A stretch of 64,000 bases of DNA. Origin: Bacillota bacterium (lineage in GTDB: Bacteria > Bacillota > Clostridia > Christensenellales > UBA1242). The position numbers were made by a program, and so were the translations under genes. The notes under the pieces were generated by a model. That model was given only the letters and a program-made list of their open reading frames with translations. It was not told where the DNA came from and made no database searches. Location of the stretch: positions 132,935 through 196,934 of the forward strand of contig WRCD01000002.1 in assembly GCA_009784185.1 (NCBI GenBank). Direction: 5' to 3'. Position 1 is the first letter of the stretch. The number at the start of each line of letters is the position of its first letter. This document shows positions 1 to 64,000 of this stretch, piece after piece.

Positions 1-3000
1 TTTGCCACAATCAACAGCGCAACAACGCTCCGCAATATTATTATGGACGCCAGCGGTCTGGATGCGCCGATTGACGCTGCAGGGGTGCAGAATGTTAATT
101 TTGGGCTGATTACGGGAATTAACTATGGCGGAAACATATACAACTGCGAAGTGATAACCGGTAAGAACCAGAGTTCTAGTTATAACGATTTTGTTTCCGG
201 AACCTTTACCAGTTTGGATTACGGCAGAATTGTGCTTAACGAACTGCGCGATAACTATAATGACAACAAAGACAAAGTGTCAACGCTGCAGTCACTCAGG
301 CTTGAAACCAGCAGAGCGGTTGGCGGCAACAATGTGTCGGTAAGCATGGGCGGACTGGTTGGCAGAAACGAGGGCTTTATAACCAACTCGCGGGTTGGCA
401 GAATAGACAACAAGATAGGAAACGCACGCAACCAAATCAGCGCAACGGTTCAGGGTATAAATCTGTTTGGTACGGGCAGGCTGGGCGGGCTGGTTGGTTT
501 AAACCTGGGCACAATAAGCAGCAGCTATTTTGCAAACGGATTGGTGGTTAGTTCCGGCAATACCGGTCAGGGCACACAAACAGCCGGTCTGGTTGGAGAA
601 AACGGTGCAGGTGCCAGAATACTTGGCAGTTATGCGGAAGGCAATATAAACAGCATAATTGTTGGTGATGAGGAAAACATTGATTTCGGACGCGCTGTAA
701 GCGGCGGGGCAAGAAGTTATGGCAGCGTGGGCGGACTGGTCCACACCAACCGCGGATTGATAGAAAACTCGTATTCAAACATGAATTTAATTTCAAGCTC
801 GGGCTCCGGTGGGTTTGTGTTTACAAACCTTGAAGGCGCAAGTATTACAAACTGCTACACGCTTAGCAAAATTGCAAGTTACAGCTTAAACAACGGTGTG
901 TTTACAGGCAGAAACAACGAATTGGACCTGCTGAACCTGGGGCAGATTACAAGCAGTTATTACTTAATCCGGGAAAACTCTAACGTGATAGTAAGTGACC
1001 TTGAGGCTGCGGTTGGAAAAAGCTTAAGCGGCTTTATTGAAGACAATGCAAGTGCGTTTGTAGGTTTTGTGTTTAAAAATGATAATGCCGCGGTAAACGG
1101 TGCGGTATGGCAGAATGTTTCTGCTCCCGATTTTGACGAAAAAGATGTAAGAATCGGGCCGAAACTGATTCAGGCAAACAACATTGCATGGAGCTATCGC
1201 GACAAAGATTACAGCTATGACCCGGCTTGTGAATATGGCAAGGCCTCCAACCCGGTTTTGATACGAAATGCTGTAACATTTAATAATGTATTTAAAATTC
1301 CGGCGCCGGGCAGCCCGGAATCAAGTCCGTATGTATCATTAAGCGGCGGCGAGCATTATATGCGCGAATGGGCACATGTAAGGTTTATATGCAACGTTGA
1401 TTTTACGGCAATTCAGTCGCAAAGCGCACATAGCATAGTAGTTAAGGGGCACATTGACGGCAATGGTATGACTCTTAGCGGCATCAGCCAGATTTTAATT
1501 ACTCAGAGCCAAGAATATGGTCTGTTTAAGCGTATCGATAACGGCGTTGTAACAAATCTTGGTTTAAGCATACGTGAAATTTCCGCCACGCAGACTCAGA
1601 TGGTGGGTGGCCTTGCCGGCAGAATAATTAACTCTTCAGTAACCGAAATAAGAATTACAACTCCTAATGTTGGCGGCAAGGTTTCCGGCGCAAACATGGT
1701 TGGCGGACTGGCAGGACTGGTAGAAGGCAAAAGCCAGATATCAAATGTAACCAGCTCGGTTTGGGTTAATGCAACAAGACAGCCTGCAACGTTAAATGAG
1801 CATTATTATTACAACCCAAGTTTACTTGCTGTGCCTGACCAGTTGTACCCATACTCTTATGCGGGCGGAATTATTGGAGTGCTTGACCTTTATGATGTAA
1901 AAGGTGAAGAGCCAAAATATGATTGGAAAGACCCTAGCGTTAATGGACTGTTGGTGTTTGGAAGCGTTCAGATTGAAGGCGAAAATGTAGGCGGTCTTGT
2001 AGGCACAATTGGCAAATCTTCATGTATTGCCGAGTCCGCATTTTATGTTTCCGAAACATCAAACTCCCAGGCGCTTGCCGGCACAAACTTTGTTGGCGGG
2101 CTTGTTGGTATCAGTCTTGGTGAAATCCACACAAGCTTTATTGGCTTTGAACCAAGCGCACAGCGTGAATGGGATAAAACAATAACCTCTGCCAATGCAA
2201 ACAATATGCTTGGTCCGTTAACCTTGTTTAAAGGAAACAGCGTTGGCATTGGAGGAATAGCGGGTCTTGTGCTTGAAGGGGTTATATCCGACTGTTACTC
2301 AAGGGTAGCTGTTTACAACACTGCCGCAATTGCAGCCGGTGGCATTGCCGGTGTAACTTACATGGAAGCTGCGTTTATAGATGCCGGCAGAAAGGGTGAA
2401 GTTAATATCGGCCTGAGTGTAGACGATGGTCTTTCCGCAGCCGGCAAAAAAACTGCAACACTAAATCAGGTGTACACAACCAGCCCGCTGTATGCAAACA
2501 AATTTGTGGGAGGGCTTGTAGGCTATGTCGGAAACGGCAAAATAGAGCTGAATAAAGCAACTGCCCTAAACAATTACGACAGCCATCTTTACGACCAGGT
2601 TACGCAAGCAGGTGAAATTAGTCTTGGCAGTACGGTTGGGTATGCAAACTTTGCTACGTCGTCTAATGAAAAAGATAACCATGTATTTGTAAACAAATCC
2701 GGCAGCGCGATTGCCTCCGGGTTGTATGTTGTGCCCAAAATCACAAGAAATTTGGTTCCGTTACCCCTTAATGAGGTAGGTAATGCTCCTTCGTTCCTGC
2801 CCCAAGGCAAAAGCGAGTTTATAGGCGGTGCAGGGCAGGATGCAACTCTGGAAGTTTCGTTTGGTGTTGTTGCAACGGTGCCGGGGCTTACTCCTTATCC
2901 GTTTGACTTTGAGGCAAACTGGAGCTTTGACCAGAGCCTGGTAAATTTAGTGTTTCCGGAGTTGGCTTTTGGTAAGGTGTCAACAGTAAAACTTATTACC

Positions 3001-6000
3001 AATGCAAGCCAGCTTGTAGACGTTGCGCGGGCGCTTACCTCTACGTACCATGTGCTTGCAGATAGCAGCAGTGGCAATGTTATAGAGGTTGACTTGTCCG
3101 ACACAAATTTATTCCCGGACAAAAAATGGACGCCGATTGGTTCGGGGGCCAGCAGCTTTACGGGCTCATTGGTGGGCAGAGACAAAGATAATAACGGCGT
3201 TTTTCCAACTATCAGATTTAAAAATCTCCCCTACGATAGCATCGGAGATGTGTACACCGGGTTTAACGGTTTGTTTGGCAGCATCGGTTCCGGCGCAAAC
3301 ATCAGCAATATAACATTGGAATTTGATGTTGCCAAGCCCCTTAGTGTAATCAGCACCGAGGTCAATGACGTGTTTGGGTTTGTGGCCCAAAAGGCTGTTG
3401 GTGCCAAGTTTAACAATGTTAATGTAAAAGTGCTTAATGAAAAACAGGTACAGCCGACAGGATTGTACGCGTTCGGCGGGCTGGTAGGAGAATCTCAGTC
3501 AAACAACTTTGTAAACTGCGGTGCAAAGTTTAATCTGGAGCGCAGTGGATATGAGGGTTCAGACGGCGATCAAAACAGAAAGAGCTCCATCTACTTTGGC
3601 GGCATATTCGGGCTTGGTAAGGAGGGTGCTAACGACATTAGTTTTACCTCGGGTATCACATATGTAGATATAAATATTGACCTTCAGGTGGCACCCGGTG
3701 CCGAGCACTACCTGTATGTTGGAGGTATAGCGGGCTCTGCCGGTAAAGTAAGAGTTTCCGGAGCAGGCATGAATGTTCCGCATGCCGCTATAAGCGTAGA
3801 TTATCGCATAGATTCGCCAAGAAACATATATGCGGGCGGTGCTTTTGGAAAGGTGGACGGCCAGTACGAAGGATGTGAAAATATTTTTATAAAAAGCGCT
3901 ATGCTGATTGCTAATAGAGCTAACTGCGAAACGGTGTATGCGGGCAGTGTGGCAGGCGAAGCCGCAAATCTGACTCTTTTAAACATTAAAGCAGAGCGGT
4001 TCAAAACGGGCAAAATTAATGTAGGCGACACACAAGCAGTTAAGTCTGCATACGTGGGTGCCGCAATAGGCAGGTATGCAACTGCATCTACATTAACCAC
4101 AGCCGAGAATATTGTAACCGACATAGATATTTTTGTATATACTCATGGCAACACATGGGTGGGCGGAATTTTTGGATTTGTGCAAAACACGGTTAACGGT
4201 CCAAGTAGCAGCACGCCGCAAGCGATTTACAACAAACTGCTCAGCAAGGGGAATATTCAGGTTGCGTGCAATAATATGAATTGGATAGCACGCGTTGGCG
4301 GAATAGCCGGCCAGACCGAAATAAACAATAAGTCCAGTGGTATTATGTTTAGCCAGTGTGCTGCAATGGGAGATGTTACGGTAAGTGGTTATTCGGAGAT
4401 TTATCTTGGCGGATTGTTTGGAGATGCCGGAATTATAATTGCCGACAGCATGGCAGCGGTTGATACAACTGCAGTATTAGGTACGCACGGCAAGCCGCAG
4501 CTGTCTATGGGCGGGCTTGTGGGATTATTAAACAACCATTTAAGAAACAGTTATGCGGTAGGTATAGTAAATCAAGGCACAACCAACCAGGCTAATGTTG
4601 GTGCGTGTATTGGCGCAAGAGGTTCTGTCAGTGATGTAATACAAAATGTTTATTACGCAGATGATTTGAGTTTAACAGCAGACAGACATGACGGACAGAA
4701 CGAAAATAATGGTGTGGTGAATATTTCATTTAAAACCGACTTGCTTGGTAAGCGAATGTATGCAAACGCAATGCTTAGCTGGCAGAATTTTGCCGGCCTA
4801 GACTTTGGACAAATTCAAAACCAGACATGGAAAAGCAAAACATCGAGTGGTGCTCTGGTTTTAACCTACCCATACCTTGCCTGGGCAGAGCAGCACTTAG
4901 GAGCAGACATAGAGACGCGGGGCAAGCTGTATCCCTTTATTGCAGACAAAGTGTTTGATAGTGCTGGGAATAACAATTCCTCTTTGGAAACCATTGCCGG
5001 CAGCTCAAACAATTACAAAGTTGTGCACCTAAACATTACTAATCCGGCAGCGCGCAGAGTGCTTGTAGATGATCTTGACAAAAACCTTGATATTAAAGGA
5101 AACATAAGGCTTATAGCCGGCGTAGGAACAGAGTTTACTGTTTATCATCTTTATGACCCCAACTATACGATTGGCAATAAAGACTTTGGGCTGTTTAAGT
5201 CGGTTTCGGAAAACAGTGCAATCAGCGGAATAACCATGCTGGCAGAAAACGTTAGCCTCTCATATGTGAACACCGAGCTCAACATTGGGCTGCTTGCTGC
5301 AGTCAATGAGGGGATAATCTATGGCTGTAAGGTTGGGGATATTCCGCAAACACCAACCACACAGCTAAGTGAGCAGGAGCCTTACGCCTCTCCGGACAGC
5401 TTCAGCAAGCTGCACCTTGCGTTTGCAAACTCCGGTGCAACAATAAATGCCGGTGCGCTGGTAGGGCAGAATAAGGGCATTGTTGCAAGCAGCTCAAGCT
5501 TTATAGAGTTTGAAATTGAGGTGCCGGAGACACCTGGGTATGGTTTGCACATGGGCGGGCTTGTTGGATTCAGTAACGCGGCGGTGGTAAAAGACTGTTA
5601 CACAAACGGCTCGGTTATGGTGTCACAGCTTTCTGTCAACGATAAGGTTTCGGGCGTAGTGGGCCAAGCTGATGGCGGATACCTGTACAGGCTGTTTGGT
5701 TATGGCGAAGTAACCAGGAAGGGCGGCAGCAACTTTGCAGCTAAAATAAGCTCGGTTGCGTTTGTCAACAGCGATACCACTACCACCGATATGTTATATG
5801 GGAACTTAAACATGTCTGCTCTGTTGGCTCTTAAAGCAAATCACCCAGACGACTCATATGTAAACTATCAAAAATTTGACTGGTATCTGACTGATGCCGG
5901 CAATGTAACGAGCCTGTTAAAGGAAAACTCATCGGCATGGGGAAGTGCCGCCGACAAAAACTACGGGCTGCCGTTTTTGGCTTGCAGTCCGGATAATCTT

Positions 6001-7392
6001 AACACAGGCAATGGAACCCCCACTGCAGCATATCATATCTGGCACGAGGGCTGGTTCTGGATGATGGCAGATTCTAAATATTACGCAAGTTCATTTATGC
6101 TGTCAAACAATATAGATATTTTAGAACCGAATAGCCCGGACATCAGTTTTTACGGAACTTTAGAAGGCAACAGCAAGACCGTAACCCTGACATATTCGCC
6201 GAAAGTGGAATCGAACGTTGCATATTGGGGGCTGTTTAAAACTAATGCGGGCAAGATAAGCAACCTTAATGTAAGGCCGGCAGCAAGCTTTAACCTGAAC
6301 ACATCAGTGACAGCAGGGGTAACCCGGCACGTGTTTGGAGGAATTGCGGCTACATACAGCGGTAATAATGCAAAATTTACGAGCTGTACCTTTACCGCAG
6401 ATGAGATTGATTATAAGCATAACGGGTCGCACGCAACCGCACCAATTGTGTACGGCGGAATTACTGCCCAGGGTGAAATCAATAGTAGCAAAGTAACAAT
6501 ATCCAAGTCATACACAAAGGTTAAGCAGGTTACGCTTGGTGACAACAACGGCGGAAGTGGCGGCAGAGTGCAAGGGATAACCGCAGGAGGCCTGGTTGGA
6601 GTATTGGAAGCCGGAAGTAAAATTACGCAGTGCTTTGCCGAAGACAACATTACCATTGCCCCAACCGGTTCATATTCCGGCGGCGGAGGTAATCCGCTTG
6701 ACTTGGCCACTACTGATGTAAGGGCAGAGCTTGGCGGGCTGGTTGGCAGAACTGCTGCAGCCAATACAGTAATAACAGACAGTTACACCTATGGCGGCAA
6801 ATTGGTTGTAGACAACAGCCATCCGGTTGTGACCGACTTAGGGAGCTACAGTGCAGGTAACTACTACAGAGCAAGGGTGTTTTTGGGTACTATAATCGGA
6901 TACACAAACGTCGAAGTGAGAATAGAAGCCTGCTATAGTTACAACTACCTAAAGATATACAAGCTTTCAAACGAGCAAACAGGTTTGCCCACAAGTCGTC
7001 GAAACCTGTATGTAGGCAATTTCTCATTCTTAACCTTTGGTGGCGGCAATATGGACAATGCTATAGGTTTCTACAGCAATTACTATGCTATTTTTGCACC
7101 GCACGGCGGCGGAGACTCGATAATTGATGCCAGCCACGAGTATGCCACCAACTTAGATTCTGATATCGAAAGGCCTGAGACACTAGAACCGCAGCCGTTC
7201 TTTACCAATTCCAACGTACTCGGCTTGCGCTCCCCCACCATTGGCGGTGGAAGTGATACCGCGGCATTCTATGACTGGTCCGGCAATATTTGGGGCAAGG
7301 TCATCCCCGGCAACTCTATGCCATACCTGATAGGTGTAACTCCGGTAAGTTTGCGTGAAGGGTCAAGGACGGGCGACAATATAAGTTTTTAG
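1..7392 (+). CDS. Giant GLUG-motif repeat surface protein, N-terminus outside the window (>2463 aa)
   Basis: Frame 1 is open from nt 1 (FATINSATTLRNII precedes the first Met at 43). Stop is TAG 7390-7392. Dozens of G-G-[LIF]-[VA]-G turns occur about every 20-25 aa (VGGLVGRNEGFITNSRV...), as in the GLUG motif family (Pfam PF07581, recalled, not searched). About 4 head motifs (...W.PIG..F.G...GNG...). No HExxH or C-terminal LPXTG seen. Confidence 0.8.
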   Translation, partial: FATINSATTLRNIIMDASGLDAPIDAAGVQNVNFGLITGINYGGNIYNCEVITGKNQSSSYNDFVSGTFTSLDYGRIVLNELRDNYNDNKDKVSTLQSLRLETSRAVGGNNVSVSMGGLVGRNEGFITNSRVGRIDNKIGNARNQISATVQGINLFGTGRLGGLVGLNLGTISSSYFANGLVVSSGNTGQGTQTAGLVGENGAGARILGSYAEGNINSIIVGDEENIDFGRAVSGGARSYGSVGGLVHTNRGLIENSYSNMNLISSSGSGGFVFTNLEGASITNCYTLSKIASYSLNNGVFTGRNNELDLLNLGQITSSYYLIRENSNVIVSDLEAAVGKSLSGFIEDNASAFVGFVFKNDNAAVNGAVWQNVSAPDFDEKDVRIGPKLIQANNIAWSYRDKDYSYDPACEYGKASNPVLIRNAVTFNNVFKIPAPGSPESSPYVSLSGGEHYMREWAHVRFICNVDFTAIQSQSAHSIVVKGHIDGNGMTLSGISQILITQSQEYGLFKRIDNGVVTNLGLSIREISATQTQMVGGLAGRIINSSVTEIRITTPNVGGKVSGANMVGGLAGLVEGKSQISNVTSSVWVNATRQPATLNEHYYYNPSLLAVPDQLYPYSYAGGIIGVLDLYDVKGEEPKYDWKDPSVNGLLVFGSVQIEGENVGGLVGTIGKSSCIAESAFYVSETSNSQALAGTNFVGGLVGISLGEIHTSFIGFEPSAQREWDKTITSANANNMLGPLTLFKGNSVGIGGIAGLVLEGVISDCYSRVAVYNTAAIAAGGIAGVTYMEAAFIDAGRKGEVNIGLSVDDGLSAAGKKTATLNQVYTTSPLYANKFVGGLVGYVGNGKIELNKATALNNYDSHLYDQVTQAGEISLGSTVGYANFATSSNEKDNHVFVNKSGSAIASGLYVVPKITRNLVPLPLNEVGNAPSFLPQGKSEFIGGAGQDATLEVSFGVVATVPGLTPYPFDFEANWSFDQSLVNLVFPELAFGKVSTVKLITNASQLVDVARALTSTYHVLADSSSGNVIEVDLSDTNLFPDKKWTPIGSGASSFTGSLVGRDKDNNGVFPTIRFKNLPYDSIGDVYTGFNGLFGSIGSGANISNITLEFDVAKPLSVISTEVNDVFGFVAQKAVGAKFNNVNVKVLNEKQVQPTGLYAFGGLVGESQSNNFVNCGAKFNLERSGYEGSDGDQNRKSSIYFGGIFGLGKEGANDISFTSGITYVDINIDLQVAPGAEHYLYVGGIAGSAGKVRVSGAGMNVPHAAISVDYRIDSPRNIYAGGAFGKVDGQYEGCENIFIKSAMLIANRANCETVYAGSVAGEAANLTLLNIKAERFKTGKINVGDTQAVKSAYVGAAIGRYATASTLTTAENIVTDIDIFVYTHGNTWVGGIFGFVQNTVNGPSSSTPQAIYNKLLSKGNIQVACNNMNWIARVGGIAGQTEINNKSSGIMFSQCAAMGDVTVSGYSEIYLGGLFGDAGIIIADSMAAVDTTAVLGTHGKPQLSMGGLVGLLNNHLRNSYAVGIVNQGTTNQANVGACIGARGSVSDVIQNVYYADDLSLTADRHDGQNENNGVVNISFKTDLLGKRMYANAMLSWQNFAGLDFGQIQNQTWKSKTSSGALVLTYPYLAWAEQHLGADIETRGKLYPFIADKVFDSAGNNNSSLETIAGSSNNYKVVHLNITNPAARRVLVDDLDKNLDIKGNIRLIAGVGTEFTVYHLYDPNYTIGNKDFGLFKSVSENSAISGITMLAENVSLSYVNTELNIGLLAAVNEGIIYGCKVGDIPQTPTTQLSEQEPYASPDSFSKLHLAFANSGATINAGALVGQNKGIVASSSSFIEFEIEVPETPGYGLHMGGLVGFSNAAVVKDCYTNGSVMVSQLSVNDKVSGVVGQADGGYLYRLFGYGEVTRKGGSNFAAKISSVAFVNSDTTTTDMLYGNLNMSALLALKANHPDDSYVNYQKFDWYLTDAGNVTSLLKENSSAWGSAADKNYGLPFLACSPDNLNTGNGTPTAAYHIWHEGWFWMMADSKYYASSFMLSNNIDILEPNSPDISFYGTLEGNSKTVTLTYSPKVESNVAYWGLFKTNAGKISNLNVRPAASFNLNTSVTAGVTRHVFGGIAATYSGNNAKFTSCTFTADEIDYKHNGSHATAPIVYGGITAQGEINSSKVTISKSYTKVKQVTLGDNNGGSGGRVQGITAGGLVGVLEAGSKITQCFAEDNITIAPTGSYSGGGGNPLDLATTDVRAELGGLVGRTAAANTVITDSYTYGGKLVVDNSHPVVTDLGSYSAGNYYRARVFLGTIIGYTNVEVRIEACYSYNYLKIYKLSNEQTGLPTSRRNLYVGNFSFLTFGGGNMDNAIGFYSNYYAIFAPHGGGDSIIDASHEYATNLDSDIERPETLEPQPFFTNSNVLGLRSPTIGGGSDTAAFYDWSGNIWGKVIPGNSMPYLIGVTPVSLREGSRTGDNISF

Positions 7393-7407
7393 TGGCCAGC
7401 AATAATA

Positions 7408-7433
7408 AATCCCCCGTATGGGGGATTTTTGTT
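7408..7433 (+). terminator. Rho-independent terminator of first giant gene
   Basis: AAATCCCCC-GTAT-GGGGGATTTTT: GC-rich hairpin followed by a T run, 16 nt after the stop. Confidence 0.75.
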
Positions 7434-7461
7434 TGACTATTTTTGCAAATTTATGTACTAT
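7433..7461 (+). promoter_or_regulatory. Sigma-70-type promoter of the 5278-aa gene
   Basis: TTGACT (7433-7438), 17-nt spacer, TACTAT (7456-7461). About 87 nt upstream of the TTG start. Confidence 0.5.
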
Positions 7462-7548
7462 TAAAGGTGTGGTAAAATAGTGAAAGAATATAGATTTTTA
7501 AATAAAAAGACGGATAATATTTAAACTAAAGCTAAAGGGGAAAAAAGT

Positions 7549-10500
7549 TTGAAAAAGTTTGCGCTGTACATATGTTTGTGCATACTTAGTTCGGTGCTGG
7601 TGCTTGCCGGCTGCGGCAACCCGCTGGACGGGCTTTCTGTATCTGCGCAAAGCGAAAAGATTTTGATAACCGGCGGTGTAAAAACAATTGCCCTGGAAAT
7701 AAATGCAGACAACGAGAACTTAAAGTCGGCAACCATTACGGCAGACATAACCGGCGGTGCAAGACACCTGTCGCGCCTTGCCAACTTTACCAGCACTCAG
7801 CCCGATAAAGTGGCGGTAACCGATACAACAATCATTGACGGCAAGTCGGTTGCAACCATAACCGCCATTAAGCCTACTGTAGCCGAAGACAGCGTGTTTA
7901 TAAGAGTAACCAGCCGTGATTCATCCCAGATTTTAGACATAGTGCGCGTAACCGTAAAAAAGGATATTGACAACTTCTTTTTAAAAAGCGCCGGCGCGGT
8001 AGGAGTGCCGGTGGGGGAGCCAACGGTTGTTATGCCGGCATCGTATTTTGGGTTCAGTCCTATAGACACCTCCGAAACCGGCTTGTTGTATACAATAGAC
8101 GGACCAGGAGCATCTTATAGCAATCATCCAAGCAGCCAGCCTATAACTTTTTCTTCCCCAGGCGTTCATACGGCTTTTGCTACAAGCGCAGCTAAGCCCG
8201 ATATGAAAATAGTTTTGTTTACAATACGTGCCTACACTAAGCTTACAACATCAAATGTGAGCTTGTCCAGGCTGGACCAGCACCAGCCGGTTATAACCGA
8301 GCTTACATTAACCAAAAACTCCGGCGTTCAGGGTGCCAACTACGCCATTTTACAAATTAACGGCCCTGCCGGAGAAGTACTGGACATATCTGTAACAGAT
8401 TCTGCGGGTGCGTTGGGCAAAAGCCTATGGCATACAATTAATCAGGCAAACCAGACCATAGAGCTGTACGGTACCGGGATTGTATCAACAACCTTAAACA
8501 TCAGCGTTTGTGTTGCGGGAGTAATAAATCCGCAGTTTTTGCCGCTGTCATTACCTGTAAAGGTAATTGACCTGCCTGAAAGCATTGTTTTTAACAGCCC
8601 TCACGACTCACAGCCGGAGATTACGGTTTATACGGTAGCAAATTACCAGTCTTCGGGCACATTTGGTCAGCTGCTTATTCCCGTTCTTACACCAACAAAT
8701 GCCGATGACACAAGGTTTGGAATACGGGTAATAAGCGGAGATACAAGCAGTTTTGTTGTTAGGGCGGGCAATAATGCAGAGACGCCGGTAAACCTTGATA
8801 TAGTTCGGCCGTTTGATTCAAACACTAAGCTTTGGCTGGCACACACCGACCCAAAAACAGGGGAAATTGAGCTGGAGATTTATGCCTTTGCACGTGAAAA
8901 CAATCCGTATAGCAGCAGCCTGACAAGAAGGATAACCGTATTATTAAAGCATGGTGTGCAGACAATTGATGTTACCAGCGGTCTGAATTCGGCCGGAAAT
9001 ACTATTGCGCTTCAGCTTGGCGCCGGTCCGGACAGACAGATAGATTTTACTCCTGTGCCGATAAACGCCGATACCAGAGACATCCGGGTAAGCATAAACG
9101 ACCCTTCAATAGCGGATATTGTAGACAAAGAGATTACATATATAGAATCGTATATAAATACGGGGCCGCTTGCAGGCGAGCTTTATGAAGCCGGCAGGTT
9201 TTTTATCGTTCCTAAAAAAGCCGGTAAAACTTTTATCACGTTCTGGGCAAGCACGGGGCTTTCTAAACGCATTGAGATAGAGGTTGTTGCGGTGCCGGAG
9301 GCAAACGGCATAAAAATATGGCCTGCAGACGGACAGGGGAGTGTTGTTGCAGACACAATACCTAAAACGCTTGCCGAAGGCACGTTGCAGGAAATTCATG
9401 TATCAAGTTCCAGAAACATTCAGCTGCAAAACTTGTTTACGCCTTTCGACTCATCGGTAACCGGCTTTACGTTTACCAATGCGGAAACTGCCGTTGCCAG
9501 TATTTCTAACTCAAGCCCGGCTACTACCTGGATATTTTCGCGCAGTTCAGGCCGCGTGGTGGTTACGCCCACCGTGTATTTTAAAATTGTTGATGAAAAT
9601 TTTGACATAGTTTCGGACAGCCGCATCCTGCCGGATATTACCATTGTGGTATATATGCCGGTAAGCGGTATAGAAACATCTGCAAGACAAGTGCAGTTGT
9701 ATATGGATACGGGCGGAAGAAGCCCCTATACCACCGAGCTGTCGGTTGCCGAGCTTGCTGTATCTGTTTTTCCTAGCGTTGCTACAACCAAAGCTTCCAG
9801 TGCTGTATGGCATTTTAGCGGAAGTCAGAACTATGTAAGGCTGGTAGGTGCGTCAGGGGGAGTTGTTGTAGGTGACAAGGTTAAGATTGAGATTGTACCA
9901 AACGCATCCTTATCCGGTACGTATACGGCAACACTTGTTGTAACAATTAGCGACTACAACCGGGTTTTTGCGCAGGAGATTTCGGTAATTTTGCGTCATT
10001 CAACCCCGGTTTCATATGTGATGGTAGACAACTATCATATGAATGACGGAATATATTTTGAAGAGCGTCAAGGTTTATATCCGGTAAATCAGACCCATAA
10101 TTTTACTATAATTCCTACAATTGTGCCCAGCAGCGCCACAAACCAACAAATTTTTTATCTGGTTTACGATAAGGTCAATGACGTGTGGGAGCGCAAAACA
10201 GGCGCTACTTCAAGTTATATCAGATTAGTTGAGAACCAGAACGGCAGGATGGTAATTTATCCGATTTCGGCAGGCGAGAGCCAGGTTTATGTTGTTGCCG
10301 CCGACCGGCTTTTAAAAAGAGTTGAAGACGTTACCGCCACCAGTTTAACGAATGATATATTAACCAATACCGATGCCCACAGCTGGGTTAGGCTGAACAT
10401 AACAGTAAGCAACGGAAGCAAAGAAAACCCATATAGGATAAACACGGTTCAGGACTTTAAAGACATTAATAAGGCAATGGACAAACATTACGAGCTAAGA

Positions 10501-13500
10501 AAATCAATAGATATGTCGGGAGAGGCTAACTGGACTCCGATTGGAACAAACACGCAACCGTTTACCGGCACAATAAGAGGCTTCGGCAACCTTCAGCGCG
10601 TAACAGGCATCCGGATGCAAAACATATTTAGCGCTGCTGGCGGCACGCAGGACGAGTACCTGTCCCGTTACGGTATATTCAGATATCTGGGAAACTCGCT
10701 TAATTATGCAACCATAACAAACATTGAGTTTGTTATAGAACACATAGATGTTAATGTAGGCTCATCCGGTCTGTCAGAAATATATATCGGCGGGCTTGCG
10801 GGCGAAATGCGGGCCAACCTTAACAATGTTTCGGTAATAATCAAAAAGGTAACACTTAATACCACAAATGGTGGAAGCACATACGTGGGCTCTTTGTATT
10901 TCGGAGGAATTGCCGGGCTTAACCAGACTAAGGTATCAGGAGCTAATACCGGTGTAATAAACACAGACGTTGCAATTCTTTCAACCGAAATAAATACCGG
11001 GACCACTCCGGCATTTATAGGCGGAATTGCGGGCATTAATACGGGCGATATAGGAAACCCCGGTATGACAGCGGCCTTCAACACTGTAATTGGTGGTATT
11101 ACCGTAAGCGGCAATAAGGCAAGCGTTGGCGGAATTGCCGGAATTAATGGGATTGTCGGAAATAACGACTCCTCTGTACGTATTTCGGGCGCTTTAACCG
11201 ATGGAAGGCTGCAAAACACCAATGCCGGCACCGGCAGTCATGCAGGCGGAATTGCCGGGCAAAACCTTGGCTCAATAAGCTACTCGGACGCAAGTATGCG
11301 CGTTTCCGGCTTTTACAATGTAGGCGGAATAGCAGGAATGCAGTTCCACGGGCGTATGGAGTACTGCTCGTTTAAAGCATACGACGACAACAAGCGCGGC
11401 GCAGACGGTTTTTACCTTAGCGCTTCGGGCAATGTAGGCGGGCTTGTTGGGTTTATGAGCGTAGGAGTAATTAAATACAGTTACGCAATCAGTTATTTTG
11501 TAAGCCAGATAGACTTTATTCCAACCGGTTTTTGGGGCGATATTTTTCTTACAGGCAACACTGAAGTAAATGCAGGCGGCCTTGTAGGCATAACTCTTGA
11601 GAATAATACCGAAAACCATATTTTCAATAGTTTCAGCAGCCTGAATGTTGGTGTGGTGAGCGGCTTAAGCGAAATGAACATAGGCGGGCTTGTGGGGTTG
11701 TCTGATGAAGATCAGTGGCTATATATTTATGATAGTTATGCCGATTGTGTGTTTAAGCTGCCTGCGGTTCAACCTTTACTGAACGTTGGCGCAATTATTG
11801 GTAAAGCAGTTGGATTTGTCCCGACACTTAGCAATATTTATGCTGCAATTGATGGGGTTACCGACCCGGTTGGTGACGGTAGTTTTGTTAACGGCACCAA
11901 CAGCAATGTGTATATAAAAGCGCCTGTAACCGATGATATTTATGCGCCGCTATATTATCTGCTTTCAGACGAGGATATGAGAAAAAAGTCAAGCTTTGTA
12001 TGGTTTGATTTTAACAGCTTAAGGCCGGTATGGATACCTCCAACAGCCGAAACCTATCCTCAGCTGCTAACAGAGGGCGGCAATGCGCTTAAAGAGCCGG
12101 TAATAGAGCAATTTATTGTAGATGTAAAGGATTTAAAGCCGCTAAACGATAGCGGTGAGTTAAACAATGCAATTGCTGTTCCGCATCCTGCAAAAGCCCG
12201 CGTGGTTCTGGTTTACGTCAAGGATGCCAGTTTCTCTCTTGCCGACCTGATTAATTGCAAAACTATCCCTGAAGAAGCCAAAGCAAATGTCAGGGTATCC
12301 AGCAGCAACAGTAACATTGTTGCGGTGCATCAAAGCGTAAGTTTAGACAACGTCCGGTTAAATGTGCTGGCAACCGGCACGGTTGTTATAGAAGTTGTTT
12401 CAAGAGTAAATCTTAGCGTTAAATTTGAGCTAGAAATCTGCGTAATTGAAGGCTACAGCAAGTTCCAGCTGTGGGGCAGTGTTGACATGAACCCTGCAGG
12501 CGACACAATACAGAAAGACAATTATCTTAACATTAAGTACGGCAGTCAGCATACGCTTGTAGCACAATTTACAAATTCTTCTACGCGTGTTGGTGCGGGC
12601 GTGCGTGTTGCGGTAGAAGACGGAGATGAGTCCTATTTTGAGGTTATGGGCGCAAGCGGACCATTGTCCTGGACAAAAGAGGATGACAAACAGGTGGTGT
12701 ACCTGCCTGCATCCAGCCCGCTTATATTCAACACTTTAAAGGCCGAAACAGAAGGTATTGAAGTTAGTGTAACCCCGTGCGTGGTGGGTTGGTTTGATAA
12801 ACTCGGCGCGCTTGAACCTACATATGTACTTATATCGGAGCAGACAGTAGAATTTACGCTTCGAATTTGTCAGGGTGCAACAAGCCTGGCGGTTACGCCG
12901 GACTCGGCCGTGATTGAGCCGAAAGACAGCCAGACCGTTTCATTGCTGGCAAAAACAGATAAGAAAGACGATAAATTTACGTTAGAGATATGGGACGGTT
13001 CCGTCAAGCTTGAAGAAAAAGACGGCGTATATGGCGGAATACTTGGTGTAAACTGGTTTGACAAACAGTTCTTTTGCGGCAGCGAAGAGCTCCGTGCAAA
13101 CATACAGTTGTCATTAATAGATAAAAAAATAACTAAACAGGTTACATACATAATTATTGTTTCTATAGAAAGCTGGAATGGCGAATCCATAAAGAGAATG
13201 TTTGAACTGACATTTATACCTCAGAGTGTTGACAGGCTTGATATGGTACACTTTGCGGATGCCGTAACAGATGCTAACGGAGTGGTTGCAAATGAAATTC
13301 CGGGCGCGGGCTATATACCAAGCAACACTATAGTTGCAGGCGACTTTGGGCTGTTAAGGATTGATATTGCGCCATACTTTGCCGATGTTGATTATGTTGA
13401 AATTACCAGCAGTCAGGCTGCGGGTGACGTTATTTCGTTTGACCAGCGTATTATGTATATAGAAAAGGACCAGTTCCGGTACAGAATGTATCAGGAAGGT

Positions 13501-16500
13501 GTTTCCATTATACCAAACGGAATAAAAATAACCAATTTGTGGTCAAAAGATGGTTTAGATGACAAAGACAATCCGATTTTGGTGTTTGACGGTTCTATTT
13601 ATATTCGTACCGTAATTCGTTCCGCTACCTCGCTGGCATCCAGTTTTACTGTAACCGTACGTGTAGTTGGGCACGACCATGAGCGCACCGAGCAGTTGGT
13701 GCTTGCGGTAGATGCAATGCCGCAGCTTACGGTAACCTATCCGGGGTATAACCGTTTTGGCTCTGCCTACATTGCGGACGGCACCAGTATAGGCAACAAC
13801 CTTACGGTTAGCTTTGATGCCCGCGGCGGAGCTGTTAGCTTAGTTCCGGGCAGCCCAAGTATTGAAGGCGCAAAATCTGGCAGTGGAATAGAAATGACAC
13901 GGGACCCGAACAACAGCCGAATCTACGTCATTTATGTACAGGAAGGCAATATTGGCAGCAAGTTTGTGGTTGAAACTACCATAGAGCGGATTGTAAACGG
14001 ACAGCGCAGATATCATACAGTAGAAATACCGTTTACGGTAGTGGATATTGTAATTGACAGCCTTGGCGTAAAAGGCGTGTCCGGCGGTGTTTATTCCGCC
14101 GCATATGCGGGCGGTAAAAGCTACCCGATGGAAGTGTCTTTTGCAGCCAGTTCGTTAAGGTACAATTTAGATACAGATACTAACATTGATGTGCTCAACA
14201 GTATAGAGCAGCTGTTTGTTCGCATAAACGGCGGCCGTTTATCCGGCGGAACACAGTTAAACTATTGGGGATTCAGGACCGGACAGAACTCTAACGGCGA
14301 TTTCACTTACGGATTGCCGCAACACGGCGGACTTACACACGTGAGTAAAATTTCCGGAGCAGATGATATTGGGATTTACAATTACTCACCCAACGGAATA
14401 AGCAACTCGGAGAATGTCCGCTTAAGTGTTATATATGACTACAACGAAGAAGGAGAGCTTACGTTACGAGATGATTCGTTTGCGGGAGTCAGGCTTGAAG
14501 CAATGACATACTTTAACTTTAACTTTTATCAGCATACTTCTCCCGACAGTCCGATTCCTGTATATAATGTTAACGAACTGCGCGCAATGCTGCCATATCA
14601 GGATTACATTCTGTTGAACGACATAAAACTGCCAAACGAATGGCGGCCGCTGGATATAGCAATAAACAGCCTTGACGGAAACGGCTTTAATATATTGTTT
14701 GAAACAGAGGTAGGGGTGTTTAACCGCACCGACTCAAATGCCAACAACGAGCAGAACCTTGGCCTGTTTAGTGTTGTGTACGAAAACACCTTGCTTAAAA
14801 ACATTACCATGTGGCTGGAAGGAACCGACATAAGGCAAAACGCAGTTGCGCTCACAACCGTCAACTTTGGCGTAATAGCCGGAACAAACCGCGGAACAAT
14901 TACAAACTGTGCCGTAATTTCGGATGGGCTCCTCAAGGGAGATGATATATCGGGCATCACGCTTGAAGCTGCCAACCGGGCAAACGACACACACAATATA
15001 GGCGGATTGGTTGGCGTCAATTTGGGAACGATTACACATTCGCGTGTTCAGGGCATAAACATAACGGCTTACGGCAATGTGGCGGGCCTGGTAGCACAAA
15101 ACTACAGTTATATTTCGGCGTGCTATTATGCATACGGTGAAATTAAAAACACTGCCAGCAGTAACCAGACCGGTAATGTTGGTACATCCGGGCTTGTAGG
15201 CGTTAATCACAATATGGCTAAGATAATTCAGAGTTATGCCGGCAGCCGTGAGCCAACCAATGAAGCGAAGCATGCCAGTTTTATAGCTTCCAGCGTCCGT
15301 GCGGCAGGCTTTGTGTACGAAAACTTTGGAACGATTGAGGACTGCTATTCCAACATGGAAATCGAGTCCGACAGCCGCAGCAGCGGATTTGCCTTTATAA
15401 ACCGTGAGAACGGAGTAATAAACAGAAGCTTTTCAATTTCTAAGCTGCTGGAAAGCCTTAGTGCACATACGCCGTTTATCGGAACCGAAGCAGATGTGCT
15501 TAACCCGAGCAACAACTTTAACCCCACCGGCGTAAATGATTGTTTTTATCTGCTTGGCAATTTTACCGTGGCAGGAAAAAATATTGACCCTGCACGTGAA
15601 ATTTCATCTTATGAATTTACCCAACCCGATGTGTTTAGCGGGTATGGGCTGTCTCGTAATCTGGCTGGCGCTTGGCATGAGTTTTCGGGAGTATGGGTTA
15701 TTCCAAACAGTACCAATTCGTACTTCCGCATCGGCTCGTCCGTAGGAGCCGGCACGTCTTCGTATATTCAGCTTGTAGCCCCAAACATGATTGCTAATCC
15801 AAGCCGTGAGCTTAGGCTTGAGTATTCGTATATAGACCCAAGCACGGGACAGATGGTTTATCAATATTCTTCAAATTACGGACAAAGATTTGAGGTTACA
15901 GGCACCGGCACTGACAATACCCGGGCAAAAAATGACCCGTTTGGCAGACGTGTCATTGTTGATTATGACCCATGGCTTATTTATAATGCAGCCGGCTTAA
16001 ACATTGCTGCAGAAAAGGACCAGTCGGCAAATGATGGCATTATGAAAGGTGCATACAGGCTTATAAGAGATATTGACCTGAACGACTTATATCGTCCGGC
16101 CGACGGCAGTGCGGCAACGGTTCTGGAAACAACCAAATACGAGTTCTGGGGTGACTTTAACGGCAACGGTTTAAGTATAAACAACCTGGAAATAACAATA
16201 AGAGTTGGGGTTGATACAAACAGCACAGGGTTGTTTAAGTCGGTTTATACGCCGCCCCGTTATAACGATATCAGCCGCCTGAACAGGGTTGATGCACCTG
16301 TGGCAAATGTGTCTAACCTGAACATAACAGTCAGCGAAATTTTGGCCGGCAACACCACATATGTTGGTGCGCTTGCGGGCAGGGTGGAAAACAGTAACCT
16401 GATAAACATAAGCGTAAGCGGCAACAATATTGTTGTAGGGCAAAATATTGTGGGCGGTGTTGCCGGGCTTGTTACAGGAATGTCGCGCGCAATAAACATA

Positions 16501-19500
16501 AACAGCAACCTGTCGGTTAGTGCGGTATTTAGTCAGCAGGACGGTGTAACGGGCGCAAGTTTGTATGCCGACGACTTGTATAACTTTTTTGAAATATCAA
16601 CAGATGTCAAGTGGCAAAAAGGCGAGTGGCAAAAAGGCGAATGGGATGGTGAGGAATGGATAGAATGGGAAGAGGACAAGTGGAAATGGATAGAATGGGA
16701 AGAGGCCAAGTGGGTTTCTGAGAGAGTACATGCAAGTGACGAAAGGCACGCTCATAACAGGCTTAATTACGTAGGCGGAGTGTTTGGAATTGTGGACCTG
16801 GCTAAGCATTCCGGTGATGACAAAGAAAATTTGAAAGATGCAAAAAGCAGTCTGGTTAGTCATATAACCGGATTTGGGTCAAGCAAGGTAATAGGTGAAA
16901 ATGCGGGCGGTCTGTTCGGGCTGATTGGGGCTGAGACATATGCTGCAAACTTATATAAAATAGCAGGTGACGGCGGGTACATAAAAAGCCTGCAGTTTGC
17001 CGGCGGAATTGCGGCCGAAAACCGCGGAATAATTAGTTTTGCCAGCGTAACATATGAAAACGATGCCTTCACGTTAACTCAGAACGAAGTTGACAATGCC
17101 GAATGGGGAGTGATGGCGGCCGAGGGTATAGCACGCAACTACTTCCAGGGCACGCCGTTTGCGGTTGGCGGTCTGGTTGGATATAGTTACGGGCTGAAAA
17201 GCGGAACAAAAATATCCGGAATGATTGAAAAAAGCTATTCACGTGTGCACGTATACAACACCGGTGCTAATGTTGCGGGCGGTATTGTTGGTGTTATGAC
17301 AGGCGGAGACCTGAAATCCGTTTATACAACTGGCTCGGTGCGTGCCGGTCCGGTTGACCCGTCTGTGGGCGGTCTGGTTGGTGCCATATACGATTTTATT
17401 GACCTGGTAGTTAAAAAGATTATAGTAAACCCATATGAACAGATTTTAAAAGACGATTATGAGTACTTTAAAGACGGTGATCCAACACCGGTTAATGAGG
17501 AAACTTTTAAAACCTTGTCCATTATAAATTTTGCGGTTGCAATGAACAACTGGAGTTATCTGGACTTTAACTACTACAAAACAATGGCAGACGGCTTCAG
17601 CCCGAAAATCGGCGGGCTTGTTGGTGATATTTCTGATGAAAAACTGCTGCTTTCGGCTCACAATGATGCCAGCGCAACCAACTTCTTTGTAAGCGAGATA
17701 TACGCTCTGCCAACTGTTGGCGGGGTGCTTCCCGCATTAACAGCGGGGCAGACAATTGAGCTTAAGGCAATTGGTACGGCCGGTGTTGCAGACATATTAA
17801 AAGCGGCCAAGGAAATGACTCCTGCAGAGTTCATGGCTATGCAGGGCACCTCGTCTACTGCATTAACCGCAAAACAAAAAGTGTTTGGAGGCTGGGACAG
17901 GCTTACATATAATATAACCGGGCCGGAAAAGTTTCCTGTAATTGATTTAAGGGCTGCTACAAGCGAGATAGAGGTTAGAGATGAAACTGACTTGCGGCAA
18001 ATATATTGGCACATGGATAAGACTTATAGACTGACGAGAGACATTGAGCTGAAAGGCGGCTGGACACCGCTTGGAGATGTATATTATCCGTTTACCGGCA
18101 CACTGGAGTCGATGCCGCCGTCCACTGCCGGCGGAACGGGTACTGCATATACAATCAGCGGCATGACAATAGACAAGTCGTTTAGTTTCTACAACGGGCT
18201 GTTTGGCGCAACCAAAAATGCTAAAATCAGCAACATACAGCTTAAAAACGTTAAAATTTCGGCCAACTTCAATAAAAACGAAAACACATACGTTGGTGCG
18301 TTGGTCGGAAAAGCCAAAAACACCAAATTTTCAAACATATTAATTGATGCAAAAATTACAACAAACGCGGCTTTTGCGGGCGGGCTTGTTGGGCATGCGC
18401 AAAAGGGCGCTTTAAACGCAAACGGAACCGAAAAACTTTATTATATTAACAATATTATTGTTGGTGCGGACATAGAGCTTATTTCATCTGAACCCGACGG
18501 CAATGTGCGCATGGACACAACACCGGCCTCAGCGGGAGTTTTGGCAGGGTATCTTGAACTTTACAACGTTAAAGGCGTATATGCAAGCGGAAAAATTGAT
18601 GCAACCGGATTTGTATGCGGCGTTAAACTTGGCGGATTGGTTGGAGAAACTTCCGGAAGCGAGTTTAAATACACGCATACGGATGTAAACATAATTGACG
18701 ATGAGTTCGGGCTGCTGCAGAACGAAATTCCAAGTGCCGGCATCGGTGGTTTTGCAGGAGAAATAATTTCCTCACATATAACAAACTCATATGCAGGCGG
18801 CAGCATTAGTATAAACATAGTTAAACAAATGACCAACAGCAGCGAGTTTAGAGTTGGCGGCTTTGCCGGTTTCGTTAGTAGCGGCACCTTTATTGGAGAC
18901 AGCATGGCGGCAGGTAATATTACATTAGACTCTGGTTTAGCCACCGGGCTTGACGGTGGAACATATACACAGGTTGGCGGCTTTGTGGGAGAGTTTAAAA
19001 GCGACAGCAAGCTTTATGGAACCGAGGACTTCAACATTATGTACAGCATAAGCATTGTAAGTATTAGAAACTTCAGTTTGTTTGGAGTAAAAGAAAGTGC
19101 GGCCGGTAAGGTAGATGCGTTTACAAGTTCACCGTTGTCTAAAGTATCTATAGATTACGCAAGCGTGTATTATGACACCTATATGGCTCTTATCGGAACC
19201 AGTTGTCACAATGAGCTGGCCAAGGAAACCAGATTTTTTGTGGAAGACAGGTTGTCGGGCGAATTTTTAAACAGCTCCGGCAATTTTGGACAAAACGGTA
19301 TGCAATGGAGAAAGGCTAACAGCAACACAAAACAGGATTCCGAGGGCGTTAAAACGGCATATTACGTGCCTGAGGTTAAAGCTGAAACCACAGTTTTCAT
19401 GTTTGAAATCACTCCGAATGTGGAGTTCTCGCAAATTTTTACAAACAAAGTAAACGCTAATCTTGGAGCAACCACAAGCGGCCATGGCACAAAGGTTAAT

Positions 19501-22500
19501 CCTATTGGCATAAGCCCCGCCGAAAGCGGCACCACATTTGCAGGGATGATAGGCAAAGCCGATAAGCAGTACTACATCCAGACCACAAATGCCGATGAGA
19601 CTGCAATTCCGGTTGATATGCTCCAGTCTGCAAATATAAGTTTTGGCGGGTTCTTTAACGGCAACGGATACACGCTTGCTGCCAAGCCGTACGCAAGCAT
19701 TTGGGCAGGTTCCGGCCTGCAATCTGCAGGTAAGCTGGGTGTGTTTGACAGCATAGGCGGATTTGCTGACGAAAACAACATTACGTTAACCCAGAAGGCA
19801 AATGCGGCTTTTGTAACAGGCGTAACGGTAACGGGCATTGATATAGACTTCCGTTCAACCCGGGAGACGTTAAACGTTGGCGGACTTGCTAACCGTATTG
19901 GCAGGTATAGCATTGTTGCAAGCACATCGGTTGAAGGCAATATAAATGTGCTGAGCGATTACAAAGTTGCTGCCGCGGCAGCAGACTCCGCTATAAATGC
20001 CGGCGGTTTTGCGGCAGAAAACCACGGGCAGATTATAAACAGTGCATCCCGCGTAAGCATTACTGTTGGCGGCAACAGTGCTGCCAACATAGGCGGATTT
20101 GCGGGAGTTACTAAAGGCGGCAGTTTTGCAAGCTACAACGGCACGTATCACTTTGGCAGTATAACCGACAACACAACCGAAGTTTTGCCGGTAAACAAAT
20201 CTAATGCCGGCGGCTTTACCGGAAACGAGGTAGACTTTGCTGCAAGAGCATACAACTCATATGCCGTATCTGATATAAGCAAAAAAGCCGGGGCTACCGG
20301 CAGCCTTGGCAGCTTTGGCGGAGCAGCCGGCTCTGTAACGCTTCTTTCGGGCAGCAATGTAAGCTATGACAGCCGGCTTGGCAGCGGCCAAACTGATGCG
20401 GCAGGCATAACTCCGGATGTGCAGAGGAAAAATATAAGTGAAGACTCCGGCGGAGTAAGAATCAGCTGGTTTAAAGCGGATAACAGCATTAACGAGGGCT
20501 GGCCATATATCCCGGATGTGGATACAATAAACACTTCCACCGGAATAGAACCACGAGCTGCAGTAGCTACAGGCAACGGAGACCCCGACAAGCCATACCT
20601 TATAAGAAGCAGCGGTCAGTTTGAATGGATGGTAAACAACTCGGGCACAGGCAAACACTTCAGCCTTGAAACTGATGTTAATGTAGCCGGGTATGGCTTA
20701 ACCAGCCCTAACTTTAGCGGAACCTTGCTTGGCAACGGTCATACGGTAAGCGGACTGACACAGGCATTGTTTACTAATATTACCGGAAAGGTACATCAAC
20801 TGGGAATTATCAGCGAATCAAACACGTCACATTATGCGCTTGCAAGCGAAACACTAACTGCAGGGAGCAGCGTAACGGAATGTATGGTTGAGAGCGGACC
20901 GGCAGCTAAAGGATTTGTCAGGACTAACGACGGAATGATAGAAGACTGTTATATTGTTTCAGATGCAATTACTTTAATCCTTAACGGAAGCGGTCAGACA
21001 AAAAGAGTTCGCAAGGCATCTGAATTAGAATCAATCACTACATACGAAAGTCTGATAGTGAAAACCGAAGGAAAAGAGTTGCTGCCGGTGTTTGGCACTA
21101 TCTGGGGCATGATGCCGGATTCTACAGCCAACGGTTTAGAGAGTGCAATTAAGGTGCTGGCGCCTCGTCTGCTGGCTTTTGAGAAAAAGGCCTCCGATAT
21201 AGATGTGTCGGACACATTCCTGCAAGGCACCTACATTACTTCATTAGTTGTTGAAATTGCAACAAAAAAAGAGTTTGTTAAATACGCAAATTATATAAAC
21301 AAGCATGGTGCATCGGTTTTAGATGCTGTCATAAACAACGATATTAATTTTGCCGGACACCTGTTTGCGCCAATTAACCAAGACAGCAAAAACGGTGACC
21401 GAATTATTCTTAACGGCAACGGCAAGACATTGCTGAACCTGGCCGTTTTGGGCAATGAAGAAATGGGCGGTCTGTTTGGCGCAACAGCCGGTGGCCAAAC
21501 TGGCATCAGCAGCATTAAAAACCTGAACCTGGTTAACAGTGTTTCATACGGTAAAAATGCCGTTGGCTTACTGGTTGGAAATATGCGCGGTGATATTGAC
21601 TCCGTTATTGACATCGTAGAAGCCAAAAACAGTGTGGTATATGCCAGCGGAGACAAAATTGGCGGCATTGCCGGCAATGTGGAGCAAGGCGGAAAAATAA
21701 CGAGCCCAACATTGGTTAACTGCTATGTTGACGGAGGGAGTTCTGTTGGCGGCGTTGCCGGTATATTGAGCGGACTTAATACAATATCCAAACCAATTGT
21801 GCAAAACGCCAAGATAAACTACATATCAACACAGAAAGGAACCGACATACCTGATACACTTAAAGAAGTGGGCGGAATAGTTGGTGCTTCCAAACTCACA
21901 ACAAACACAATAAGCCACACAACAGGCTCATACGCGATAGTTGCAGATGCAGCTACTGTTGTATACGGATACTCGTCTGTTGGCGGAGTGGCCGGAGTTA
22001 ACGGGGGCGATATTAAGTGGCTCAGGTCTGACGCGGCAGTAAACGCCGTGTATATCAGTGGTAAAAACGGCCATGATGTTATTAAAGGATACAACAGTAA
22101 CATCGGTGGAATTGTGGGGGTCAACTCTACCCTCAGCAATATTACGGAAGTAGAGTTTAAAGGAACGGTTAATAAACCGCTGACTAATCCTCTATTCCCG
22201 CCGTTTGATATAACTACCGCAAACAATGTTGGCGGAATTGCGGGGGACAATGCAGGAAGTATTAGCTGGAGTAAAACAACAGGGGCCGAGGTGCATGGAA
22301 TCAGTAATGTTGGAGGCATTGCGGGGCTAAACTCCGGCATAGGCAACATAAACAACTGTACAAACAATGCAAATGTGTACGGAGCAAGAAACGTTGGCGG
22401 TATTGCCGGCAAGGTTGTTGCAACGGCGCCGGGGCAGTTAGGCACTCCATCGGTTTCCAAGTCGGCCAACCTGTTTGGCAAGGTTGAAGGCAGACATCTT

Positions 22501-23385
22501 TTGTGGTTTCCAGCAGGTTATTGCTATGAAACATACAATATCGGCGGATTGGTTGGGCTTTTAGAGGGTAATCTGAGCGAAAGTTATGTAAGCGGTGACG
22601 GTGTTAATGTGTCTGGCGGCTATAATGTTGGCGGTTTGGTTGGCATGGTAACCGGTGCGCGTGACCAGACCGGCACTGAGTTTGTAAACGGCAGAATCAC
22701 CTATTGCTATAGTTTACTGGGCAATACGGACAGTGTAAGTTATGGCTGCGGAGAAGATATGACAGCCAGAAACGCAGGCGCTTTTGTGGGGTATCTTGGA
22801 AGCAACTCATATATGGCCGAAGTGTTTGGTAATGCCAATATAGTTACAAGGCTCTCAAACTTTGACACTTTGCCGGGCTTTACCGAGTCTACCGGCACCT
22901 TAGACACGACAGGTACAAGAGGCTATGGTGATATAGCAACGGGATTGAACGGCGCGGTAATTGAGGGCGGCTCGCCAAGCAGCAATTATACAGCATCAGG
23001 CGCTACCGTTATAACGGTGGTACCGACAGCGGTGCCGAATGGCTTTAGCAAAACAGTGTTTAAGTGGGGTACTGGCACATTTGATATTGATGCTAATGTA
23101 TACATGGACTCAGGCGGAAATGCTGTGGCGCCTACGCCATATGTAAACTCAACAAGCTACTACTATCTTGATAGTGCAGACCATGACATTGCATCAAATG
23201 GTAGCGATGATGGGCACAGATACATTCTTGTTTCCGGCAAATATGTGCGTCTGGCGGCGGGTGAAGAGACGGAGCAAACAATATATTACCGTTCGCTTGC
23301 AGACTATCGGTCGGCATCATATGTCACAGAGAGTGCATATTGGAAACTGGCTGCAGGCAAGGTAGTTTTGGCCTGGCAATCATAA
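7549..23385 (+). CDS. Giant lipoprotein (5278 aa): Ig-like tracts plus at least 7 GLUG-type solenoid modules
   Basis: TTG start preceded by an AAAGGGGA SD. N-terminus MKKFALYICLCILSSVLVLAGC is a signal peptide plus lipobox L-A-G-C. Big_2-like Ig segments are present (e.g. RVSSSNSNIVAVHQSV...GTVVIEVVS). Seven head motifs lie near nt 10423, 14549, 15961, 17965, 19483, 20578 and 21254. G-G-x-x-G turns run throughout. Stop is TAA 23383-23385. Confidence 0.85.
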   Translation: MKKFALYICLCILSSVLVLAGCGNPLDGLSVSAQSEKILITGGVKTIALEINADNENLKSATITADITGGARHLSRLANFTSTQPDKVAVTDTTIIDGKSVATITAIKPTVAEDSVFIRVTSRDSSQILDIVRVTVKKDIDNFFLKSAGAVGVPVGEPTVVMPASYFGFSPIDTSETGLLYTIDGPGASYSNHPSSQPITFSSPGVHTAFATSAAKPDMKIVLFTIRAYTKLTTSNVSLSRLDQHQPVITELTLTKNSGVQGANYAILQINGPAGEVLDISVTDSAGALGKSLWHTINQANQTIELYGTGIVSTTLNISVCVAGVINPQFLPLSLPVKVIDLPESIVFNSPHDSQPEITVYTVANYQSSGTFGQLLIPVLTPTNADDTRFGIRVISGDTSSFVVRAGNNAETPVNLDIVRPFDSNTKLWLAHTDPKTGEIELEIYAFARENNPYSSSLTRRITVLLKHGVQTIDVTSGLNSAGNTIALQLGAGPDRQIDFTPVPINADTRDIRVSINDPSIADIVDKEITYIESYINTGPLAGELYEAGRFFIVPKKAGKTFITFWASTGLSKRIEIEVVAVPEANGIKIWPADGQGSVVADTIPKTLAEGTLQEIHVSSSRNIQLQNLFTPFDSSVTGFTFTNAETAVASISNSSPATTWIFSRSSGRVVVTPTVYFKIVDENFDIVSDSRILPDITIVVYMPVSGIETSARQVQLYMDTGGRSPYTTELSVAELAVSVFPSVATTKASSAVWHFSGSQNYVRLVGASGGVVVGDKVKIEIVPNASLSGTYTATLVVTISDYNRVFAQEISVILRHSTPVSYVMVDNYHMNDGIYFEERQGLYPVNQTHNFTIIPTIVPSSATNQQIFYLVYDKVNDVWERKTGATSSYIRLVENQNGRMVIYPISAGESQVYVVAADRLLKRVEDVTATSLTNDILTNTDAHSWVRLNITVSNGSKENPYRINTVQDFKDINKAMDKHYELRKSIDMSGEANWTPIGTNTQPFTGTIRGFGNLQRVTGIRMQNIFSAAGGTQDEYLSRYGIFRYLGNSLNYATITNIEFVIEHIDVNVGSSGLSEIYIGGLAGEMRANLNNVSVIIKKVTLNTTNGGSTYVGSLYFGGIAGLNQTKVSGANTGVINTDVAILSTEINTGTTPAFIGGIAGINTGDIGNPGMTAAFNTVIGGITVSGNKASVGGIAGINGIVGNNDSSVRISGALTDGRLQNTNAGTGSHAGGIAGQNLGSISYSDASMRVSGFYNVGGIAGMQFHGRMEYCSFKAYDDNKRGADGFYLSASGNVGGLVGFMSVGVIKYSYAISYFVSQIDFIPTGFWGDIFLTGNTEVNAGGLVGITLENNTENHIFNSFSSLNVGVVSGLSEMNIGGLVGLSDEDQWLYIYDSYADCVFKLPAVQPLLNVGAIIGKAVGFVPTLSNIYAAIDGVTDPVGDGSFVNGTNSNVYIKAPVTDDIYAPLYYLLSDEDMRKKSSFVWFDFNSLRPVWIPPTAETYPQLLTEGGNALKEPVIEQFIVDVKDLKPLNDSGELNNAIAVPHPAKARVVLVYVKDASFSLADLINCKTIPEEAKANVRVSSSNSNIVAVHQSVSLDNVRLNVLATGTVVIEVVSRVNLSVKFELEICVIEGYSKFQLWGSVDMNPAGDTIQKDNYLNIKYGSQHTLVAQFTNSSTRVGAGVRVAVEDGDESYFEVMGASGPLSWTKEDDKQVVYLPASSPLIFNTLKAETEGIEVSVTPCVVGWFDKLGALEPTYVLISEQTVEFTLRICQGATSLAVTPDSAVIEPKDSQTVSLLAKTDKKDDKFTLEIWDGSVKLEEKDGVYGGILGVNWFDKQFFCGSEELRANIQLSLIDKKITKQVTYIIIVSIESWNGESIKRMFELTFIPQSVDRLDMVHFADAVTDANGVVANEIPGAGYIPSNTIVAGDFGLLRIDIAPYFADVDYVEITSSQAAGDVISFDQRIMYIEKDQFRYRMYQEGVSIIPNGIKITNLWSKDGLDDKDNPILVFDGSIYIRTVIRSATSLASSFTVTVRVVGHDHERTEQLVLAVDAMPQLTVTYPGYNRFGSAYIADGTSIGNNLTVSFDARGGAVSLVPGSPSIEGAKSGSGIEMTRDPNNSRIYVIYVQEGNIGSKFVVETTIERIVNGQRRYHTVEIPFTVVDIVIDSLGVKGVSGGVYSAAYAGGKSYPMEVSFAASSLRYNLDTDTNIDVLNSIEQLFVRINGGRLSGGTQLNYWGFRTGQNSNGDFTYGLPQHGGLTHVSKISGADDIGIYNYSPNGISNSENVRLSVIYDYNEEGELTLRDDSFAGVRLEAMTYFNFNFYQHTSPDSPIPVYNVNELRAMLPYQDYILLNDIKLPNEWRPLDIAINSLDGNGFNILFETEVGVFNRTDSNANNEQNLGLFSVVYENTLLKNITMWLEGTDIRQNAVALTTVNFGVIAGTNRGTITNCAVISDGLLKGDDISGITLEAANRANDTHNIGGLVGVNLGTITHSRVQGINITAYGNVAGLVAQNYSYISACYYAYGEIKNTASSNQTGNVGTSGLVGVNHNMAKIIQSYAGSREPTNEAKHASFIASSVRAAGFVYENFGTIEDCYSNMEIESDSRSSGFAFINRENGVINRSFSISKLLESLSAHTPFIGTEADVLNPSNNFNPTGVNDCFYLLGNFTVAGKNIDPAREISSYEFTQPDVFSGYGLSRNLAGAWHEFSGVWVIPNSTNSYFRIGSSVGAGTSSYIQLVAPNMIANPSRELRLEYSYIDPSTGQMVYQYSSNYGQRFEVTGTGTDNTRAKNDPFGRRVIVDYDPWLIYNAAGLNIAAEKDQSANDGIMKGAYRLIRDIDLNDLYRPADGSAATVLETTKYEFWGDFNGNGLSINNLEITIRVGVDTNSTGLFKSVYTPPRYNDISRLNRVDAPVANVSNLNITVSEILAGNTTYVGALAGRVENSNLINISVSGNNIVVGQNIVGGVAGLVTGMSRAININSNLSVSAVFSQQDGVTGASLYADDLYNFFEISTDVKWQKGEWQKGEWDGEEWIEWEEDKWKWIEWEEAKWVSERVHASDERHAHNRLNYVGGVFGIVDLAKHSGDDKENLKDAKSSLVSHITGFGSSKVIGENAGGLFGLIGAETYAANLYKIAGDGGYIKSLQFAGGIAAENRGIISFASVTYENDAFTLTQNEVDNAEWGVMAAEGIARNYFQGTPFAVGGLVGYSYGLKSGTKISGMIEKSYSRVHVYNTGANVAGGIVGVMTGGDLKSVYTTGSVRAGPVDPSVGGLVGAIYDFIDLVVKKIIVNPYEQILKDDYEYFKDGDPTPVNEETFKTLSIINFAVAMNNWSYLDFNYYKTMADGFSPKIGGLVGDISDEKLLLSAHNDASATNFFVSEIYALPTVGGVLPALTAGQTIELKAIGTAGVADILKAAKEMTPAEFMAMQGTSSTALTAKQKVFGGWDRLTYNITGPEKFPVIDLRAATSEIEVRDETDLRQIYWHMDKTYRLTRDIELKGGWTPLGDVYYPFTGTLESMPPSTAGGTGTAYTISGMTIDKSFSFYNGLFGATKNAKISNIQLKNVKISANFNKNENTYVGALVGKAKNTKFSNILIDAKITTNAAFAGGLVGHAQKGALNANGTEKLYYINNIIVGADIELISSEPDGNVRMDTTPASAGVLAGYLELYNVKGVYASGKIDATGFVCGVKLGGLVGETSGSEFKYTHTDVNIIDDEFGLLQNEIPSAGIGGFAGEIISSHITNSYAGGSISINIVKQMTNSSEFRVGGFAGFVSSGTFIGDSMAAGNITLDSGLATGLDGGTYTQVGGFVGEFKSDSKLYGTEDFNIMYSISIVSIRNFSLFGVKESAAGKVDAFTSSPLSKVSIDYASVYYDTYMALIGTSCHNELAKETRFFVEDRLSGEFLNSSGNFGQNGMQWRKANSNTKQDSEGVKTAYYVPEVKAETTVFMFEITPNVEFSQIFTNKVNANLGATTSGHGTKVNPIGISPAESGTTFAGMIGKADKQYYIQTTNADETAIPVDMLQSANISFGGFFNGNGYTLAAKPYASIWAGSGLQSAGKLGVFDSIGGFADENNITLTQKANAAFVTGVTVTGIDIDFRSTRETLNVGGLANRIGRYSIVASTSVEGNINVLSDYKVAAAAADSAINAGGFAAENHGQIINSASRVSITVGGNSAANIGGFAGVTKGGSFASYNGTYHFGSITDNTTEVLPVNKSNAGGFTGNEVDFAARAYNSYAVSDISKKAGATGSLGSFGGAAGSVTLLSGSNVSYDSRLGSGQTDAAGITPDVQRKNISEDSGGVRISWFKADNSINEGWPYIPDVDTINTSTGIEPRAAVATGNGDPDKPYLIRSSGQFEWMVNNSGTGKHFSLETDVNVAGYGLTSPNFSGTLLGNGHTVSGLTQALFTNITGKVHQLGIISESNTSHYALASETLTAGSSVTECMVESGPAAKGFVRTNDGMIEDCYIVSDAITLILNGSGQTKRVRKASELESITTYESLIVKTEGKELLPVFGTIWGMMPDSTANGLESAIKVLAPRLLAFEKKASDIDVSDTFLQGTYITSLVVEIATKKEFVKYANYINKHGASVLDAVINNDINFAGHLFAPINQDSKNGDRIILNGNGKTLLNLAVLGNEEMGGLFGATAGGQTGISSIKNLNLVNSVSYGKNAVGLLVGNMRGDIDSVIDIVEAKNSVVYASGDKIGGIAGNVEQGGKITSPTLVNCYVDGGSSVGGVAGILSGLNTISKPIVQNAKINYISTQKGTDIPDTLKEVGGIVGASKLTTNTISHTTGSYAIVADAATVVYGYSSVGGVAGVNGGDIKWLRSDAAVNAVYISGKNGHDVIKGYNSNIGGIVGVNSTLSNITEVEFKGTVNKPLTNPLFPPFDITTANNVGGIAGDNAGSISWSKTTGAEVHGISNVGGIAGLNSGIGNINNCTNNANVYGARNVGGIAGKVVATAPGQLGTPSVSKSANLFGKVEGRHLLWFPAGYCYETYNIGGLVGLLEGNLSESYVSGDGVNVSGGYNVGGLVGMVTGARDQTGTEFVNGRITYCYSLLGNTDSVSYGCGEDMTARNAGAFVGYLGSNSYMAEVFGNANIVTRLSNFDTLPGFTESTGTLDTTGTRGYGDIATGLNGAVIEGGSPSSNYTASGATVITVVPTAVPNGFSKTVFKWGTGTFDIDANVYMDSGGNAVAPTPYVNSTSYYYLDSADHDIASNGSDDGHRYILVSGKYVRLAAGEETEQTIYYRSLADYRSASYVTESAYWKLAAGKVVLAWQS
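16611..16714 (+). repeat. Intragenic tandem repeats encoding a Trp/Glu-rich insert
   Basis: GTGGCAAAAAGGCGA occurs twice (16611-16640). A 30-nt unit AATGGATAGAATGGGAAGAGG.CAAGTGG. occurs twice (16655-16714, 28/30 identical). Together they encode KWQKGEWQKGEWDGEEWIEWEEDKWKWIEWEEAKW. Confidence 0.9.
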
Positions 23386-23394
23386 AAACCATTA

Positions 23395-23427
23395 AAGAGC
23401 GGCATATTAACATATGCGCTCTTTTGC
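23395..23427 (+). terminator. Rho-independent terminator of the 5278-aa gene
   Basis: AAGAGCGGCATAT-TAA-CATATGCGCTCTTTT: long hairpin plus T run, 10 nt after the stop. Confidence 0.7.
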
Positions 23428-23548
23428 ATTTAATACTTAACACTTAATACTTAATAATGACGGATTAATTGTGTTTTGTAGACTTGTGGAGCGTAAGCGG
23501 CCTGCAATTTATAATTTATATTTGATAATTAATAATTGAAAATTAGTA

Positions 23549-23577
23549 TTGACTTTTCCCTTATTTAGATTTATAAT
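23549..23577 (+). promoter_or_regulatory. Sigma-70-type promoter of the 971-aa gene
   Basis: TTGACT (23549-23554), 17-nt spacer, TATAAT (23572-23577). An AT-rich UP-like tract lies upstream. Confidence 0.6.
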
Positions 23578-23611
23578 ACATACAGACAAAATACGTTAGG
23601 GGTTAAAAGAT

Positions 23612-26527
23612 ATGGTTTTAAAGCGGTTTTTGATATTTCTGGTGGTTATTCTGGTAGGCCTTAGTATTGGGCTTACAACTTATTATATGCTTCAGAACGA
23701 AGAGAATTTATCAATCAGAAACACAATTGTTTATGTAAACACATTAGAGTATGTAACGGTTGAAGTAGTCAGCGGTAATTTAAAGGCCGGTACAACGTTT
23801 GAACTGGCTACTGTTTCACCGCTTTTAGAAAAGCAGGCGGACGGCAGATTTTTTACTAAAGCCGGCGGAACAGCGGTTATTACATTAAAAAGCAGCAACA
23901 ACAAGTTTAACGGACAAACCTGTACGGTTATAATCGGTGACGGCAGCGAGGACTATCCGTTTGTTATACGCTATTACGGCGATATGACGGACATAGGCAG
24001 TGCAGCCCGCGGACTGGACAAAAACTATATTATGCTAAACGATATTAATCTGGCCGATCAAAACCCGAATCAGTTTGTGCCGGTTGGAAACGGAGACCCT
24101 ATCGGATTCTCCGGCGTGTTTGACGGCAATGGTTTTAAATTCCACAACCTTAAAATTACAGAACCTACGGGAGCAGCCGGCGAAACCGGTTTCCCTGAGA
24201 CTCCTGTTGTTATAACAAATGCGGGGCTGTTTGCTAAAATTGCAAAGGGCGGCGTTGTTAAAAACTTTGATATTAACAATGTAACTGTTTCCGGAGGTTA
24301 TCAAACAGCCGGTTCTATTGCGGGAATAAACCAGGGTACGGTTGAAATGGTTCGTGTTACGGGCGGCGTAAACGGCAAGGTGGAATCAACCTTTGCATCG
24401 TCTAGTGTAGGCGGAGCGGTTGGAGCATTAGAGTCAGTCAGCGAGGTTGCAAGAATCAGCCGTGTCAGCACTAACCTTACCGTAACAGGAAAGGAAAATG
24501 TTGGTGCAATTGCCGGTGAAAACCGCGGCAGCCTGATTGTAAACTGTTATGCAACAGGCGCTGTTAACGGCATAAGCACAAGTGCCGTTACCGGCGGAAT
24601 TGTTGGGCTTAACGTGTATGTAATAGCTCCCAACAGTGATACCTTTAAAGCTAATGTAATAAACTGTTATACCGCATTAAGCATTGACGGGCAAGGCGCT
24701 TTCAGCGGCGCAATTATTGGCCGTAATACAGACATTGGCACCGAAGAAGAAAATGTAAACCGTATTTACGGAAACTATTACCTGCTGGCAAACAATCCGG
24801 CGCTTAACGGTGTTGGCGGCGTGCCGGATGCGGGCAGCGGCTTTGTAGGCACGGTTGCCAGCTTGCTCTCAGAACTTCAGTCTAAAGAGCACTTCAAAAC
24901 TTATACCGCAGCTCATGGAAATTTACCGGTAGCATGGAACTTTGTTGACGTCTGGAGCATAAACGCACAGGTTAACAATGGTATGCCAACCCTGGTTTTC
25001 AGCAAATCCAGAGTGCCTGACGGCGTTTGGGACCCGGATGAAGATTTTTACAGCACTATTAATGATGCGGCCGGCTTTAACAACATCCGTGACAGGTTGG
25101 ACGGCAACTTTACAATAGCTAATCATATTGACCTAAGCGGCTTTGAATCATGGGAGCCTATCGGTACCAGAGATGCTCCGTTTACCGGAAACATTATTGT
25201 TGAAAAACAAGGCAACGGTAAGTATTGGGAAATCCAAAACCTTAAAATAGGCTGGTGCTGGCTTGACACAGGATTGTTTGGAGTTATCAGTGAAACAGCA
25301 ACACTTACGGGCATTACTTTGGTTGGAGTAAACATTACAAACGACCTTGGCATTAAGCATAGTGCGGGAGTAAGCGGCGTAAACATTGGCGCAGTTGTTG
25401 GACTGTCTCGCGGCACCCTGGTAGATTGCTCCGCAATTGGTGCAGCAGGAGTAAACAACGGACGCATTAACATAAACACTAACGCTACCGACAACCACGA
25501 TGTTAACCTTGGCGCTATTGTTGGAAGACTTGACACAGGCGGCACCGTAACCACATCCGGCGCAGGCGATATAACTACCAACAACAGTAACCTAGCATTG
25601 TCCGGCGGCTCGGCTGCAGGCAAGCTGTGGAACGTTGGCGGAATTGCAGGACTTAACAACGGAGATGTTAGATTTGCAGGCTTCAGCGGCAGCATAAACA
25701 TATCCGGCACCGCTAATGTAAACGGCGGCGGAGTAGTGGGCGAAAACTACGGCAGAGTTGTTTCAAGCAAGGGTATGGGCAGCATAGTTCAGCTTAACAT
25801 CAGCAGCGAGACTTTTGCGGGCGGACTTGTTGGTAAAAACCAGGCAAATGCAAGAATACTGTACAGTCAGGCAGCGGGCGGTATTTCCGGCAAAACTGCG
25901 GGCGGACTGATAGGCTACAACGAAGGGCCTAACGGAAGCAGCAGCATGGAAGAATGCGGAATTGCAAGCGGAACCGTAAACGGTGACCTTGTTGGCGGAC
26001 TTGTAGGATACCATTACCGCGGCATAATTACAAACTGCTTTACACTTGTTACGCTTAGCGGCAAGGTGATGGGCGGATTTGGCGGTATTGTTGCCGGTAC
26101 AAGCGACAATATGGGCAACAACATAAGTACCGCAAACATAACGTATTGTTATGCGGGAGTCAGGTTTAACGCTCCGGGAGGCGCCGGAACGGCATATTAC
26201 GAAACATCAAGTGAAATCCGTAAAAGCTGGACGCATGCAGTAATGGTGTTGGATATGAAATCAGGCGACGGTGATATCCGTGGTAAGATTGGCGGATTTG
26301 TGCTTAACAGTATTATCAACCAGGAACGTGCGGGCAGTGCAATACGGCAGAATACTTCATACCATCTGTTTGGAATTCAGCTTGATACTCCAAACGACGG
26401 GCTGAGAAACGATGCGCAATGTAAGCAGTTTGCCACATTTGCCGACCGAGGATTCAGCTTTGCCGGAACATGGACTATGACCGGCGGCACAGACGGTTAT
26501 CCGACCTTGGCAAGAATGATGAAGTAA
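23612..26527 (+). CDS. Membrane-anchored GLUG-motif repeat protein (971 aa)
   Basis: AGGGGT SD then ATG. N-terminal TM/signal anchor RFLIFLVVILVGLSIGLTTYYML. Two head motifs (..FVPVGNGDPIGFSGVFDGNGFKFHNLKI; ..WEPIGTRDAPFTGNI..). Many GG[LIA][VA]G turns. Tails VWSINAQVNNGMPTLVF and GTWTMTGGTDGYPTLARMMK. Confidence 0.8.
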   Translation: MVLKRFLIFLVVILVGLSIGLTTYYMLQNEENLSIRNTIVYVNTLEYVTVEVVSGNLKAGTTFELATVSPLLEKQADGRFFTKAGGTAVITLKSSNNKFNGQTCTVIIGDGSEDYPFVIRYYGDMTDIGSAARGLDKNYIMLNDINLADQNPNQFVPVGNGDPIGFSGVFDGNGFKFHNLKITEPTGAAGETGFPETPVVITNAGLFAKIAKGGVVKNFDINNVTVSGGYQTAGSIAGINQGTVEMVRVTGGVNGKVESTFASSSVGGAVGALESVSEVARISRVSTNLTVTGKENVGAIAGENRGSLIVNCYATGAVNGISTSAVTGGIVGLNVYVIAPNSDTFKANVINCYTALSIDGQGAFSGAIIGRNTDIGTEEENVNRIYGNYYLLANNPALNGVGGVPDAGSGFVGTVASLLSELQSKEHFKTYTAAHGNLPVAWNFVDVWSINAQVNNGMPTLVFSKSRVPDGVWDPDEDFYSTINDAAGFNNIRDRLDGNFTIANHIDLSGFESWEPIGTRDAPFTGNIIVEKQGNGKYWEIQNLKIGWCWLDTGLFGVISETATLTGITLVGVNITNDLGIKHSAGVSGVNIGAVVGLSRGTLVDCSAIGAAGVNNGRININTNATDNHDVNLGAIVGRLDTGGTVTTSGAGDITTNNSNLALSGGSAAGKLWNVGGIAGLNNGDVRFAGFSGSINISGTANVNGGGVVGENYGRVVSSKGMGSIVQLNISSETFAGGLVGKNQANARILYSQAAGGISGKTAGGLIGYNEGPNGSSSMEECGIASGTVNGDLVGGLVGYHYRGIITNCFTLVTLSGKVMGGFGGIVAGTSDNMGNNISTANITYCYAGVRFNAPGGAGTAYYETSSEIRKSWTHAVMVLDMKSGDGDIRGKIGGFVLNSIINQERAGSAIRQNTSYHLFGIQLDTPNDGLRNDAQCKQFATFADRGFSFAGTWTMTGGTDGYPTLARMMK

Positions 26528-26557
26528 AAAATCACCCTTCGGGGTGATTTTTGTTTT
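26528..26557 (+). terminator. Rho-independent terminator
   Basis: AAAAATCACCC-TTCG-GGGTGATTTTTGTTTT, immediately after the stop. Confidence 0.8.
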
Positions 26558-26569
26558 AAAAGATTCCCC

Positions 26570-26598
26570 GAATACTTTTGTCCTTTGGTGTAAAACTA
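26570..26598 (+). promoter_or_regulatory. Possible forespore (sigma-G/F-like) promoter of spoVT
   Basis: GAATA (26570-26574), 18 nt, then AAAACTA. This only partly fits the recalled consensus GHATR-17/18-CATnnTA. B. subtilis spoVT is sigma-G dependent. Weak match, inference only. Confidence 0.25.
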
Positions 26599-26629
26599 TA
26601 TGCAGATTAACAAAAGGGGAATAAGCGGG

Positions 26630-27181
26630 ATGAAGGCTACCGGAGTAATACGCCGTGTTGACGAACTGGGCAGAATAGTGGTGCCCAAGGAAATAAGAAA
26701 AAATTTGAGAATACGCACGGGTACTCCGCTTGAGATTTTTGTTGACAGTAATGGCTCAATGGTTTTTAAAAAGCACTCCGCAATAGCCGAAATTGAAGAT
26801 TTTGGATTACAGATAACCGAAGCAATACACCTGGCCACCGAACTTAATGCTATGGTAGCGGATATGGACAAAATTGTGGCAAGCTCCGGTGATAAAAAAC
26901 GTGATTACATGGGGTTTACCATAAGTAATGCTTTAGAAGAAGCCATTTCAAACCGGAAAACTGTTTTGCTGAACAAAGCCGACGGAGCAAAACTGATAGC
27001 CATTAAGCGTGACGAAAACCCAGCTTATGCAAGCCTTGTCATATGTCCGATTCTGGCAAACGGAGACTGCTTTGGTGCTGTTGTTGTCTGTCAGTTTCAG
27101 GGTAATGCCAAATTTGGTGACGGTGAGATTAAACTGGCACAAACAATGGCTCAGTTTTTATCCAAACACCTGGAAAACTAA
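26630..27181 (+). CDS. spoVT: Stage V sporulation protein T (AbrB-type N-domain plus GAF-like C-domain)
   Basis: MKATGVIRRVDELGRIVVPKEIRKNLRIRTGTPLEIFVD is the canonical SpoVT/AbrB swapped-hairpin N-terminus. 183 aa. AAGGGGAA SD. The ORF-track start at 26600 was rejected in favour of the ATG at 26630. Confidence 0.85.
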   Translation: MKATGVIRRVDELGRIVVPKEIRKNLRIRTGTPLEIFVDSNGSMVFKKHSAIAEIEDFGLQITEAIHLATELNAMVADMDKIVASSGDKKRDYMGFTISNALEEAISNRKTVLLNKADGAKLIAIKRDENPAYASLVICPILANGDCFGAVVVCQFQGNAKFGDGEIKLAQTMAQFLSKHLEN

Positions 27182-28761
27182 TGAAAACAAACTCGTTTAT
27201 GCTGGGTGCTGCGGTATTGGCGGCAGGCGGGCTTGTTGCAAAGCTGATAGGGGCTGTATATCGCATTCCGCTTACTCATGTGTTAGGCACTGAGGGGCTT
27301 GGAGTATACCAGCTGGTTTTCCCATTATATTCGCTGCTTTTAATTTTATCCGGCAGCGGAGTGCCAACGGCATTATCTAAGCTTATTTCAGAACGCGCGG
27401 CGGCCGGAGAGGTGAGTGAGGCCGGCAGAATCCTGCACCTGAGCCTGATATTGTTTTCCGGCATTGGGCTTGTCTGCGGACTTATTATATTTTTGGGGGC
27501 CGATTTGTTTGCGGCGTGGCAAGGCAACGCTATGGCTGCAGCGGGTTTTAAGGCAATTGCGCCTGCCGTGCCGCTTGTAGCGGTTTTATCCTGCTTCAGA
27601 GGTTATTTTCAAGGCTTATCCAAAATGAGCCCGACAGCAATCAGTCAGGTGGCAGAGCAGCTGTTTAAGCTGGTGCTGGGTTTAAGTTTGGCATATATCT
27701 GGGGCGTGTTTGGAGCTGTGCTCGGTGTAATGCTTAGCGAAGCGGTGGCGGTGGTTTATATGCTTTCGGTCTATTTTTCCACCCGCAAAAAGCTAAGGCT
27801 TAAGCAAGGCAAGCCCGGTAATGTTACAAACAAACAGCTGGCCGGTCAAATATTAAAAACTACCGCTCCAATTGTGCTGGCTTCCGGTATTTTACCCCTG
27901 ATACTTTTAATAGACAGTCTGGTTATAGTAAATACTTTAAAAAGTATAAACTACACTGCCGAACAAGCAACAATTCTTTACGGGCTGCATTCGGGCGTGG
28001 TTAATTCGGTTGTTAACCTGCCGGTAGTATTAAGTCTGGCGGTAGCCACGGCCTTAGTTCCGGCAGTTGCCGGCAGTAAGATTATGGGGTATAAATCGGC
28101 TTCTGAAAAGGTAAATAAGGCTGTCAGGGTCTCGCTGATTATTTCTGTGCCGTGTGTGATTGGTTTTGTTTTACTTACAGACGACATTCTGGCTTTTTTA
28201 TACGCCGGCAGCTTAAGTCCGGGGTCGATAAACGAACCGGCCGTTGCTGCTGTTTTGCTTCAAATCGGCAGTGCAAGTGTGCTGCTCATGGCTATGTTAC
28301 AGATTTTTACTTCTGCACTTCAGGGCATAGGCAAAACAATGGTGCCTGTATGCGCGTTGAGCGCAGCAGGTGTAATTAAACTGGCGTTAAGCTTTATGCT
28401 GATATCTTTGCCGGGAATTAACATTTACGGTGCCGCAATTGCAAATCTGGTTTGCTTTTTTGTGGCTGTAGTTATAAACTTATGGTTTATATTAAAACAC
28501 GTTAAGCTTAAATTGTCTGTAAAAACAAGCCTTCTGCCGCTTGTTTTTTCAGGTGCGGTAATGGCAGGCGTTGCAGCGTTGCTTAAATGGGGGCTTGCCG
28601 GCATAAACACATATGTAAGTCTGCCGGTAATTGTTCTGTCTGCTGCTTTGGTTTTTGGCGGAGTGTTGTATCTGACCGGCGGCGCGGAAGACTTTTTAGA
28701 AATGTTTAAAAAACGTAAAAAAGTTAACAATTTTAATAAACAAAAAAGGAGAACAAAATGA
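27181..28761 (+). CDS. MOP-superfamily flippase (YabM/SpoVB/MurJ-like polysaccharide biosynthesis protein)
   Basis: 526 aa with about 14 hydrophobic segments. Start overlaps the spoVT stop (TAATG). The spoVT-yabM order matches B. subtilis synteny. Confidence 0.7.
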   Translation: MKTNSFMLGAAVLAAGGLVAKLIGAVYRIPLTHVLGTEGLGVYQLVFPLYSLLLILSGSGVPTALSKLISERAAAGEVSEAGRILHLSLILFSGIGLVCGLIIFLGADLFAAWQGNAMAAAGFKAIAPAVPLVAVLSCFRGYFQGLSKMSPTAISQVAEQLFKLVLGLSLAYIWGVFGAVLGVMLSEAVAVVYMLSVYFSTRKKLRLKQGKPGNVTNKQLAGQILKTTAPIVLASGILPLILLIDSLVIVNTLKSINYTAEQATILYGLHSGVVNSVVNLPVVLSLAVATALVPAVAGSKIMGYKSASEKVNKAVRVSLIISVPCVIGFVLLTDDILAFLYAGSLSPGSINEPAVAAVLLQIGSASVLLMAMLQIFTSALQGIGKTMVPVCALSAAGVIKLALSFMLISLPGINIYGAAIANLVCFFVAVVINLWFILKHVKLKLSVKTSLLPLVFSGAVMAGVAALLKWGLAGINTYVSLPVIVLSAALVFGGVLYLTGGAEDFLEMFKKRKKVNNFNKQKRRTK

Positions 28762-29027
28762 ACAGACAAGAACTCATTAAGCAGGTTTCTAAAAGAAGCA
28801 ACCTTACACAAAAAGATTGTGCCCAAATGCTGAAGGCGTTTACTGATATCATTGGGCAGGCGCTAAAGTCCGGAGAAGAAGTAAAGGTTATGGGATTTGG
28901 CAGGTTTTACACAAAACACCTTTCAGAGCGCAACGGATACAACCCGCTGACCGGACAAAAAACACGGCTGAAGGGCGCTTATATACCAAGTTTTAAGTGC
29001 AGTGCACAGCTAAAACGCATAATTTAG
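28758..29027 (+). CDS. HU/IHF-family DNA-binding protein (divergent paralogue)
   Basis: MNRQELIKQVSKRSNLTQKDC...GFGRFYTKHLSERNGYNPLTGQ: HU fold signature (GFG.F....R.GRNP.TG). ATGA overlap with the upstream flippase gene. Confidence 0.8.
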   Translation: MNRQELIKQVSKRSNLTQKDCAQMLKAFTDIIGQALKSGEEVKVMGFGRFYTKHLSERNGYNPLTGQKTRLKGAYIPSFKCSAQLKRII

Positions 29028-29129
29028 GGCAAAATACAATAAATTTTTGAAAAAATGCCTTTTTTTACTTAACTTTTCCATACAAAAGTGCTAGAATTAA
29101 GGCAAACAAAAATAAAAAGGAGAAAAATT

Positions 29130-29405
29130 ATGAACAAACAAGAATTCGTGGCTGCAGTAGCTGCTGAGGCACAAGTATCTCAAAAGGATGCAGGAGACGT
29201 AATCAACGCAGCTTTGGCTGTAATTGAAAAGACTCTGGCTAAAGGCGGCGAAGTTGTTCTTACAGGCTTTGGTAAGTTTGTATCCAGAAAGCGTGCTGCA
29301 CGCAACGGAATCAACCCGCTTACCCAGAAGCCGGTTAAGATTGCAGCTTGCAATGTTCCTGCATTTAAGGCCGGAAAAGGACTTAAAGAAGCTGTTAACA
29401 AATAG
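29130..29405 (+). CDS. hup: HU DNA-binding protein
   Basis: AAAGGAG SD. MNKQEFVAAVAAEAQVSQKDAGDVINAAL...GFGKFVSRKRAARNGINPLTQKPVKIAACNVPAFKAGKGLKEAV. 91 aa. Confidence 0.9.
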   Translation: MNKQEFVAAVAAEAQVSQKDAGDVINAALAVIEKTLAKGGEVVLTGFGKFVSRKRAARNGINPLTQKPVKIAACNVPAFKAGKGLKEAVNK

Positions 29406-29406
29406 T

Positions 29407-30356
29407 TTGTTAGAGGGCAGAATTAAAAGGAAGGGGTGCGGAGCACCTCTTCTTTTTGTATGCTTAGCACCAATGGCCGGATATACCGATGTGGCTTTCC
29501 GCAGCTTGTGTGCCGGCTTTGGAGCAAGTCTTACCACTACCGAAATGGTAAGCGTGCTTGGATTAATGCACAACAGCAAGGCAACACATGAACTGCTTTT
29601 TACCGAACCTAACGAGAGCCCTAAAGAGGTTCAGCTGTTCGGTTCTAATCCGGAAGCTTTTAGCCGGGCGGCAGGTCATCCGTTTTTAGAAAAGTTTGAT
29701 ATAATAAATATTAATATGGGCTGCCCGGTTCCCAAGGTGTTTAAACAGGGCGAGGGCTGCGCGCTTATGGCAAATCCGGAACTGGCTTACAAAATAATTA
29801 CCGCCTGTACAAAAAACACAAACAAGCCGGTTACGGTAAAGTTCAGGCTGGGTTTAACCGCCGATACCATTAACGCTGCGGAGTTTGGAAAAATGTGTGA
29901 ACAGGCGGGTGCCGGCAGCATTACGGTACATGGCAGAACCCGCCAGCAAGGGTACGGCGGCAGGGCCGACTGGAACGAAATAGCCAAGGTAGTGCGGGCA
30001 GTTAAAATCCCGGTTATTGCCAACGGAGATGTTTGCTGCAGGGATGATTTAATAAAGGTAAAAGAAGTAACCGGTTGTGCGGGAGTTATGATAGGCAGAG
30101 CCGCACTCGGCAGACCGTGGATTTTTAATGAAATTTTGCATGGGGGGGGCAGCGGCCCGATTTGTATAACGTTATTTCCGAACATTACCGGATACTGCTA
30201 AAATACTTTCCGGAAGCAAAAACCGTATCCGAAATGAAGAAGCATTTAATGTATTATACCAAGGGCTTACCTGAGGCAAAAATGTTCAGGCTGAAACTGT
30301 TTGAGCTGAATAATGTAAATGACATTTTAAATACATTAAGAGATATACTAAAATAG
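29407..30356 (+). pseudogene. dus: tRNA-dihydrouridine synthase split by a frameshift in a G8 run (true pseudogene, phase variant or homopolymer sequencing error)
   Basis: The TIM-barrel part (LAPMAGYTDVAFR...GRAALGRPWIF) ends at 30201. The C-terminal helical part (LYNVISEHYRILLKYFPEAKTVSEMKKHLMYYTKGLPEAKMFR) continues in another frame to 30356. The frames meet at GGGGGGGG 30142-30149. Nine (or six) G would give one ORF of about 316 aa. Start is TTG 29407 or ATG 29473; the ORF-track start 29224 overlaps hup. Confidence 0.8.
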
Positions 30357-30460
30357 TGCAAATGTGCCGATATGTGCCTCTATTCAGTTGCACATATGAA
30401 CAGATATAATGTATTATTAAACAAGGCTTTTTTGCGCCAAATAAAGGGGACGAAACCAGC

Positions 30461-32107
30461 TTGCAATTAATGTATGATATTATAACTGCATTAGCCGGCC
30501 TGGGAGTATTGCTATATGGTCTTAGGCTATTAAATAGCGGCTTAGAAGGTTCGCTTGGTTTTTCGTTTAGAAAGGGGCTTGCTAGATTCAGCAATAACAG
30601 ATTTAAAGCAATTACGGTAGGTACGGCTTCAACGGTTGCACTTCAAAGTTCAACGGTATCAATTACCATGATGACGGGCCTTGTTAATGTTGGTATGATA
30701 ACCCTGCTTCAGGCTACCAGCATGGTGCTTGGTGCAAATATCGGTTCAACACTTTCCATTATACTTATATCGTTCAGGTCGGTTAAGGTAATTGAAATAT
30801 TAACCTTGTTTATAATTATTGGAGTGGCCATTGCAATATTTACCAAGAAGCAGAAATACAAAAAACTGGCCACGGTGTTTAATGCAATTGGTATTTTGTG
30901 TTTGGGCTTAGTGCTGCTGGGCAAAGGCAGCAGTGCAATTGCCGCAATGCCGGGCGTCCCTGAATTTTTAAGCACATTAACAAATCCGTTTGTACTGATA
31001 CTTGCGGGCATGATATTAACCATTATTATTCAAAGCCTGTTCAGTTCTATGGTAATTATAACGGCTCTTGCCGCAACCACAATCGGCATGACGGGCGAGC
31101 CGGCAGTTTCAATTTACTCGGCAATGTTTTTTATAATCGGCGCAAACATTGGTACGGCTTTGCAGACTTATTTAATTAACGTGGCGGAGCTTAGCACAAA
31201 CGGCAAACGGTTAATGCTGCTAAGCGTGGCGTTTAAGGTGCTGCTTGCCTTAATATTTGGTTTATTAATGCTGACACCGTGGCTGAATATGTTTTATTGG
31301 GCAACAACCGACCCGACCATTGTTCTGGTTACGGCCAACATTGTAATGAACGTAATTACCGCACTTATACTTCTGCCGTTTGTAGGACCTATAGAAAAGC
31401 TGTTGCGGCTGGCGGTAAGGGACAAAAAGTCAAAATCCGCAATATTTGAAATTTTTACCATTGAAGACAAAATGTTAAAGATTCCCACTATTGCCCTGAA
31501 ACAAATTGAAAAGGGCATTTGTGTTATTGTTGAGCATGAGGTTAAGCTTCTGGATGCCAGTCTTGAATTCTTGCTGAAGGATAATATCAGTGATGAGACG
31601 GTTAAGCGGGCTGCTGCCAACGTTGAGAAAATGATTAAGATGACCACCAATAACATGGTGCAATTAACCAACAAGATAAACGATGAAGAAAAACTTATGA
31701 TTAACTCGTATTTAAGCGCTGTGTCAGATGCCGATACCGTATTAAACTCATGTCTGAAAATTATTGACCTGACCAGAAGTTTTGACGCAAGTCCGCGCGC
31801 GCTGCAAAAAAGCCAGTTAAGCGATATTAAAAAAATGGGCGACTTAGTTATACAAACCGGACAGAAAAGCTATGAAATAATATCTGAATTTGCGGCTGCG
31901 GGCAAGTTGAACGATGACACAAAACTGCATGCCATGTTTGACCTTAGCGAAAAGGTGTCCGGCGAAAAGCTTGCTTCAAAGCACAACTTAAGCGTATGCA
32001 AAACCAACAACAAAGATACAATTGATTACAACACGTTTTTCTCACTGCTGAACACGCTTGGAGATATAAAAGACGGCTTTACAAACATTGCAATAAAAGC
32101 ACTGTAA
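30461..32107 (+). CDS. Na+/phosphate cotransporter family protein with PhoU-like C-terminal domain
   Basis: 548 aa. N-terminal half is polytopic with duplicated GANIG[ST].. motifs (LGANIGSTLS, IGANIGTALQ). C-terminal soluble helical domain. Start is TTG 30461 or ATG 30470. Confidence 0.75.
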   Translation: MQLMYDIITALAGLGVLLYGLRLLNSGLEGSLGFSFRKGLARFSNNRFKAITVGTASTVALQSSTVSITMMTGLVNVGMITLLQATSMVLGANIGSTLSIILISFRSVKVIEILTLFIIIGVAIAIFTKKQKYKKLATVFNAIGILCLGLVLLGKGSSAIAAMPGVPEFLSTLTNPFVLILAGMILTIIIQSLFSSMVIITALAATTIGMTGEPAVSIYSAMFFIIGANIGTALQTYLINVAELSTNGKRLMLLSVAFKVLLALIFGLLMLTPWLNMFYWATTDPTIVLVTANIVMNVITALILLPFVGPIEKLLRLAVRDKKSKSAIFEIFTIEDKMLKIPTIALKQIEKGICVIVEHEVKLLDASLEFLLKDNISDETVKRAAANVEKMIKMTTNNMVQLTNKINDEEKLMINSYLSAVSDADTVLNSCLKIIDLTRSFDASPRALQKSQLSDIKKMGDLVIQTGQKSYEIISEFAAAGKLNDDTKLHAMFDLSEKVSGEKLASKHNLSVCKTNNKDTIDYNTFFSLLNTLGDIKDGFTNIAIKAL

Positions 32108-32147
32108 AAACAAAAATAAATATTGAATAAAAATAAGGAGATATATC

Positions 32148-33338
32148 ATGTACAAAAAGAAATCTATTAAGGATATGGATGTAAGCGGAAAAAGAGTGTT
32201 TGTAAGGGTGGACTTTAATGTTCCGCTAAACTCTAAAGGGCAGGTTACAAACGACAACAAGATTACTCAAACATTGCCGACCATAAACTATCTGTTGGAG
32301 CAGAATGCTAAAATTATACTGTGTTCGCATTTAGGCAGGCCTGACGGAAAAGTTGTGGCGGAATATAGCCTTAAGCCGGTTGCGGAGCGCCTGAGAAAAA
32401 TTTTAAAGCGTCCGATTTTAATGTCGGCCGACGTTATTGGCACCGAAACGCACAAGCTGGTAAAAGGAATGCAGCCGGGTGACATTGTGCTTATGGAAAA
32501 CGTAAGATTTGAGGCGGGCGAAGAAGAAAATGACCCTGTCTTTGCAAGAAAGCTGTCAAGCATTGCTGATATTTATTGCTCTGATGCATTCGGCACAGTT
32601 CATAGGGCACACGCTTCAACTGCGGGTATAGCAAAATACCTGCCAAGCTGTGCAGGGCTGCTTATATCCCGAGAGCTGGAAATACTGGGCAGTTTGTTAA
32701 CCACCCCTAAGCGTCCGTTTGTGGTTGTTCTGGGCGGAGCAAAAGTAAAAGATAAAATCGGAATGATTTCTAACCTTATAAACATGGCAGACGTAATTCT
32801 CCTTGGCGGCGCAATGGCATATACCTTTGTTAAGGCAAAAGGGTTTGCGGTAGGTAAATCTATGATTGAGCCCGATAAAATTGAGCTGGCCAGACTCCTG
32901 TTGGAAAAAGCCGATAATGCCGGCGTTAAGATATTACTGCCGGTTGACAATGTTGTAGCACAGGAGTTTTCGTTTGCGGCCGACAGCAGAATTGTTAGAA
33001 CCGGAGCAATTGCTCCGTCTGAAATGGGATTGGATATCGGTCCTAAAACGGCCGAACTTTATGCTAAGCAAATTCAAAAAGCCAAAACGGTATTGTGGAA
33101 CGGTCCGATGGGGGTGTTTGAATTTCAGAAGTTTGCAAGCGGTACAAACTCAATTGCGTTTTCAATGGCCAAGTGCAAAGGAGTTACGGTGGTTGCCGGC
33201 GGAGACAGTTCTGCAGCAATTTCAAACAACAAGCTTGATAATGAGATTACACATATATCAACCGGCGGCGGAGCAACGCTCCAACTGCTTGAAGGTGACA
33301 AGCTTCCGGGGATTGACGTATTAGCAGACAATATATAA
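32148..33338 (+). CDS. pgk: Phosphoglycerate kinase
   Basis: AAGGAG SD. KRVFVRVDFNVP, CSHLGRP, FGTVHRAHAST and GGGATLQLLEG are canonical Pgk motifs. 396 aa. Confidence 0.95.
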   Translation: MYKKKSIKDMDVSGKRVFVRVDFNVPLNSKGQVTNDNKITQTLPTINYLLEQNAKIILCSHLGRPDGKVVAEYSLKPVAERLRKILKRPILMSADVIGTETHKLVKGMQPGDIVLMENVRFEAGEEENDPVFARKLSSIADIYCSDAFGTVHRAHASTAGIAKYLPSCAGLLISRELEILGSLLTTPKRPFVVVLGGAKVKDKIGMISNLINMADVILLGGAMAYTFVKAKGFAVGKSMIEPDKIELARLLLEKADNAGVKILLPVDNVVAQEFSFAADSRIVRTGAIAPSEMGLDIGPKTAELYAKQIQKAKTVLWNGPMGVFEFQKFASGTNSIAFSMAKCKGVTVVAGGDSSAAISNNKLDNEITHISTGGGATLQLLEGDKLPGIDVLADNI

Positions 33339-33410
33339 ACCCGGAGCGAAGCAACCGGCAATTGATATTTGATATTTTATAATTTATATTTGACAACGAA
33401 GGAGTCATTG

Positions 33411-34175
33411 ATGAGTTGTATCTTAGCAGGCAATTGGAAAATGAACATGACAAAGGCTGAGGCCGTAAATTACTGCCGCGAGTTTAAAAATCTTTTAAGG
33501 GCTGATATGAGATATATGCTGGCAGTTCCGGCAACGCTGATTGAAACCGTTGCCAAAGAATTGTCCGATACCAAGGTGGTAGTTGCCGCGCAAAACGTTA
33601 GCCATGCAGTTTCCGGTGCTTTTACCGGTGACTTAAGTGTAACTCAGTTGACAGATGCGGGAGCAACGGCATTTCTTGTTGGGCATAGCGAACGCAGGCA
33701 TGTTTTTTTGGAAACCAACGAGCGGATAAAAGAAAAGATGGAGCGGATTTGTGAACTTGGGACAGCTGACTTGAAACCGGGCATTGTTTTATGCGTAGGC
33801 GAAACGCTTGAGCAGCGTGAAAAAGGCGAAACAGAGAGTGTTTTAAGCCGGCAGTTGCAGACAGCGCTTAAAGGCATGGATAATCGTGCAGAGCTGATTG
33901 TGGCATATGAGCCGGTTTGGGCAATCGGCACCGGCGTAAATGCCAGTGCAGAACAGGCAGAAAGTGCCGTTAAATACATAAAAAGCAAACTGGCGGAAAT
34001 CGACCCTGTGTACTCGGGTGTTAGGGTGTTGTATGGCGGAAGCGTTACGCCCGAAAACACCGAGGAATTGTTTAAAGGCGGGGTGCTGGACGGTGCGCTG
34101 GTTGGCGGGGCAAGCCTGTTGCCTGTAAAGTTTATGAGTATAGGTGCAAAAATGAAATGCGGAAACAAAGGATAA
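33411..34175 (+). CDS. tpiA: Triosephosphate isomerase
   Basis: GAAGGAG SD. ILAGNWKMN, VGHSERR, AYEPVWAIGTG and YGGSV motifs. Start moved from the ORF-track 33369 to ATG 33411. Confidence 0.95.
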   Translation: MSCILAGNWKMNMTKAEAVNYCREFKNLLRADMRYMLAVPATLIETVAKELSDTKVVVAAQNVSHAVSGAFTGDLSVTQLTDAGATAFLVGHSERRHVFLETNERIKEKMERICELGTADLKPGIVLCVGETLEQREKGETESVLSRQLQTALKGMDNRAELIVAYEPVWAIGTGVNASAEQAESAVKYIKSKLAEIDPVYSGVRVLYGGSVTPENTEELFKGGVLDGALVGGASLLPVKFMSIGAKMKCGNKG

Positions 34176-34178
34176 AAT

Positions 34179-35405
34179 ATGTTAAGTAAAGTTATTACAA
34201 TTATCTTTGACGGCCTGGGTGACCGGCCGGTAAAAGAACTGGGGAATAAAACCCCGCTTGAAGCTGCCGCAACTCCCAATCTGGACAGGCTGGCTGCAAA
34301 CGGCATATGCGGGTTGATGCATACTATGGGCAGAGGTATCAGACCCGGCAGTGATGTGGCGCATATGTCTATTTTTGGTTATCCAATGGAAAAGTATTAT
34401 ACCGGCAGGGGACCGATTGAGGTTGCGGGGCTTGGGCTTAGGCTGCAGTCCGGGGATATTGCCTTTAGGGGCAATTTTGCAACCGTAGACGATAAGTGGA
34501 ATATAACCGACAGGCGGGCAGGCAGAATAACGGATGTAACTGAGCTTGCCAAGGCGCTGAACGGTATAAAAATTGACGGTATAGAGTTTATTGTGCTTGC
34601 CGGTACGGCGCACAGGGCGGGCGTAGTTATGCGCGGAGAAGGGCTCTCCAGTGCGGTGTCCGACAGTGACCCTCACGAGGAAGGCAAGCCTGTTTATGCG
34701 GTTAAACCGTTAAATTCAAGCCCTGAGGCACATTTTACGGCTGCGGTGCTGAATAAGTTTTTGAAACAGTCTAATGAAGTTTTAAGCAGCCACCCGGCTA
34801 ATAAAAAACGCGTTTCCAACGGAAAGCTTCCGGCTAATTTTCTGTTGCTGCGCGGTGCGGGCGTCTATCCAAGCCTGCCGGCCTTTAAAGACAAATATGG
34901 TATGAGTGCTTGCTGTATTGCAGGCGGCGGACTGTATAAAGGCATAGGTGCGTTTCTTGGCATGGATATTATAGATGTGCCCGGTGCAACGGCGCTGCCG
35001 GATTCGGATGTTGAAGCAAAGTTTAAAACCGCTGTTGAAATGCTGGTTAAATACGACTTTGTGTTTGTTCATGTAAAGGCCGCCGACAGCCTGGCCGAAG
35101 ATGGTAATTACATGGGCAAAAAGGAGTTTATAGAAAAATGCGATAAAGCAGCTAACACGCTCTTGAAACTGCCGGAAGACACATTGCTGGTTATAACTGC
35201 AGACCACACGACCCCAAGTGCTTTAAAGGCTCACTCGGCGGATCCGGTGCCCGTTTTGTTTTGCGGAGCCGGAATCCGCACCGACAGAGTTGCCGAGTTT
35301 AACGAAACGGCTGTATCAAGCGGCGGGCTTGGTATAATAGAGGGCAAAGACATTATGCCGGAAGTGCTGAATCTCTTAGGAAAACTTCCGCTTGCAGGTG
35401 CTTGA
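34179..35405 (+). CDS. apgM: Cofactor-independent phosphoglycerate mutase, archaeal/ApgM type
   Basis: 408 aa. IIFDGLGDRP..LGNKTPLEAA.TPNLDRLA..G..G, RGNFATVD and ITADHTTP resemble the ApgM (PhosphMutase/metalloenzyme) family rather than the ~510-aa GpmI. Confidence 0.8.
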   Translation: MLSKVITIIFDGLGDRPVKELGNKTPLEAAATPNLDRLAANGICGLMHTMGRGIRPGSDVAHMSIFGYPMEKYYTGRGPIEVAGLGLRLQSGDIAFRGNFATVDDKWNITDRRAGRITDVTELAKALNGIKIDGIEFIVLAGTAHRAGVVMRGEGLSSAVSDSDPHEEGKPVYAVKPLNSSPEAHFTAAVLNKFLKQSNEVLSSHPANKKRVSNGKLPANFLLLRGAGVYPSLPAFKDKYGMSACCIAGGGLYKGIGAFLGMDIIDVPGATALPDSDVEAKFKTAVEMLVKYDFVFVHVKAADSLAEDGNYMGKKEFIEKCDKAANTLLKLPEDTLLVITADHTTPSALKAHSADPVPVLFCGAGIRTDRVAEFNETAVSSGGLGIIEGKDIMPEVLNLLGKLPLAGA

Positions 35406-35457
35406 CATTTCCGGATTTTTTGTTTAAACTCATTACATAAGAGGGAGACTGAAGCCT

Positions 35458-35691
35458 ATGATCAGCCTGATGGGGGATTTCTTTAATTCGGTGATAAATG
35501 TGTTGTTCCGCAGTGTGCCGGATGTTGCTAAAGGGTTTATTATAGCCGCCTGTCTGTTGCTTACGTTTTGGTTTTTGGCTAAAACGCTGCGCCTTGGCAA
35601 GCAGGGCGGAGATAAAAAACCGTTTCATATAGGCTACTTTTTAACGGCATTGTTGTTTCTTGCCATAGCAATTTTATATATTACAATATAA
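35458..35691 (+). CDS. Small membrane protein (77 aa, two predicted TM segments)
   Basis: GAGGGAG SD 10 nt upstream. Two hydrophobic stretches (FIIAACLLLTFWFLA, YFLTALLFLAIAILYI). No family recognised. Confidence 0.45.
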   Translation: MISLMGDFFNSVINVLFRSVPDVAKGFIIAACLLLTFWFLAKTLRLGKQGGDKKPFHIGYFLTALLFLAIAILYITI

Positions 35692-35692
35692 A

Positions 35693-35772
35693 CAATTAAT
35701 AATTAATAATGAACGACTGTTGGTCGCTTTGCTCCGAAAAACATAGGACGAAGCGACCATAGTTGTTAATTG
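35693..35772. repeat. Imperfect 80-bp palindrome (MITE/REP-like hairpin)
   Basis: Outer arms CAATTAA / TTAATTG. Inner 9-bp stem TGGTCGCTT / AAGCGACCA (35721-35729 / 35751-35759) around a 21-nt loop TGCTCCGAAAAACATAGGACG. Confidence 0.6.
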
Positions 35773-35811
35773 CCGGTTTGTAATAAAAAAGTGCCGTACG
35801 GCACAAAACGC

Positions 35812-35840
35812 TTGAAATTGGTTCTGACGTGTGCTATACT
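35812..35840 (+). promoter_or_regulatory. Sigma-70-type promoter of secG
   Basis: TTGAAA (35812-35817), 17-nt spacer, TATACT (35835-35840). Confidence 0.5.
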
Positions 35841-35874
35841 TACGGATATTAAAAAGAAGGGAACTATACTTTAA

Positions 35875-36210
35875 ATGCTTAACAATGTTTATATGATTAA
35901 AAGTTTATTGCTGGCAGACGACTCTGTTATGCCAAGCTGGTTATTGGACACTTTACTTGTTTTGAAAGATGTTTTTATCTGGGGGCTTGCAATTGGTGCA
36001 ATTGCAATGATTGTTTTGGTGTTGGTTCAACAGTCAAACAGTCAGGGCGGCGCAGGTGCCGCCATAACCGGCGTTACGGAAACTTATTACTCGCAAAACA
36101 AGGGCAGGAATAAAGAAGGCAGATTGAAACTGGCCACCACGGTGCTGGCGTGCGTTATGGGTTCAATGGCCGTACTGTACTTTGTTATTGTGATTTTTGT
36201 TCCTGGATAA
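35875..36210 (+). CDS. secG: Preprotein translocase subunit SecG
   Basis: Two TM segments flank a Gly-rich loop VLVQQSNSQGGAGAAITG, typical of SecG. Lies upstream of rnr-smpB-ssrA as in B. subtilis. The N-terminus could start at a later Met. Confidence 0.7.
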   Translation: MLNNVYMIKSLLLADDSVMPSWLLDTLLVLKDVFIWGLAIGAIAMIVLVLVQQSNSQGGAGAAITGVTETYYSQNKGRNKEGRLKLATTVLACVMGSMAVLYFVIVIFVPG

Positions 36211-36220
36211 CAACAGTTTG

Positions 36221-36250
36221 GGGGAGTGGTTGGGCACTCCTTTTTGATTT
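36221..36250 (+). terminator. Hairpin plus T run after secG (partial terminator/attenuator before rnr)
   Basis: GGAGTG-GTTGGG-CACTCC followed by TTTTTGATTTT. The rnr SD follows directly, so read-through is implied. Confidence 0.5.
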
Positions 36251-36263
36251 TAGAGGGGAGTAT

Positions 36264-38372
36264 ATGAAAAATATTATTGAACGAATTAAAAACGAGAATC
36301 TGGAGTTTTTGTCGGCAGATAAACTGGCCGACAAACTTTCGTATGGCAGCAAACAAGAAAAAACCGGGTATTATACCGAAATTAATAAAATGCTTGAATC
36401 AGGCCGGTTAGTTCTCAGCGGCTCCAGCATTGTGCTGCCTGAAACAATAGGGGTTGTACGCGGAAAGCTCAGCGGCAATCACCGGGGCTTTGCGTTTTGT
36501 GTGGTAGCCGGGCAGGAAGCAGTGCCGGATGTTTTTATTGCGGGCAAGGATTTGGGCGGGGCATTGCACAAGGACTCCGTTTTAATTAAAATTACCAAAA
36601 AGCTGAATCAGTTGCACGGTGCAGAAGGTGTTGTACTTAAAGTGCTGGAGCGCAACCGCGAAAACATTGTTGGTACCTTAGAGTTTAAACAAAACAATGC
36701 GGCAATGGTTGTGCCGGATGACAGCCATTATTTCAGTAATATATACGTAACCAACCTGAAAAAAATAAAGGCCAAACACGGCGATAAGGTTGTTGCAAGA
36801 GTAACCGATTACAACACGCGTTACAACCAGGCAGAAGGCGAGGTGGTTGAGGTGTTGGGCTCGGTTAAAAATAAGGGCATAGATATTTTAGGCATAATCC
36901 GCGAGCATAACCTGTATGAGGAGTTCCCGCAGGAAGTTGAGCAGGCGGCACTGTTACTGCCAAACAAGTTAATTGATGCCGACAAGAAAAACCGGACAGA
37001 CTTCACCCGTGACAGAATTGTTACTATTGACCCCGAAGATGCTAAGGACCTGGATGATGCCATTCATATTATTGCACATAAGGACGGCGGCTTTACGCTC
37101 GGCGTACATATAGCCGATGTAGGCCATTATGTTAAGCAGGGCAGCATATTAGACAAAGAAGCATTAAAGCGCGGAACAAGCGTTTATTTTCCGGATAGGG
37201 TTTTGCCTATGCTGCCCAGGCCGCTTAGCAACGGCATATGCAGCCTTAATCCAAATGTTGAGAGATTAACCTTAAGCGTGGTTATGGATATAAACGCAAA
37301 AGGTGTTGTAACCGACAGCAAAATTTACGAGAGCTTTATAAAAACCTGTAACAGAATGAATTATTCCGAAGTCTTTGCAATCCTGGAAAATGATGCAGCA
37401 ATCAGCAAGAAATACGGCTCGGAGCTATGTGCTGACTTAAAGAACATGGAAAAACTCCACAATATCTTGTACAATCTCCGTAAAAAGCGCGGCAGTCTGG
37501 ATTTTGATTTGCCCGAGCCAAAGATTATATTGGATGCAGACGGGAAAGTGGCCGACGTGATTCCATATCCGCGGAACACTGCACATAGAATAATTGAAAG
37601 CTTTATGGTGCTATGTAACGAGGTTGTGGCTGAAACTATGCTTAAACGCACATTGCCGTTTGTATACCGCGTGCATGAGCGGCCCGATGCTCTTAAAATG
37701 AGCAATTTCTTTTCGTTTCTTTCCGGTTTTGGAATGAGCTTAAACATTAATCCGGAATCGGTTACTCCAAAGGACTTGCAGAAACTGTTGTATTCGGTTG
37801 CAGACCAGCCGTACAACGATGTTGTAAACAAGGTTATGCTGCGCTCGCTGCAAAAGGCCAGGTATGCCCCGGGCTGTCTTGGACATTTTGGACTGGCCGC
37901 AACTCATTATTGCCATTTTACATCTCCGATAAGGCGATACCCGGACTTGGTTATTCATAGAATAATAAAGGCGTTGTTTTTAAGCCACGGCAGCAACAGC
38001 CAGAAAGAATTCTTTAATGAGTTTGTGGTTGAAGCCAGTATCCAGTCCAGTTTAAGAGAAAAGCTTGCCGAGACCGCCGAGCGTGATGTAGACGACTTAA
38101 AGAAAGCCGAATTTATGCTGAGTAAAATAGGGCATGAGTTTGACGGCGTAATAAGCGGCGTAACCGAGTTTGGTGTATTTGTTGAGCTTGCCAACACAGT
38201 TGAAGGTATGGCCCGGGTAGAGCGGCTGCCAAAAGACAATTACTTCTTAGAAGAAAAGCGCTATACCTTGCGCGGAACAAGCCACGTATATCAGTTGGGC
38301 GGCAAAGTGCGTGTAAAGTGTATAGGTGCCAACACTTATTCAAAAAAGGTCGATTTTGAAATAATAGAATAA
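36264..38372 (+). CDS. rnr: Ribonuclease R
   Basis: GAGGGGAG SD then ATG 36264. RNB-domain motifs (IDPEDAKDLDDAI, FTSPIRRYPDL) and a C-terminal S1 domain (FDGVISGVTEFGVFVEL). 702 aa. Confidence 0.95.
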   Translation: MKNIIERIKNENLEFLSADKLADKLSYGSKQEKTGYYTEINKMLESGRLVLSGSSIVLPETIGVVRGKLSGNHRGFAFCVVAGQEAVPDVFIAGKDLGGALHKDSVLIKITKKLNQLHGAEGVVLKVLERNRENIVGTLEFKQNNAAMVVPDDSHYFSNIYVTNLKKIKAKHGDKVVARVTDYNTRYNQAEGEVVEVLGSVKNKGIDILGIIREHNLYEEFPQEVEQAALLLPNKLIDADKKNRTDFTRDRIVTIDPEDAKDLDDAIHIIAHKDGGFTLGVHIADVGHYVKQGSILDKEALKRGTSVYFPDRVLPMLPRPLSNGICSLNPNVERLTLSVVMDINAKGVVTDSKIYESFIKTCNRMNYSEVFAILENDAAISKKYGSELCADLKNMEKLHNILYNLRKKRGSLDFDLPEPKIILDADGKVADVIPYPRNTAHRIIESFMVLCNEVVAETMLKRTLPFVYRVHERPDALKMSNFFSFLSGFGMSLNINPESVTPKDLQKLLYSVADQPYNDVVNKVMLRSLQKARYAPGCLGHFGLAATHYCHFTSPIRRYPDLVIHRIIKALFLSHGSNSQKEFFNEFVVEASIQSSLREKLAETAERDVDDLKKAEFMLSKIGHEFDGVISGVTEFGVFVELANTVEGMARVERLPKDNYFLEEKRYTLRGTSHVYQLGGKVRVKCIGANTYSKKVDFEIIE

Positions 38373-38433
38373 ATTTTTAAAAAGGTATTGTATTATTTTT
38401 TTAATATGATATAATATTCGAGGTAGATTTAAG

Positions 38434-38886
38434 ATGAAAGTCGCAGCTACTAACAAAAGAGCTCGTTTTGAATACTTTATTGAGGATACTTACGAGGCAG
38501 GAATAGTATTAGAGGGCAGTGAAGTTAAGTCAATCAGGGCAGGCCAGATAAGCATAAATGATGCGTTTGTAAATTTCAGGCAAGGCGAAGCGTTTATCAA
38601 CAATATGTATATTAAGCATTACGCCAATGCCGCAAATTTTAAACCGAACGAAACGCGGCCGCGAAAACTTCTGCTTCATAAGGGCGAAATTACTAAACTT
38701 AGCTCCGTAGTAAAAGAAAAGGGCAAAACTGTTATTCCGCTCAAGGTTTATCTAAACAAAAACCTTGTAAAGGCCGAAATTGCGCTTGCTAAAGGCAAAC
38801 ACTTGTACGATAAGCGCGAGGCAATAAAAAAACGGGATATTATGCGAGACGCGCGTGTAAGCACTGCTCGCATAAAACAAGCATAA
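38434..38886 (+). CDS. smpB: SsrA-binding protein SmpB
   Basis: 150 aa. NKRARFEYFIEDTYEAGIVLEGSEVKSIR...RKLLLHK. Immediately upstream of the tmRNA. Promoter TTGTAT-16-TGATATAAT lies at about 38388-38418. Confidence 0.95.
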   Translation: MKVAATNKRARFEYFIEDTYEAGIVLEGSEVKSIRAGQISINDAFVNFRQGEAFINNMYIKHYANAANFKPNETRPRKLLLHKGEITKLSSVVKEKGKTVIPLKVYLNKNLVKAEIALAKGKHLYDKREAIKKRDIMRDARVSTARIKQA

Positions 38887-38903
38887 ACTTGTTCTCCCTG
38901 CAT

Positions 38904-39260
38904 GGGAGCGTACAGGTTTCGACGGGCCGGATTAACTAAATAATTGTCGTGCCGCCGTCCTCTGGGGGCGTAAAACCTGGGGAAGTGCTTAAATGCAAAC
39001 TATAACAAACCTGCCTTAGCTGTGGCGTACTAAATTACAGTGTGTTCTTAAAAGATAGGCTTACAAGACTTTAAGAGCATCAAACAAGTAAGCAGACGGC
39101 TTAAAGATTGTTCTGCGATTTAAGCCGTAATTAGCAGAACGGGCTGTTAAGGTTTTGGCGGTTTAGCGCTTTAACAGTACCTATAATAAACCGCAAACGC
39201 ACGAACACAATTACTTAGCTGACGGTTCGGACGAGAGTTCAATTCTCTCCGCTTCCACCA
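38904..39260 (+). ncRNA. ssrA: tmRNA (transfer-messenger RNA)
   Basis: The 5' GGGAGCG pairs with 3' CGCUUCC-ACCA, giving a G3:U alanine-identity pair. Conserved GGUUUCGACGGG lies near the 5' end. A T-arm-like GGACGAGAGUUCAAUUCUCUCC lies at the 3' end. Candidate tag ORF GCA AAC TAT AAC AAA CCT GCC TTA GCT GTG GCG TAC TAA is at 38995-39033. Confidence 0.9.
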
Positions 39261-39288
39261 AAATCACTAAATAAAAAGGAAGTCACAC

Positions 39289-39633
39289 ATGAGCAAATTA
39301 GACTCCAGCGCAAACACTACTCGTACCGATGTCAGCCGTATTGCGTATGCCGAGATATTAGACAACCATGTTAGCAACGGAAAAAGTTATCCGGAAGCCA
39401 GAGAAGACATTCTTGTTTCAACACAAAATCCTACAGATAGCGTGTTTGGCCTGGTAGAGAAGAATCGGACTGATTTTGATAAAGGCGTGGTTGACGCCAA
39501 AAGCTTAGTGCTTAAAAATCTGGATGACCAAAGACTTGAAGATATTATGAAATGGGCGCAGAAGTTACAGGTCTCACTATTCTGGGAACTAAAAAACAGG
39601 AAACCGGAATGCGAGAGAAGCTTAGGCCTTTGA
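39289..39633 (+). CDS. Hypothetical protein (114 aa)
   Basis: AAAGGAAG SD. Starts 29 nt after the tmRNA CCA end with no intervening terminator. No family recognised. Confidence 0.5.
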   Translation: MSKLDSSANTTRTDVSRIAYAEILDNHVSNGKSYPEAREDILVSTQNPTDSVFGLVEKNRTDFDKGVVDAKSLVLKNLDDQRLEDIMKWAQKLQVSLFWELKNRKPECERSLGL

Positions 39634-39674
39634 GAACTTTATAATAAAATTAATATACAAGGAGAAAAATTAAA

Positions 39675-41012
39675 ATGGAACTTGGAGATTTCGGAAGTGT
39701 ATTATTAGGAATACTGGCTATTATAGGGCTGATTGCCTTAACTGCCTTTATTATCATCGTGTTGATTGACCTGATACTGTTTATGTTTGACGGAGGCAGA
39801 AACGGCATCATATTCAGACGCCGCAGATGCGAGTCTGGCACTAAAACAACAACCACTACTGTTACGGAAGAGCGCAAAATTGTTCGCTCCGGCAGTAAAG
39901 ACCGTCCGCTTGTGCTTGAGGACAACACATTGGATGGTGACTACAAGCCTCATTTTGAAGAGTTTGAAAAAGGCGTGGGCTATGACGAAGAGCTTGCTCT
40001 TCGCGAACAGCAGGCAATTATGTCCAGCAAATCCGGCAATACTGTAATCCTTAGTGATGAAGCAGAGCGGAAAGAGTTTGCTAAGGAACGCGAAAAGATT
40101 GTTGAAGAGCGCAGACGTGAGTTTGAAGAGCTGGACAGTCTGTTTAGCGAGGATGAAGACGAAGACGACAGCGTAAGCGAAGAAGAAGCTAAAAAGCAGG
40201 ATGCTTATATTGAAGAAATCAACAAGAAATCGGTTGATGAATATAAGGCAGGCATTGCTAAACCTGAATCGGTTGCTACCGCTGAGGAAGTGCAGGAGGC
40301 CGTTGTTGTAGCTGAGAAAGAGGTTGAAGCCATTCAGACCGAAATTAAACAAACCGAGAAAGAAGTAACCGAAGCTACTACCGTTGTTGAAACCACCAGC
40401 GTTGAAGAAACCGAAGAGCTTGAGTCTGCAAAAACAAGCCTTCAGGTTGAACGATTGAAACTTGAGGAACTCCGAACACAGCTGATTGAAGAGCGCAGAA
40501 TTTTGGAAGAAGAGCGAATCAGGCTGGTTAAGCTATCCCAAATTGAAACCGACGAAGACGGCGGAATGAGATTTAGCGGAAGCATGACTCTTGCAGAAAT
40601 TAACAACAACTTAGACAAATTAAGAATGCGCTTAAAAGACAATGAGCGTGAACTGAAAGCTAACAAGAAAGAGTTTATTCCGCTAAGCAGAGTTAAACGA
40701 ACGCTTGAAAACGACAAGAAGAAACTTCGCAGAAGAGAAGCAATTGTTGCTAAGCAGAAGGTTGTGCTGTACGGTGTTAACAACTACATCGACATAGACG
40801 AGGAAAAGGCTAAGAAGCTGGCCGAAGAACTTGACCTGCTTGACGGACTGAGGCTAAGTGTTCAGCACTGCGAAGATGTTATGACGACCAACCGTGACAG
40901 ATACCCAATCTTAGAAAACACCAACCGCATCTTAACCGAGCAGAACAAGCAGCTTAAGAGCGACATAGCCGAACTGGAAGTAAAGCTTGCATTGCTAATG
41001 GCTAACCAGTAA
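39675..41012 (+). CDS. Membrane-anchored acidic coiled-coil protein (445 aa)
   Basis: AAGGAG SD. N-terminal TM LGILAIIGLIALTAFIIIVLIDLILFMF, then a long E/K-rich heptad-like region. No family recognised. Confidence 0.6.
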   Translation: MELGDFGSVLLGILAIIGLIALTAFIIIVLIDLILFMFDGGRNGIIFRRRRCESGTKTTTTTVTEERKIVRSGSKDRPLVLEDNTLDGDYKPHFEEFEKGVGYDEELALREQQAIMSSKSGNTVILSDEAERKEFAKEREKIVEERRREFEELDSLFSEDEDEDDSVSEEEAKKQDAYIEEINKKSVDEYKAGIAKPESVATAEEVQEAVVVAEKEVEAIQTEIKQTEKEVTEATTVVETTSVEETEELESAKTSLQVERLKLEELRTQLIEERRILEEERIRLVKLSQIETDEDGGMRFSGSMTLAEINNNLDKLRMRLKDNERELKANKKEFIPLSRVKRTLENDKKKLRRREAIVAKQKVVLYGVNNYIDIDEEKAKKLAEELDLLDGLRLSVQHCEDVMTTNRDRYPILENTNRILTEQNKQLKSDIAELEVKLALLMANQ

Positions 41013-41020
41013 TTAAAAAG

Positions 41021-41056
41021 AAAAATCACTTGCCTAAGGCAGGTGGTTTTTGTTTT
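41021..41056 (+). terminator. Rho-independent terminator
   Basis: AAAAATCACTTGCC-TAA-GGCAGGTGGTTTTTGTTTT. Confidence 0.75.
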
Positions 41057-41087
41057 GCGTTTACCTATAATTATGTTACAATTAAAT

Positions 41088-42059
41088 ATGGGATTTTTTA
41101 ATTATTTCAGTAAAGTTAATCGTTTAAAACGCAAAGAGGCTAAGCTGCAGAAAAAACAGTCTAAGCTGTTGCCGAAACCGAAAGCCGGCAAAGCGCTTAA
41201 GGTGGGGCTTGCGCTTGGCGGCGGCGGAATGCTGGGGTTTGGGCACGTTGGCGCTATTATGGCGTTTCGTGACAGCGGCATTGAGTTTGATTATGTTGCG
41301 GGCACCAGCGTTGGTGCGGTAATTGGTGCATTGTATTGTAATGATGTGTCAAACGAGATTATGGAGCAGGCGGCTGAGAGTTTTAAGATAAAAGATATTT
41401 TGACTACCAAAATTCCGTTAATGCCGTCTAAGACTGAAAAACTTGAAGCTTTAATAACTAAATACGCGGGCGATATAAACATTGAGCAGCTTAAGAAGCC
41501 GCTTACCATTGTTGCGGTGGATATTATCAGCGGGCAGGAAGTAAGGCTTACACAGGGCAGCTTAGCTAAAGCCGTAGCCGGCAGCTGTGCTTTTCCGGGG
41601 CTGTTTAATCCGGTTGAGTTTAACGGGATGCATTTAATGGACGGCTCGCTTCAAAATACTATTCCAAGTGATGCGGCGCGCAGAATGGGGGCCGATATTG
41701 TAATTGCTGTTGACCTTAACAGCAACCGCGGGTACGGAACAACCAGTACAAAGTATATTGAGGTTATTAAGGTCAGCCTTCGGATATTAATGAAGGCTTC
41801 GGCGCTTAAAGGCTATGTAGAAAGCGATTTATGTATTACACCCGACCTGACCGGTTTTAAGCATACAAAGCTTAAGGGCAGCAAGGATATGATAGAGATT
41901 GGATACAAGGCAGCCATTGCTGCTGTTCCGGAAATCTGCAAGCTGCTGAGGAGAGTTGCGCCGGACCCGGATGCCCTGCTGATTTCCAGAAAGATTAAGC
42001 AGTTTGACGAGGCGGGCAAAGAGGCAATTGAAAACATTAACACGGAGGAGGATTATTAA
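41088..42059 (+). CDS. Patatin-like phospholipase
   Basis: GLALGGGGMLGFGHVGAIMAF (oxyanion Gly-rich loop), GTSVGA (G-x-S-x-G) and MDGSL (catalytic Asp DG). Start is ambiguous: GTG 41043, ATG 41073 or ATG 41088. No SD seen before any of them. Confidence 0.8.
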   Translation: MGFFNYFSKVNRLKRKEAKLQKKQSKLLPKPKAGKALKVGLALGGGGMLGFGHVGAIMAFRDSGIEFDYVAGTSVGAVIGALYCNDVSNEIMEQAAESFKIKDILTTKIPLMPSKTEKLEALITKYAGDINIEQLKKPLTIVAVDIISGQEVRLTQGSLAKAVAGSCAFPGLFNPVEFNGMHLMDGSLQNTIPSDAARRMGADIVIAVDLNSNRGYGTTSTKYIEVIKVSLRILMKASALKGYVESDLCITPDLTGFKHTKLKGSKDMIEIGYKAAIAAVPEICKLLRRVAPDPDALLISRKIKQFDEAGKEAIENINTEEDY

Positions 42060-43480
42060 TGGCCGCAAGTTCTAACAATAAAAAACCTGCTGCTAAATCC
42101 AATAGCAGCGGCAAAGCGCTTACTGCAAAGCAGAAGCAGGCAATAACTGCAAAAACAACTCAGGCTACAAAGGCCGTAAGCAGTGTAGGCGGTAAAAACA
42201 CGGCCAAAGTGGTAGAAACTGCTGCCAGAATCAGTGCCGGAGGAAGCAAGACTGCACGCAGTAAGACAATAAAGCCTAAAAAGACTAAGCTCCGGTTTGT
42301 TTTGTTTGCTGTAATAACAATAATTATGCTTGCAACCTTGCCGTTTGGCGGAATTATAGAAGGCTTTATGCGGCAGACGTTTGCCGACAGTGATGTTATT
42401 GGTGCGTACAACGTTGTTAAAAACGGTAATCTTGCCGTGCATTTTGTAGATGTGGGGCAGGGTGATTGCATTATGGTAAAATTACCGGACGGCAAAAATA
42501 TGATAATAGACGGCGGAAGTGACACTTTAAGCGCAAATTCTGCCAAAGACAGAATTGAGAACTATGCTAATGATGTGTTTTTTACCGGAAGCAATAAAAA
42601 GTTTGATTACATGATAGCTACTCATAGTGACGCTGACCATATAAACGCATTAGACAGAGTGCTGGAAAAGTTTGAGGTTTCCACTATATACAGACCAAAA
42701 TCATTCTTCAGCATTGGAACACTTTCATCAAATGCCGCCAGAATTGCAATGCAATCGGACGAGGCTGCAAGAATTATTGAGCTGCAAACAGCCGTTCCTA
42801 GCAAACTGGGGGCCTCTGTTACATATCACAGTACTGCAACCTACTTCAACTTTCTTACAGCTGTGTACAATAAGCCCGGTGCAAACGTTTTGTACCATGA
42901 AGCGGGAACTGTTATATCGGGCGGCGGAGCCAACCCTTACAAAATAACTTTTTATAGTCCAAACAAAACGTTTTATGGCACAAGTGATGTAAACAACTTG
43001 TCTGCGGTAGTAGTTATAGAATACAATGGCAAGAGCATTTGTTTAACTGGAGATGCTTATGTGGCGGCCGAAAATGAAATGATAGCCTCTACGGCTTTGC
43101 CTTTACCGAAAGTGGATGCACTGAAACTGGGGCATCACGGCAGCTCAACCAGTACTTCTCAAGGATTTTTAGATGCGCTTGGGCCTACATACATATTTAT
43201 TACTGTCGGGGAAGGCAACAGTTACGGACATCCTACAGAAACGATTTTAAACAGGCTGGATACATTTGGGATTCTGGAGAGCAATTTATTTCGTGCGGAC
43301 TATCACGGCAATATGGTGTTTGCCGTAAGCAATAACATACTGGGCAACAACATTGCAATTGCAATAAGTCAGGGAGAGCCGTTTGTGGTGTATATCAACT
43401 GGTGGTATATTGCAGGCGGAATAATTGTGCTGGCCGGCGTTATATTGTTTGTACCGGCGCTGGTATCCAAAAAGAAATAA
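42059..43480 (+). CDS. ComEC/Rec2-related MBL-fold metallo-hydrolase, membrane-anchored, without the competence-channel domain
   Basis: TAATG overlap with the patatin gene. K/A-rich N-terminus, then a TM. VHFVDVGQGDCIMV and ATHSDADHINAL (HxHxDH-like) motifs. C-terminal TM WWYIAGGIIVLAGVILFVPAL. Confidence 0.7.
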   Translation: MAASSNNKKPAAKSNSSGKALTAKQKQAITAKTTQATKAVSSVGGKNTAKVVETAARISAGGSKTARSKTIKPKKTKLRFVLFAVITIIMLATLPFGGIIEGFMRQTFADSDVIGAYNVVKNGNLAVHFVDVGQGDCIMVKLPDGKNMIIDGGSDTLSANSAKDRIENYANDVFFTGSNKKFDYMIATHSDADHINALDRVLEKFEVSTIYRPKSFFSIGTLSSNAARIAMQSDEAARIIELQTAVPSKLGASVTYHSTATYFNFLTAVYNKPGANVLYHEAGTVISGGGANPYKITFYSPNKTFYGTSDVNNLSAVVVIEYNGKSICLTGDAYVAAENEMIASTALPLPKVDALKLGHHGSSTSTSQGFLDALGPTYIFITVGEGNSYGHPTETILNRLDTFGILESNLFRADYHGNMVFAVSNNILGNNIAIAISQGEPFVVYINWWYIAGGIIVLAGVILFVPALVSKKK

Positions 43481-43501
43481 CTGTCAACTGCATTTCTATA
43501 A

Positions 43502-43533
43502 AATCAAGCAAATAAGGCTTGATTTTTGTTTTT
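43502..43533 (+). terminator. Rho-independent terminator
   Basis: ATCAAGC-AAATAAG-GCTTGAT followed by TTTTGTTTTT. Confidence 0.7.
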
Positions 43534-43553
43534 GTGCATTTTGCACAAAAAAG

Positions 43554-43567
43554 CACAATATATTGTG
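43554..43567. promoter_or_regulatory. NrdR box 1
   Basis: CACAATATATTGTG is a perfect palindrome matching the recalled NrdR-box consensus acaCwAtATaTwGtgt. Confidence 0.7.
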
Positions 43568-43582
43568 GTTATGCTTATTTGT

Positions 43583-43612
43583 TTGACACTAAATATGCGA
43601 TTGAGGTAGAAT
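43583..43612 (+). promoter_or_regulatory. Sigma-70-type promoter of nrdDG
   Basis: TTGACA (43583-43588), 18-nt spacer, TAGAAT (43607-43612). Confidence 0.5.
43586..43599. promoter_or_regulatory. NrdR box 2 (degenerate)
   Basis: ACACTAAATATGCG matches one half-site well. Its centre is 32 bp from the box 1 centre, and it overlaps the -35 and spacer of the nrdD promoter. Confidence 0.45.
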
Positions 43613-43648
43613 GACAACCGGACTAAAATATAAAGGAGAACCACGACC

Positions 43649-45817
43649 ATGATTAAACTTGTTATTAAAAGAGACGGGACCTATCAGGAATACAACAAGA
43701 AGAAAATTGCCGATGCCATATTCAAGGCGGCGGTTGCTTGCGGCGGCAGCAACTTTAAGCGCTCGCTGGAACTGGCTGACGAAGTGGAACAGCTCCTTAT
43801 AAAGAGATATACCAACGAGACTCCCACAGTTGAAAAAATTCAGGATATTGTGGAATATGTTTTAATTGAAAACCGTCATAGCAGAACGGCTAAGGCGTAT
43901 ATATTGTACCGCGAAAAGCGTTCGGCAAGCAGGGAATATAATTCGCTTGTTGGTGCAACCATAAGTATGTTTGACTGTTACATTCAGGGTGCCGACTGGG
44001 CGGTTAAAGAAAATGCAAACCAGCAGCACAGTGTAGCCGGACTTAACAACTATATAAGAGAAGAGTTTACCAAGCATTACTGGCTGAACGAGGTTTATCC
44101 TATTGAAGTAAAAGACGCTCACATAAACGGCGACATTCATGTGCATGACCTTGGCTGGTTTGGCACATATTGCGTGGGCTGGGATTTGTATCAGATTTTG
44201 GAAATGGGTTTTACCGGTGTGCCGGGCAAGGTAAGCAGCAGCCCTGCTAAACACTTCAGAAGCTTTTTAGGGCAAGTTGTAAACGCAACATTCACCCTTC
44301 AGGGCGAGGCAGCAGGCGCTCAGGCGTGGAGCAGTTTTGACACATATTGCGCTCCGTTTATAAGATACGATAACCTTGACTACAAGTCTGTAAAGCAATG
44401 CATTCAGGAATTTGTGTTTAACATGAATGTGCCTACCCGGGTTGGTTTTCACTGTCCGTTCAGCAATATCACGCTTGACCTTAAAGTGCCTGCTTTGCTT
44501 AAAGACAGGCCTGTGCTTCGCGGAGGTGTACCGCAAGAGGAAACATATGGGATGTTTCAGGCGGAAATGGATATGCTGAACAAGGCCTTTTGTGAGGTTA
44601 TGAGTGAGGGCGACAGCAAGGGCCGTATATTTACCTTTCCCATACCTACAATTAACATAACAAAAGAAACCGACTGGAATTCACCCGTTATGAACGCTGT
44701 TATGGACATGACCGCAAAATTCGGAATCCCGTATTTTGCTAATTACATAAACAGCGACCTCAGCCCGGAAGACGCTGTTAGTATGTGCTGCAGGCTGCGT
44801 TTGGATGTAAGCCAGCTCCGTAAGCGTGGAGCCGGGTTGTTTGGCTCTAACCCATTAACCGGTTCAATCGGGGTAGTTACAATCAACCTGCCCAGATTGG
44901 GTTACACTTGTAAAACGGAGGAAGAGTTTTTTGCCCAACTGGACAGGCTTTGTAATGTTGCTAAAACCAGCCTGGAAATTAAGCGTAAAATTGTAGAAGA
45001 CCAGACCGAGCGCGGATTGTATCCGTATTCCAGCTTTTACCTGCAATCGGTAAAGAACCGCTCCGGCGCATATTGGGCAAACCACTTTAATACAATCGGC
45101 ATTGTTGGAATGAATGAATGTCTGCAAAATTTTATGAAAACCGACCTTACCAGCAAGCAAGGGCAGGAGTTTGCAATAAAAGTTATGAACCACTTGCGCG
45201 GCAAGATGATAGAATTTCAGATGGAAACCGGCAACCAATACAACCTGGAGGCAACTCCGGCGGAAGGCACTGCGCCCAGGCTTGCCAGAATTGATAAAAA
45301 GAAATTCCCCGAGATTGTTGTTTGCAGTGATACTGAGCCGTATTACACCAACTCAACCCAGTTACCGGTTCAATATTCCGATGATATTTTTGAGGTTATC
45401 AAGCTTCAGGACGAGCTTCAGTCGCTTTACACCGGCGGAACGGTACTGCACTTATATCTGGGAGAGCGTGTAGACGACGGCCAGACCTGTAAGCGTTTAA
45501 TCCAAAAGATATTTAACAATTCTAAAATGCCGTATGTAAGCATAACTCCTACATTCAGCGTTTGTCAGGAGCACGGTTACATACGCGGCGAGCACTTTAC
45601 CTGCCCTCAATGCGGTGCCGAAAACGAAGTTTGGAGCAGGGTGGTTGGATACTTCAGACCGGTCGGCAACTTTAACAAGAGCAAACAAATTGAGTATATG
45701 GAACGCAAAAAGTTTGTAATCAGGCCAGAGCAGTTGGATGAACTTGAGAACATTGAAGCGGCTAAGAAAGTGACAAAAACCGGGAAACCGGCAAAAGCAA
45801 TTGCTGAAGTTGTGTAG
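43649..45817 (+). CDS. nrdD: Anaerobic ribonucleoside-triphosphate reductase (class III)
   Basis: AAAGGAG SD. N-terminal ATP-cone (MIKLVIKRDGTYQEYNKKKI). C-terminal Zn ribbon CPQCG and glycyl-radical motif RVVGYFRPV. 722 aa. Confidence 0.95.
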   Translation: MIKLVIKRDGTYQEYNKKKIADAIFKAAVACGGSNFKRSLELADEVEQLLIKRYTNETPTVEKIQDIVEYVLIENRHSRTAKAYILYREKRSASREYNSLVGATISMFDCYIQGADWAVKENANQQHSVAGLNNYIREEFTKHYWLNEVYPIEVKDAHINGDIHVHDLGWFGTYCVGWDLYQILEMGFTGVPGKVSSSPAKHFRSFLGQVVNATFTLQGEAAGAQAWSSFDTYCAPFIRYDNLDYKSVKQCIQEFVFNMNVPTRVGFHCPFSNITLDLKVPALLKDRPVLRGGVPQEETYGMFQAEMDMLNKAFCEVMSEGDSKGRIFTFPIPTINITKETDWNSPVMNAVMDMTAKFGIPYFANYINSDLSPEDAVSMCCRLRLDVSQLRKRGAGLFGSNPLTGSIGVVTINLPRLGYTCKTEEEFFAQLDRLCNVAKTSLEIKRKIVEDQTERGLYPYSSFYLQSVKNRSGAYWANHFNTIGIVGMNECLQNFMKTDLTSKQGQEFAIKVMNHLRGKMIEFQMETGNQYNLEATPAEGTAPRLARIDKKKFPEIVVCSDTEPYYTNSTQLPVQYSDDIFEVIKLQDELQSLYTGGTVLHLYLGERVDDGQTCKRLIQKIFNNSKMPYVSITPTFSVCQEHGYIRGEHFTCPQCGAENEVWSRVVGYFRPVGNFNKSKQIEYMERKKFVIRPEQLDELENIEAAKKVTKTGKPAKAIAEVV

Positions 45818-45824
45818 TGCTGTT

Positions 45825-45935
45825 GTCATTGCGAGTTGCTCCAGCGAAGCCATTCAAACGAAGCAATCCCCTGGGTAGAAATTCTGTCGATGGGATTGCT
45901 TCGTTAGAAGGAGCAGGAAGCAGTCTCGCAATGAC
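45825..45935. repeat. Family-2 palindromic element, full copy (111 bp), in the nrdD-nrdG spacer
   Basis: Outer stem GTCATTGCGAG / CTCGCAATGAC. Inner stem AACGAAGCAATCCC / GGGATTGCTTCGTT. 21-nt loop. Followed by AGCGTTTTT. Confidence 0.85.
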
Positions 45936-45962
45936 AGCGTTTTTAATGTTTGGGAGCATCAC

Positions 45963-46718
45963 ATGAAAATAAACAATTACATAATCAACAGCCTTATAGA
46001 TTACCCGGGGCACATTGCCTGTACTGTTTTTACGGTTGGCTGCAACTTAAATTGCTGGTATTGTCATAACAAAAAACTGATTGACAGTAATTCCGAAAGT
46101 GTTGATGAGTTAGGATTGCTTGGAAAGCTAAAAGAGCGTGCCGGCTTTTTAGACGGCGTTGTTATATGCGGCGGCGAGCCTACCCTTCAGCCTGATTTGG
46201 AGGAGTTTATATTAAAAGTAAAGGCACTTGGGTTAAAGGTTAAGCTGGATACCAACGGAACGAATCCCGAAGTTGTGTCAAGGCTGCTTAGTAAAAATTT
46301 GCTGGACTATATAGCAATGGATGTTAAAGCCCCAATTAGTGCAGGTGAGGAGACTGTCATTGCGAGCCTGTCCTGCGGAGCCGGCAAACGAAGCAATCCC
46401 ATAGGTAGAAGAGAGGTGGCTCGGTATTCACAAATAGTTGGTGTTGATTGTAATATTACGGACATTAAATCCAGCATAGAGATTATAAAGGCTAGCGCCA
46501 TAGACTACGAATTTAGAACCACATTTTTGCCCGATTTAACAGTTCGGGACATTGAAAACATTGCCAAAATGATTGCAGGAGCAAAACGGTATTATATCCA
46601 AAAGTATGTTACGCCCGCGCATTTGCTTAACCGAAACATTACGCCGCATACGGCTGCCGAATTGGATTTGGCTCTGCAACTGGCAAGTAAGCATATAAAA
46701 ACCGCTTTAAGGGGTTAA
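45963..46718 (+). CDS. nrdG: Anaerobic ribonucleotide reductase activating protein (radical SAM)
   Basis: CNLNCWYCHN radical-SAM cluster motif, GGEPTLQPDL and DYEFRTTF. 251 aa, including a repeat-derived insert. Confidence 0.9.
   Translation: MKINNYIINSLIDYPGHIACTVFTVGCNLNCWYCHNKKLIDSNSESVDELGLLGKLKERAGFLDGVVICGGEPTLQPDLEEFILKVKALGLKVKLDTNGTNPEVVSRLLSKNLLDYIAMDVKAPISAGEETVIASLSCGAGKRSNPIGRREVARYSQIVGVDCNITDIKSSIEIIKASAIDYEFRTTFLPDLTVRDIENIAKMIAGAKRYYIQKYVTPAHLLNRNITPHTAAELDLALQLASKHIKTALRG
46356..46410 (+). repeat. Family-2 element, half copy, in frame inside nrdG
   Basis: GTCATTGCGAG-18nt-CAAACGAAGCAATCCC-ATA-GGTAGAA here, versus GTCATTGCGAG-19nt-CAAACGAAGCAATCCC-CTG-GGTAGAA at 45825. Translated as VIASLSCGAGKRSNPIGRR. 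Confidence 0.85.
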
Positions 46719-46746
46719 AAACAGGCGTGTTATGCCTGTTTTTTGT
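46717..46746 (+). terminator. Rho-independent terminator of nrdDG
   Basis: AAAAACAGGC-GTGTTAT-GCCTGTTTTTTGT. Confidence 0.8.
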
Positions 46747-46826
46747 GCAAGTTGCATAAAATAATTGATAAATTTGTGTTTAAGTGCTATGCTTAAGCCA
46801 TAAAGAATAAAGGGAAACGGATACAC

Positions 46827-47345
46827 GTGCAAACAAATATTACATTGTTCTGTTTTTTGAATAATTATAGCAAGAATATAGCCAAGATACTGGCCGACAA
46901 GCTGGAAATGTTTTATGTGGATTTTGCCGAACTTCTGGAGTACGAGCTGGTTGACAGCGGAAACATTATTACTGCACTTGGCAAGCGTGACGGAAATAAA
47001 TATATAAGCGGTATAGAGCAAAAATTAATAAAAACCGTAAATGAATATGAAAACACAATTATAACTATTAATCCGGTTAAGTTGTTTTCTGCCAAAAATT
47101 CGGCCGCGTTCAAAAAGAGTAGTTTTTTGGTGTATCTCCAGGTTGCTCCAAACATAATGGCAAACAAAGCGGAAGAGACCGGTGATAAAACAGAACCGGA
47201 ATTGATAGGTGCGGGCTTTTCCGAGCGCGATAAGTTGTACGTAACCAACAGTGATATTGTAATTGACTGCACAAAATTAAAAGAAAAGAAAGCGGTTAAG
47301 TTATTGATTAAGGAACTAAAGAATTTATTTAAGAGTAGGGCTTGA
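46827..47345 (+). CDS. Shikimate-kinase-like protein with degenerate P-loop
   Basis: GTG start. By eye, NITLFCFLNNYSKNIAKILADKLEMFYVDFAELLE aligns to AroK [35 protein letters not shown]. The Walker-A glycines and the later GGG motif are lost. 172 aa. Confidence 0.35.
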   Translation: MQTNITLFCFLNNYSKNIAKILADKLEMFYVDFAELLEYELVDSGNIITALGKRDGNKYISGIEQKLIKTVNEYENTIITINPVKLFSAKNSAAFKKSSFLVYLQVAPNIMANKAEETGDKTEPELIGAGFSERDKLYVTNSDIVIDCTKLKEKKAVKLLIKELKNLFKSRA

Positions 47346-47373
47346 TTCCCCTCTAACTTAGAGGGGAATTTTG
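47346..47373 (+). terminator. Hairpin (family-1 hairpin-1-only copy, reverse orientation) plus T run
   Basis: TTCCCCTCT-AACT-TAGAGGGGAATTTT directly after the stop. Only about 25 nt before the tkt TTG start, so probably leaky. Confidence 0.5.
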
Positions 47374-47396
47374 TAATGTGATAAAAGGGGTAATAT

Positions 47397-49391
47397 TTGG
47401 AACAAGACAACAAAGCAGTAAACACAATAAGGGTGCTGGGGCTGGACCAGATTACAGCCGCTAAAAGCGGACACCCGGGCATGGTGCTTAGTGCGGCACC
47501 TGTTTTGTATGCGCTGTTTAAAGACCATCTGGTGCTGGACAGCAGTAAGCCCGGCTGGTTTAACCGCGATAGGTTTGTGTTAAGTGCGGGGCATGGCAGT
47601 GCGCTTTTGTATAGCACTCTTCATTGTTTTGGATTCAACATAAGCATGAATGACCTTAAACAGTTCAGGCAAACCGGCAGCCGTACGCCCGGCCATCCGG
47701 AGCTTGACATGAGTATCCCGATTGAATGCGCAACCGGGCCATTAGGGCAAGGCATAAGCATGGGTGTTGGAATGGCTTTGACGGAGAAACATTTGTCTGC
47801 TAAGTTTAACAAGCCAAACCTGAATATTGTTGACCATTACACATATGTGCTTGTCGGTGACGGAGACCTGATGGAAGGTGTAAGTTATGAGGCAATAGAG
47901 CTGGCCGGCGTACACAAGCTTAACAAATTAATTGTGCTGTACGACAGCAACGAGCACACCATTGAGGGAAGAACAGAAATAGCAGGCCTTAACCAAACCA
48001 GACAGCGTTTTGAAGCCGCCGGCTTTAATGTGATTGAGGTAATAGACGGCAACGACACAGTAAAAATAAGCAAGGCTATTGCTGAGGCTAAAAAAAGCAA
48101 AGACAAACCGAGTATTGTAGTTGTAAACACGCAAATCGGCTTTGGAAGCCATGTAGTTGATAACATAAAAAGTCATGGCACGCCGTTTACCTTAGATGAA
48201 ACTCAAGCAGTACGAAGTAATTTTGGATTGACTGATAAACCGTTTACTGTGCCGGCTGATGTATATAAAACCTGCAAAACGGACATAAGCACACGCAGCC
48301 ATGCGGCACGCAAAAACTGGGATAGTTTAATTAAAACATATAAGACTAAGTTTAAAAAAGAATATAAGCAGCTGTTTAACAATCAGTCGGTATCTGCAGA
48401 GAAATGTATAACCAGCCTTAAGTCCACAAGTGATATGGCAACGCGTGATGCCGGGCACCTGGTGCTTAACTATATTGCCGGGCTTCCTATTAACCTGATT
48501 GGAGGTTCTGCCGATTTGGCGCCTGCCACTAAGGCCTTTCTGGCGGGTGAAAAGAGTTTTTCAGCCGTTAATCCAACAGGCAGAAATATTCACTTCGGAG
48601 TTCGTGAATTTGGAATGGCGTGCATAACAAACGGAATGATACTGCACGGCGGGCTTAAAGCGTTCTGCTCAACCTTCTTTGTTTTTGCGTGCTACCTGAG
48701 GCCCGCAATGAGGCTGGCAGCACTAATGAAAACGCCAAGTGTGTTTATATTCAGCCATGACTCGCTTTATGTGGGGGAGGATGGAGCAACGCATCAGCCG
48801 GTGGAGCAGCTGGAGTCTATAAGAATTATACCGGGCATGAGTCTGTTTAGGCCATGTGACTTAAACGAAACGGCAGGTGCATATGAGGCGGCTTTTAATT
48901 CTAATGAAGGCCCAACCAGCATTGTGTTGTCGCGGCAGACATTGCCGTACCTTAAGGGTTCTGCCGGCGGCACTTTGCAAGGCGGGTATGTACTGCACAA
49001 GGAAACCAGCCAGTTAAACATAGTGCTGGTTGCAACAGGCGGAGAGGTTGGGCTTGCGGTGCTGGCTAGAACCGAGCTTGTTAAAAAAGGCTATGGTGTG
49101 CGCGTGGTTAGTATGCCGAACAGGGAACTGTTTCTGCGGCAGCCGGAAAAATATAAGGCCGGTGTGCTGCCGGCTGATTGTGAGAGCATAATGGTTATTG
49201 AAGCCGGCACAAGCCATGGCTGGTATCCAATTGCCGGGCAATACGGGTTGGTGGTTGGAGTAGATGACTTTGGCAAATCCGGACCGGGCAAAGAAGTATA
49301 CGAGAGTTTCGGTTTTAGTGTAGACAACATAGTTAAACAGGCTGAGGCACTTATAAAGAAGAACAAGAGCATAGTAAAAAGCGTGGTGTAA
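47397..49391 (+). CDS. tkt: Transketolase
   Basis: AAAGGGG SD then TTG start. SGHPGMVLSAAP, GDGDLMEGVSYEA and GEDGATHQPVEQL motifs. 664 aa. Confidence 0.95.
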   Translation: MEQDNKAVNTIRVLGLDQITAAKSGHPGMVLSAAPVLYALFKDHLVLDSSKPGWFNRDRFVLSAGHGSALLYSTLHCFGFNISMNDLKQFRQTGSRTPGHPELDMSIPIECATGPLGQGISMGVGMALTEKHLSAKFNKPNLNIVDHYTYVLVGDGDLMEGVSYEAIELAGVHKLNKLIVLYDSNEHTIEGRTEIAGLNQTRQRFEAAGFNVIEVIDGNDTVKISKAIAEAKKSKDKPSIVVVNTQIGFGSHVVDNIKSHGTPFTLDETQAVRSNFGLTDKPFTVPADVYKTCKTDISTRSHAARKNWDSLIKTYKTKFKKEYKQLFNNQSVSAEKCITSLKSTSDMATRDAGHLVLNYIAGLPINLIGGSADLAPATKAFLAGEKSFSAVNPTGRNIHFGVREFGMACITNGMILHGGLKAFCSTFFVFACYLRPAMRLAALMKTPSVFIFSHDSLYVGEDGATHQPVEQLESIRIIPGMSLFRPCDLNETAGAYEAAFNSNEGPTSIVLSRQTLPYLKGSAGGTLQGGYVLHKETSQLNIVLVATGGEVGLAVLARTELVKKGYGVRVVSMPNRELFLRQPEKYKAGVLPADCESIMVIEAGTSHGWYPIAGQYGLVVGVDDFGKSGPGKEVYESFGFSVDNIVKQAEALIKKNKSIVKSVV

Positions 49392-49406
49392 CCCGCGCTT
49401 TTTATT
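49373..49406 (+). repeat. Direct repeat copy 1 (tkt 3' end plus terminator hairpin)
   Basis: AGTAAAAAGCGTGGTGTAACCCGCGCTTTTTATT encodes ..VKSVV* of Tkt, with the stop in the hairpin loop. Stem is GCGTGG/CCGCGC with one G-U pair. Confidence 0.85.
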
Positions 49407-49419
49407 TTACAAAAGGGTA

Positions 49420-49448
49420 TTGCATTGTGTCCGTTTGTGTTGTATACT
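49420..49448 (+). promoter_or_regulatory. Sigma-70-type promoter placed for a leaderless transcript of the 597-aa orphan gene
   Basis: TTGCAT (49420-49425), 17-nt spacer, TATACT (49443-49448), then 6 nt to ATG 49455. Confidence 0.5.
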
Positions 49449-49454
49449 TTGTGC

Positions 49455-51248
49455 ATGGAAAAAGAAGAGAATGAACTGGACGCAAGTGCAATGCAGAACG
49501 AGCTGCTTAGTCTGGCGGCAAAAGATTTTGCCGGCGTAGAAATTGCTATACCGGTTTACAACAAAAACGGGAATCTTAACTGGCCGCAAAACATGTTTGG
49601 CCCGGACCCTAAGTACGCTGCAGAAGTGAGAGAAAACTTAAAAAAATACGGACGATTGGTAGAAGGCAGTCCCGAACTGGAAGAGTACTTTATAAGCATT
49701 TTAGAAAACTGGCGTCCGGATGACAGTCGTCGCGGTTTTCACGGCGAAGGGGCATCAGAAGCGTATGATAACGCACGGGATGAGGGGCTCGTTACCGATG
49801 GAGAAACTTCCGCCTTTGCAGCCACTTATATCCTTAAGTTTATTACTGAAAATAAGGTTAACCCTGAGTTTGTGCAGGATATTTTTACGCAAATCTGGGA
49901 AGATTCGGTAATGCTGCTGGACTACAAAACGGATGAGTTGAAGCGCACCATAGGAATCAGGGGACGTTTTTTGGGGGAAGACTCCGATGCCGTAGCACCG
50001 ATGCAGCGGATGCTGGATAACATCAAGAAGGATTGGGAGGACGACCTGCTGGAAGTTGCTCGTCAACTTTTTGGTGCTGAAAATCCTGCATATGACCATA
50101 CAAGGCTGGAGTCCTTGCACCTATACAATGTTGCGCGCCAAAAGGGCTGGCGCACGCCCGAGGGAAGTGTTGAGGATAAGTTATCTAAGCTTGTATTAAC
50201 CTTTTGTAAAAACACCGTTGTATATTGGTCTGCGCCGGAAAACATAAGCCGGATACCGGTTGAGGACAGAGACATGCTGCTGGATTGCATTCATTACTTA
50301 AAAGACCCTGTGCGTGATTTTAAGCCTGAGGAATACAGCAGAAACCTGCCTGCCATAGTTAGTAATAGCAACCTGCCGAGTGCGGCACAGTCTTTTGCAG
50401 TGGTGCAGAAAAACCTGAATGCGGTTAATGTAAAAACCCTGGATGGCGACTATGTAAGCAAATGGGCTAAGGCGGGCGAGATATCACGATATTACGGTCT
50501 TCGTACTCAAGTAAAAATGTCAAAGTTAATGACAGATGAAGCTGCAACCGGATTTCTTTTAGAACTTTTAAAAGACGAAGACAGGGATGGAGAATGTGAT
50601 GTACACGAGCAACTTGTGGAGCGTGCCAGCGACCCGGCAATACGGCTGGAACATTTAAAAAAGAGTTATGGTTTCGGCTATGACTTTAAAGGAATAGATG
50701 AGGCGTATGCTGTGCTTGCATACGATGTGAAAGCCGGCAAGTATTCAACCGAAGAGATTTTAGGCATGAGCGAAGCCGAGCAACAGGTTGTTTTAGCTAT
50801 ACTTGAGCGTAATGCTCATAGAATGAACCAGGATGGAACAGACAGATTACAGGATTTGAAAAACATAATTAACCATAACAATACACCATTAGAAAATGTA
50901 AAAACTCCGTTTGGCGGAAAAGTGCTTAAGGCATACATTACTACCTTGGGAGAATATGGCGGATACGATGATTTGCTTGATGCAATAGACTTGGCACTTG
51001 AGTCCGGCACAAAAGAAGTTTCGGCAAAGCTGATGAAATCAAAGGTTGTTTCAGTCGGTTCATATCATCGCAGCAAAATAGACAAAGCAAAAGCAAAAGG
51101 TGAAGAGATAAGCGAATACCACACTGAACATTTAGCAAGGCTTCAGCCATATGTTGACAAGCTAAGCGAGATGGTTAAGGCAGAATGGTACGCATCAAAC
51201 CTGCCTCCCAAAGAGCCTGAAGACAAAACTAAACAACATGGAGAGTAA
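49455..51248 (+). CDS. Hypothetical acidic soluble protein (597 aa from ATG 49455; 607 aa from TTG 49425)
   Basis: Long uninterrupted ORF with no TM or signal peptide. No motif recognised by eye. Flanked by direct repeats. Confidence 0.6.
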   Translation: MEKEENELDASAMQNELLSLAAKDFAGVEIAIPVYNKNGNLNWPQNMFGPDPKYAAEVRENLKKYGRLVEGSPELEEYFISILENWRPDDSRRGFHGEGASEAYDNARDEGLVTDGETSAFAATYILKFITENKVNPEFVQDIFTQIWEDSVMLLDYKTDELKRTIGIRGRFLGEDSDAVAPMQRMLDNIKKDWEDDLLEVARQLFGAENPAYDHTRLESLHLYNVARQKGWRTPEGSVEDKLSKLVLTFCKNTVVYWSAPENISRIPVEDRDMLLDCIHYLKDPVRDFKPEEYSRNLPAIVSNSNLPSAAQSFAVVQKNLNAVNVKTLDGDYVSKWAKAGEISRYYGLRTQVKMSKLMTDEAATGFLLELLKDEDRDGECDVHEQLVERASDPAIRLEHLKKSYGFGYDFKGIDEAYAVLAYDVKAGKYSTEEILGMSEAEQQVVLAILERNAHRMNQDGTDRLQDLKNIINHNNTPLENVKTPFGGKVLKAYITTLGEYGGYDDLLDAIDLALESGTKEVSAKLMKSKVVSVGSYHRSKIDKAKAKGEEISEYHTEHLARLQPYVDKLSEMVKAEWYASNLPPKEPEDKTKQHGE

Positions 51249-51279
51249 ACAAAGCGTGGTGTAACCCACGCTTTTTATT
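51244..51279. repeat. Direct repeat copy 2 (bidirectional terminator)
   Basis: AGTAAACAAAGCGTGGTGTAACCCACGCTTTTTATT. The 29-nt core 51251-51279 matches 49378-49406 with 1 mismatch. It retains the GTGGTGTAA codons of the tkt end in a non-coding context. Confidence 0.85.
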
Positions 51280-51280
51280 A

Positions 51281-51619
51281 TTATATAACCTCTATCTTTA
51301 TCGTTACAACGCCGTATCTCTTTTCTTCTTCCGGAGAGTAAATCTTGTAGCATTCGTTAACTATCTCGTCAGGCGATGACCCGTCAAATCCCAGTTCTGT
51401 TGCGGGTATTGTTTCGCATATTTCATAAAACGACTTAAAGCTGATAATCTCAGTGATTTGTGTGATGCACTTTTCTGTTAACTCGGGACGCAGCAGAAAG
51501 GTGAGCGTGTCTCCAATTTTAAAATTGCGCCGTTTTTCATCATTCAGTCTGATTTCGTACAGCTTAGCACCGCTTTTGATTAGCTCAAAATGCGGCTTTT
51601 CTATTCTGACTGTGTGCAT
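51281..51619 (-). CDS. ASCH (PUA-like) domain protein
   Basis: GAGGAG SD. MHTVRIEKPHFELIKSGAKLYEIRLNDEKRRNFKIGDTLTF resembles ASCH-domain N-termini (..F..I..G.KT.E.R....k..GD.l.f). 112 aa. Confidence 0.55.
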   Translation of the reverse strand: MHTVRIEKPHFELIKSGAKLYEIRLNDEKRRNFKIGDTLTFLLRPELTEKCITQITEIISFKSFYEICETIPATELGFDGSSPDEIVNECYKIYSPEEEKRYGVVTIKIEVI

Positions 51620-51639
51620 AGGTTTTACTCCTCGAATAA

Positions 51640-51766
51640 AATTCTCCTTTAAGATAAAGGAGTACCCCGAAGGGGGGAGGTATGTGAAATAGATGGAAAA
51701 GCAATAAGACTGGCTTTATCACATACCCCGCTGCTCCGCAGCACCCCTTTATCTTAAAGGGGAATT
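51640..51766. repeat. Family-1 two-hairpin element, inverted dimer (MITE-like, 127 bp)
   Basis: Left unit 51640-51687 and right unit 51719-51766 (reverse complement) flank a 31-nt centre. GGTATGTGA / TCACATACC also pair. Confidence 0.85.
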
Positions 51767-51803
51767 ATTGGTTTGTCCGCCTTTGCTGGGGGAATTTTTC
51801 TGA

Positions 51804-54800
51804 TTACTCACTAGCCAGCTTTTTCAGTTTAGCAAGCAACGCAATACTATCCTGCTTGCTTTTTTCAATCAGTGCATCGGCCTCTTTGGGGTTGTTTTTA
51901 TAAAGGTTTGCAAATCTGCGCTCGCTCAGCACATATTCCTTATAATCGCCCGTAACCGGCGGGCTATCGAGTATTAGCGGATTTTTACCCTGTGCTGCAA
52001 GCTCCGGATTGTATCTGAATAAATTCCAGTATCCGCACGCCACAGCCTTGCGCATCTGCAGGTTTCCGTTGCTCATATCTATTCCTTGTTCAATGCAGGT
52101 GCTATACGCAATTACAATGCTTGGGCCCTTGTGCGCTTCCGCTTCACGGAGCGCCTGAAGCGTCTGGTTCATGTTTGCTCCCATTGCAACCTGCGCCACA
52201 TATACGCCGGGATACGCCATTGCCATAAGCGCAAGGCTCTTTTTTGCGCTCTGCTTGCCGCCGTTTGCAAACTTAACCACGCTTCCGGCAGGCGTTGCCT
52301 TGCTGGCCTGTCCGCCGGTGTTGCTGTATACTTCGGTATCCAGCACAAGAATGTTTATATCACTGCCTTTAGCAAGAACATGGTCAAGGCCTCCGTAGCC
52401 AATGTCGTACGCCCAGCCGTCGCCGCCTATGCACCATACCGATTTTTTAACAAACAGGTCGCGGTTTGCCAGGATGGTTTCGGCCGCACCGTCTGCTGTG
52501 CCGTTACGGGCAGTTTTGTATCCCTTGGTAAGCAGAGGGTAGTTTATTTCTGTTTCAAGTGCTGCTGCTAATTTTGCCGAAGCAATTTTATTCTCATTCT
52601 CGTTTTCATAAGTCCGCATCCATTCTTTCAGCTCGGGTGAACTTTTAGCCTTTAGCTCAATTGCTTTTTCGGCAAATCCAAATAGCTGCTTAACTCGCGC
52701 ATCCAATGCAAGCTTAATGCCAAATCCGAACTCGGCGTTGTCCTCAAACAAACTGCTTGCCCAAGCCGGACCCACGCCGCGCTTATTTGTGCTGTACGGG
52801 CATGAAGGGTAACTTCCTCCGTATATGCTGGTGCAGCCGGTTGCGTTTGCAATTATCATCCTATCACCAAACAGCTGACTTACCAATTTGATATACGGTG
52901 TTTCTCCGCAGCCGGCACACGCACCGTTAAACTCAAAGTACGGCTTTAAAAACTGACTGTCTTTTACAGTGATACCCGTAGTTGCCGGATTGTCTATGTT
53001 TTTGTAGAAATTATAGTTTTCTGTTTCTGTTTTGAACAATGCTGTGTCAGCGTTCATTTCAAGTGCCTTTATCTTGGTAGGGCATACATTAACACACGCT
53101 CCGCAGCCTGTGCAGTCCAGCGGGCTGGTCTGCAGGCGGAACTCGTATCCGGGCTTGCCCGTTGCAGGCAAGGTAACTGCTGCGCTTTTTTCTTTTTGAT
53201 TTTTTGTCACTAAATATGGCCTTATTGCCGCGTGCGGACAAACAAATGAACAAAAATTGCATTGAATACAATTTTCCGGCTTCCATTCGGGGATGCTGCT
53301 GGATATGCCGCGCTTTTCAAATCTGGTGGTGTCGGTTGGGATTCTGCCGTCGGCGGTAAACGCAGATACGGGCAATTTGTTTCCTTCAAGCCTTGCAATC
53401 GGTTTCATATTGTTGATGCAAAACGGTGTGTAATCATCTGATACGGTTGTATCAATTGTGTCTTTGGCGTTTTTCCAAGCTTCGGGTATTTTAACTGCAA
53501 CAAGCCTCTCCCCGGCTAAAGCAATTGCCTTGTAGTTTTGCTCCAATACCTTTTCGCCCGCTTTGGCGTAACTCTTTTTTGCGGCATCACGCATAAGTTC
53601 TTTTGCTTTAGCGTAGTCCATTATTTTGGATAACTTAAAAAACGCAGACTGCATAATGGTGTTTATTCTGCCGCCCAGGCCCAATTCATGTGCAATGACA
53701 TTTGCGTCAATTGTGTAGAACCTGGCCTTTTTATTATAAATCTGCCGCTTTAGGCTTGCAGGCAGTTCCTGCTCAAGCTCGGCAATGCTCCAGGGGGTGT
53801 TTAACAAAAATGTGCCGCCCGGCGCAAGTTTAGCCAGCAAATCGTATTTGCCTATATACCTGCTGTTGTGGCAGGCTAAAAAGTCGGCTTGCTCAATTTC
53901 ATAGGTGCTTTTTATCGGCTTGCTGCCAAACCGCAGGTGAGAAATTGTAATACTTCCGCTCTTTTTGCTGTCGTATACAAAATAGGCTTGAGCGTATTTG
54001 TTGGTGTTATCGCCTATAATTTTGCAGGCGTTTTTGTTTGCGCTTACGGTTCCGTCACTGCCTAGGCCGAAAAACATACAATTGGTGTTGCCTGTGTCCG
54101 GCAGATGAAACTCCGGCACGGCCAATGAAGTTTTTGATATATCATCATTAATTCCAACAGTAAAATGGTTTTTGGCTTTTACTCCGGTGTTGGCTAAAAC
54201 TGCCATAATCATAGCGGGGTTAAACTCCTTGCTGCCAAGGCCGTATCTGCCGCCCAGCACCTTAATGCCGGATTTGCCGGATTCCAACATCGCGGTGCAT
54301 ATATCTGTGTACAGTGGTTCACCGGCACTGCCAGGCTCTTTAGTCCGGTCAAGTGCAATAACCGTTTTTACGCTTGCGGGAAGCACCTTTACAAAGCCGG
54401 CTATATCAAACGGGCGGTATAGCCGCACTTTAACGAGGCCCGCTTGCTTGGTGCCGGTTTTGTTGTAATGAGTTAATGTTTCTTCTATCGCCTCACAAGC
54501 ACTGCCCATGGCTACAATTACGGTTTCTGCCTGCTTGCTGCCAAAATATTCAAACGGAGCATAGCCTCTGCCCGATAGTTTCTTAAATTCTGCACAGGTT
54601 TTAACAAATTCTTTATAAACAGCGTTGTAATACGGGTTGCACGCTTCACGGTTCTGGAAAAACACATCCGGGTTTTGAGCGGTGCCTTGCTGATGCGGAT
54701 GCTCCGGATTAAGTGCTCTGGCTCTGAACTCGGCCATTTTCTCGTACGGAAGCAGATATTTTGCGTCATCTATGGTTAATGTGCTGATATTGCTTATTTC

Positions 54801-55328
54801 ATGGCTGGTTCTGAAACCGTCAAAGAAATGCAGAAACGGCACTCTGGTCTTTAATGAAACCAACTGGCTGATAATTGCAAAATCATGTGCTTCCTGAACG
54901 TTGTTGCTTGATAGCATTGCAAAGCCCGTTTGCCTGCAGGCCATAACGTCCGAGTGGTCGCCGAATATTGACAGAGCATGGGTGCTAAGCGCACGTGCAG
55001 TTACATGAATTACGCATGGCAATAATTCGCCCGAAATCTTGTACATATTAGGAATCATTAAAAGAAGCCCCTGGCTGGCAGTAAAGGTTGTTGCAAAACC
55101 GCCCGCAGCCAGTGCACCGTGCAATGCGCCGGCAGCACCCGCCTCGGACTGCATTTCAACCACGCTCATGGTGGTACCAAAAACATTCAGTTCGCCGCGG
55201 CTGGCCATTTCGTCACAGACTTCCGCCATTGGCGAACTTGGCGTGATTGGGTAAATGGCCGCAATTTTGTTTAACAAATATGCTGCTTTTGCCGCAGCCG
55301 TATTTCCATCCAAAGTTTCTTTTTTCAT
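51804..55328 (-). CDS. nifJ: Pyruvate:ferredoxin (flavodoxin) oxidoreductase
   Basis: AAGGAG SD. 1174 aa. Two 4Fe-4S ferredoxin motifs (CIQCNFCSFVCPHAAIRP, CTGCGACVNVCP). TPP-binding region GGDGWAYDIGYGGLDH. Confidence 0.95.
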   Translation of the reverse strand: MKKETLDGNTAAAKAAYLLNKIAAIYPITPSSPMAEVCDEMASRGELNVFGTTMSVVEMQSEAGAAGALHGALAAGGFATTFTASQGLLLMIPNMYKISGELLPCVIHVTARALSTHALSIFGDHSDVMACRQTGFAMLSSNNVQEAHDFAIISQLVSLKTRVPFLHFFDGFRTSHEISNISTLTIDDAKYLLPYEKMAEFRARALNPEHPHQQGTAQNPDVFFQNREACNPYYNAVYKEFVKTCAEFKKLSGRGYAPFEYFGSKQAETVIVAMGSACEAIEETLTHYNKTGTKQAGLVKVRLYRPFDIAGFVKVLPASVKTVIALDRTKEPGSAGEPLYTDICTAMLESGKSGIKVLGGRYGLGSKEFNPAMIMAVLANTGVKAKNHFTVGINDDISKTSLAVPEFHLPDTGNTNCMFFGLGSDGTVSANKNACKIIGDNTNKYAQAYFVYDSKKSGSITISHLRFGSKPIKSTYEIEQADFLACHNSRYIGKYDLLAKLAPGGTFLLNTPWSIAELEQELPASLKRQIYNKKARFYTIDANVIAHELGLGGRINTIMQSAFFKLSKIMDYAKAKELMRDAAKKSYAKAGEKVLEQNYKAIALAGERLVAVKIPEAWKNAKDTIDTTVSDDYTPFCINNMKPIARLEGNKLPVSAFTADGRIPTDTTRFEKRGISSSIPEWKPENCIQCNFCSFVCPHAAIRPYLVTKNQKEKSAAVTLPATGKPGYEFRLQTSPLDCTGCGACVNVCPTKIKALEMNADTALFKTETENYNFYKNIDNPATTGITVKDSQFLKPYFEFNGACAGCGETPYIKLVSQLFGDRMIIANATGCTSIYGGSYPSCPYSTNKRGVGPAWASSLFEDNAEFGFGIKLALDARVKQLFGFAEKAIELKAKSSPELKEWMRTYENENENKIASAKLAAALETEINYPLLTKGYKTARNGTADGAAETILANRDLFVKKSVWCIGGDGWAYDIGYGGLDHVLAKGSDINILVLDTEVYSNTGGQASKATPAGSVVKFANGGKQSAKKSLALMAMAYPGVYVAQVAMGANMNQTLQALREAEAHKGPSIVIAYSTCIEQGIDMSNGNLQMRKAVACGYWNLFRYNPELAAQGKNPLILDSPPVTGDYKEYVLSERRFANLYKNNPKEADALIEKSKQDSIALLAKLKKLASE

Positions 55329-55361
55329 AATAAATCTCCTTAAAGACGGTTGTGCCGTCAG

Positions 55362-55410
55362 AATTCCCCTTTATGAAGGGGTGGATGCGCCAAAGGCGCA
55401 GACGGGGTAG
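55362..55410 (+). repeat. Family-1 two-hairpin element (copy D) in the nifJ/truA divergent region
   Basis: AATTCCCCTT-TATG-AAGGGGTGGA-TGCGCC-AAA-GGCGCA-GACGGGGTAG. Further hairpins at 55345-55359 and 55411-55429. Confidence 0.8.
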
Positions 55411-55446
55411 CCGACGCCATAGGCGGCGTAAAGATTTTATAAAACA

Positions 55447-55476
55447 AGTATAACACACCTTCAATTTTATAGTCAA
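55447..55476 (-). promoter_or_regulatory. Sigma-70-type promoter of nifJ
   Basis: On the minus strand: TTGACT (55476-55471), 18-nt spacer, TGtTATACT extended -10 (55455-55447). Implies a structured 5' UTR of about 110 nt. Confidence 0.45.
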
Positions 55477-55491
55477 ATAAAGCTGGTGTTG

Positions 55492-55500
55492 TGTTATAAT
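55492..55500 (+). promoter_or_regulatory. Extended -10 promoter element of truA (leaderless geometry)
   Basis: TGTTATAAT (TGn + TATAAT) at 55492-55500, then 6 nt (AAAGCC) to ATG 55507. No SD and no good -35. Confidence 0.5.
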
Positions 55501-55506
55501 AAAGCC

Positions 55507-56280
55507 ATGAGAATTAAACTTATAATTCAATATCTCGGCACCAACTATAGCGGCTGGCAAACTCAAGCCGGGCAGGACTCGGTGCAGGCTCAGCTTGAGC
55601 GGGCTGTTTTGGCTGTTACCGGCAAGCACAGCTGCGTTGAAGGCAGCGGGCGCACAGACGCAGGAGTTCACGCAGCGGCGCTAGCGGCGCATTTTGATGC
55701 CGACAGCCGGATTCCGCCCGAAAACTTTTGTCTTGCATTAAACGCCCATTTGCCGTCTGATATCCGGGTTTTAGACAGTTGCCAAGTTGACGAGAATTTT
55801 CACGCCAGATTTAGCGCAAAACGCAAAACCTATATATACAATTTTTACGTATCGCAAATCTCGCTTCCGTTGCTTAGCAGCACATATGCACACATTAAGC
55901 CGCCGTTTGATTTTACGCTTGCTCAGCAAGCCTGTAAGGCTTTTGTTGGTACGCATGATTTTAAGGCATTTATGAGCACCGGAAGCAACAAAAAAGACAC
56001 GGTAAGAACAATCTTCGATTGTTCATTAAACAAAAATTCCCCTCCTTGGAGGGGTGGCACGGAGTGCCGGGGTGGTTTAAATGGCGTTTACACGCTGCGC
56101 ATTACCGGCAACGGGTTTTTATACAACATGGTTCGCATAATTGCGGGTACTGTGTTTGAGGTGGGTGCCGGCAAAATTCCGCCGGAAAAGGTTGCAGATA
56201 TAATTGCCGCAGGCAATCGGAAACAAGCCGGCCAAACCGCCCCCGCCTGCGGGCTTACGCTGGAAAGTGTGGAGTATTAA
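55507..56280 (+). CDS. truA: tRNA pseudouridine(38-40) synthase TruA
   Basis: MRIKLIIQYLGTNYSGWQ.Q, GSGRTDAGVHA (catalytic Asp) and GNGFLYNMVRIIAG. Start moved from GTG 55486 to ATG 55507 to match typical TruA N-termini. Confidence 0.9.
   Translation: MRIKLIIQYLGTNYSGWQTQAGQDSVQAQLERAVLAVTGKHSCVEGSGRTDAGVHAAALAAHFDADSRIPPENFCLALNAHLPSDIRVLDSCQVDENFHARFSAKRKTYIYNFYVSQISLPLLSSTYAHIKPPFDFTLAQQACKAFVGTHDFKAFMSTGSNKKDTVRTIFDCSLNKNSPPWRGGTECRGGLNGVYTLRITGNGFLYNMVRIIAGTVFEVGAGKIPPEKVADIIAAGNRKQAGQTAPACGLTLESVEY
56035..56075 (+). repeat. Family-1 two-hairpin element (copy T), in frame inside truA
   Basis: AATTCCCCTCC-TT-GGAGGGGT-GGCAC-GGA-GTGCC-GGGGTGG, translated as NSPPWRGGTECRGG. Confidence 0.8.
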
Positions 56281-56297
56281 TATTTTCCGTTTTTCTC

Positions 56298-56326
56298 TTG
56301 ACAAACGGGCAGGTTTAATGTAAACT
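56298..56326 (+). promoter_or_regulatory. Sigma-70-type promoter of rplM-rpsI
   Basis: TTGACA (56298-56303), 17-nt spacer, TAAACT (56321-56326). Leaves a leader of about 105 nt. Confidence 0.55.
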
Positions 56327-56388
56327 ATCCAAAGTTATTTCATTGATACCAGCGAATTAGCCCTCGCTTAAGTCGTGGAACGGCAGTA

Positions 56389-56413
56389 CACCCCTTTATC
56401 TTAAAGGGGAATT
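56389..56413 (-). repeat. Family-1 hairpin-1-only copy in the rplM leader
   Basis: CACCCCTTT-ATCTT-AAAGGGGAATT is the same 25-mer as 51742-51766 apart from the first base. Confidence 0.8.
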
Positions 56414-56438
56414 ATTATATAAAAGGAACACAAGACTC

Positions 56439-56885
56439 ATGAAAACATATATGCCAAATGCCAAAAACACACCCGAGCGCAAGTGGTATGTGGTTGACGC
56501 AAGCAACATTCCGCTGGGCAGGCTTGCCAGCCAGGTTGCGGCGGTGCTGAGAGGCAAAAACAAGCCGACATATACACCACACGCTGATATGGGCGACCAT
56601 GTTGTGGTTATCAACGCCGGCAAGGTTGTGCTTACGGGCAACAAAATTAATCAAAAGACTTACAACTACCACACCTTGTACCCGGGCGGAGACAAACAGA
56701 TTCCGTATAGCAAGCTTATGGAAACTAAATCCGACTTTGTTGTGCATAGAGCTGTTAAGGGCATGATGCCTAAAAATTCTCTCGGAAAAAATATGCTTAA
56801 AAAGCTTAGAGTATACGCCGGAGCTGAGCATCCTCATGCCGCTCAAAACCCGATTGTATTAAATGTTAAAGGAGGCAGAGCATAA
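56439..56885 (+). CDS. rplM: 50S ribosomal protein L13
   Basis: [43 protein letters not shown]. 148 aa. Confidence 0.97.
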
Positions 56886-57391
56886 TGGCAGAAACAGTAA
56901 ACAAAAAACCGGCTGCAGAAAAAGCCGTTAAACCTGCCGCAGCAAAAGAAAAACAGGCCAAGCCCGCAAAATCTGCTGCCGCTCCTAAAGCTCCTAAGGG
57001 AGCCGCTCAGCACCCTGCAACCGGCAGGAGAAAAAAGGCCATTGCAAGAGTTAGGATTGTAACGGGAAGCGGAGTAATTACCGTAAACAAGCGCCCGTTG
57101 GATGAATACTTTGCGCTTGCCACCTACCGTCAGGTTGTACGTCAGCCGCTCGTGGTTTGCGGATGTGAAGCTAAATACGATATTTTTGTTAACTTAAACG
57201 GCGGCGGCCAAAGCGGTCAGGCAGGCGCTGTAAGACATGGTATTGCAAGAAGCCTGGTTAAAGTAAACGAGGCCGATTACAAGAAACTGCTTAAAACCGC
57301 AGGACTCTTAACTCGCGACCCAAGAGCCAAAGAGCGTAAAAAGTACGGCCTGCACAAGGCAAGAAAAGCAAGTCAGTTTAGCAAGAGATAA
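56885..57391 (+). CDS. rpsI: 30S ribosomal protein S9 with a K/A/P-rich N-terminal extension of about 38 aa
   Basis: TAATG overlap with rplM. The core is [14 protein letters not shown]...[27 protein letters not shown]. 168 aa versus about 130 typical. Confidence 0.95.
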
Positions 57392-57420
57392 AAAATCACC
57401 TTCGGGTGATTTTTTGTTTT
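57392..57420 (+). terminator. Rho-independent terminator
   Basis: AAAAAATCACC-TTCG-GGTGATTTTTTGTTTT. Confidence 0.8.
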
Positions 57421-57440
57421 AACAAACTGCTTAATTACAT

Positions 57441-57468
57441 TTACATAAAACTTTAACTATGATAAAAT
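57441..57468 (+). promoter_or_regulatory. Promoter of the KilA-N gene (leaderless geometry)
   Basis: TTACAT (57441-57446), 16-nt spacer including TGa, TAAAAT (57463-57468), then 7 nt to ATG 57476. Confidence 0.45.
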
Positions 57469-57475
57469 GTATGCT

Positions 57476-58318
57476 ATGAAAAACAAGATGCAAATAAAGG
57501 ACATTGATGTTGGTTATAAGAAACTTAACGACAAAGACTACATTTGTTTAACTGACATGGCAAGGTTTAAGAACGAGACCCACACCGGTGGTGTTATCAA
57601 TAATTGGTTGATTACACGATATACGATTGAATTTATGGGTATATGGGAAACAGTCAACAACCCCAGTTTTAATGTGTCCGAATTCCAGCACATTAGAAAT
57701 GAGAGTGGTAGTCAAAGTTACTTTATTTCAACAAGCCAGTGGATAGAAAAAACAAATGCGATTGGCATAATTTCGCAAGTTGGGCGTTATGGCGGCACTT
57801 ATGCTCACAAAGACATTGCGTTTGAATTTGCAACATGGTTAAGTCCGGAGTTTAAATACTGGATAATTTCAGAGTTCCAGAGACTGAAAGAACAAGAGCA
57901 AAAGCTTTTGGAGTGGAGCGCCAAAAGAGAGCTGGCAAAGATAAATTATCACTTACAGACTGATGCTATAAAAGAGAACTTAATAGTGCCGACATTAACT
58001 GAAAAACAAAGGAGTTTTGTTTATGCGGACGAAGCCGACTTGCTTAATGTTGCATTGTTTGGTAAAACGGCCGCAGATTGGCGAAAAGAAAATCCAAGTG
58101 CAAAAGGCAACATCCGAGATTTTGCAAGCATACATCATTTGCTAGTGCTTTCTAATATGGAAAGTTTGAATTCGGTTTTAATAAACAAGAAAATATCGCA
58201 AAGTGAGCGGCTTCTTGAGTTAAATGAGGTGGCGCGGAACCAGTTAAAAGTTTTAGCGGGCATAGAGAATAAACCGTTGTTGACTGCAGATAATAAGGCG
58301 GAACAAACTCATGAGTAA
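57476..58318 (+). CDS. KilA-N domain-containing protein
   Basis: DYICLTDMARFKN...NWL..R.TIEFMGIWE..NNP.F......GRYGGTYAHKDIAFEFATWLSPEFKYWIISEFQRLKE matches the KilA-N DNA-binding family as I recall it. In-frame ATG alternatives at 57467 and 57476. Confidence 0.6.
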   Translation: MKNKMQIKDIDVGYKKLNDKDYICLTDMARFKNETHTGGVINNWLITRYTIEFMGIWETVNNPSFNVSEFQHIRNESGSQSYFISTSQWIEKTNAIGIISQVGRYGGTYAHKDIAFEFATWLSPEFKYWIISEFQRLKEQEQKLLEWSAKRELAKINYHLQTDAIKENLIVPTLTEKQRSFVYADEADLLNVALFGKTAADWRKENPSAKGNIRDFASIHHLLVLSNMESLNSVLINKKISQSERLLELNEVARNQLKVLAGIENKPLLTADNKAEQTHE

Positions 58319-59249
58319 GATTTACGACAGCATTATAGTAGGCGGCGGGCCGGCAGGAATTACGGCGGCGGTTTATGCACTGCGTGCAGGGTTAAAGGTT
58401 CTGCTTATAGAGCGCCAGGTAATAGGCGGTCAGATTTTTATTACCGATTCTTTAAAAAATTATCCGGGCTTTACCGAAATAAGCGGAGCTGATTTCAGCA
58501 CAAAACTGATTGAACAGGCGGAAAGCCTGGGTTTGGAAATTATATATGATACGGCAGTTGAGTTTAAGCTCTCGGCCGAGGTAAAGGAAATTGTAACCGG
58601 CGGCAGCGGAACATATTTTGGTAAGACCGTCATATTAAGTATGGGCGCTTCCGCAAAAGGACTGAATCTTCCAAACGAGCAGAATTATATAGGTAAAGGT
58701 ATCAGCTATTGTGCAACCTGCGACGGTGCGTTTTTTAAAGATAAAACCGTTGCGGTTGTAGGCGGCGGCAACAGTGCCGTTCAGGATGTGCTTTACCTCT
58801 CTAAAATAGCTAAAAAGGTTTACCATATCCACCGGATGTCACCATTCAGGGCGGATGAGGAAAATCTGGCTGCCCTGCGTGCGCTTGTTGCAAAAAAGGG
58901 AAGCAATGTAGAGCAAGTGCTCAGTGTTAATGTTTTGGGGCTTGTTGGAAGCAAGAAGCTGGAGGGCATTAAGGTTCAGGCGCTCGGCTGCAAAACCGAG
59001 ACTCTTGCTGTAGACGGCGTGTTTGTTGCAATTGGGCGCGAGCCTCAAACCAACGCAATATCGGCTCAGATAAACCTTAACAAGCAAGGCTATATTGCAG
59101 CCGACCAGCGTATGCATACTAATATTGCCGGAGTGTTTGCGGCAGGCGATGTGGTTGACAAATCCCTCCGCCAGGTTGTAACCGCGGCCAGTGACGGAGC
59201 AATTGCAGCTACCGAAGCAAGCAGTTATTTGCGAAGCACCAAAAAATAG
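58311..59249 (+). CDS. trxB: Thioredoxin-disulfide reductase
   Basis: FAD motif VGGGPAG, redox centre CATCDG, NADPH motif VVGGGNSA. 312 aa. 8-nt overlap with the KilA-N gene. Confidence 0.93.
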   Translation: MSKIYDSIIVGGGPAGITAAVYALRAGLKVLLIERQVIGGQIFITDSLKNYPGFTEISGADFSTKLIEQAESLGLEIIYDTAVEFKLSAEVKEIVTGGSGTYFGKTVILSMGASAKGLNLPNEQNYIGKGISYCATCDGAFFKDKTVAVVGGGNSAVQDVLYLSKIAKKVYHIHRMSPFRADEENLAALRALVAKKGSNVEQVLSVNVLGLVGSKKLEGIKVQALGCKTETLAVDGVFVAIGREPQTNAISAQINLNKQGYIAADQRMHTNIAGVFAAGDVVDKSLRQVVTAASDGAIAATEASSYLRSTKK

Positions 59250-59255
59250 GAATGG

Positions 59256-60611
59256 GTGCAAAAATTGGAAACAAAACTTTTTGGCACGGATGGTATCCGT
59301 GGGATTGTTGGTGAGCGGATAACAGCCGGTGTTGTTTTCCGTGTAGGCAAGGCGCTGGCTGTTGCCTGCAGGGACAACGGCACAAAGTCTAAAATAATTG
59401 TGGGCAGAGATACCCGCACAAGCGGTGATATGTTGGAGAGCGCGCTGTGCAGCGGGCTGACCGCATTCGGCGCAGATGTAGTTAAGCTTGGAATTGTGCC
59501 TACTCCAAGCCTGCCGTATTTAATTACCAAAACCGGAGCAACCGCCGGCATTATGATAACAGCCAGCCACAACCCGCCGGGGCATAACGGGCTTAAGTTG
59601 TTTGGCTCCGACGGCGGCAAACTGCCATCTGATAAAGAGCTTGAAATTGAAACGATTATGGCAAATGAGGAAAGGTATCTGCCCAACAGTTATGAAAGCC
59701 TTGGGAATATCCATACAGACGAGGATTTATTAAAACTATATGCCGATTATATATTACAAAAGCTTGGAAATGTGGATTTGACCGGCGTGCGTGTTTATCT
59801 GGATTGCAGCAATGGTGCGGCATACAGGATTGCCCCATATATGTTTAAAACACTTGGTGCAACCGTAAAAACCATTAATGCATCTTCAAACGGCACGCTT
59901 ATTAATGTTAACTGCGGCTCGGAAAGCCCGCAGGAGCTGCAGAAAGCCGTTGTAAAAGAAAAGTTTGATATAGGTTTTGCTTTTGACGGTGATGCTGATA
60001 GAGTGGTTGCCGTTTCCGGCAGCGGAGAACTGGTACGCGGCGATGAACTGTTATATATTTTGGCCAAGGAACTGAAAAAACAAAATATATTAGCTGAAAA
60101 TACGGTTGTCGGCACCGTGCTTACAAATTTTGGGTTAGAAAATGCCTTAGTCAAACTGGGCATAAAACTGGAGCGCACTCCTGTCGGCGACAAAAAAATA
60201 AAAGATGTAATGATTAAAGATGGTTATAGCCTGGGCGGAGAAGAGGCCGGGCATATTATTTTGAGAGATTACAACTTCACCGGTGACGGTGTGCTTACTT
60301 CACTTATGATTACTAAAATTTTAAAAACAAATCATACCGGTCTTGAAGATGAAATTAAAACAATCGAAAAATATCCTCAGATACGGATTGATGTGCCGGT
60401 AAGTGATTTAGTTAAAAGCAAAGTTCTTAAAAGCACAGAGGTTGCTTCAAGCATTGAGGCTGCCGAAGCCGTTTTGGCTGAGCATGGAAGGGTAGTGGTG
60501 CGCCCGAGCGGAACGGAAAGTGTGTTTAGAATAATGCTTGAAGGTGAGAATATGGCACAACTAAGGCAGCTGGCAAAGAGTATTGAGGCGGCAGTGCTGA
60601 AGGTGAAATAA
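59256..60611 (+). CDS. glmM: Phosphoglucosamine mutase
   Basis: LFGTDGIRG, active-site TASHNPPGHNGLK, FDGDADR, GGEEAGH and RPSGTE. Start is GTG 59256 or TTG 59265. Confidence 0.93.
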   Translation: MQKLETKLFGTDGIRGIVGERITAGVVFRVGKALAVACRDNGTKSKIIVGRDTRTSGDMLESALCSGLTAFGADVVKLGIVPTPSLPYLITKTGATAGIMITASHNPPGHNGLKLFGSDGGKLPSDKELEIETIMANEERYLPNSYESLGNIHTDEDLLKLYADYILQKLGNVDLTGVRVYLDCSNGAAYRIAPYMFKTLGATVKTINASSNGTLINVNCGSESPQELQKAVVKEKFDIGFAFDGDADRVVAVSGSGELVRGDELLYILAKELKKQNILAENTVVGTVLTNFGLENALVKLGIKLERTPVGDKKIKDVMIKDGYSLGGEEAGHIILRDYNFTGDGVLTSLMITKILKTNHTGLEDEIKTIEKYPQIRIDVPVSDLVKSKVLKSTEVASSIEAAEAVLAEHGRVVVRPSGTESVFRIMLEGENMAQLRQLAKSIEAAVLKVK

Positions 60612-60616
60612 AACTA

Positions 60617-60645
60617 TTTACAAACCGCAAAAAGTGTTGTATAAT
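60617..60645 (+). promoter_or_regulatory. Sigma-70-type promoter of ung (leaderless geometry)
   Basis: TTTACA (60617-60622), 17-nt spacer, TATAAT (60640-60645), then 6 nt (GTAGCC) to ATG 60652. No SD. Confidence 0.5.
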
Positions 60646-60651
60646 GTAGCC

Positions 60652-61344
60652 ATGTTTAAGATAACCCGAAACTGGTACGAATTGTTACAACCTGAGTTTA
60701 ATAAGGATTATTACAAATCGCTCTCGGCCTATCTGGGCAGAGAATATAGCGGCTATACCATATATCCGAAACCCGAGCAGGTGTTTAACGCTTTAAACCA
60801 TGTTAAATATTCCGACGTTAAAGTGGTAATAATCGGACAGGACCCGTATCATCAGCCTGGACAGGCTCACGGGTTATGTTTCTCGGTTCTGGACCCGACG
60901 CCGCCGCCGCCAAGCCTGGTTAACATATTTAAAGAACTTGAAAGTGACTTAGGTCTTGTGCCTCCGGCATCCGGCAATCTTACACATTGGGCAAGGCAAG
61001 GCGTACTTCTGTTAAACTCTGTACTTAGTGTACGGGAATCAAATGCAAACAGCCATAAAGACAAGGGCTGGGAGCAGCTGACAGGTGCAATAGTGAGCTT
61101 GTTAAATCAGCGTAATGACCCGATTGTGTTTCTGCTGTGGGGCCGATATGCTAAAAAGATTGGGGAGGCGGTTACCAATCCGATACATAAGTGTTTGTAT
61201 GCGCCTCATCCAAGCCCGCTGTCTGCACACAACGGGTGGTTCGGGTGTAAGCATTTTTCTAAGACAAACGAAATTTTAAAAACATGGGGCAAAACAGAAA
61301 TAAACTGGAACTTAAACAATTACAAGACGGAGGAAATAAAATGA
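60652..61344 (+). CDS. ung: Uracil-DNA glycosylase (family 1)
   Basis: VVIIGQDPYH (water-activating loop), GVLLLN and HPSPLSA. The N-terminus MFKITRNWYELLQPEF aligns with known Ung starts. Confidence 0.93.
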   Translation: MFKITRNWYELLQPEFNKDYYKSLSAYLGREYSGYTIYPKPEQVFNALNHVKYSDVKVVIIGQDPYHQPGQAHGLCFSVLDPTPPPPSLVNIFKELESDLGLVPPASGNLTHWARQGVLLLNSVLSVRESNANSHKDKGWEQLTGAIVSLLNQRNDPIVFLLWGRYAKKIGEAVTNPIHKCLYAPHPSPLSAHNGWFGCKHFSKTNEILKTWGKTEINWNLNNYKTEEIK

Positions 61345-61931
61345 GCATGGGTAAAAGCTTAATGGGTTTAGAATCGCCAGAAATAATGCTGATAGTAGCG
61401 GTGTGTGTAATTATTGCGGTTGGAGCAATAGTTTTGATTGTAATTAAGCTGCGAAGTAAAGAAGATGTTGGATTTATACCAAAGTTTGAAAAAAAGCACT
61501 TTGAAGCTGCAAGCGTGACGCTTAACGAGCGTTATCTGCACCCCAAAGCCATGCAGTTTTATGACCGCCTTTGCGGAGCCATCAGTAAAGACTTTGTGGT
61601 TTTTCCGCAGGTGGGAGTTGACCAGCTTATGAAGTCTACCAAATCCAGAGTTGTAATCAATTCGGTATTAAGCGAGTACGTTGATTATGTTATCTTTGAC
61701 CGTAAGCGCATGAGGCCTATACTTGTAATTGATTTGCAGGACCCTACCGGTGACAACACCACATTCGGCGAAATGCACGACAATGTGCGTGAAGCACTGA
61801 AGGCAATTAAGCTGCCGGTGGTTGTGTATTATGTAGAGGGCGAGTACACAAGTGAGGACCTGCGTCTTGCAATTGCCGATTACCTTGACCCGCTTATGAT
61901 AATTGCAATGCGCAAACAAACCAAGATGTAA
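61341..61931 (+). CDS. Membrane-anchored DUF2726-like (restriction-endonuclease-fold) protein
   Basis: GGAGG SD. ATGA overlap with the ung stop. N-terminal TM IMLIVAVCVIIAVGAIVLIVI. FVVFPQV...YVDYVIFDRKRMRPILVIDLQD resembles DUF2726 (..vf.qV...vDFvl.d....p..aIElDd). Confidence 0.5.
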   Translation: MSMGKSLMGLESPEIMLIVAVCVIIAVGAIVLIVIKLRSKEDVGFIPKFEKKHFEAASVTLNERYLHPKAMQFYDRLCGAISKDFVVFPQVGVDQLMKSTKSRVVINSVLSEYVDYVIFDRKRMRPILVIDLQDPTGDNTTFGEMHDNVREALKAIKLPVVVYYVEGEYTSEDLRLAIADYLDPLMIIAMRKQTKM

Positions 61932-61960
61932 AAAAACACGCCCTGCAGGGCGTGTTTTTA
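61932..61960 (+). terminator. Rho-independent (bidirectional-looking) terminator
   Basis: AAAAAAACACGCCCTGCAGGGCGTGTTTTT. Confidence 0.8.
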
Positions 61961-62022
61961 GTAAACAAGTAACAGGGAACAGGCAACAACGGCGGGTCAC
62001 TATTGCTCCAACCGATAGCCAA

Positions 62023-62077
62023 AATTCCCCTTTAAGATAAAGGGGTGGCAAACACGAAGTGTTTGACGGGGTATATG
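62023..62077 (+). repeat. Family-1 two-hairpin element (copy C)
   Basis: AATTCCCCTTT-AAGAT-AAAGGGGTGG-CAAACAC-GAA-GTGTTTG-ACGGGGTATATGA. Confidence 0.85.
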
Positions 62078-62081
62078 AAAA

Positions 62082-62112
62082 ACAAAAACAGCCGTATTGC
62101 GGCTGTTTTTGT
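62082..62112 (-). terminator. Rho-independent terminator of the minus-strand gene pair
   Basis: On the minus strand: ACAGCCG-CAAT-ACGGCTGTTTTTGTTTTT, directly after the stop at 62113. Confidence 0.7.
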
Positions 62113-62619
62113 TTATGCTGTCATCTTCATTGGGCTGGCTGCTTTTACGTCAGCCGGAGCAAACTGTTCTTTAACTTCCTTTCCTATACTGAAAGCCTTA
62201 TCCGGCTCTGTTACAATAGCTGACAGATAGTTTGCGGTTTGTTTGCATATCTTGGAATGGCCAAGCAGTTTTGGGTCGGCAGGCAGGTGGCTTATGGCCT
62301 CCATCTGCTCAAAGCTTTGTTCTTCTTTTTTGCCTTGCATTCTTGCGTCCGTGTGTGCTGTATGCAGATATACTGCTTTAATTAAATTGTTTGTTGCAAT
62401 GCCCGGGTTTAACAGGGTCAACTGGTTTACACAAGCCTGAAAGTCCAGCGTAAACCCTTTTATCATTGCCTCCGACAATTCAACGTTCATAAATTCCGGC
62501 TTGGCGGATTTTGTTTGCTCCTCCCGGGCCGGAAGCTTACCGCTAAGGCATATTAATGCAATTGCCGCATTGTCGGCCAGCGCCAGATTATTTTCGGTAT
62601 TTAAAAACTTTGGTGCCAT
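62113..62619 (-). CDS. Hypothetical protein (168 aa)
   Basis: AAAGGAG SD. 30 nt downstream of the preceding minus-strand gene. No family recognised. Confidence 0.55.
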   Translation of the reverse strand: MAPKFLNTENNLALADNAAIALICLSGKLPAREEQTKSAKPEFMNVELSEAMIKGFTLDFQACVNQLTLLNPGIATNNLIKAVYLHTAHTDARMQGKKEEQSFEQMEAISHLPADPKLLGHSKICKQTANYLSAIVTEPDKAFSIGKEVKEQFAPADVKAASPMKMTA

Positions 62620-62649
62620 AATTTTCTCCTTTGGTAAAGGCTTGTGGGT

Positions 62650-63309
62650 TTATGCTGTTTTTGACCGAGTCATGTCCGGGTTGGCTCGTCCGGTGCTGCA
62701 ATTGGTCTCAGTGTACTTGCGTGAGGAATGGTCTGCCTTGTATTTTTGCGCTGTAGTTTTTAAAATGTCGGCAGCATCCATCTCGCGGTAGGTTTTTGTT
62801 GCGCGTTTTATGTTGCCATCAAAGTAGCTGTCATAAGCAAGGTCTTCGTTTTCGTTTACTGTTGTGGCTATATCTATCATTCCGCTTAAAAACAATTTAG
62901 GACTTGCCAGCATATTGGCGTGCGCGGTATTACTGATTGTTTCGCGTGTTGAATCCAAACATCGCTTTCCGCCAATATCAAATACTCTTACCATTGCATT
63001 TGCCGCCATCATTGCAAATTCCTTTACTATTGCGGTCCTCATCTGGTGCTTAGTTTGCTGAACTGCCAACTCACGGCCGTAGGTAAGCCCTGAGGTTTCG
63101 CTCTTAAACAGTTCTTTATTTGCTACAGGGCTCATAAGCTTTGCAACTGTACGGTTAAGCTTTTTATGCCAATGCGCAACTCGCGAAGCATCTTCGTGTA
63201 TAAACAAGTCTTGTATCATGCTTGCAATACTTAATTCTGATGAAATAAAATCATTATACCAGGATGCCGGTATATATTCTTCTTTGGGTTCATCAATGTG
63301 TTTGTTCAT
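62650..63309 (-). CDS. Hypothetical protein (219 aa)
   Basis: GGAGGAAG SD 7 nt before ATG 63309 (MNKHIDEPKEEY...). The ORF-track start 63372 has no SD. No family recognised. Confidence 0.55.
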   Translation of the reverse strand: MNKHIDEPKEEYIPASWYNDFISSELSIASMIQDLFIHEDASRVAHWHKKLNRTVAKLMSPVANKELFKSETSGLTYGRELAVQQTKHQMRTAIVKEFAMMAANAMVRVFDIGGKRCLDSTRETISNTAHANMLASPKLFLSGMIDIATTVNENEDLAYDSYFDGNIKRATKTYREMDAADILKTTAQKYKADHSSRKYTETNCSTGRANPDMTRSKTA

Positions 63310-63463
63310 GAACTTCCTCCCAACAGTTTGTCTCGTTACGGCAATTATATCACAGCTTTTTTGGTTTGGCAATACCCTTTTTTAAATTAATAATGAATAT
63401 TGAACAATGAATAATGTTGGGTTGCTCCGCTCTTGACAATATTTTTATATTTTAGTTTAACTA

Positions 63464-63491
63464 TTGACTTCTGTTTTGTATGGTGTATAAT
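63464..63491 (+). promoter_or_regulatory. Sigma-70-type promoter
   Basis: TTGACT (63464-63469), 16-nt spacer, TATAAT (63486-63491). Confidence 0.55.
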
Positions 63492-63522
63492 TTATACAGG
63501 CTAAATAAGGAGCAGAAACATA

Positions 63523-64000
63523 ATGGCAGAAAACAGAAAAGCGGAAGACATTGTTTCATGGCAGTTAAAGATTCTTAAGTTACACCTGAGCGAAGCGGCA
63601 AAGCGTGCCGGAGAAGGTAAGCCATGGCTGATTGAAATAGGCGGAACCGAAAACGGACAGCCTTTTTTCCGCATCGGAGAATTGGCGCGGGTAGGCGAAT
63701 TAGACTTGGATAAAGGGCAAAAGCGCATAGGTTGTTTTGTTGACGTAAAACACACAGAAGTTAACGGTCAGACCTATATAAAGCATTATCCGTTTATAAG
63801 CTTTGGCACAACAGTAAACCAGATTCAGGAATTTGAGCCAAAGTCCAGCAGGGACGGGACAATGCTGTTTAGTATTCCGGCAGTTTCAGGTAATGTTACA
63901 AATCCTATGGAGGTTTTGGGACATCTTGTAATGTGTTACGGTGCGGGCAATGCGTTAGCCTTATTTAACGGAGCTTCGCAATATGTTGATGGCAAGTATC
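63523..64000 (+). CDS. Hypothetical protein, C-terminus outside the window
   Basis: AAGGAG SD at 63507-63512, ATG 63523. The frame stays open to the window end (MAENRKAEDIVSWQLKILKLHLSEAAKRAGEGKPWLIEIGG...). Not in the ORF track because it has no stop. Confidence 0.6.
   Translation, partial: MAENRKAEDIVSWQLKILKLHLSEAAKRAGEGKPWLIEIGGTENGQPFFRIGELARVGELDLDKGQKRIGCFVDVKHTEVNGQTYIKHYPFISFGTTVNQIQEFEPKSSRDGTMLFSIPAVSGNVTNPMEVLGHLVMCYGAGNALALFNGASQYVDGKY

Follow-up and report, generated by a model that had tools for sequence, protein, structure and literature searches.

What kind of element is formed by the short two-hairpin repeats that recur between 47.3 and 62.1 kb of a 64-kb stretch of DNA from a Bacillota bacterium, hereafter the window, and how did they come to lie there? 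An earlier note on this DNA had listed seven two-hairpin copies, and every sequence and coordinate quoted in it is present. A covariance model trained on unrelated metagenomic copies and run over the window with filters off detects five full and two decayed copies, with no further credible match anywhere in the 64 kb; thus all seven are genuine family members, but two of them lack hairpin 2. The exact 9-mer AATTCCCCT occurs six times in the window, always within the same interval. The copies, together with the host gene of the one that lies in frame, are as follows:

47341..47396, + strand: decayed copy (model match 18.7 bits)
51640..51686, + strand: full copy, CTCC variant (model match 51637-51686, 27.4 bits)
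51720..51766, - strand: full copy, right arm of the inverted pair (model match 51720-51769, 51.4 bits)
55362..55410, + strand: full copy (model match 55359-55413, 40.9 bits)
55507..56280, + strand: truA (tRNA pseudouridine synthase), host gene of the in-frame copy (PF01416, E = 1.5e-43)
56035..56077, + strand: full consensus-type copy inside truA (model match 56032-56078, 66.8 bits)
56354..56416, - strand: decayed copy, upstream of rplM (model match 20.1 bits)
62023..62077, + strand: full copy (model match 62020-62077, 41.5 bits)

Copy 51640 (AATT-CTCCTTT-AAGAT-AAAGGAG-TA-CCCC GAA GGGG-G-GAGGTAT-GTGA) forms the left-hand member of a tail-to-tail inverted pair, a 127-bp unit with its AATT ends outward and 33 nt separating the tails, which the inverted-repeat search tool reports as 53-nt arms 21 nt apart. 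Copy 55362 lies between truA and the divergently oriented pyruvate:ferredoxin oxidoreductase gene (51804-55328, - strand), and its tail GGGGTAG is the mirror of its purine arm GAAGGGG. Copy 62023 lies in a convergent intergenic region, 92 nt past a DUF2726 gene and directly ahead of a bidirectional terminator-like hairpin. Copy 56035 is in frame within truA, its translation NSPPWRGGTECRGG falling in a variable loop; in the nearest TruA homologs, which are 245-246 aa long and 62% identical, some 12 residues are missing there. The remaining two had been described as hairpin-1-only copies in reverse orientation. The orientation stands for 56354-56416, whereas 47341-47396 is better read on the + strand, and the label itself had to be dropped, since the model aligns both over their full length. 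Copy 47341 consists of hairpin 1 (CCCCTCT-AACTT-AGAGGGG), 20 nt without hairpin 2 and the remnant tail GGGGTAAT, and copy 56354 of an intact hairpin 1, 26 nt without hairpin 2 and the remnant tail GGGCT; both look like decayed full copies.

The consensus element spans 45-55 bases with sharp borders and reads, 5' to 3', AATT, a pyrimidine arm CCCCTyy, a short loop, a purine arm rrAGGGG, TG, hairpin 2, C and a tail GGGGT t1 t2 TT. Hairpin 2 is variable and G+C-rich, and usually closes a GNA triloop (122 of 192 copies); at one locus (L029) it is missing, and the second loop is reduced to 3 nt (TTA, GTA). With DNA parameters, each of the five full window copies forms two hairpins and leaves the 3' tail unpaired (z = -2.3 to -5.7), in a tool that models hairpins only. 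As had been noticed from the sequence, the hairpin-2 stems differ in every full copy while closing GAA, GGA or AAA triloops, and hairpin 1 carries paired changes. Covariation extends beyond the window: in 150 copies from other loci, 94.6% of cells pair, compared with 81.9% in shuffles, the covariation score reaches 0.303 as opposed to 0.101, and pairing drops to 54-62% when the partners are slid by 1-3 columns. The proposal that selection acts on structure rather than on sequence therefore describes hairpin 2 well, the stems of which are free in sequence yet always paired, with many two-sided changes; in hairpin 1 and the tail the sequence itself is strongly conserved, which means that selection is not confined to structure.

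The third covarying partner of hairpin 1, its 3' tail, had been overlooked. The order of pyrimidine arm, complementary purine arm and third arm on one strand is common to the five full window copies and some 230 unique copies elsewhere. Among 233 unique copies drawn from metagenomes and phage contigs, the tail (GGGGT..) mirrors the purine arm (G to G, A to A or T), the two variable triads being compatible in 223 and 225 of the 233, whereas shuffles give 170 +/- 4 with a maximum of 187. The mutual information between arm and tail amounts to 0.43-0.47 bit in register and 0.01-0.02 bit out of register, and the purine arm-to-tail classes are GG to GG, GA to AG, AG to GT and AA to AT. Changes in all three strands at once are seen in copy 51640 (CTCC/GGAG/GAGG: C to T in the 5' arm, G to A in the purine arm and G to A in the tail, giving a T-A·A triad) and at two other loci (CCCCC/GGGGG/GGGGG in L036 and L073). 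The tail tracks the purine arm even in the 30 copies with a T opposite G in the 5' arm. About six independent kinds of change underlie the arm-tail covariation, and the four main classes could represent only a few lineages. A scan blind to the family, which required a pyrimidine arm followed by an exactly complementary arm and an exact mirror arm, returned 10 matches at six places in the window, all at elements, whereas block-shuffled windows gave a mean of 0.06 matches and a maximum of 1. An alternative helix, AATTCCCC/GGGGTGGTT, was considered and fails, as the tail variants AGTG, ATGT, GTGT and GTTT would not pair with AATT, which was held fixed by the search pattern in this comparison.

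Judged by sequence, the mirror covariation obeys the rules for an intrastrand DNA triplex of the antiparallel purine-motif type (class II). The G tracts (GG, GGGG, GG, GGGG, GG) could in principle build tetrads instead, such that the purine arm and tail would form a G-quadruplex or another G-G structure, or the tail might be kept for direct protein contact, with only the two hairpins being structural. TMECO-like sequences, discussed below, could likewise form quadruplexes, and NMR was needed to exclude them (Holder et al., PMC4666352). A quadruplex, however, requires neither the A-to-A/T register with the purine arm nor matching changes in the C-rich arm, which are nevertheless seen as three-way changes, and the related TMECO is a triplex, not a quadruplex, by NMR; we thus regard these readings as improbable.

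Whether the structure acts as RNA or as DNA had been left undecided between RNA and a cruciform or single-stranded DNA. As RNA, the two stable transcript hairpins would serve as a terminator, an exonuclease-protecting stabilizer or a regulatory signal, with the tail pairing elsewhere. Both hairpins would indeed fold in RNA; a terminator-like scan detects hairpin 1 in reverse orientation, where AATTTT or AATTATT comes after it; of the five full window copies, four have the same sense as local transcription; and the T opposite G in the 30 copies mentioned, at the innermost position of hairpin 1, would be tolerated in RNA as a wobble. The larger set, however, gives no orientation bias when copies are mapped against transcription (43 sense and 35 antisense between genes, 31 and 36 within open reading frames [ORFs]), and copies stand in frame inside ORFs in both orientations, including two in a phage helicase-type ORF of at least 2275 aa. 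Moreover, no Rfam family matches, GNA-type triloops rather than GNRA tetraloops dominate, and the tail covaries as a mirror and not as a complement, so that Watson-Crick pairing cannot explain the arm-tail covariation. The sharp borders, the orientation unrelated to transcription and the in-frame copies argue for DNA, read by a nuclease or transposase, rather than RNA, as do the prevalence of GNA triloops and the covariation that follows the purine-motif triplex code; an RNA role appears very improbable, slightly more so than the quadruplex.

At least 119 loci in metagenomes and 35 in viral contigs contain the family, which is also present in a termite-gut Endomicrobium metagenome-assembled genome (MAG). 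A search for a cognate gene, RAYT/IS200-like or other, had been suggested; there is indeed a gene that adjoins the copies at other loci, and it encodes a DUF559 protein, a small Vsr-like PD-(D/E)XK nuclease. No RAYT/IS200-type (Y1) gene occurs among the recurrent neighbors, as seen in a neighbor survey and not in a dedicated Y1 search. Small DUF559 genes directly adjoin copies in 14 of 14 loci, comprising all nine genes within the fetched loci and five loci reached from the protein side, and inverted copies lie on both sides in most. The five loci reached from the protein side are all bracketed by copies; they carry close homologs (at least 67% identity) of one subfamily. The unit is about 450 bp long and consists of two inverted copies, AATT ends outward, around a DUF559 gene of 125-140 codons, the last ~15 codons and stop codon of which are contained in the right-hand copy. 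Similarity between units starts at (A)ATTCCCC and stops at GGGGAAT(T), with unrelated flanks, and the left and right copies of a single unit have different hairpins 2. The nuclease motif is invariant (D60, E71, D73, H77), and the closest solved structure is 3hrl (E = 2e-15). The arrangement varies: L166-168 have a - strand copy on either side of the gene, the copy order is reversed in Deinococcus and Synechocystis, and the scans caught copies on one side only in L016 and L056. In Synechocystis, Deinococcus and Pseudanabaena, DUF559 genes are flanked by their own TMECO-like motifs, and ycjD, a DUF559 gene of E. coli, carries a BoxC-like hairpin at the 3' end and is followed by a BoxC some 170 nt downstream.

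Within the 64-kb window, tblastn finds no DUF559 gene. A DUF559 gene that is bracketed by copies and has its 3' end inside one of them is found at most of the 14 other loci and not in the window, the content of which is confined to gene-less derivatives: one inverted pair, four solo copies (two decayed among them) and the in-frame truA copy. The pair at 51640-51766 has the frame of the DUF559 units without the gene.

These associations can be read in two ways. The repeats and the nuclease may be separate, with the repeats spreading or persisting otherwise, as host-used or neutral structural DNA like REP/BIME, and DUF559 being a free-standing homing endonuclease gene that cuts gene-less inverted pairs and is copied in by break repair, by which the gene would always end up between two copies. 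Enzymes of the Vsr/DUF559 clade include a group I intron homing endonuclease (PMC3424549); gene-less tail-to-tail pairs do occur (window 51640-51766; L023, L026); the gene is present in only about 9 of roughly 157 fetched loci; and a nuclease without strand-transfer activity suits homing better than transposition. However, the end of the gene, stop codon included, is made from the right-hand copy in every canonical unit, which suggests long co-evolution and not repeated insertion between copies. Homing also leaves unexplained the spread of short copies, including ORF-internal and phage ones, and the association of gene and repeat recurs with different repeat sequences in distant phyla. We consider this separation unlikely.

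The triplex-type pattern, along with the role of the copies as both ends of the ~450-base DUF559 unit, makes the repeat look like a miniature mobile element, BoxC-related in design. We propose that the window repeats are probably non-autonomous copies of a widespread DUF559-associated mobile DNA element with a triplex-type fold. Hairpin 1 would form on a single DNA strand, hairpin 2 would serve as a rigid turn in place of a short second loop, and the tail would return along the purine arm in antiparallel direction, its reverse-Hoogsteen contacts (G·G-C, A·A-T, T·A-T) making it the third strand of a class II intrastrand triplex like that of E. coli BoxC/PIT/TMECO. The DUF559 nuclease may recognize or nick the folded ends while the DNA is transiently single-stranded or extruded, and the break would cause whole units, gene-less pairs or single ends to be copied to new sites, coding regions among them, where in-frame survivors would persist. 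Since a PD-(D/E)XK nuclease alone cannot join strands, it is not evident how transposition would proceed. A search for matching filled and empty sites found none, and movement is therefore only inferred. It is quite possible, although somewhat less likely than not, that DUF559 genes bounded by triplex-forming inverted repeats constitute a previously unrecognized class of very small (~450 bp) mobile elements of many bacterial phyla and phages, in which a Vsr-like nuclease would read a folded single-stranded DNA triplex. In that case, E. coli BoxC/PIT/TMECO and other orphan triplex repeats, for which an explanation has been lacking since the 1990s, would be non-autonomous relics of such an element.

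Among known systems, REP/REPIN-RAYT shares with the window family short structured repeats that occur singly and as inverted pairs, a presumed recognition as folded single-stranded DNA, and a single-copy associated gene with repeats on its flanks. In contrast, the gene of the window family encodes a PD-(D/E)XK (DUF559) nuclease and not an HUH/Y1 enzyme, its recognition hairpin is predicted to carry a third strand, and a GTAG-type guide tetranucleotide is lacking. Membership in REP/REPIN-RAYT was rejected, as the recurrent neighbor in the survey is DUF559 and no Y1 transposase, and copies lie inside ORFs and not in extragenic DNA only. Rickettsia palindromic elements (RPEs) and other in-frame MITEs are likewise short palindromic repeats tolerated in frame, here in truA and the phage helicase-type ORF; unlike RPEs, the window family is unrelated in sequence, much shorter and associated with a gene (DUF559), and no target-site duplication is seen. 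To our knowledge, RPEs have no associated gene. With regard to classical MITEs, inverted pairs exist and match the ends of the gene-bearing unit, the flank profiles reveal no target-site duplication, the gene is not a DDE transposase, and solo copies correspond to single ends.

I-Bth0305I and other Vsr-like or EDxHD homing endonucleases, which are located in group I introns or split-intein loci (PMC3239194, PMC2677866) and share a PD-(D/E)XK clade with DUF559 (PMC3424549), are also small nucleases acting as selfish, mobile genes. However, they have no flanking structured inverted repeats, whereas triplex-type repeats border the DUF559 gene, which overlaps one of them. Intrinsic terminators were rejected, as merely AATT(T/A)TT follows hairpin 1 in reverse orientation, no sense or antisense bias exists and copies lie inside ORFs. 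In Rfam release 15, tmRNA is the sole match at the gathering score, and a permissive scan of 47000-62500 yields nothing relevant; the earlier failure to match a named repeat is thus confirmed for Rfam, but BoxC/PIT/TMECO is a described relative in design.

BoxC/PIT elements of E. coli and other Proteobacteria were reportedly described as class II intrastrand triplex motifs by Hoyne et al. in 2000. Both families have the one-strand order of pyrimidine arm, loop, purine arm, loop and mirror G/T/A arm, the triad code G·GC, T·AT and A·AT, and a dispersed occurrence as short repeats, also in inverted ("palindromic") pairs. NMR and CD have demonstrated triplex formation for TMECO oligonucleotides (Holder et al. 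2015, PMC4666352); the triplex was undetected by in vivo DMS footprinting, no function was found, the flanking genes had no common function, and RNA is reported not to support purine-motif triplexes (PMC4666352). The 3-nt second loop TTA of the minimal copies at L029 agrees with that of TMECO type A (PMC4666352). TMECO/BoxC/PIT proper (CCCTCNCCC N3-6 GGGNGAGGG N3 GGGNGAGGG, arms of 9 nt, loops no longer than 6 nt) was rejected as an identity, as the window copies have 7-8-nt arms of other sequence and a 14-22-nt second "loop" with a hairpin. The window family reads CCCCTCC/GGAGGGG/GGGGTGG with 7-8 triads, whereas TMECO reads CCCTCNCCC/GGGNGAGGG/GGGNGAGGG with 9. The former also has a conserved 5' AATT and, in most copies, a 12-28-nt hairpin as the second loop, which the ITxF search of Holder et al. 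(loops of 1-6 nt) would miss. Its range covers Firmicutes, Endomicrobia, other MAGs and phage contigs, with copies inside ORFs, and it is associated with DUF559, whereas no gene association is reported for TMECO. What the window family has in common with TMECO/BoxC/PIT proper is its architecture alone.

The element consists of a 5′ AATT, a first hairpin (a pyrimidine arm, a loop and a purine arm), a second hairpin with a variable stem, and a 3′ tail beginning with GGGGT. All of the repeat sequences quoted in the earlier note were recovered at their positions in the window, and the exact 9-mer AATTCCCCT occurs six times there, in every case within 47.3–62.1 kb. The whole window was scanned, with filters off, using a covariance model trained on metagenomic copies only, which aligned the following copies:

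47341-47396, + strand, decayed full-length copy
51637-51686, + strand, full copy
51720-51769, - strand, full copy
55359-55413, + strand, full copy
56032-56078, + strand, full copy
56354-56416, - strand, decayed full-length copy
62020-62077, + strand, full copy

No further credible copies were found by the unfiltered model in the 64-kb window. The two decayed copies had been described as consisting of hairpin 1 only; the model aligns both as decayed full-length elements. Folding with DNA parameters yields both hairpins in each full copy and leaves the 3′ tail free.

The proposal that selection acts on the structure of hairpin 2 was confirmed in 150 model-aligned copies, in which 94.6% of the cells pair, compared with 81.9% in shuffled alignments and 54–62% with slid partners, and in which four of the five hairpin-2 pairs show changes on both sides. 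The covariation score is 0.303, versus 0.101 in shuffles. Of 192 unique copies, 122 close hairpin 2 with a GNA triloop and 13 with AAA; C-GNA-G is a classic, very stable DNA mini-hairpin.

As a complete account of the element, however, the two-hairpin description falls short, since it missed the conserved tail as a covarying third partner. The tail is the mirror of the hairpin-1 purine arm and the complement of nothing, as the arm and tail classes illustrate:

purine arm ..GGAGGGG, tail GGGGTGG
purine arm ..GAAGGGG, tail GGGGTAG
purine arm ..AGAGGGG, tail GGGGTGT
purine arm ..AAAGGGG, tail GGGGTAT

The two variable tail positions fit G·G-C or A/T·A-T triads in 223 and 225 of 233 unique copies, as against 170 ± 4 (maximum 187) in shuffled controls, and the mutual information between arm and tail is 0.43–0.47 bit in register versus 0.01–0.02 bit out of register. 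The tail tracks the purine arm even where a T stands opposite G in the 5′ arm, and otherwise fixed positions change three ways, as CTCC/GGAG/GAGG in window copy 51640 and as CCCCC/GGGGG/GGGGG in two loci fetched from other sources (L036 and L073). An outer helix between AATTCCCC and GGGGTGGTT was considered as the reason for the conserved tail and rejected because the tail variants would not pair with AATT, a rejection that takes AATT as given, this motif having been fixed by the search pattern; the tail changes together with the inner hairpin-1 pairs. A second reading, in which the tail directly repeats GGGGTG(G), was likewise rejected, since the TC..GA class has GGGGTAG and not GGGGTGG. Judged from sequence, the arm/tail code and the strand polarity are those of a predicted antiparallel purine-motif triplex, and the order of pyrimidine arm, purine arm and reverse-Hoogsteen arm corresponds to class II of the Holder et al. 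scheme (PMC4666352). A scan for the architecture alone, using no family sequence, gave 10 matches at six places, all of them on elements, whereas shuffles averaged 0.06. We infer that the triplex forms in cells. With its register-specific three-way covariation across hundreds of copies, the element provides comparative evidence for the evolutionary maintenance of an intrastrand DNA triplex; the cellular role of such a structure is still doubted.

The earlier note had proposed that the structure acts either as RNA or as DNA and had been unable to place the repeat in an Rfam family; scans at both gathering and permissive thresholds matched none. The orientation of copies relative to ORFs, based on crude ORF calls, is unbiased (43 sense and 35 antisense among co-directional intergenic copies; 31 and 36 inside ORFs), with 16 convergent versus 3 divergent intergenic copies. 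Copies also lie in frame within genes and add ~14 residues to real proteins, such as TruA here, whose copy contributes NSPPWRGGTECRGG to a loop from which ~12 residues are missing in the nearest homologs. A phage ORF of at least 2275 aa with Strawberry-notch-type helicase domains contains the element twice, antisense and in frame. Moreover, RNA is reported not to form purine-motif triplexes (PMC4666352). The unbiased orientation, the in-frame copies, this report and the lack of an Rfam match disfavor the RNA alternative and thus argue that the element acts at the DNA level, in a transiently single strand. For annotation, copies generate spurious ORFs with motifs such as HPAL..TPPxEGN and sit inside restriction-modification operons.

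Among representative genomes, the window-type hairpin 1 was found only on three contigs of the termite-gut MAG Ca. Endomicrobium labiotermitis, each bearing a full copy with its own hairpin-2 stem and the common tail CGGGGTATGTGA. The hairpin-1 loop TTAAGATAA of the window's own subfamily occurs in one termite-gut MAG only among these genomes and is absent from viral contigs. A gapped pattern, AATTCCCCT-N6-9-AGGGGTG-N8-24-CGGGGT with AATT held fixed, retrieved at least 119 loci from JGI metagenomes, 31 of the 80 listed being from the Ga012335x series that also yielded the Ca. Endomicrobium labiotermitis MAG, and 35 loci from IMG/VR viral contigs, several with 3–4 copies; the IMG/VR contigs with the element carry portal, capsid and tail genes. 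Immediately upstream of AATT, and again 4 nt past GGGGT, the information content drops to zero, and the element is therefore a discrete module of ~42–55 nt. Head-to-tail arrays with a period of 48–49 nt are present in two fetched loci (L056, 1549-1742; L067, 9636-9729), and two contigs that are otherwise 99% identical (L166 and L168) differ at 2418-2459 in the copy number of a 42-nt hairpin-1 unit, so the arrays expand and contract.

A partner gene was found by clustering all ORFs of the fetched loci, in which a recurrent small ORF family proved to be DUF559 (PF04480, E = 1e-29). Nine DUF559 genes were located by tblastn in ~1 Mb of fetched loci; all nine directly abut copies, and six are arranged as a + copy with AATT outward, the gene, and a - copy. 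From the protein side, a database search returned >2000 DUF559 relatives of 132–134 aa in MAGs of several phyla, from which five loci of differing context (beside arsP, within type I R-M operons, and beside jetD/rsgA) were fetched. In all five, the upstream copy ends 0–10 nt before the ATG and the - copy overlaps the gene's 3′ end; this right-hand copy encodes the last ~15 DUF559 residues (NHPALxGTPPxEGN), and the stop codon overlaps the terminal AATT in three of the five (L161, L162 and L166). In an alignment of six units, similarity extends from (A)ATTCCCC to GGGGAAT(T) and the flanks are unrelated; such sharp borders are the signature of a putative discrete unit of ~450 bp. Hairpin 2 differs between identical flanking sequences, even when the two ends of a single unit are compared. 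To our knowledge, this is smaller than any known insertion sequence. The acidic/His motif of the protein is invariant (D60, E71, D73 and H77), and among solved structures the N. gonorrhoeae DUF559 protein 3hrl comes closest. DUF559, DUF2726 and Vsr belong to one PD-(D/E)XK clade, which includes a homing endonuclease (PMC3424549).

Units lie in or between restriction-modification genes at L029, L161 and L164–L168: in L029 (4164-6389, - strand) the unit shares a single long open frame with an N6_N4 DNA methylase domain, and in the others type I hsdM/hsdS stand on one side of it and hsdR on the other. This placement may reflect targeting or a functional Vsr-like nuclease–methylase tie.

Within the window, the pair 51640–51766 matches the unit's frame exactly, its AATT ends pointing outward and its tails inward, but has no gene; the remaining copies are single ends, and tblastn found no DUF559 gene in the window. 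Hairpin 1 of the - copy of this pair is palindromic, and on the + strand (51744-51796) a GGGGAAT that fits the mirror code lies 26 nt further, which may be what is left of another copy, opposed to the first and sharing the hairpin; the - strand carries the fragment AATTCCCCC at 51788-51796. The DUF2726 gene at 61284-61931 was considered as a cognate nuclease and rejected, having no significant similarity to DUF559 proteins; it ends 92 nt before the solo copy 62023, whose orientation is wrong for a unit, and its position is probably a coincidence.

The window, part of a MAG labelled 'Firmicutes bacterium', has a G+C content of 45% and gene content of the anaerobe type (PFOR, NrdD and a truA-rplM-rpsI run), and an NCBI/JGI/ENA protein matches its TruA at 100% identity. 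The first 23 kb are occupied by two + strand ORFs (43-7392, 2449 aa; 7549-23385, 5278 aa) without element copies. A tmRNA gene lies at 38904-39260 (Rfam, 138.6 bits; ARAGORN agrees); its tag peptide is ANYNKPALAVAY. At 45824-45909 and 46355-46410, a second repeat family (TGTCATTGCGAG.., with a palindrome around GGGATTGCTTCG) flanks a radical-SAM (nrdG-like) gene at 45963-46718; similar sequences (GATTGCTTCG..) adjoin element copies in the fetched locus L003. Two nearly identical 29-nt terminator-like hairpins, AAAGCGTGGTGTAACCC(G/A)CGCTTTTTATT, at 49378-49406 and 51251-51279, follow two consecutive genes, which encode transketolase and a 607-aa protein without a Pfam match. A KilA-N domain gene (57467-58318) between rpsI and a thioredoxin-reductase-like gene is an odd, possibly phage-derived insert in a housekeeping run.

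In its behaviour the element resembles a miniature mobile element, and it is tied to a DUF559 nuclease gene. When the fetched loci were compared all against all by BLAST, only tandem copy-number changes emerged, with no clean presence/absence (empty site). We infer that the DUF559 protein would act on the element ends and would thereby move the element. A very common domain of unknown function, DUF559 is here a candidate partner of the repeat; literature searches on the element sequence, DUF559, ycjD and Vsr-like mobile genes found no DUF559–repeat or DUF559–triplex link.

The nuclease–repeat link seems to extend beyond the element family of the window. The DUF559 genes or modules of Synechocystis sp. 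B12, Deinococcus sp. NW-56 and Pseudanabaena lie between inverted, lineage-specific motifs resembling TMECO of E. coli; on a Pseudanabaena galeata plasmid (L173, 494-1093), the module has nested inverted motifs on both sides and lies in frame within an annotated ORF of 1621 aa. In E. coli K-12 (L169, NC_000913.3 1346000-1356000; locus coordinates 5150-5480, - strand), the DUF559 gene ycjD runs at its 3′ end into a BoxC-like hairpin, CACCCTCTCCCTGAAAGAGCGAGGGGG, after which come a duplicated remnant of the gene's 3′ end and then a canonical BoxC/TMECO, CCCTCGCCCCTCTGGGGAGAGGGTTAGGGTGAGGGG. MG1655 has 23 TMECO copies (PMC4666352), and the chance of one among them lying <200 nt from ycjD is roughly estimated at well under 1%. 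Remnants of the ycjD 3′ end elsewhere in E. coli were limited to 1–2 places per genome, all local. The sapF-fabI locus was rejected as an empty site for ycjD: of 5426 complete E. coli genomes, 3378 carry the gene and the rest have the eefRABCD operon at the site (PMC12817139), so the comparison is not clean.

The closest described system to the element is BoxC/PIT/TMECO, which follows the pattern CCCTCNCCC N3-6 GGGNGAGGG N3 GGGNGAGGG (PMC4666352). A TMECO oligonucleotide forms a class II triplex by NMR and CD; in vivo DMS footprinting did not detect it. The repeat shows neither promoter nor terminator activity, has been linked to local genomic instability, and is found in inverted pairs as well (PMC4666352). 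The architecture is common to both, but the element does not follow the TMECO pattern itself. Its minimal form, in L029, has a TTA second loop as in TMECO, whereas in most copies the second loop is a hairpin, which the ITxF search of Holder et al. (loops of 1–6 nt) would miss. In the Endomicrobium MAG (L004, ~1165-1215, - strand), a TMECO-like motif, CCCTCGCCCCTTGCGGGAGAGGGCAGGGTGAGGGG, directly follows an element copy, and two triplex-type families therefore coexist in that genome. The element is placed as a new variant of class II intrastrand-triplex repeats, and its tie to DUF559 may also explain BoxC; were the link functional, DUF559 would gain a role, and BoxC/TMECO would gain an origin and a route of spread.

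Follow-up and report, generated by a model that had tools for sequence, protein, structure and literature searches.

[quoted passage not shown] The class comprises duplications of more than 30 bp, with restriction-modification systems as the cargo (Furuta, Abe & Kobayashi 2010, PMC2853133), and in H. influenzae a unique target duplication of 46 bp overlaps 15 bp of the 3′ end of a gene (PMC2853133). Compact gene units are also known from phages, where morons consist of a promoter, a gene and a terminator (PMC2839356), while the promoter-early stem-loop (PeSL) cassettes of T4-type phages have been shown to form mini-circles and involve conserved motifs of ~100 bp, which are dispersed in many copies per genome (Arbiol et al. 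2010, PMC2839356).

The window, which is the whole stretch of 64,000 nucleotides analysed here, includes a locus at which a gene in the list of open reading frames, coding for a 597-amino acid protein without known domain (P0001; 49455..51248, + strand), lies between two copies of a direct repeat. The first copy (AAAGCGTGGTGTAACCCGCGCTTTTTATT; 49378-49406, + strand) spans the stop codon and intrinsic terminator hairpin of the upstream transketolase gene tkt (664 aa; 47397..49391, + strand), which was identified on the basis of Pfam and TIGR00232 (783 bits) matches. The second (AAAGCGTGGTGTAACCCACGCTTTTTATT; 51251-51279, no strand assigned) is a copy of the tkt end and terminator. Beyond it are a gene with an ASCH domain match (112 aa; 51281..51619, - strand), which is convergent with the inserted gene, and nifJ/PFOR (1174 aa; 51804..55328, - strand; domain match), the conserved partner of tkt across the junction. 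The best reading of this arrangement, with a probability of roughly 0.6, is a single past insertion behind tkt, with a long target duplication, in a variable slot.

The 29-nt repeat noted in an earlier, sequence-only reading of this DNA is present at both positions with a period of 1873 nt, and the copies align without gaps with 28/29 nucleotides identical. With up to three mismatches allowed, the pattern matched twice in the window and not once in 100 shuffles. These two copies are also the only ones in the whole 1.16-Mb genome at up to two mismatches, while the exact pattern was not found in the GTDB species genomes or JGI metagenome contigs. Both copies are likewise present in assemblies from two further samples (ERZ27257304 and SRR10512951), which match the window at 100 % identity along 12.3 kb and 5.3 kb. 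Similarity had been said to extend on the 5′ side to AGTAAA. This sequence does occur there, but it can be included, giving a repeat of 35-37 nt, only by means of a 2-nt gap, the extension lacks statistical support, and the likeness of the 60 nt upstream of the two copies is not significant (p = 0.07 over 60 nt; 0.53 over 30 nt).

As had been proposed, copy 1 provides the last codons of transketolase (AAA AGC GTG GTG TAA; K-S-V-V-stop) together with its terminator, which is borne out by the tkt reading frame, the TIGR00232 match and the predicted fold. These codons form the left arm and loop of the hairpin, in which a stem of 9-14 bp without bulges and a 6-nt loop (TGTAAC) precede a T-run. Strong hairpins followed by a U-run are predicted for both copies (copy 1: -17.6 kcal/mol, z = -5.55; copy 2: -13.9 kcal/mol, z = -4.2), with the single mismatch between them changing a U-A pair into a G-U pair, and these folds suggest that either copy may function as a terminator. 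Copy 2 occupies the 32-nt gap between the convergent stop codons of the 597-aa gene (51246-51248) and the ASCH gene (51281-51283), and is a predicted terminator on both strands (-13.9 and -15.0 kcal/mol). The tkt products of three lineages, including the window and relatives L048 and L051, end in KSVV*, ESVV* and QSVV*. Since SVV-stop is thus conserved tkt coding sequence in all three lineages, the AGC GTG GTG TAA of copy 2 is derived from tkt; as judged from the sequences, copying ran from tkt to copy 2. Downstream of copy 1, a putative sigma-70-type promoter (TTGCAT-17 nt-TATACT; 49420..49448, + strand) can be read at the position pointed out previously, but it is weak (8/12 to consensus) and lies under the threshold of the consensus scan, which did not report it because the -35 element matches TTGACA at only 3/6 positions. 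The ATG of the 597-aa gene is located 6 nt past the end of the -10 element and is not preceded by a Shine-Dalgarno sequence, suggesting leaderless translation of an mRNA which presumably originates from this promoter.

Neither 41 relatives nor 400 genomes belonging to the same order contain the 597-aa gene. Among the family relatives, tkt and PFOR adjoin in L015, L017 and L019, while L020 has another gene between them. In the closest relatives found, tkt is 65 % identical. Here, tkt of L051 is directly convergent with PFOR, with a 64-nt spacer holding one terminator and no ASCH gene, while in L048, L049 and L050 an unrelated 317-aa gene lies between tkt and the orthologous ASCH gene, the latter occurring in the same place in L048 with 49 % identity. 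The junction is a variable slot in a conserved block, with nrdD-nrdG-SKI-like-tkt on one side and ASCH-PFOR-truA-rplM-rpsI on the other. Being empty or otherwise filled in the closest relatives, this slot agrees with the earlier proposal that an accessory gene was inserted where a housekeeping gene ends, and it is not the case that all relatives carry the gene with both repeats, which had been named as grounds for abandoning that proposal. The suggested search for empty sites at the tkt-ASCH junction gave a gene-free slot in L051, but no empty site at the nucleotide level, as the junction DNA is too diverged to be aligned at 65 % tkt identity. Among the same-strain assemblies (the window and the two further samples), no empty site or variant lacking the gene was found.

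P0001 is an acidic protein (pI 4.97) with an all-alpha predicted model; no signal peptide or membrane segment was seen by eye in the protein. It matched no Pfam, NCBIfam, PHROG or PADLOC family and no PDB sequence, and comparison of the model against PDB and BFVD yielded no nuclease, recombinase or RNase-H-like match (best TM 0.28 or lower). The initial description of an acidic protein with no recognised motif thus stands, and the remote-homology and structure searches recommended at that stage returned no family or fold and only a few uncharacterised homologues. As these number two to three, with 31-37 % identity, and occur in uncultured bacteria at other loci, the gene is not strictly the orphan it had been called. 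P0001, P0002 and P0003 constitute a small new family, with a rare and patchy distribution and one copy per genome, the alignment of which contains many invariant acidic and basic residues, including an LDGDY motif. P0001 itself gives the impression of a soluble, helical protein that may be a scaffold or an enzyme. Its codon usage is native (Karlin B = 0.178, 8th percentile), as is its GC content (0.447 vs 0.443 for the genome), and the near-perfect repeat can thus not simply be read as a sign of recent foreign DNA. This leaves movement of the gene inside the lineage, or selection that keeps both repeat copies as terminators. Similar footprints were observed on contig C4, where RhuM and a histidine phosphatase lie between copies of a repeat (27/27 nt) made up of the ribosome-binding site and start of exoA, and in L005, where the P0003 homologue is enclosed together with a 206-aa gene by a promoter repeat (25/30 nt).

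As in the long-target-duplication class (PMC2853133), a gene-sized insert without transposase, integrase or inverted repeats lies here between direct repeats that occur nowhere else in the genome and were apparently taken from the target; their overlap with the 3′ end of the preceding gene leaves that gene intact. The locus differs from that class in that its cargo is not a restriction-modification system, its 29-nt repeat is just below the >30-bp criterion (35-37 only if gapped), its target at tkt is a terminator palindrome, and it has no intraspecific genome with an empty site. Footprints of this kind are known, and the finding by itself reveals no new mechanism. Under the reading as an insertion that duplicated its target, a promoter-bearing gene would have entered the short convergent spacer downstream of tkt and duplicated ~29 bp of target DNA (35-37 bp if the gapped AGTAAA is counted), namely the final four codons of tkt with its stop codon and the hairpin of its terminator. 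The favoured mechanism would be recombinase-free: a staggered break spanning the palindromic terminator would have been filled in, or a template switch would have had the equivalent effect; no transposase or integrase was found in the insert, and no inverted repeat pairs its ends apart from the hairpin itself. While tkt would retain its native C-terminus and own terminator (copy 1), the new gene would depend on its own weak promoter, its mRNA would probably be leaderless, and its transcription would end at copy 2, which is situated between the stop codons of this gene and of the ASCH gene and could terminate both. With its own promoter and the shared copy 2 terminator, the gene would thus form a self-contained, moron-like transcription unit, and as the insertion copied the stop codon and terminator of its neighbour, tkt, the new gene and the convergent gene would all stay terminated. 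Like a moron, this unit of predicted elements lies between genes which are adjacent in relatives, and it would be autonomous, bring a function unrelated to theirs and be insulated by a terminator. Unlike a moron, it resides in a housekeeping chromosomal block (tkt, ASCH, PFOR) rather than in a prophage, its composition and codon usage are native, and its terminator was copied from the neighbour rather than imported.

Present-day mobility of the 597-aa gene is unsupported: the assemblies from two further samples show 100 % identity, the gene has native codon usage, and neither a recombinase nor inverted repeats nor a strain-level empty site were found. The term cassette-type, as used in the sequence-only reading, is not supported in the sense of a mobile cassette, with neither an attC-like site, inverted ends nor a recombinase being found, and the repeat not being a genome-wide recombination motif. 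Four tyrosine-recombinase loci occur in the genome, all on other contigs, and no recombinase gene was found on the contig carrying the 597-aa gene. No sign of an active excision system emerged from the features of the repeat, insert and genome, although slipped mispairing between the two 29-bp repeats could occasionally lead to a precise deletion. A transposon or insertion sequence was rejected, as no transposase, terminal inverted repeats or short (2-14 bp) target duplication was found, as was Cas1/casposon-type integration with a repeat-length duplication, as no Cas1-family integrase (PF01867) was found in the genome, which is 94 % complete.

Other origins of the repeat were weighed. Terminator stems are re-used in this genome, with the core ACAGGC present in 12/191 predicted terminators, and two terminators might thus resemble each other by chance or convergence, but the loop, stop codon and non-stem flanks are identical as well and the shuffles gave no match. 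An assembly artefact is contradicted by the base that differs between the copies and by the recurrence of both in assemblies from two further samples, so that shuffles and assemblies together effectively refute such origins. Copy 2 might instead be what is left of a tandem tkt duplication, the second tkt having been nearly all replaced or deleted and its last codons and terminator remaining behind the new gene. The tkt codons of copy 2 are consistent with this, and a 32-nt junction repeat on contig C1 marks old tandem paralogues (28 % aa identity). It is nonetheless very unlikely: at 1873 nt, the period falls short of the length of tkt (1995 nt), no tkt-like stretch was found inside 49407-51250, the 60 nt upstream of the two copies show no significant similarity, and the homologues of P0001 are unrelated to transketolase, with no Pfam transketolase signal. 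A PeSL-type origin is unlikely. Here the terminator repeat would be the vehicle, and a 1.87-kb circle (terminator-promoter-gene) would have integrated at the tkt terminator by homologous recombination, from which it could loop out and shuttle the gene between genomes. The order of stem-loop with putative sigma-70-type promoter, ORFan and stem-loop is that of the PeSL and ORFan cassettes of T4-type phages (PMC2839356), and both layouts would allow the ORFan to be deleted or circularised through recombination of the motifs on either side. Furthermore, three 100 % identical terminators bracket three genes without detectable protein similarity on contig C8 of the same genome, and the slot between tkt and ASCH carries different genes in different lineages. 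Unlike PeSLs, however, the tkt-end repeat occurs only twice in the genome and is thus not a dispersed linker motif, and the public contigs, genomic and metagenomic, lack its exact pattern. The left arm of the repeat consists of native tkt codons, which a circle could carry only after an earlier excision here, leaving the origin unexplained, and no gene-free variant occurs in the identical assemblies of the two further samples.

Site-specific recombination in trans, whereby the 9-6-9 (or 11-6-11) palindrome would serve as a tyrosine-recombinase site of the attC or Xer/dif type and render the gene mobilisable, appears highly improbable. The arms of the palindrome around a 6-nt centre, over ~28-29 bp, have a geometry resembling that of Xer sites, which was counted in its favour together with the four tyrosine-recombinase loci in the genome. 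With integron cassettes and Xer-dependent dif modules, the locus shares the layout of a single-gene module in which each unit closes at its 3′ end with an imperfect palindrome. In contrast to these, the palindrome is a textbook terminator with T-run that recurs nowhere else in the genome, there are no R′/R″ cores (GTTACAC does not conform to GTTRRRY) or extrahelical bases, the unit has its own putative promoter, and neither a recombinase gene on the contig nor a nearby integron integrase was found. The repeats bracketing the C4 and L005 units are, moreover, non-palindromic and unrelated. It is also very unlikely that P0001-family proteins are novel insertion enzymes of a selfish single-gene element, with staggered cuts ~30 bp apart producing target duplications of 29-30 bp. 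Both members with two known flanks are bracketed by unique direct repeats of ~30 nt of local sequence (28/29 in the window; 25/30 in L005), at unrelated loci in distant organisms (RplM 57 % identical), and the rare, patchy distribution of the family and its invariant acidic and basic residues, LDGDY included, speak for this possibility. There is, however, one P0001 copy per genome, without terminal inverted repeats, the protein is acidic, and its all-alpha model resembles none of the enzymes sought. The L005 repeat belongs to a paralogous promoter that exists in three copies, and its unit contains a second gene, while the similar repeat on contig C4 brackets genes that include no P0001-family member. 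As a long shot, the family could provide the enzyme of a new single-gene element which inserts at gene boundaries and copies ~30 bp or, more broadly, insertion in the termite-gut lineage may proceed without a recombinase and with a ruler of ~27-30 bp; the three footprints, at the terminator of tkt, the start region of exoA and the promoter in L005, all fit such a ruler.

The slot between tkt and ASCH-PFOR is usable for comparative work, and P0001 founds a tiny uncharacterised family. Read as an insertion with duplication of its target, the locus would be a clean, well-delimited case of gene gain in a very small, repeat-rich genome in which the adjoining genes are left undisturbed, and would extend the long-target-duplication footprint from restriction-modification cargo in well-studied proteobacteria to a gene of unknown function in an uncultured Firmicute.

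The gene encoding the 597-aa protein P0001 is bracketed by two copies of a 29-nt direct repeat. The first copy, AAAGCGTGGTGTAACCCGCGCTTTTTATT (49378-49406), takes in the final codons of tkt, AAA AGC GTG GTG TAA, and the terminator hairpin of this full transketolase ORF (47397-49391; TIGR00232, 783 bits), while the second, located 1873 nt downstream (51251-51279), differs from it at one right-arm position, where G is replaced by A. The pair is present as described in the sequence-only reading of this locus. RNA folding predicts a strong hairpin followed by a U-run for both copy 1 (-17.6 kcal/mol, z = -5.6) and copy 2 (-13.9 kcal/mol, z = -4.2), with both stems retained because the sole mismatch changes the pairing from U-A to G-U. 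Copy 2 also folds on the minus strand (-15.0 kcal/mol) and was flagged as terminator-like on both strands by a consensus scan, and an Rfam scan of positions 47000-52500 returned nothing at the gathering score. Allowing for up to three mismatches, a search of the window finds this pair and nothing else, with no match observed in 100 dinucleotide-preserving shuffles, and exactly two copies, both at the tkt locus, occur in the whole genome (1.16 Mb, 19 contigs). The exact repeat pattern gave no matches in the GTDB species genomes or the JGI metagenome contigs. Both copies are reproduced at 100 % identity in the assemblies of two further samples, ERZ27257304 (102-kb contig) and SRR10512951 (5.3-kb contig), and an assembly artefact as the source of the repeat can therefore be ruled out.

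Copy 1 is followed after 13 nt by a putative -35 element, TTGCAT (49420-49425), and after a further 17 nt by a putative -10 element, TATACT (49443-49448). The ATG of the 597-aa gene (49455) lies 6 nt past the latter, without a Shine-Dalgarno sequence. The putative promoter, which would imply a leaderless start, was missed by the consensus scan because TTGCAT agrees with the -35 consensus at only 3/6 positions. The ORF (49455-51248; product pI 4.97) stops 2 nt ahead of copy 2, the end of which is 1 nt from where the convergent ASCH gene (51281-51619, minus strand) stops, so that the 32-nt gap between the convergent stops is filled by the copy 2 hairpin. No inverted repeats pairing the ends of the insert were found.

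The direction of the duplication can be read from the tkt codons. In three lineages, tkt ends in KSVV, ESVV and QSVV, respectively, each followed by the stop, and given this common tail the repeat codons represent ancestral tkt coding sequence, from which the left arm of the hairpin is formed. Copy 2 keeps AGC GTG GTG TAA, including the stop codon noticed earlier, in an untranslated position. Since tkt codons are retained where nothing is translated, copying must have run from the tkt end to copy 2, a direction that supports the central inference of the sequence-only reading, namely the insertion of an accessory gene at the tkt terminator. The tkt origin of copy 2 argues against both an imported terminator and convergence. 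A vestigial tkt copy behind the inserted gene was likewise rejected, as similarity beyond the 29 nt, upstream or downstream, is not significant; the 5' extension to AGTAAA that had been proposed is gapped and compatible with chance.

The closest described class for the tkt insertion is 'insertion with long target duplication'. Its members are gene units that lack mobility genes and lie between unique repeats derived from the target, and these repeats may extend into the 3' end of a neighbouring gene (PMC2853133). For example, in H. influenzae a 46-bp repeat overlaps 15 bp of the gene end (PMC2853133). The simplest account at a palindromic target would be fill-in of a staggered break at the hairpin's feet, or, alternatively, a replication template switch. 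Of the integron, Xer, transposon and Cas1-type mechanisms, none shows all of the defining features tested. No Cas1 was found in the genome, and a Cas1 'ruler' for the repeat length was rejected; its tyrosine recombinases are found on contigs other than that of the window. The tkt unit resembles a phage moron in consisting of promoter, gene and terminator, but its setting is a housekeeping block and its composition is native. Similarly, it resembles the PeSL+ORFan cassettes of T4-type phages (PMC2839356), although the tkt repeat is not a dispersed motif.

Among family-level relatives (tkt ~45 % identical), the gene order in which tkt comes after a shikimate-kinase-like (SKI) gene is widely conserved. 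tkt and PFOR (nifJ) lie side by side, convergently in contigs L017 and L019 and co-directionally in L015, and in L020 (genome G005) they are parted by a 228-aa histidine-phosphatase-like ORF (3416-4099; FVRHGE motif), which is another independent filling of the tkt/PFOR junction. A protein search with tkt recovered two relatives that are considerably closer (65 % identity). In L051, nrdD-nrdG-SKI-tkt is followed directly by a convergent PFOR, with a 64-nt spacer containing one bidirectional terminator. The entire block is kept in L048/L049/L050 (nrdD-nrdG-SKI-tkt ... ASCH-PFOR-truA-rplM-rpsI), where ASCH is orthologous to that of the window (49 % identity) and an unrelated 317-aa gene, with its own consensus promoter, Shine-Dalgarno sequence and terminator, lies between tkt and ASCH; no flanking repeat was found around this gene. 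The junction comparison suggested as a check on the insertion thus shows the slot to be empty (L051) or otherwise filled (L048), so that tkt/ASCH represents a variable slot, filled independently per lineage, and the 597-aa gene is specific to the lineage of the window.

The shikimate-kinase-like ORF upstream of tkt (46827-47345) keeps its position in L008, L012, L017, L018, L021, L023, L048 and L051 (27-47 % identity), and encodes 172 aa in the window versus 345 and 269 aa in the two closest relatives. As its position is kept across the family and it is longer in the closest relatives, it is a conserved family gene and not a decaying remnant.

P0001 matched no Pfam, NCBIfam, PHROG or PADLOC family, and word-indexed homologue searches, with P0001 or a three-sequence profile, returned only the query itself. 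Although it had been described as an orphan, exhaustive phmmer analysis against 1.84 billion cluster representatives recovered two relatives in uncultured bacteria, P0002 (627 aa, 35 % identity, E = 3e-65) and P0003 (37 % identity; called as 555 aa, although an upstream ATG is the more probable start and would give 561 aa). Scanning JGI contigs with a profile added just a further P0003 copy and one truncated fragment resembling P0002. In the AT-rich contig L036 (461-1228), a P0002-like copy ends after 255 aa and probably represents a truncated family pseudogene. No members were found with the family profile in viral contigs or GTDB representatives, nor in 41 relatives or in 400 genomes belonging to the same order. 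The alignment is conserved over its full length, with 117 invariant positions, which shows that the P0001 gene genuinely encodes a protein and belongs to a very small family. The AlphaFold2 model (three-sequence input) is all-alpha (pLDDT 71.5, pTM 0.59); Foldseek comparison against PDB and BFVD gave nothing specific (best TM <=0.28, generic helical repeats or alpha-solenoid noise) and a profile search of PDB sequences gave no match. Remote-homology and structure searches thus yielded no known family or fold for P0001, and its own family is very rare and uncharacterised. The three homologues share no common neighbour gene: P0001 follows tkt, P0003 overlaps a 206-aa DHFR-like gene near rplM-rpsI, and P0002 follows a 39-aa ORF. 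The latter (L004:159-278) is translationally coupled to P0002 and bears a weak likeness to residues 5-25, the N-terminal helix, of P0001 (..ELSQANNEQLSALNKE.. versus ..ELDASAMQNELLSLAAKD..), which could reflect gene fusion or fission.

The composition of the 597-aa gene is native, with a GC content of 0.447 versus 0.443 for the genome, native GC3 and a native codon bias (Karlin B = 0.178, the 8th percentile among 199 ORFs of similar size). Looking up ASCH and RplM by exact match found no strain without the gene, all contigs recovered being 100 % identical to the window, and the same look-up for an empty site in the P0003 lineage gave just two contigs ~99.85 % identical and some short contigs. 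Present-day mobility of the gene is unsupported. Two 29-bp repeats 1.9 kb apart may permit rare precise deletion by slipped mispairing.

Similar footprints occur elsewhere. In L005, the contig encoding P0003, a 30-nt repeat (25/30; 7358-7387 and 9651-9680) flanks the unit that comprises the 206-aa gene and P0003. This repeat corresponds to the stretch from -35 to -10 in the promoter of the downstream gene, and the P0003 stop falls inside the second copy. A third, paralogous copy of this promoter lies nearby (~6150-6290, equivalent to L031:1887-2026). Two of the three promoter copies run on through the 5' UTR into the signal peptide of Gly-rich secreted proteins that are paralogues, and the 30-nt copy drives the apparently leaderless 206-aa gene. 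Within the genome of the window, contig C4 carries a perfect 27-nt direct repeat, TGACTATACGCAATTATTTGTTTCCTT (102931-102957 and 104538-104564). The two genes that it encloses, which lie between def and exoA, encode a RhuM-family protein and a histidine phosphatase. Read on the minus strand, this repeat spans the ribosome-binding site of exoA, its TTG start and four codons (MRIVS), and the RhuM ATG shares its reading frame with the upstream copy; def is not adjacent to exoA in relatives, so the synteny comparison is uninformative. In C8, three 100 % identical terminators (AAAAACCAGCCTAAGCTGGTTTTTTGTT; 28076-28103, 28965-28998 and 29698-29731) separate three minus-strand genes without detectable protein similarity to one another, one of them Bro-N/KilA-N-like by eye.

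Local sharing of terminator stems is mildly enriched (6 pairs versus 1.4 ± 1.3 in shuffles), and after inspection the C4 exoA repeat and the C8 triple terminator are the sole comparable cases in the genome. The C1 pair 20430/21059 was rejected as it marks tandem paralogues: the 32-nt repeat (30/32; 20430-20461 and 21059-21090) comprises the last seven codons (..GMKKG), stop and Shine-Dalgarno of three paralogues otherwise just 28-29 % identical, the junction being kept far more similar than the genes. The C2 pair 93549/94344 belongs to a multi-copy intergenic motif, CCAATCGACCTRCGGAAACAACTTGTYGCACGCG, found three to four times in C2:92477-94375 ahead of consecutive unrelated genes, which could be an operator or small repeat element. 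Repeated promoters with a run of 9-11 G between TTGACA and TATAAT (e.g. TTGACAAATGCGTAGGGGGGGGGGCTATAAT) occur at C8:29620-29642, C8:30297-30330, C1:151755-151788 and C1:153276-153299, and look like phase-variable promoters ahead of accessory genes. Several contigs end in 123-nt stretches repeated elsewhere (C1:1-123, C6:1-123, C5:112810-112932), C1 and C6 starting with an identical 123 nt rich in AATATCATT motifs, and the assembly appears to break at a repeat.

Taken as sequence patterns, the footprints are suggestive of general, sequence-independent gene insertion at gene boundaries. The sequence-only interpretation of the 597-aa gene is, overall, partly supported: the support covers insertion of an accessory gene at the tkt terminator with target duplication and stops short of an excisable cassette. 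The insertion event itself is of an already known kind, and its cargo is a protein from a very rare family.

Follow-up and report, generated by a model that had tools for sequence, protein, structure and literature searches.

A dispersed two-hairpin repeat read in frame within truA of a small bacterial genome and its probable origin as a selfish DNA unit

The window analysed here is a stretch of 64 kb, positions 132935-196934 of contig C2 in the metagenome-type assembly G000 (1.16 Mb in 19 contigs, 44% G+C). Positions 55507..56280 of its plus strand carry truA, the gene for tRNA pseudouridine(38-40) synthase, with 257 codons followed by a stop. The ATG at 55507 begins the sequence MRIKL, which is also where the orthologues start. 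The product scores 148 bits against the Pfam profile PF01416 (cut-off 23.3), and in the PDB it matches the E. coli and Thermus TruA structures with E values of about 1e-35 (2e-35). All 30 columns that are invariant in an alignment of 94 sequences are kept; R49, T50, D51, G53 and V54 are among them, Asp51 of GRTDAGVH being the catalytic residue. A second truA was looked for and none was found, so that the assembly holds a single full-length copy. The gene sits on a 199-kb contig, with unique truA sequence on both sides of the repeat that it contains. The host is a small-genome, uncultured gut bacterium of the Clostridium class.

An initial annotation had placed a member of a two-hairpin repeat family, family 1, in frame within truA at 56035-56075, and its letters, coordinates and reading frame all hold. 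The sequence at 56035-56075 is AATTCCCCTCCTTGGAGGGGTGGCACGGAGTGCCGGGGTGG, and the unit extends beyond it through TTTAAA to 56081, giving a solo unit of 47 nt at 56035..56081 on the plus strand. Its start coincides with that of codon 177, and in frame it is read as N177-N192, NSPPWRGGTECRGGLN. We tested its membership in the family with a covariance model (R1) built from 27 other copies of the subfamily that we call C, from which the truA copy was left out. The similarity persisted under this score: all 47 positions aligned, with 74.3 bits and an E value of 5.7e-21, and no other copy in the window or elsewhere in the genome scored as high. The extra stretch in truA is a real copy of the repeat, read in frame.

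Three modules can be distinguished in this copy. Hairpin 1, CCCCTCC-TT-GGAGGGG (56039..56054, plus strand), consists of a pyrimidine box and a first purine box; it is invariant in the subfamily alignment and paired in the covariance model. Hairpin 2, GGCAC-GGA-GTGCC (56056..56068, plus strand), is the hypervariable middle module and is perfectly paired here in the covariance-model alignment. The third box, GGGGTGG (56069..56075, plus strand), mirrors the GGAGGGG arm of hairpin 1 (G to G, A to T). The copy is a perfect consensus of the C subfamily with both stems intact. The predicted RNA fold of the truA region, -21.6 kcal/mol, is not unusual when compared with shuffled sequences (z = -0.86). 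Since folding energy is uninformative for a GC-rich 47-mer, we take covariation among copies, and not energy, as the evidence for structure. The idea that the repeat was born from a truA loop was rejected: the copy has the consensus sequence shared by about 30 copies scattered over the genome, and no orthologue contains it.

Further members of the family lie in the same window. Intergenic units were found at 55362..55416 (plus strand, D subfamily with the GGGGTAGCC tail, between nifJ and truA; 23.6 bits), at 51718..51766 (minus strand, B subfamily, AAGATAA/ATGTGA; 28.9 bits) and at 62023..62080 (plus strand; 22.9 bits), and a copy of hairpin 1 only, AATTCCCCTTTAAGATAAAGGGGTG on the minus strand, lies in the rplM leader at 56389..56413. 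In the 1.16-Mb genome the 8-mer AATTCCCC occurs 406 times, against about 35 expected, and a regular expression that required hairpin 1, hairpin 2 and GGGGT retrieved 296 full units, 45-70 nt in length (15-25 amino acids). Of these, 116 form 58 convergent dimers (median 126 bp) and 180 are solo. The sole signal in the flanks is an A-rich base composition immediately before the units, with 77% and 67% A at positions -2 and -1.

Two features separate the subfamilies: the inner sequence of hairpin 1 and the tail after the last GGGG. Hairpin 1 with the inner part TCTATAAGA and the tail GTGG is found in 46 units, TTTAAGATAAA with ATGTGA in 35, and TCCTTGGA with GGTTTA in 21. The D subfamily comprises longer units with a third hairpin, and its tail, GGGGTAGCC, is present in 85. 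Smaller groups of units exist besides these. The C subfamily (TCCTTGGA/GGTTTAAA, with CCCCTCC-TT-GGAGGGG as hairpin 1 and GGTTTAAA as tail) has 28 copies under a strict pattern, the one in truA included. The region of hairpin 2 is much more variable, with 183 distinct middle segments in the 296 units, and some variants are common to several subfamilies.

These assignments change the explanation of why the truA copy can be read through. The initial annotation saw that copies with the AAGATAA loop carry stops in two of the forward frames, which is borne out (frames 1, 2 and 3 are open in 5, 0 and 24 of 42 such copies), and it supposed that the truA copy had lost this loop and had become free of stops in that way. 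Neither supposition holds. The truA copy fits the conserved positions of the separate C subfamily, and in that subfamily 25 of 32 copies have no stop in the frame used in truA, which we call the NSP frame.

The boxes of a unit vary together. Under a rule that pairs the 3' arm of hairpin 1 with the box after hairpin 2 (G to G, A to T or A), 821 of 888 triplets in the 296 units agree, compared with 568 ± 13 of 888 when the pairings are shuffled, the rule resting on only four or five independent subfamilies. The co-variation is seen as AGA/TGT, GAA/TAG, AAA/TAT and GGA/TGG in four subfamilies. The same rule, that of purine-motif triplets, characterises the BoxC/PIT/TM_ECO repeats, and judged from the letters the third box GGGGTGG could be the third strand of a purine-motif triplex.

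Comparison with homologues supports the view that the segment was inserted in this lineage. Related genomes of the same family and order supplied 19 TruA orthologues, every one of which lacks 11-14 residues exactly at the insert, and the segment is absent from 15 of 15 of the closest database homologues aligned (65-49% identity over the alignment). In a search of 5.8 billion proteins the TruA described here was a singleton, its nearest relatives being 59-62% identical and 245-246 amino acids long. Between positions 171 and 198, 86 of 94 aligned sequences have 14-16 residues, whereas this protein has 28; its excess over the three closest relatives is 12 codons. The initial annotation had expected about 15 extra residues. 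An excess over homologues is present as it proposed, though smaller, at a net 12-14. The segment is also missing from the protein P0004 (59% identical by BLASTP), from the nearest relative for which a long contig is available (L021); this contig is syntenic (nrdD-nrdG..tkt..ASCH-PFOR-truA-rplM-rpsI) and contains only one family-1-like unit in 20 kb.

With 36-42 nt, the net gain at truA falls short of the 47-nt unit. Either the loop was shorter before the insertion, or the event removed or replaced a few bases. We recognised no duplicated flank (target-site duplication) around the truA copy; the closest orthologues are only about 60% identical, and the DNA alignment is therefore not decisive for the boundaries.

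To locate the insert in the protein we used an AlphaFold2 model computed from the 94-sequence alignment (mean pLDDT 94, pTM 0.90), which superimposes on E. coli TruA (1dj0_A, Foldseek) with a TM score of 0.91 and an rmsd of 1.5 A. The initial annotation had asked whether the insert falls in a surface loop or in the core. The model places it in coil at the tip of a beta hairpin: residues 178-190 connect two long strands, 166-177 and 191-202. Confidence is low only at 181-190 (pLDDT 58) and is above 89 elsewhere. In this prediction the insert is thus on the surface and the fold is intact, which is the situation described for the Rickettsia palindromic elements (RPEs). Other TruA lineages in the alignment have 23, 28, 35 and 78 residues in this segment, as independent inserts at the same hairpin tip, which argues that the site accepts extra length. 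Bacterial TruA dimerises via loops on top of the core (PMC12710931).

The unit in truA is one of many that are read in frame. Mapped on a greedy set of ORFs, 159 of the 296 units are intergenic, 55 lie across gene edges and 82 are inside ORFs; many of the 82 are close to the most upstream possible start. As candidates we took units in stop-free frames with long open flanks, and Pfam was run on 30 such ORFs. The count excludes units less than about 40 codons from the first possible start codon, because the true start may lie 3' of the unit, which would then possibly be untranslated. At least 30 units remained, in frame in 24 genes of G000 that Pfam recognises, with the domain either upstream of the unit or spanning it. 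The suggestion in the initial annotation that the truA insert is part of an RPE-like phenomenon is well founded in this respect. The case of nrdG, which it cited alongside truA, agrees with this by length alone, the product having 251 amino acids here and 224 in the syntenic relative. A 475-aa ORF (G000 C6:22333-23757) with six units and no Pfam match was treated as a spurious reading through a repeat cluster and was not counted.

MnmE, DnaX, HolB and alanine racemase (Alr) have two in-frame units each, and UvrC has an inverted dimer inside its RNase H-like domain. Units are likewise in frame in the aminoacyl-tRNA synthetases ArgS, LeuRS and ValRS, in TruA, TrmK, RsmE, a SpoU-type methylase, a YtxC-like protein and a DUF4097 protein, in a P-type ATPase, an SPFH protein, a DUF378 protein, OGG and a PadR-like protein, and in an M14 peptidase, a U32 peptidase, a nucleotidyl transferase, a GTPase and a DAO-Rieske protein. 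Where we compared these proteins with relatives, the units again coincide with extra residues. In Alr, NSPPWRGGAERRGG, which derives from a C-subfamily unit in the frame used by TruA, and a second insert of about 24 amino acids are both absent from the relatives (nine orthologues). The matches of UvrC and MnmE to relatives are contiguous except that they skip about 50 and about 45 residues, respectively, over the units. The peptide NSPPWRGG.E.RGG is common to TruA and Alr, and the NSP frame is the commonest among same-strand units inside genes.

A candidate for the gene that moves the units is suggested by their arrangement around DUF559 nuclease genes (PF04480, Vsr-like). G000 has six intact DUF559 genes and one fragment, and there are units beside every one. 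The four intact genes that are not cut by a contig end each lie between inverted units of a single subfamily: A-type units at C3:52888-53391 and C2:66883-67352, D-type units at C4:108206-108763, and, at C16:6902-7361, C-type units of exactly the subfamily of the truA copy. In the C16 cassette, whose DUF559 gene is at 6969-7277, the GGTTTAAA tail of a unit abuts the start codon of the nuclease. For the two intact genes at contig ends only one side is represented, and it has a B-type unit; the fragment is between units of two different subfamilies. Given this bracketing, each subfamily seems to provide the terminal repeats of a separate cassette, about 460-560 bp in length, and since one cassette has C-type ends, the insert in truA is most likely a solo C-type end of such a mini-element. 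We infer that the DUF559 nuclease mobilises the units, although DUF559 nucleases are not known as transposases.

Alternatively, the units could be of the REP/REPIN type and be spread by a REP-associated tyrosine transposase (RAYT) instead of the nuclease. G000 does have one gene for a Y1 HUH transposase (C2:101413-102183), which matches Pfam Y1_Tnp and has as its best NCBIfam match REP_Tyr_transpos; among 25 genera of the family, a strong match of this kind and the expansion of the units are both confined to G000. Units of the D subfamily have GTAG followed by a GC-rich palindrome, and the 58 inverted dimers resemble REPINs. On the other hand, the NCBIfam score of 79.3 bits falls just below the curated cut-off of 80, the co-occurrence comes from a single genome, and the gene has no flanking units: within 5 kb on either side there are none, and the only AATTCCCC there is an isolated 8-mer. 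The RAYT-like gene was thus found but could not be linked to the units, and because units stand beside every DUF559 gene we ranked it below the nuclease. Spread by a RAYT is in our judgement unlikely.

If the DUF559 cassettes are the complete form, the element would consist of an inverted pair of units around a small gene for a Vsr-like nuclease of the PD-(D/E)XK type, each unit being built of hairpin 1, a variable hairpin 2 and a G-rich third box. We searched for such units beyond this genome. A scan of 40 related genomes with the C-type model gave at least 147 hits in G000. The 24 other genera of its family yielded none, and 8 hits came from one incomplete bin that belongs to a different family. 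The exact C-type pattern was found in 78 stretches of species-representative genomes; most of the carriers are metagenome-assembled genomes whose names suggest termite guts, and they belong to Oscillospiraceae, Chitinispirillales, Tannerella and Xenobia. Two of these loci, one in an Oscillospiraceae and one in a Chitinispirillales genome, have a DUF559 gene next to the unit. Copies in frame occur in other organisms also, after domain III of DnaX, inside a Pyr_redox_2 domain and after a ClpP domain. Identical units across several phyla may reflect horizontal transfer, or they may come from binning errors.

These observations would be compatible with an undescribed mobile element whose only gene would be the DUF559 nuclease and whose terminal repeats would be the units, with hairpin ends that may form triplexes. 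Termite guts would be the setting in which it has passed from one phylum to another, and its solo ends would regularly give rise to new surface loops in essential proteins. This full picture is tentative, and we put its chances a little below even.

For truA itself we can be considerably more confident. We think it quite probable that the insert is a solo unit of a selfish repeat that is tolerated as a loop. On this view, truA acquired in this lineage a solo unit (47 nt) of a DNA element that is selfish and present in very many copies, and the insertion would have survived for three reasons: it kept the reading frame, it had no stop in the frame that was used, and the tip of the long beta hairpin tolerates additional length. 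The insert would presumably be translated as a disordered loop of about 13 residues, rich in Gly and Pro, that neither helps nor seriously harms TruA, making it one of at least 30 tolerated insertions in a reduced genome. We infer that the insert is translated, that TruA is still active and that the insertion is neutral.

A functional insert, with mRNA or DNA hairpins that regulate the expression of truA or with a loop that gives TruA a new interaction, seems improbable to us. The perfect consensus and the two intact stems would be expected of a functional element, but a recent insertion would show a perfect consensus equally, and the predicted RNA fold, stable as it appears, has an ordinary energy for shuffled sequences. 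Alr shares the NSP-frame peptide and this frame is the commonest among same-strand units inside genes; however, the same units occur at unrelated places in unrelated proteins, and the loop in TruA is predicted to be disordered. As no orthologue has the insert, it is not a conserved feature.

We regard as slightly less probable still that truA is becoming a pseudogene and that the insertion has already disabled the enzyme. The genome is small and littered with selfish repeats, and truA is dispensable in E. coli. Against this, the frame is open over its full length with every invariant residue kept, the structural model is confident except in the loop, longer inserts are found at the same place in other lineages, and truA is kept in 30 of the 31 genomes of the order that were searched. 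That the assembler spliced a repeat copy into truA is very improbable, even though the assembly is of the metagenome type, in 19 contigs, and contains 47-nt repeats that are nearly identical in their hundreds. Reads and k-mers are typically longer than the unit, the flanks are unique and the frame is exactly kept, the same accident would be needed for more than 30 other in-frame cases, and in-frame copies are present in independent assemblies of other organisms.

A tolerated solo unit of a selfish repeat in truA has its nearest parallel in the RPEs. In R. conorii, 44 RPE insertions are known, nearly half of them in ORFs, a frequency described as 'unusually high' (PMC10969869), and by prediction the insertions do not conflict with the conformation and function of the proteins (Ogata et al. 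2000, as reported in PMC10969869). As with RPEs, abundant small palindromic repeats have entered many unrelated housekeeping genes in frame in a reduced genome of about 1.2 Mb, they add a recurrent conserved peptide (here NSPPWRGG.E.RGG in TruA and Alr), and the load of insertions is similar, with at least 30 units in 24 genes here against 44 in R. conorii. The differences are nevertheless substantial. Units here are 45-70 nt long whereas RPEs have about 100-150 bp; they are made of two hairpins and three boxes; their host is a gut bacterium of the Clostridium class and not an alpha-proteobacterial intracellular parasite; they have a DUF559 partner, whereas the review PMC10969869 mentions no autonomous partner in its account of RPEs; and several phyla share identical units. 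With a size, build, host and partner gene of its own, family 1 is an analogue of the RPEs and not a member of that family, being set apart from them by description and not by a comparison of RPE sequences.

Other known repeats share some of these properties. The consensus of TM_ECO is CCCTCNCCC-N3-6-GGGNGAGGG-N3-GGGNGAGGG, with blocks of 9 nt and a second loop of 3 nt (Holder et al. 2015, PMC4666352). Family 1 resembles the BoxC/PIT/TM_ECO repeats in having a C-rich box and two G-rich boxes that might form a purine-motif intrastrand triplex, in occurring either singly or as inverted pairs, of two types, and in copy numbers that differ strongly between close relatives. In family 1, however, each box has 7 nt, and a whole hairpin of variable sequence, 12-25 nt long, takes the place of the second 'loop'. 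TM_ECO has been reported as always intergenic with no mobility genes nearby, whereas the units described here are found in ORFs and bracket a nuclease gene.

The REP, BIME and REPIN sequences (PMC3116915) are also short GC-rich palindromes that occur singly or as inverted dimers with mosaic combinations of types, and a RAYT-like gene is present in G000; but REPs are extragenic, and family-1 units flank the DUF559 genes, not the RAYT-like gene. With MITEs such as intragenic ERIC and large BOX elements (PMC10969869), family 1 shares the character of small non-autonomous derivatives that are occasionally read within a host ORF, and related gene-carrying elements with the same ends, the DUF559 cassettes, the C-type one at C16 included, are present in the genome. 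The truA copy differs from a MITE in being a single unit, that is, one end without terminal inverted repeats on both sides, and the partner gene encodes a PD-(D/E)XK nuclease and no recognised transposase. Our literature search, which had limited coverage, returned no description of repeats that bracket DUF559 genes or of the in-frame inserts of this genome.

The colonisation of housekeeping genes by in-frame palindromes has been treated as a process that reached an 'unusually high level' in Rickettsia (PMC10969869), and a comparable density is found here in an unrelated gut Firmicute. If the mobile-element reading is true, 'protein-coding palindromes' would be general and not peculiar to Rickettsia, and with DUF559 as a candidate mobilising gene both the movement of the element and the tolerance of proteins towards it become testable. 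The inserts in TruA, Alr, UvrC and the three aminoacyl-tRNA synthetases can be regarded as natural loop-insertion experiments. They also carry a warning for annotation, as repeat inserts inflate protein lengths and create spurious ORFs.

Hairpin 2, the middle stem of the family-1 unit (window 56056-56068 in the truA copy), is hypervariable yet keeps its pairing: 183 distinct middle segments were found among the 296 units of the host assembly (1.16 Mb, 19 contigs, here numbered C1, C2 and so on). Because identical hairpin-2 variants, such as TGCCCGAAGGGC with 18 copies, are common to six subfamily classes, the sequences suggest modular exchange. Hairpin 1, the stem whose inner part helps to define the subfamilies, is also found alone, in AAAATTCCCC..GGGGAATTTTT palindromes with runs of A and T on either side. 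About nine of these are perfect, and examples lie at window 56389-56413 and 47346-47370 and, in other parts of the assembly, at C1:270845, C10:5540 and C11:7324, among others. They look like bidirectional intrinsic terminators.

Four cassettes outside the window (C16:6902-7361, C3:52888-53391, C4:108206-108763 and C2:66883-67352) are candidate autonomous forms of the family-1 repeat. Each is 460-560 bp long, carries a single gene for a DUF559 (Vsr-like nuclease) protein of ~105-125 residues, and has at its two ends family-1 units that face in opposite directions and belong to one subfamily. The assembly also contains one RAYT-like Y1 transposase gene (C2:101413-102183, outside the window), which is not flanked by family-1 repeats; its 257-aa product has an HTH-like tail at the C-terminus. 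A search of the 24 other genera in the family gave no match to this transposase in 23 and only a weak one in the remaining genus.

Identical units of the C subfamily, to which the truA copy (window 56035-56081) belongs, are found in metagenome-assembled genomes placed in different phyla: Oscillospiraceae, Chitinispirillales, Tannerella and Xenobia (stretches L182-L259 of species-representative genomes, matching the exact C-subfamily pattern). These genomes appear to come from termite-gut samples, and the identity may stem either from horizontal spread or from contigs placed in the wrong bin.

At nrdG (window 45963-46718), the product is 251 aa long vs 224 aa in L021, a syntenic contig from a relative, a length consistent with an in-frame family-2 repeat. 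A stop-free frame of 475 aa that matches no Pfam family runs across a cluster of six family-1 units at C6:22333-23757. Stop-poor repeats have probably created a false ORF here, and in this way they present an annotation hazard.

The truA start codon lacks a Shine-Dalgarno sequence, and only 7 nt separate it from the end of an upstream TATAAT hexamer (window 55494-55509); the truA mRNA may be leaderless and translated in that form. Other Clostridia lineages carry independent TruA inserts of 7 to ~62 residues at the beta-hairpin tip that holds the repeat copy in this TruA (database homologues P0008, P0057/P0059, P0062/P0070/P0072 and P0081).
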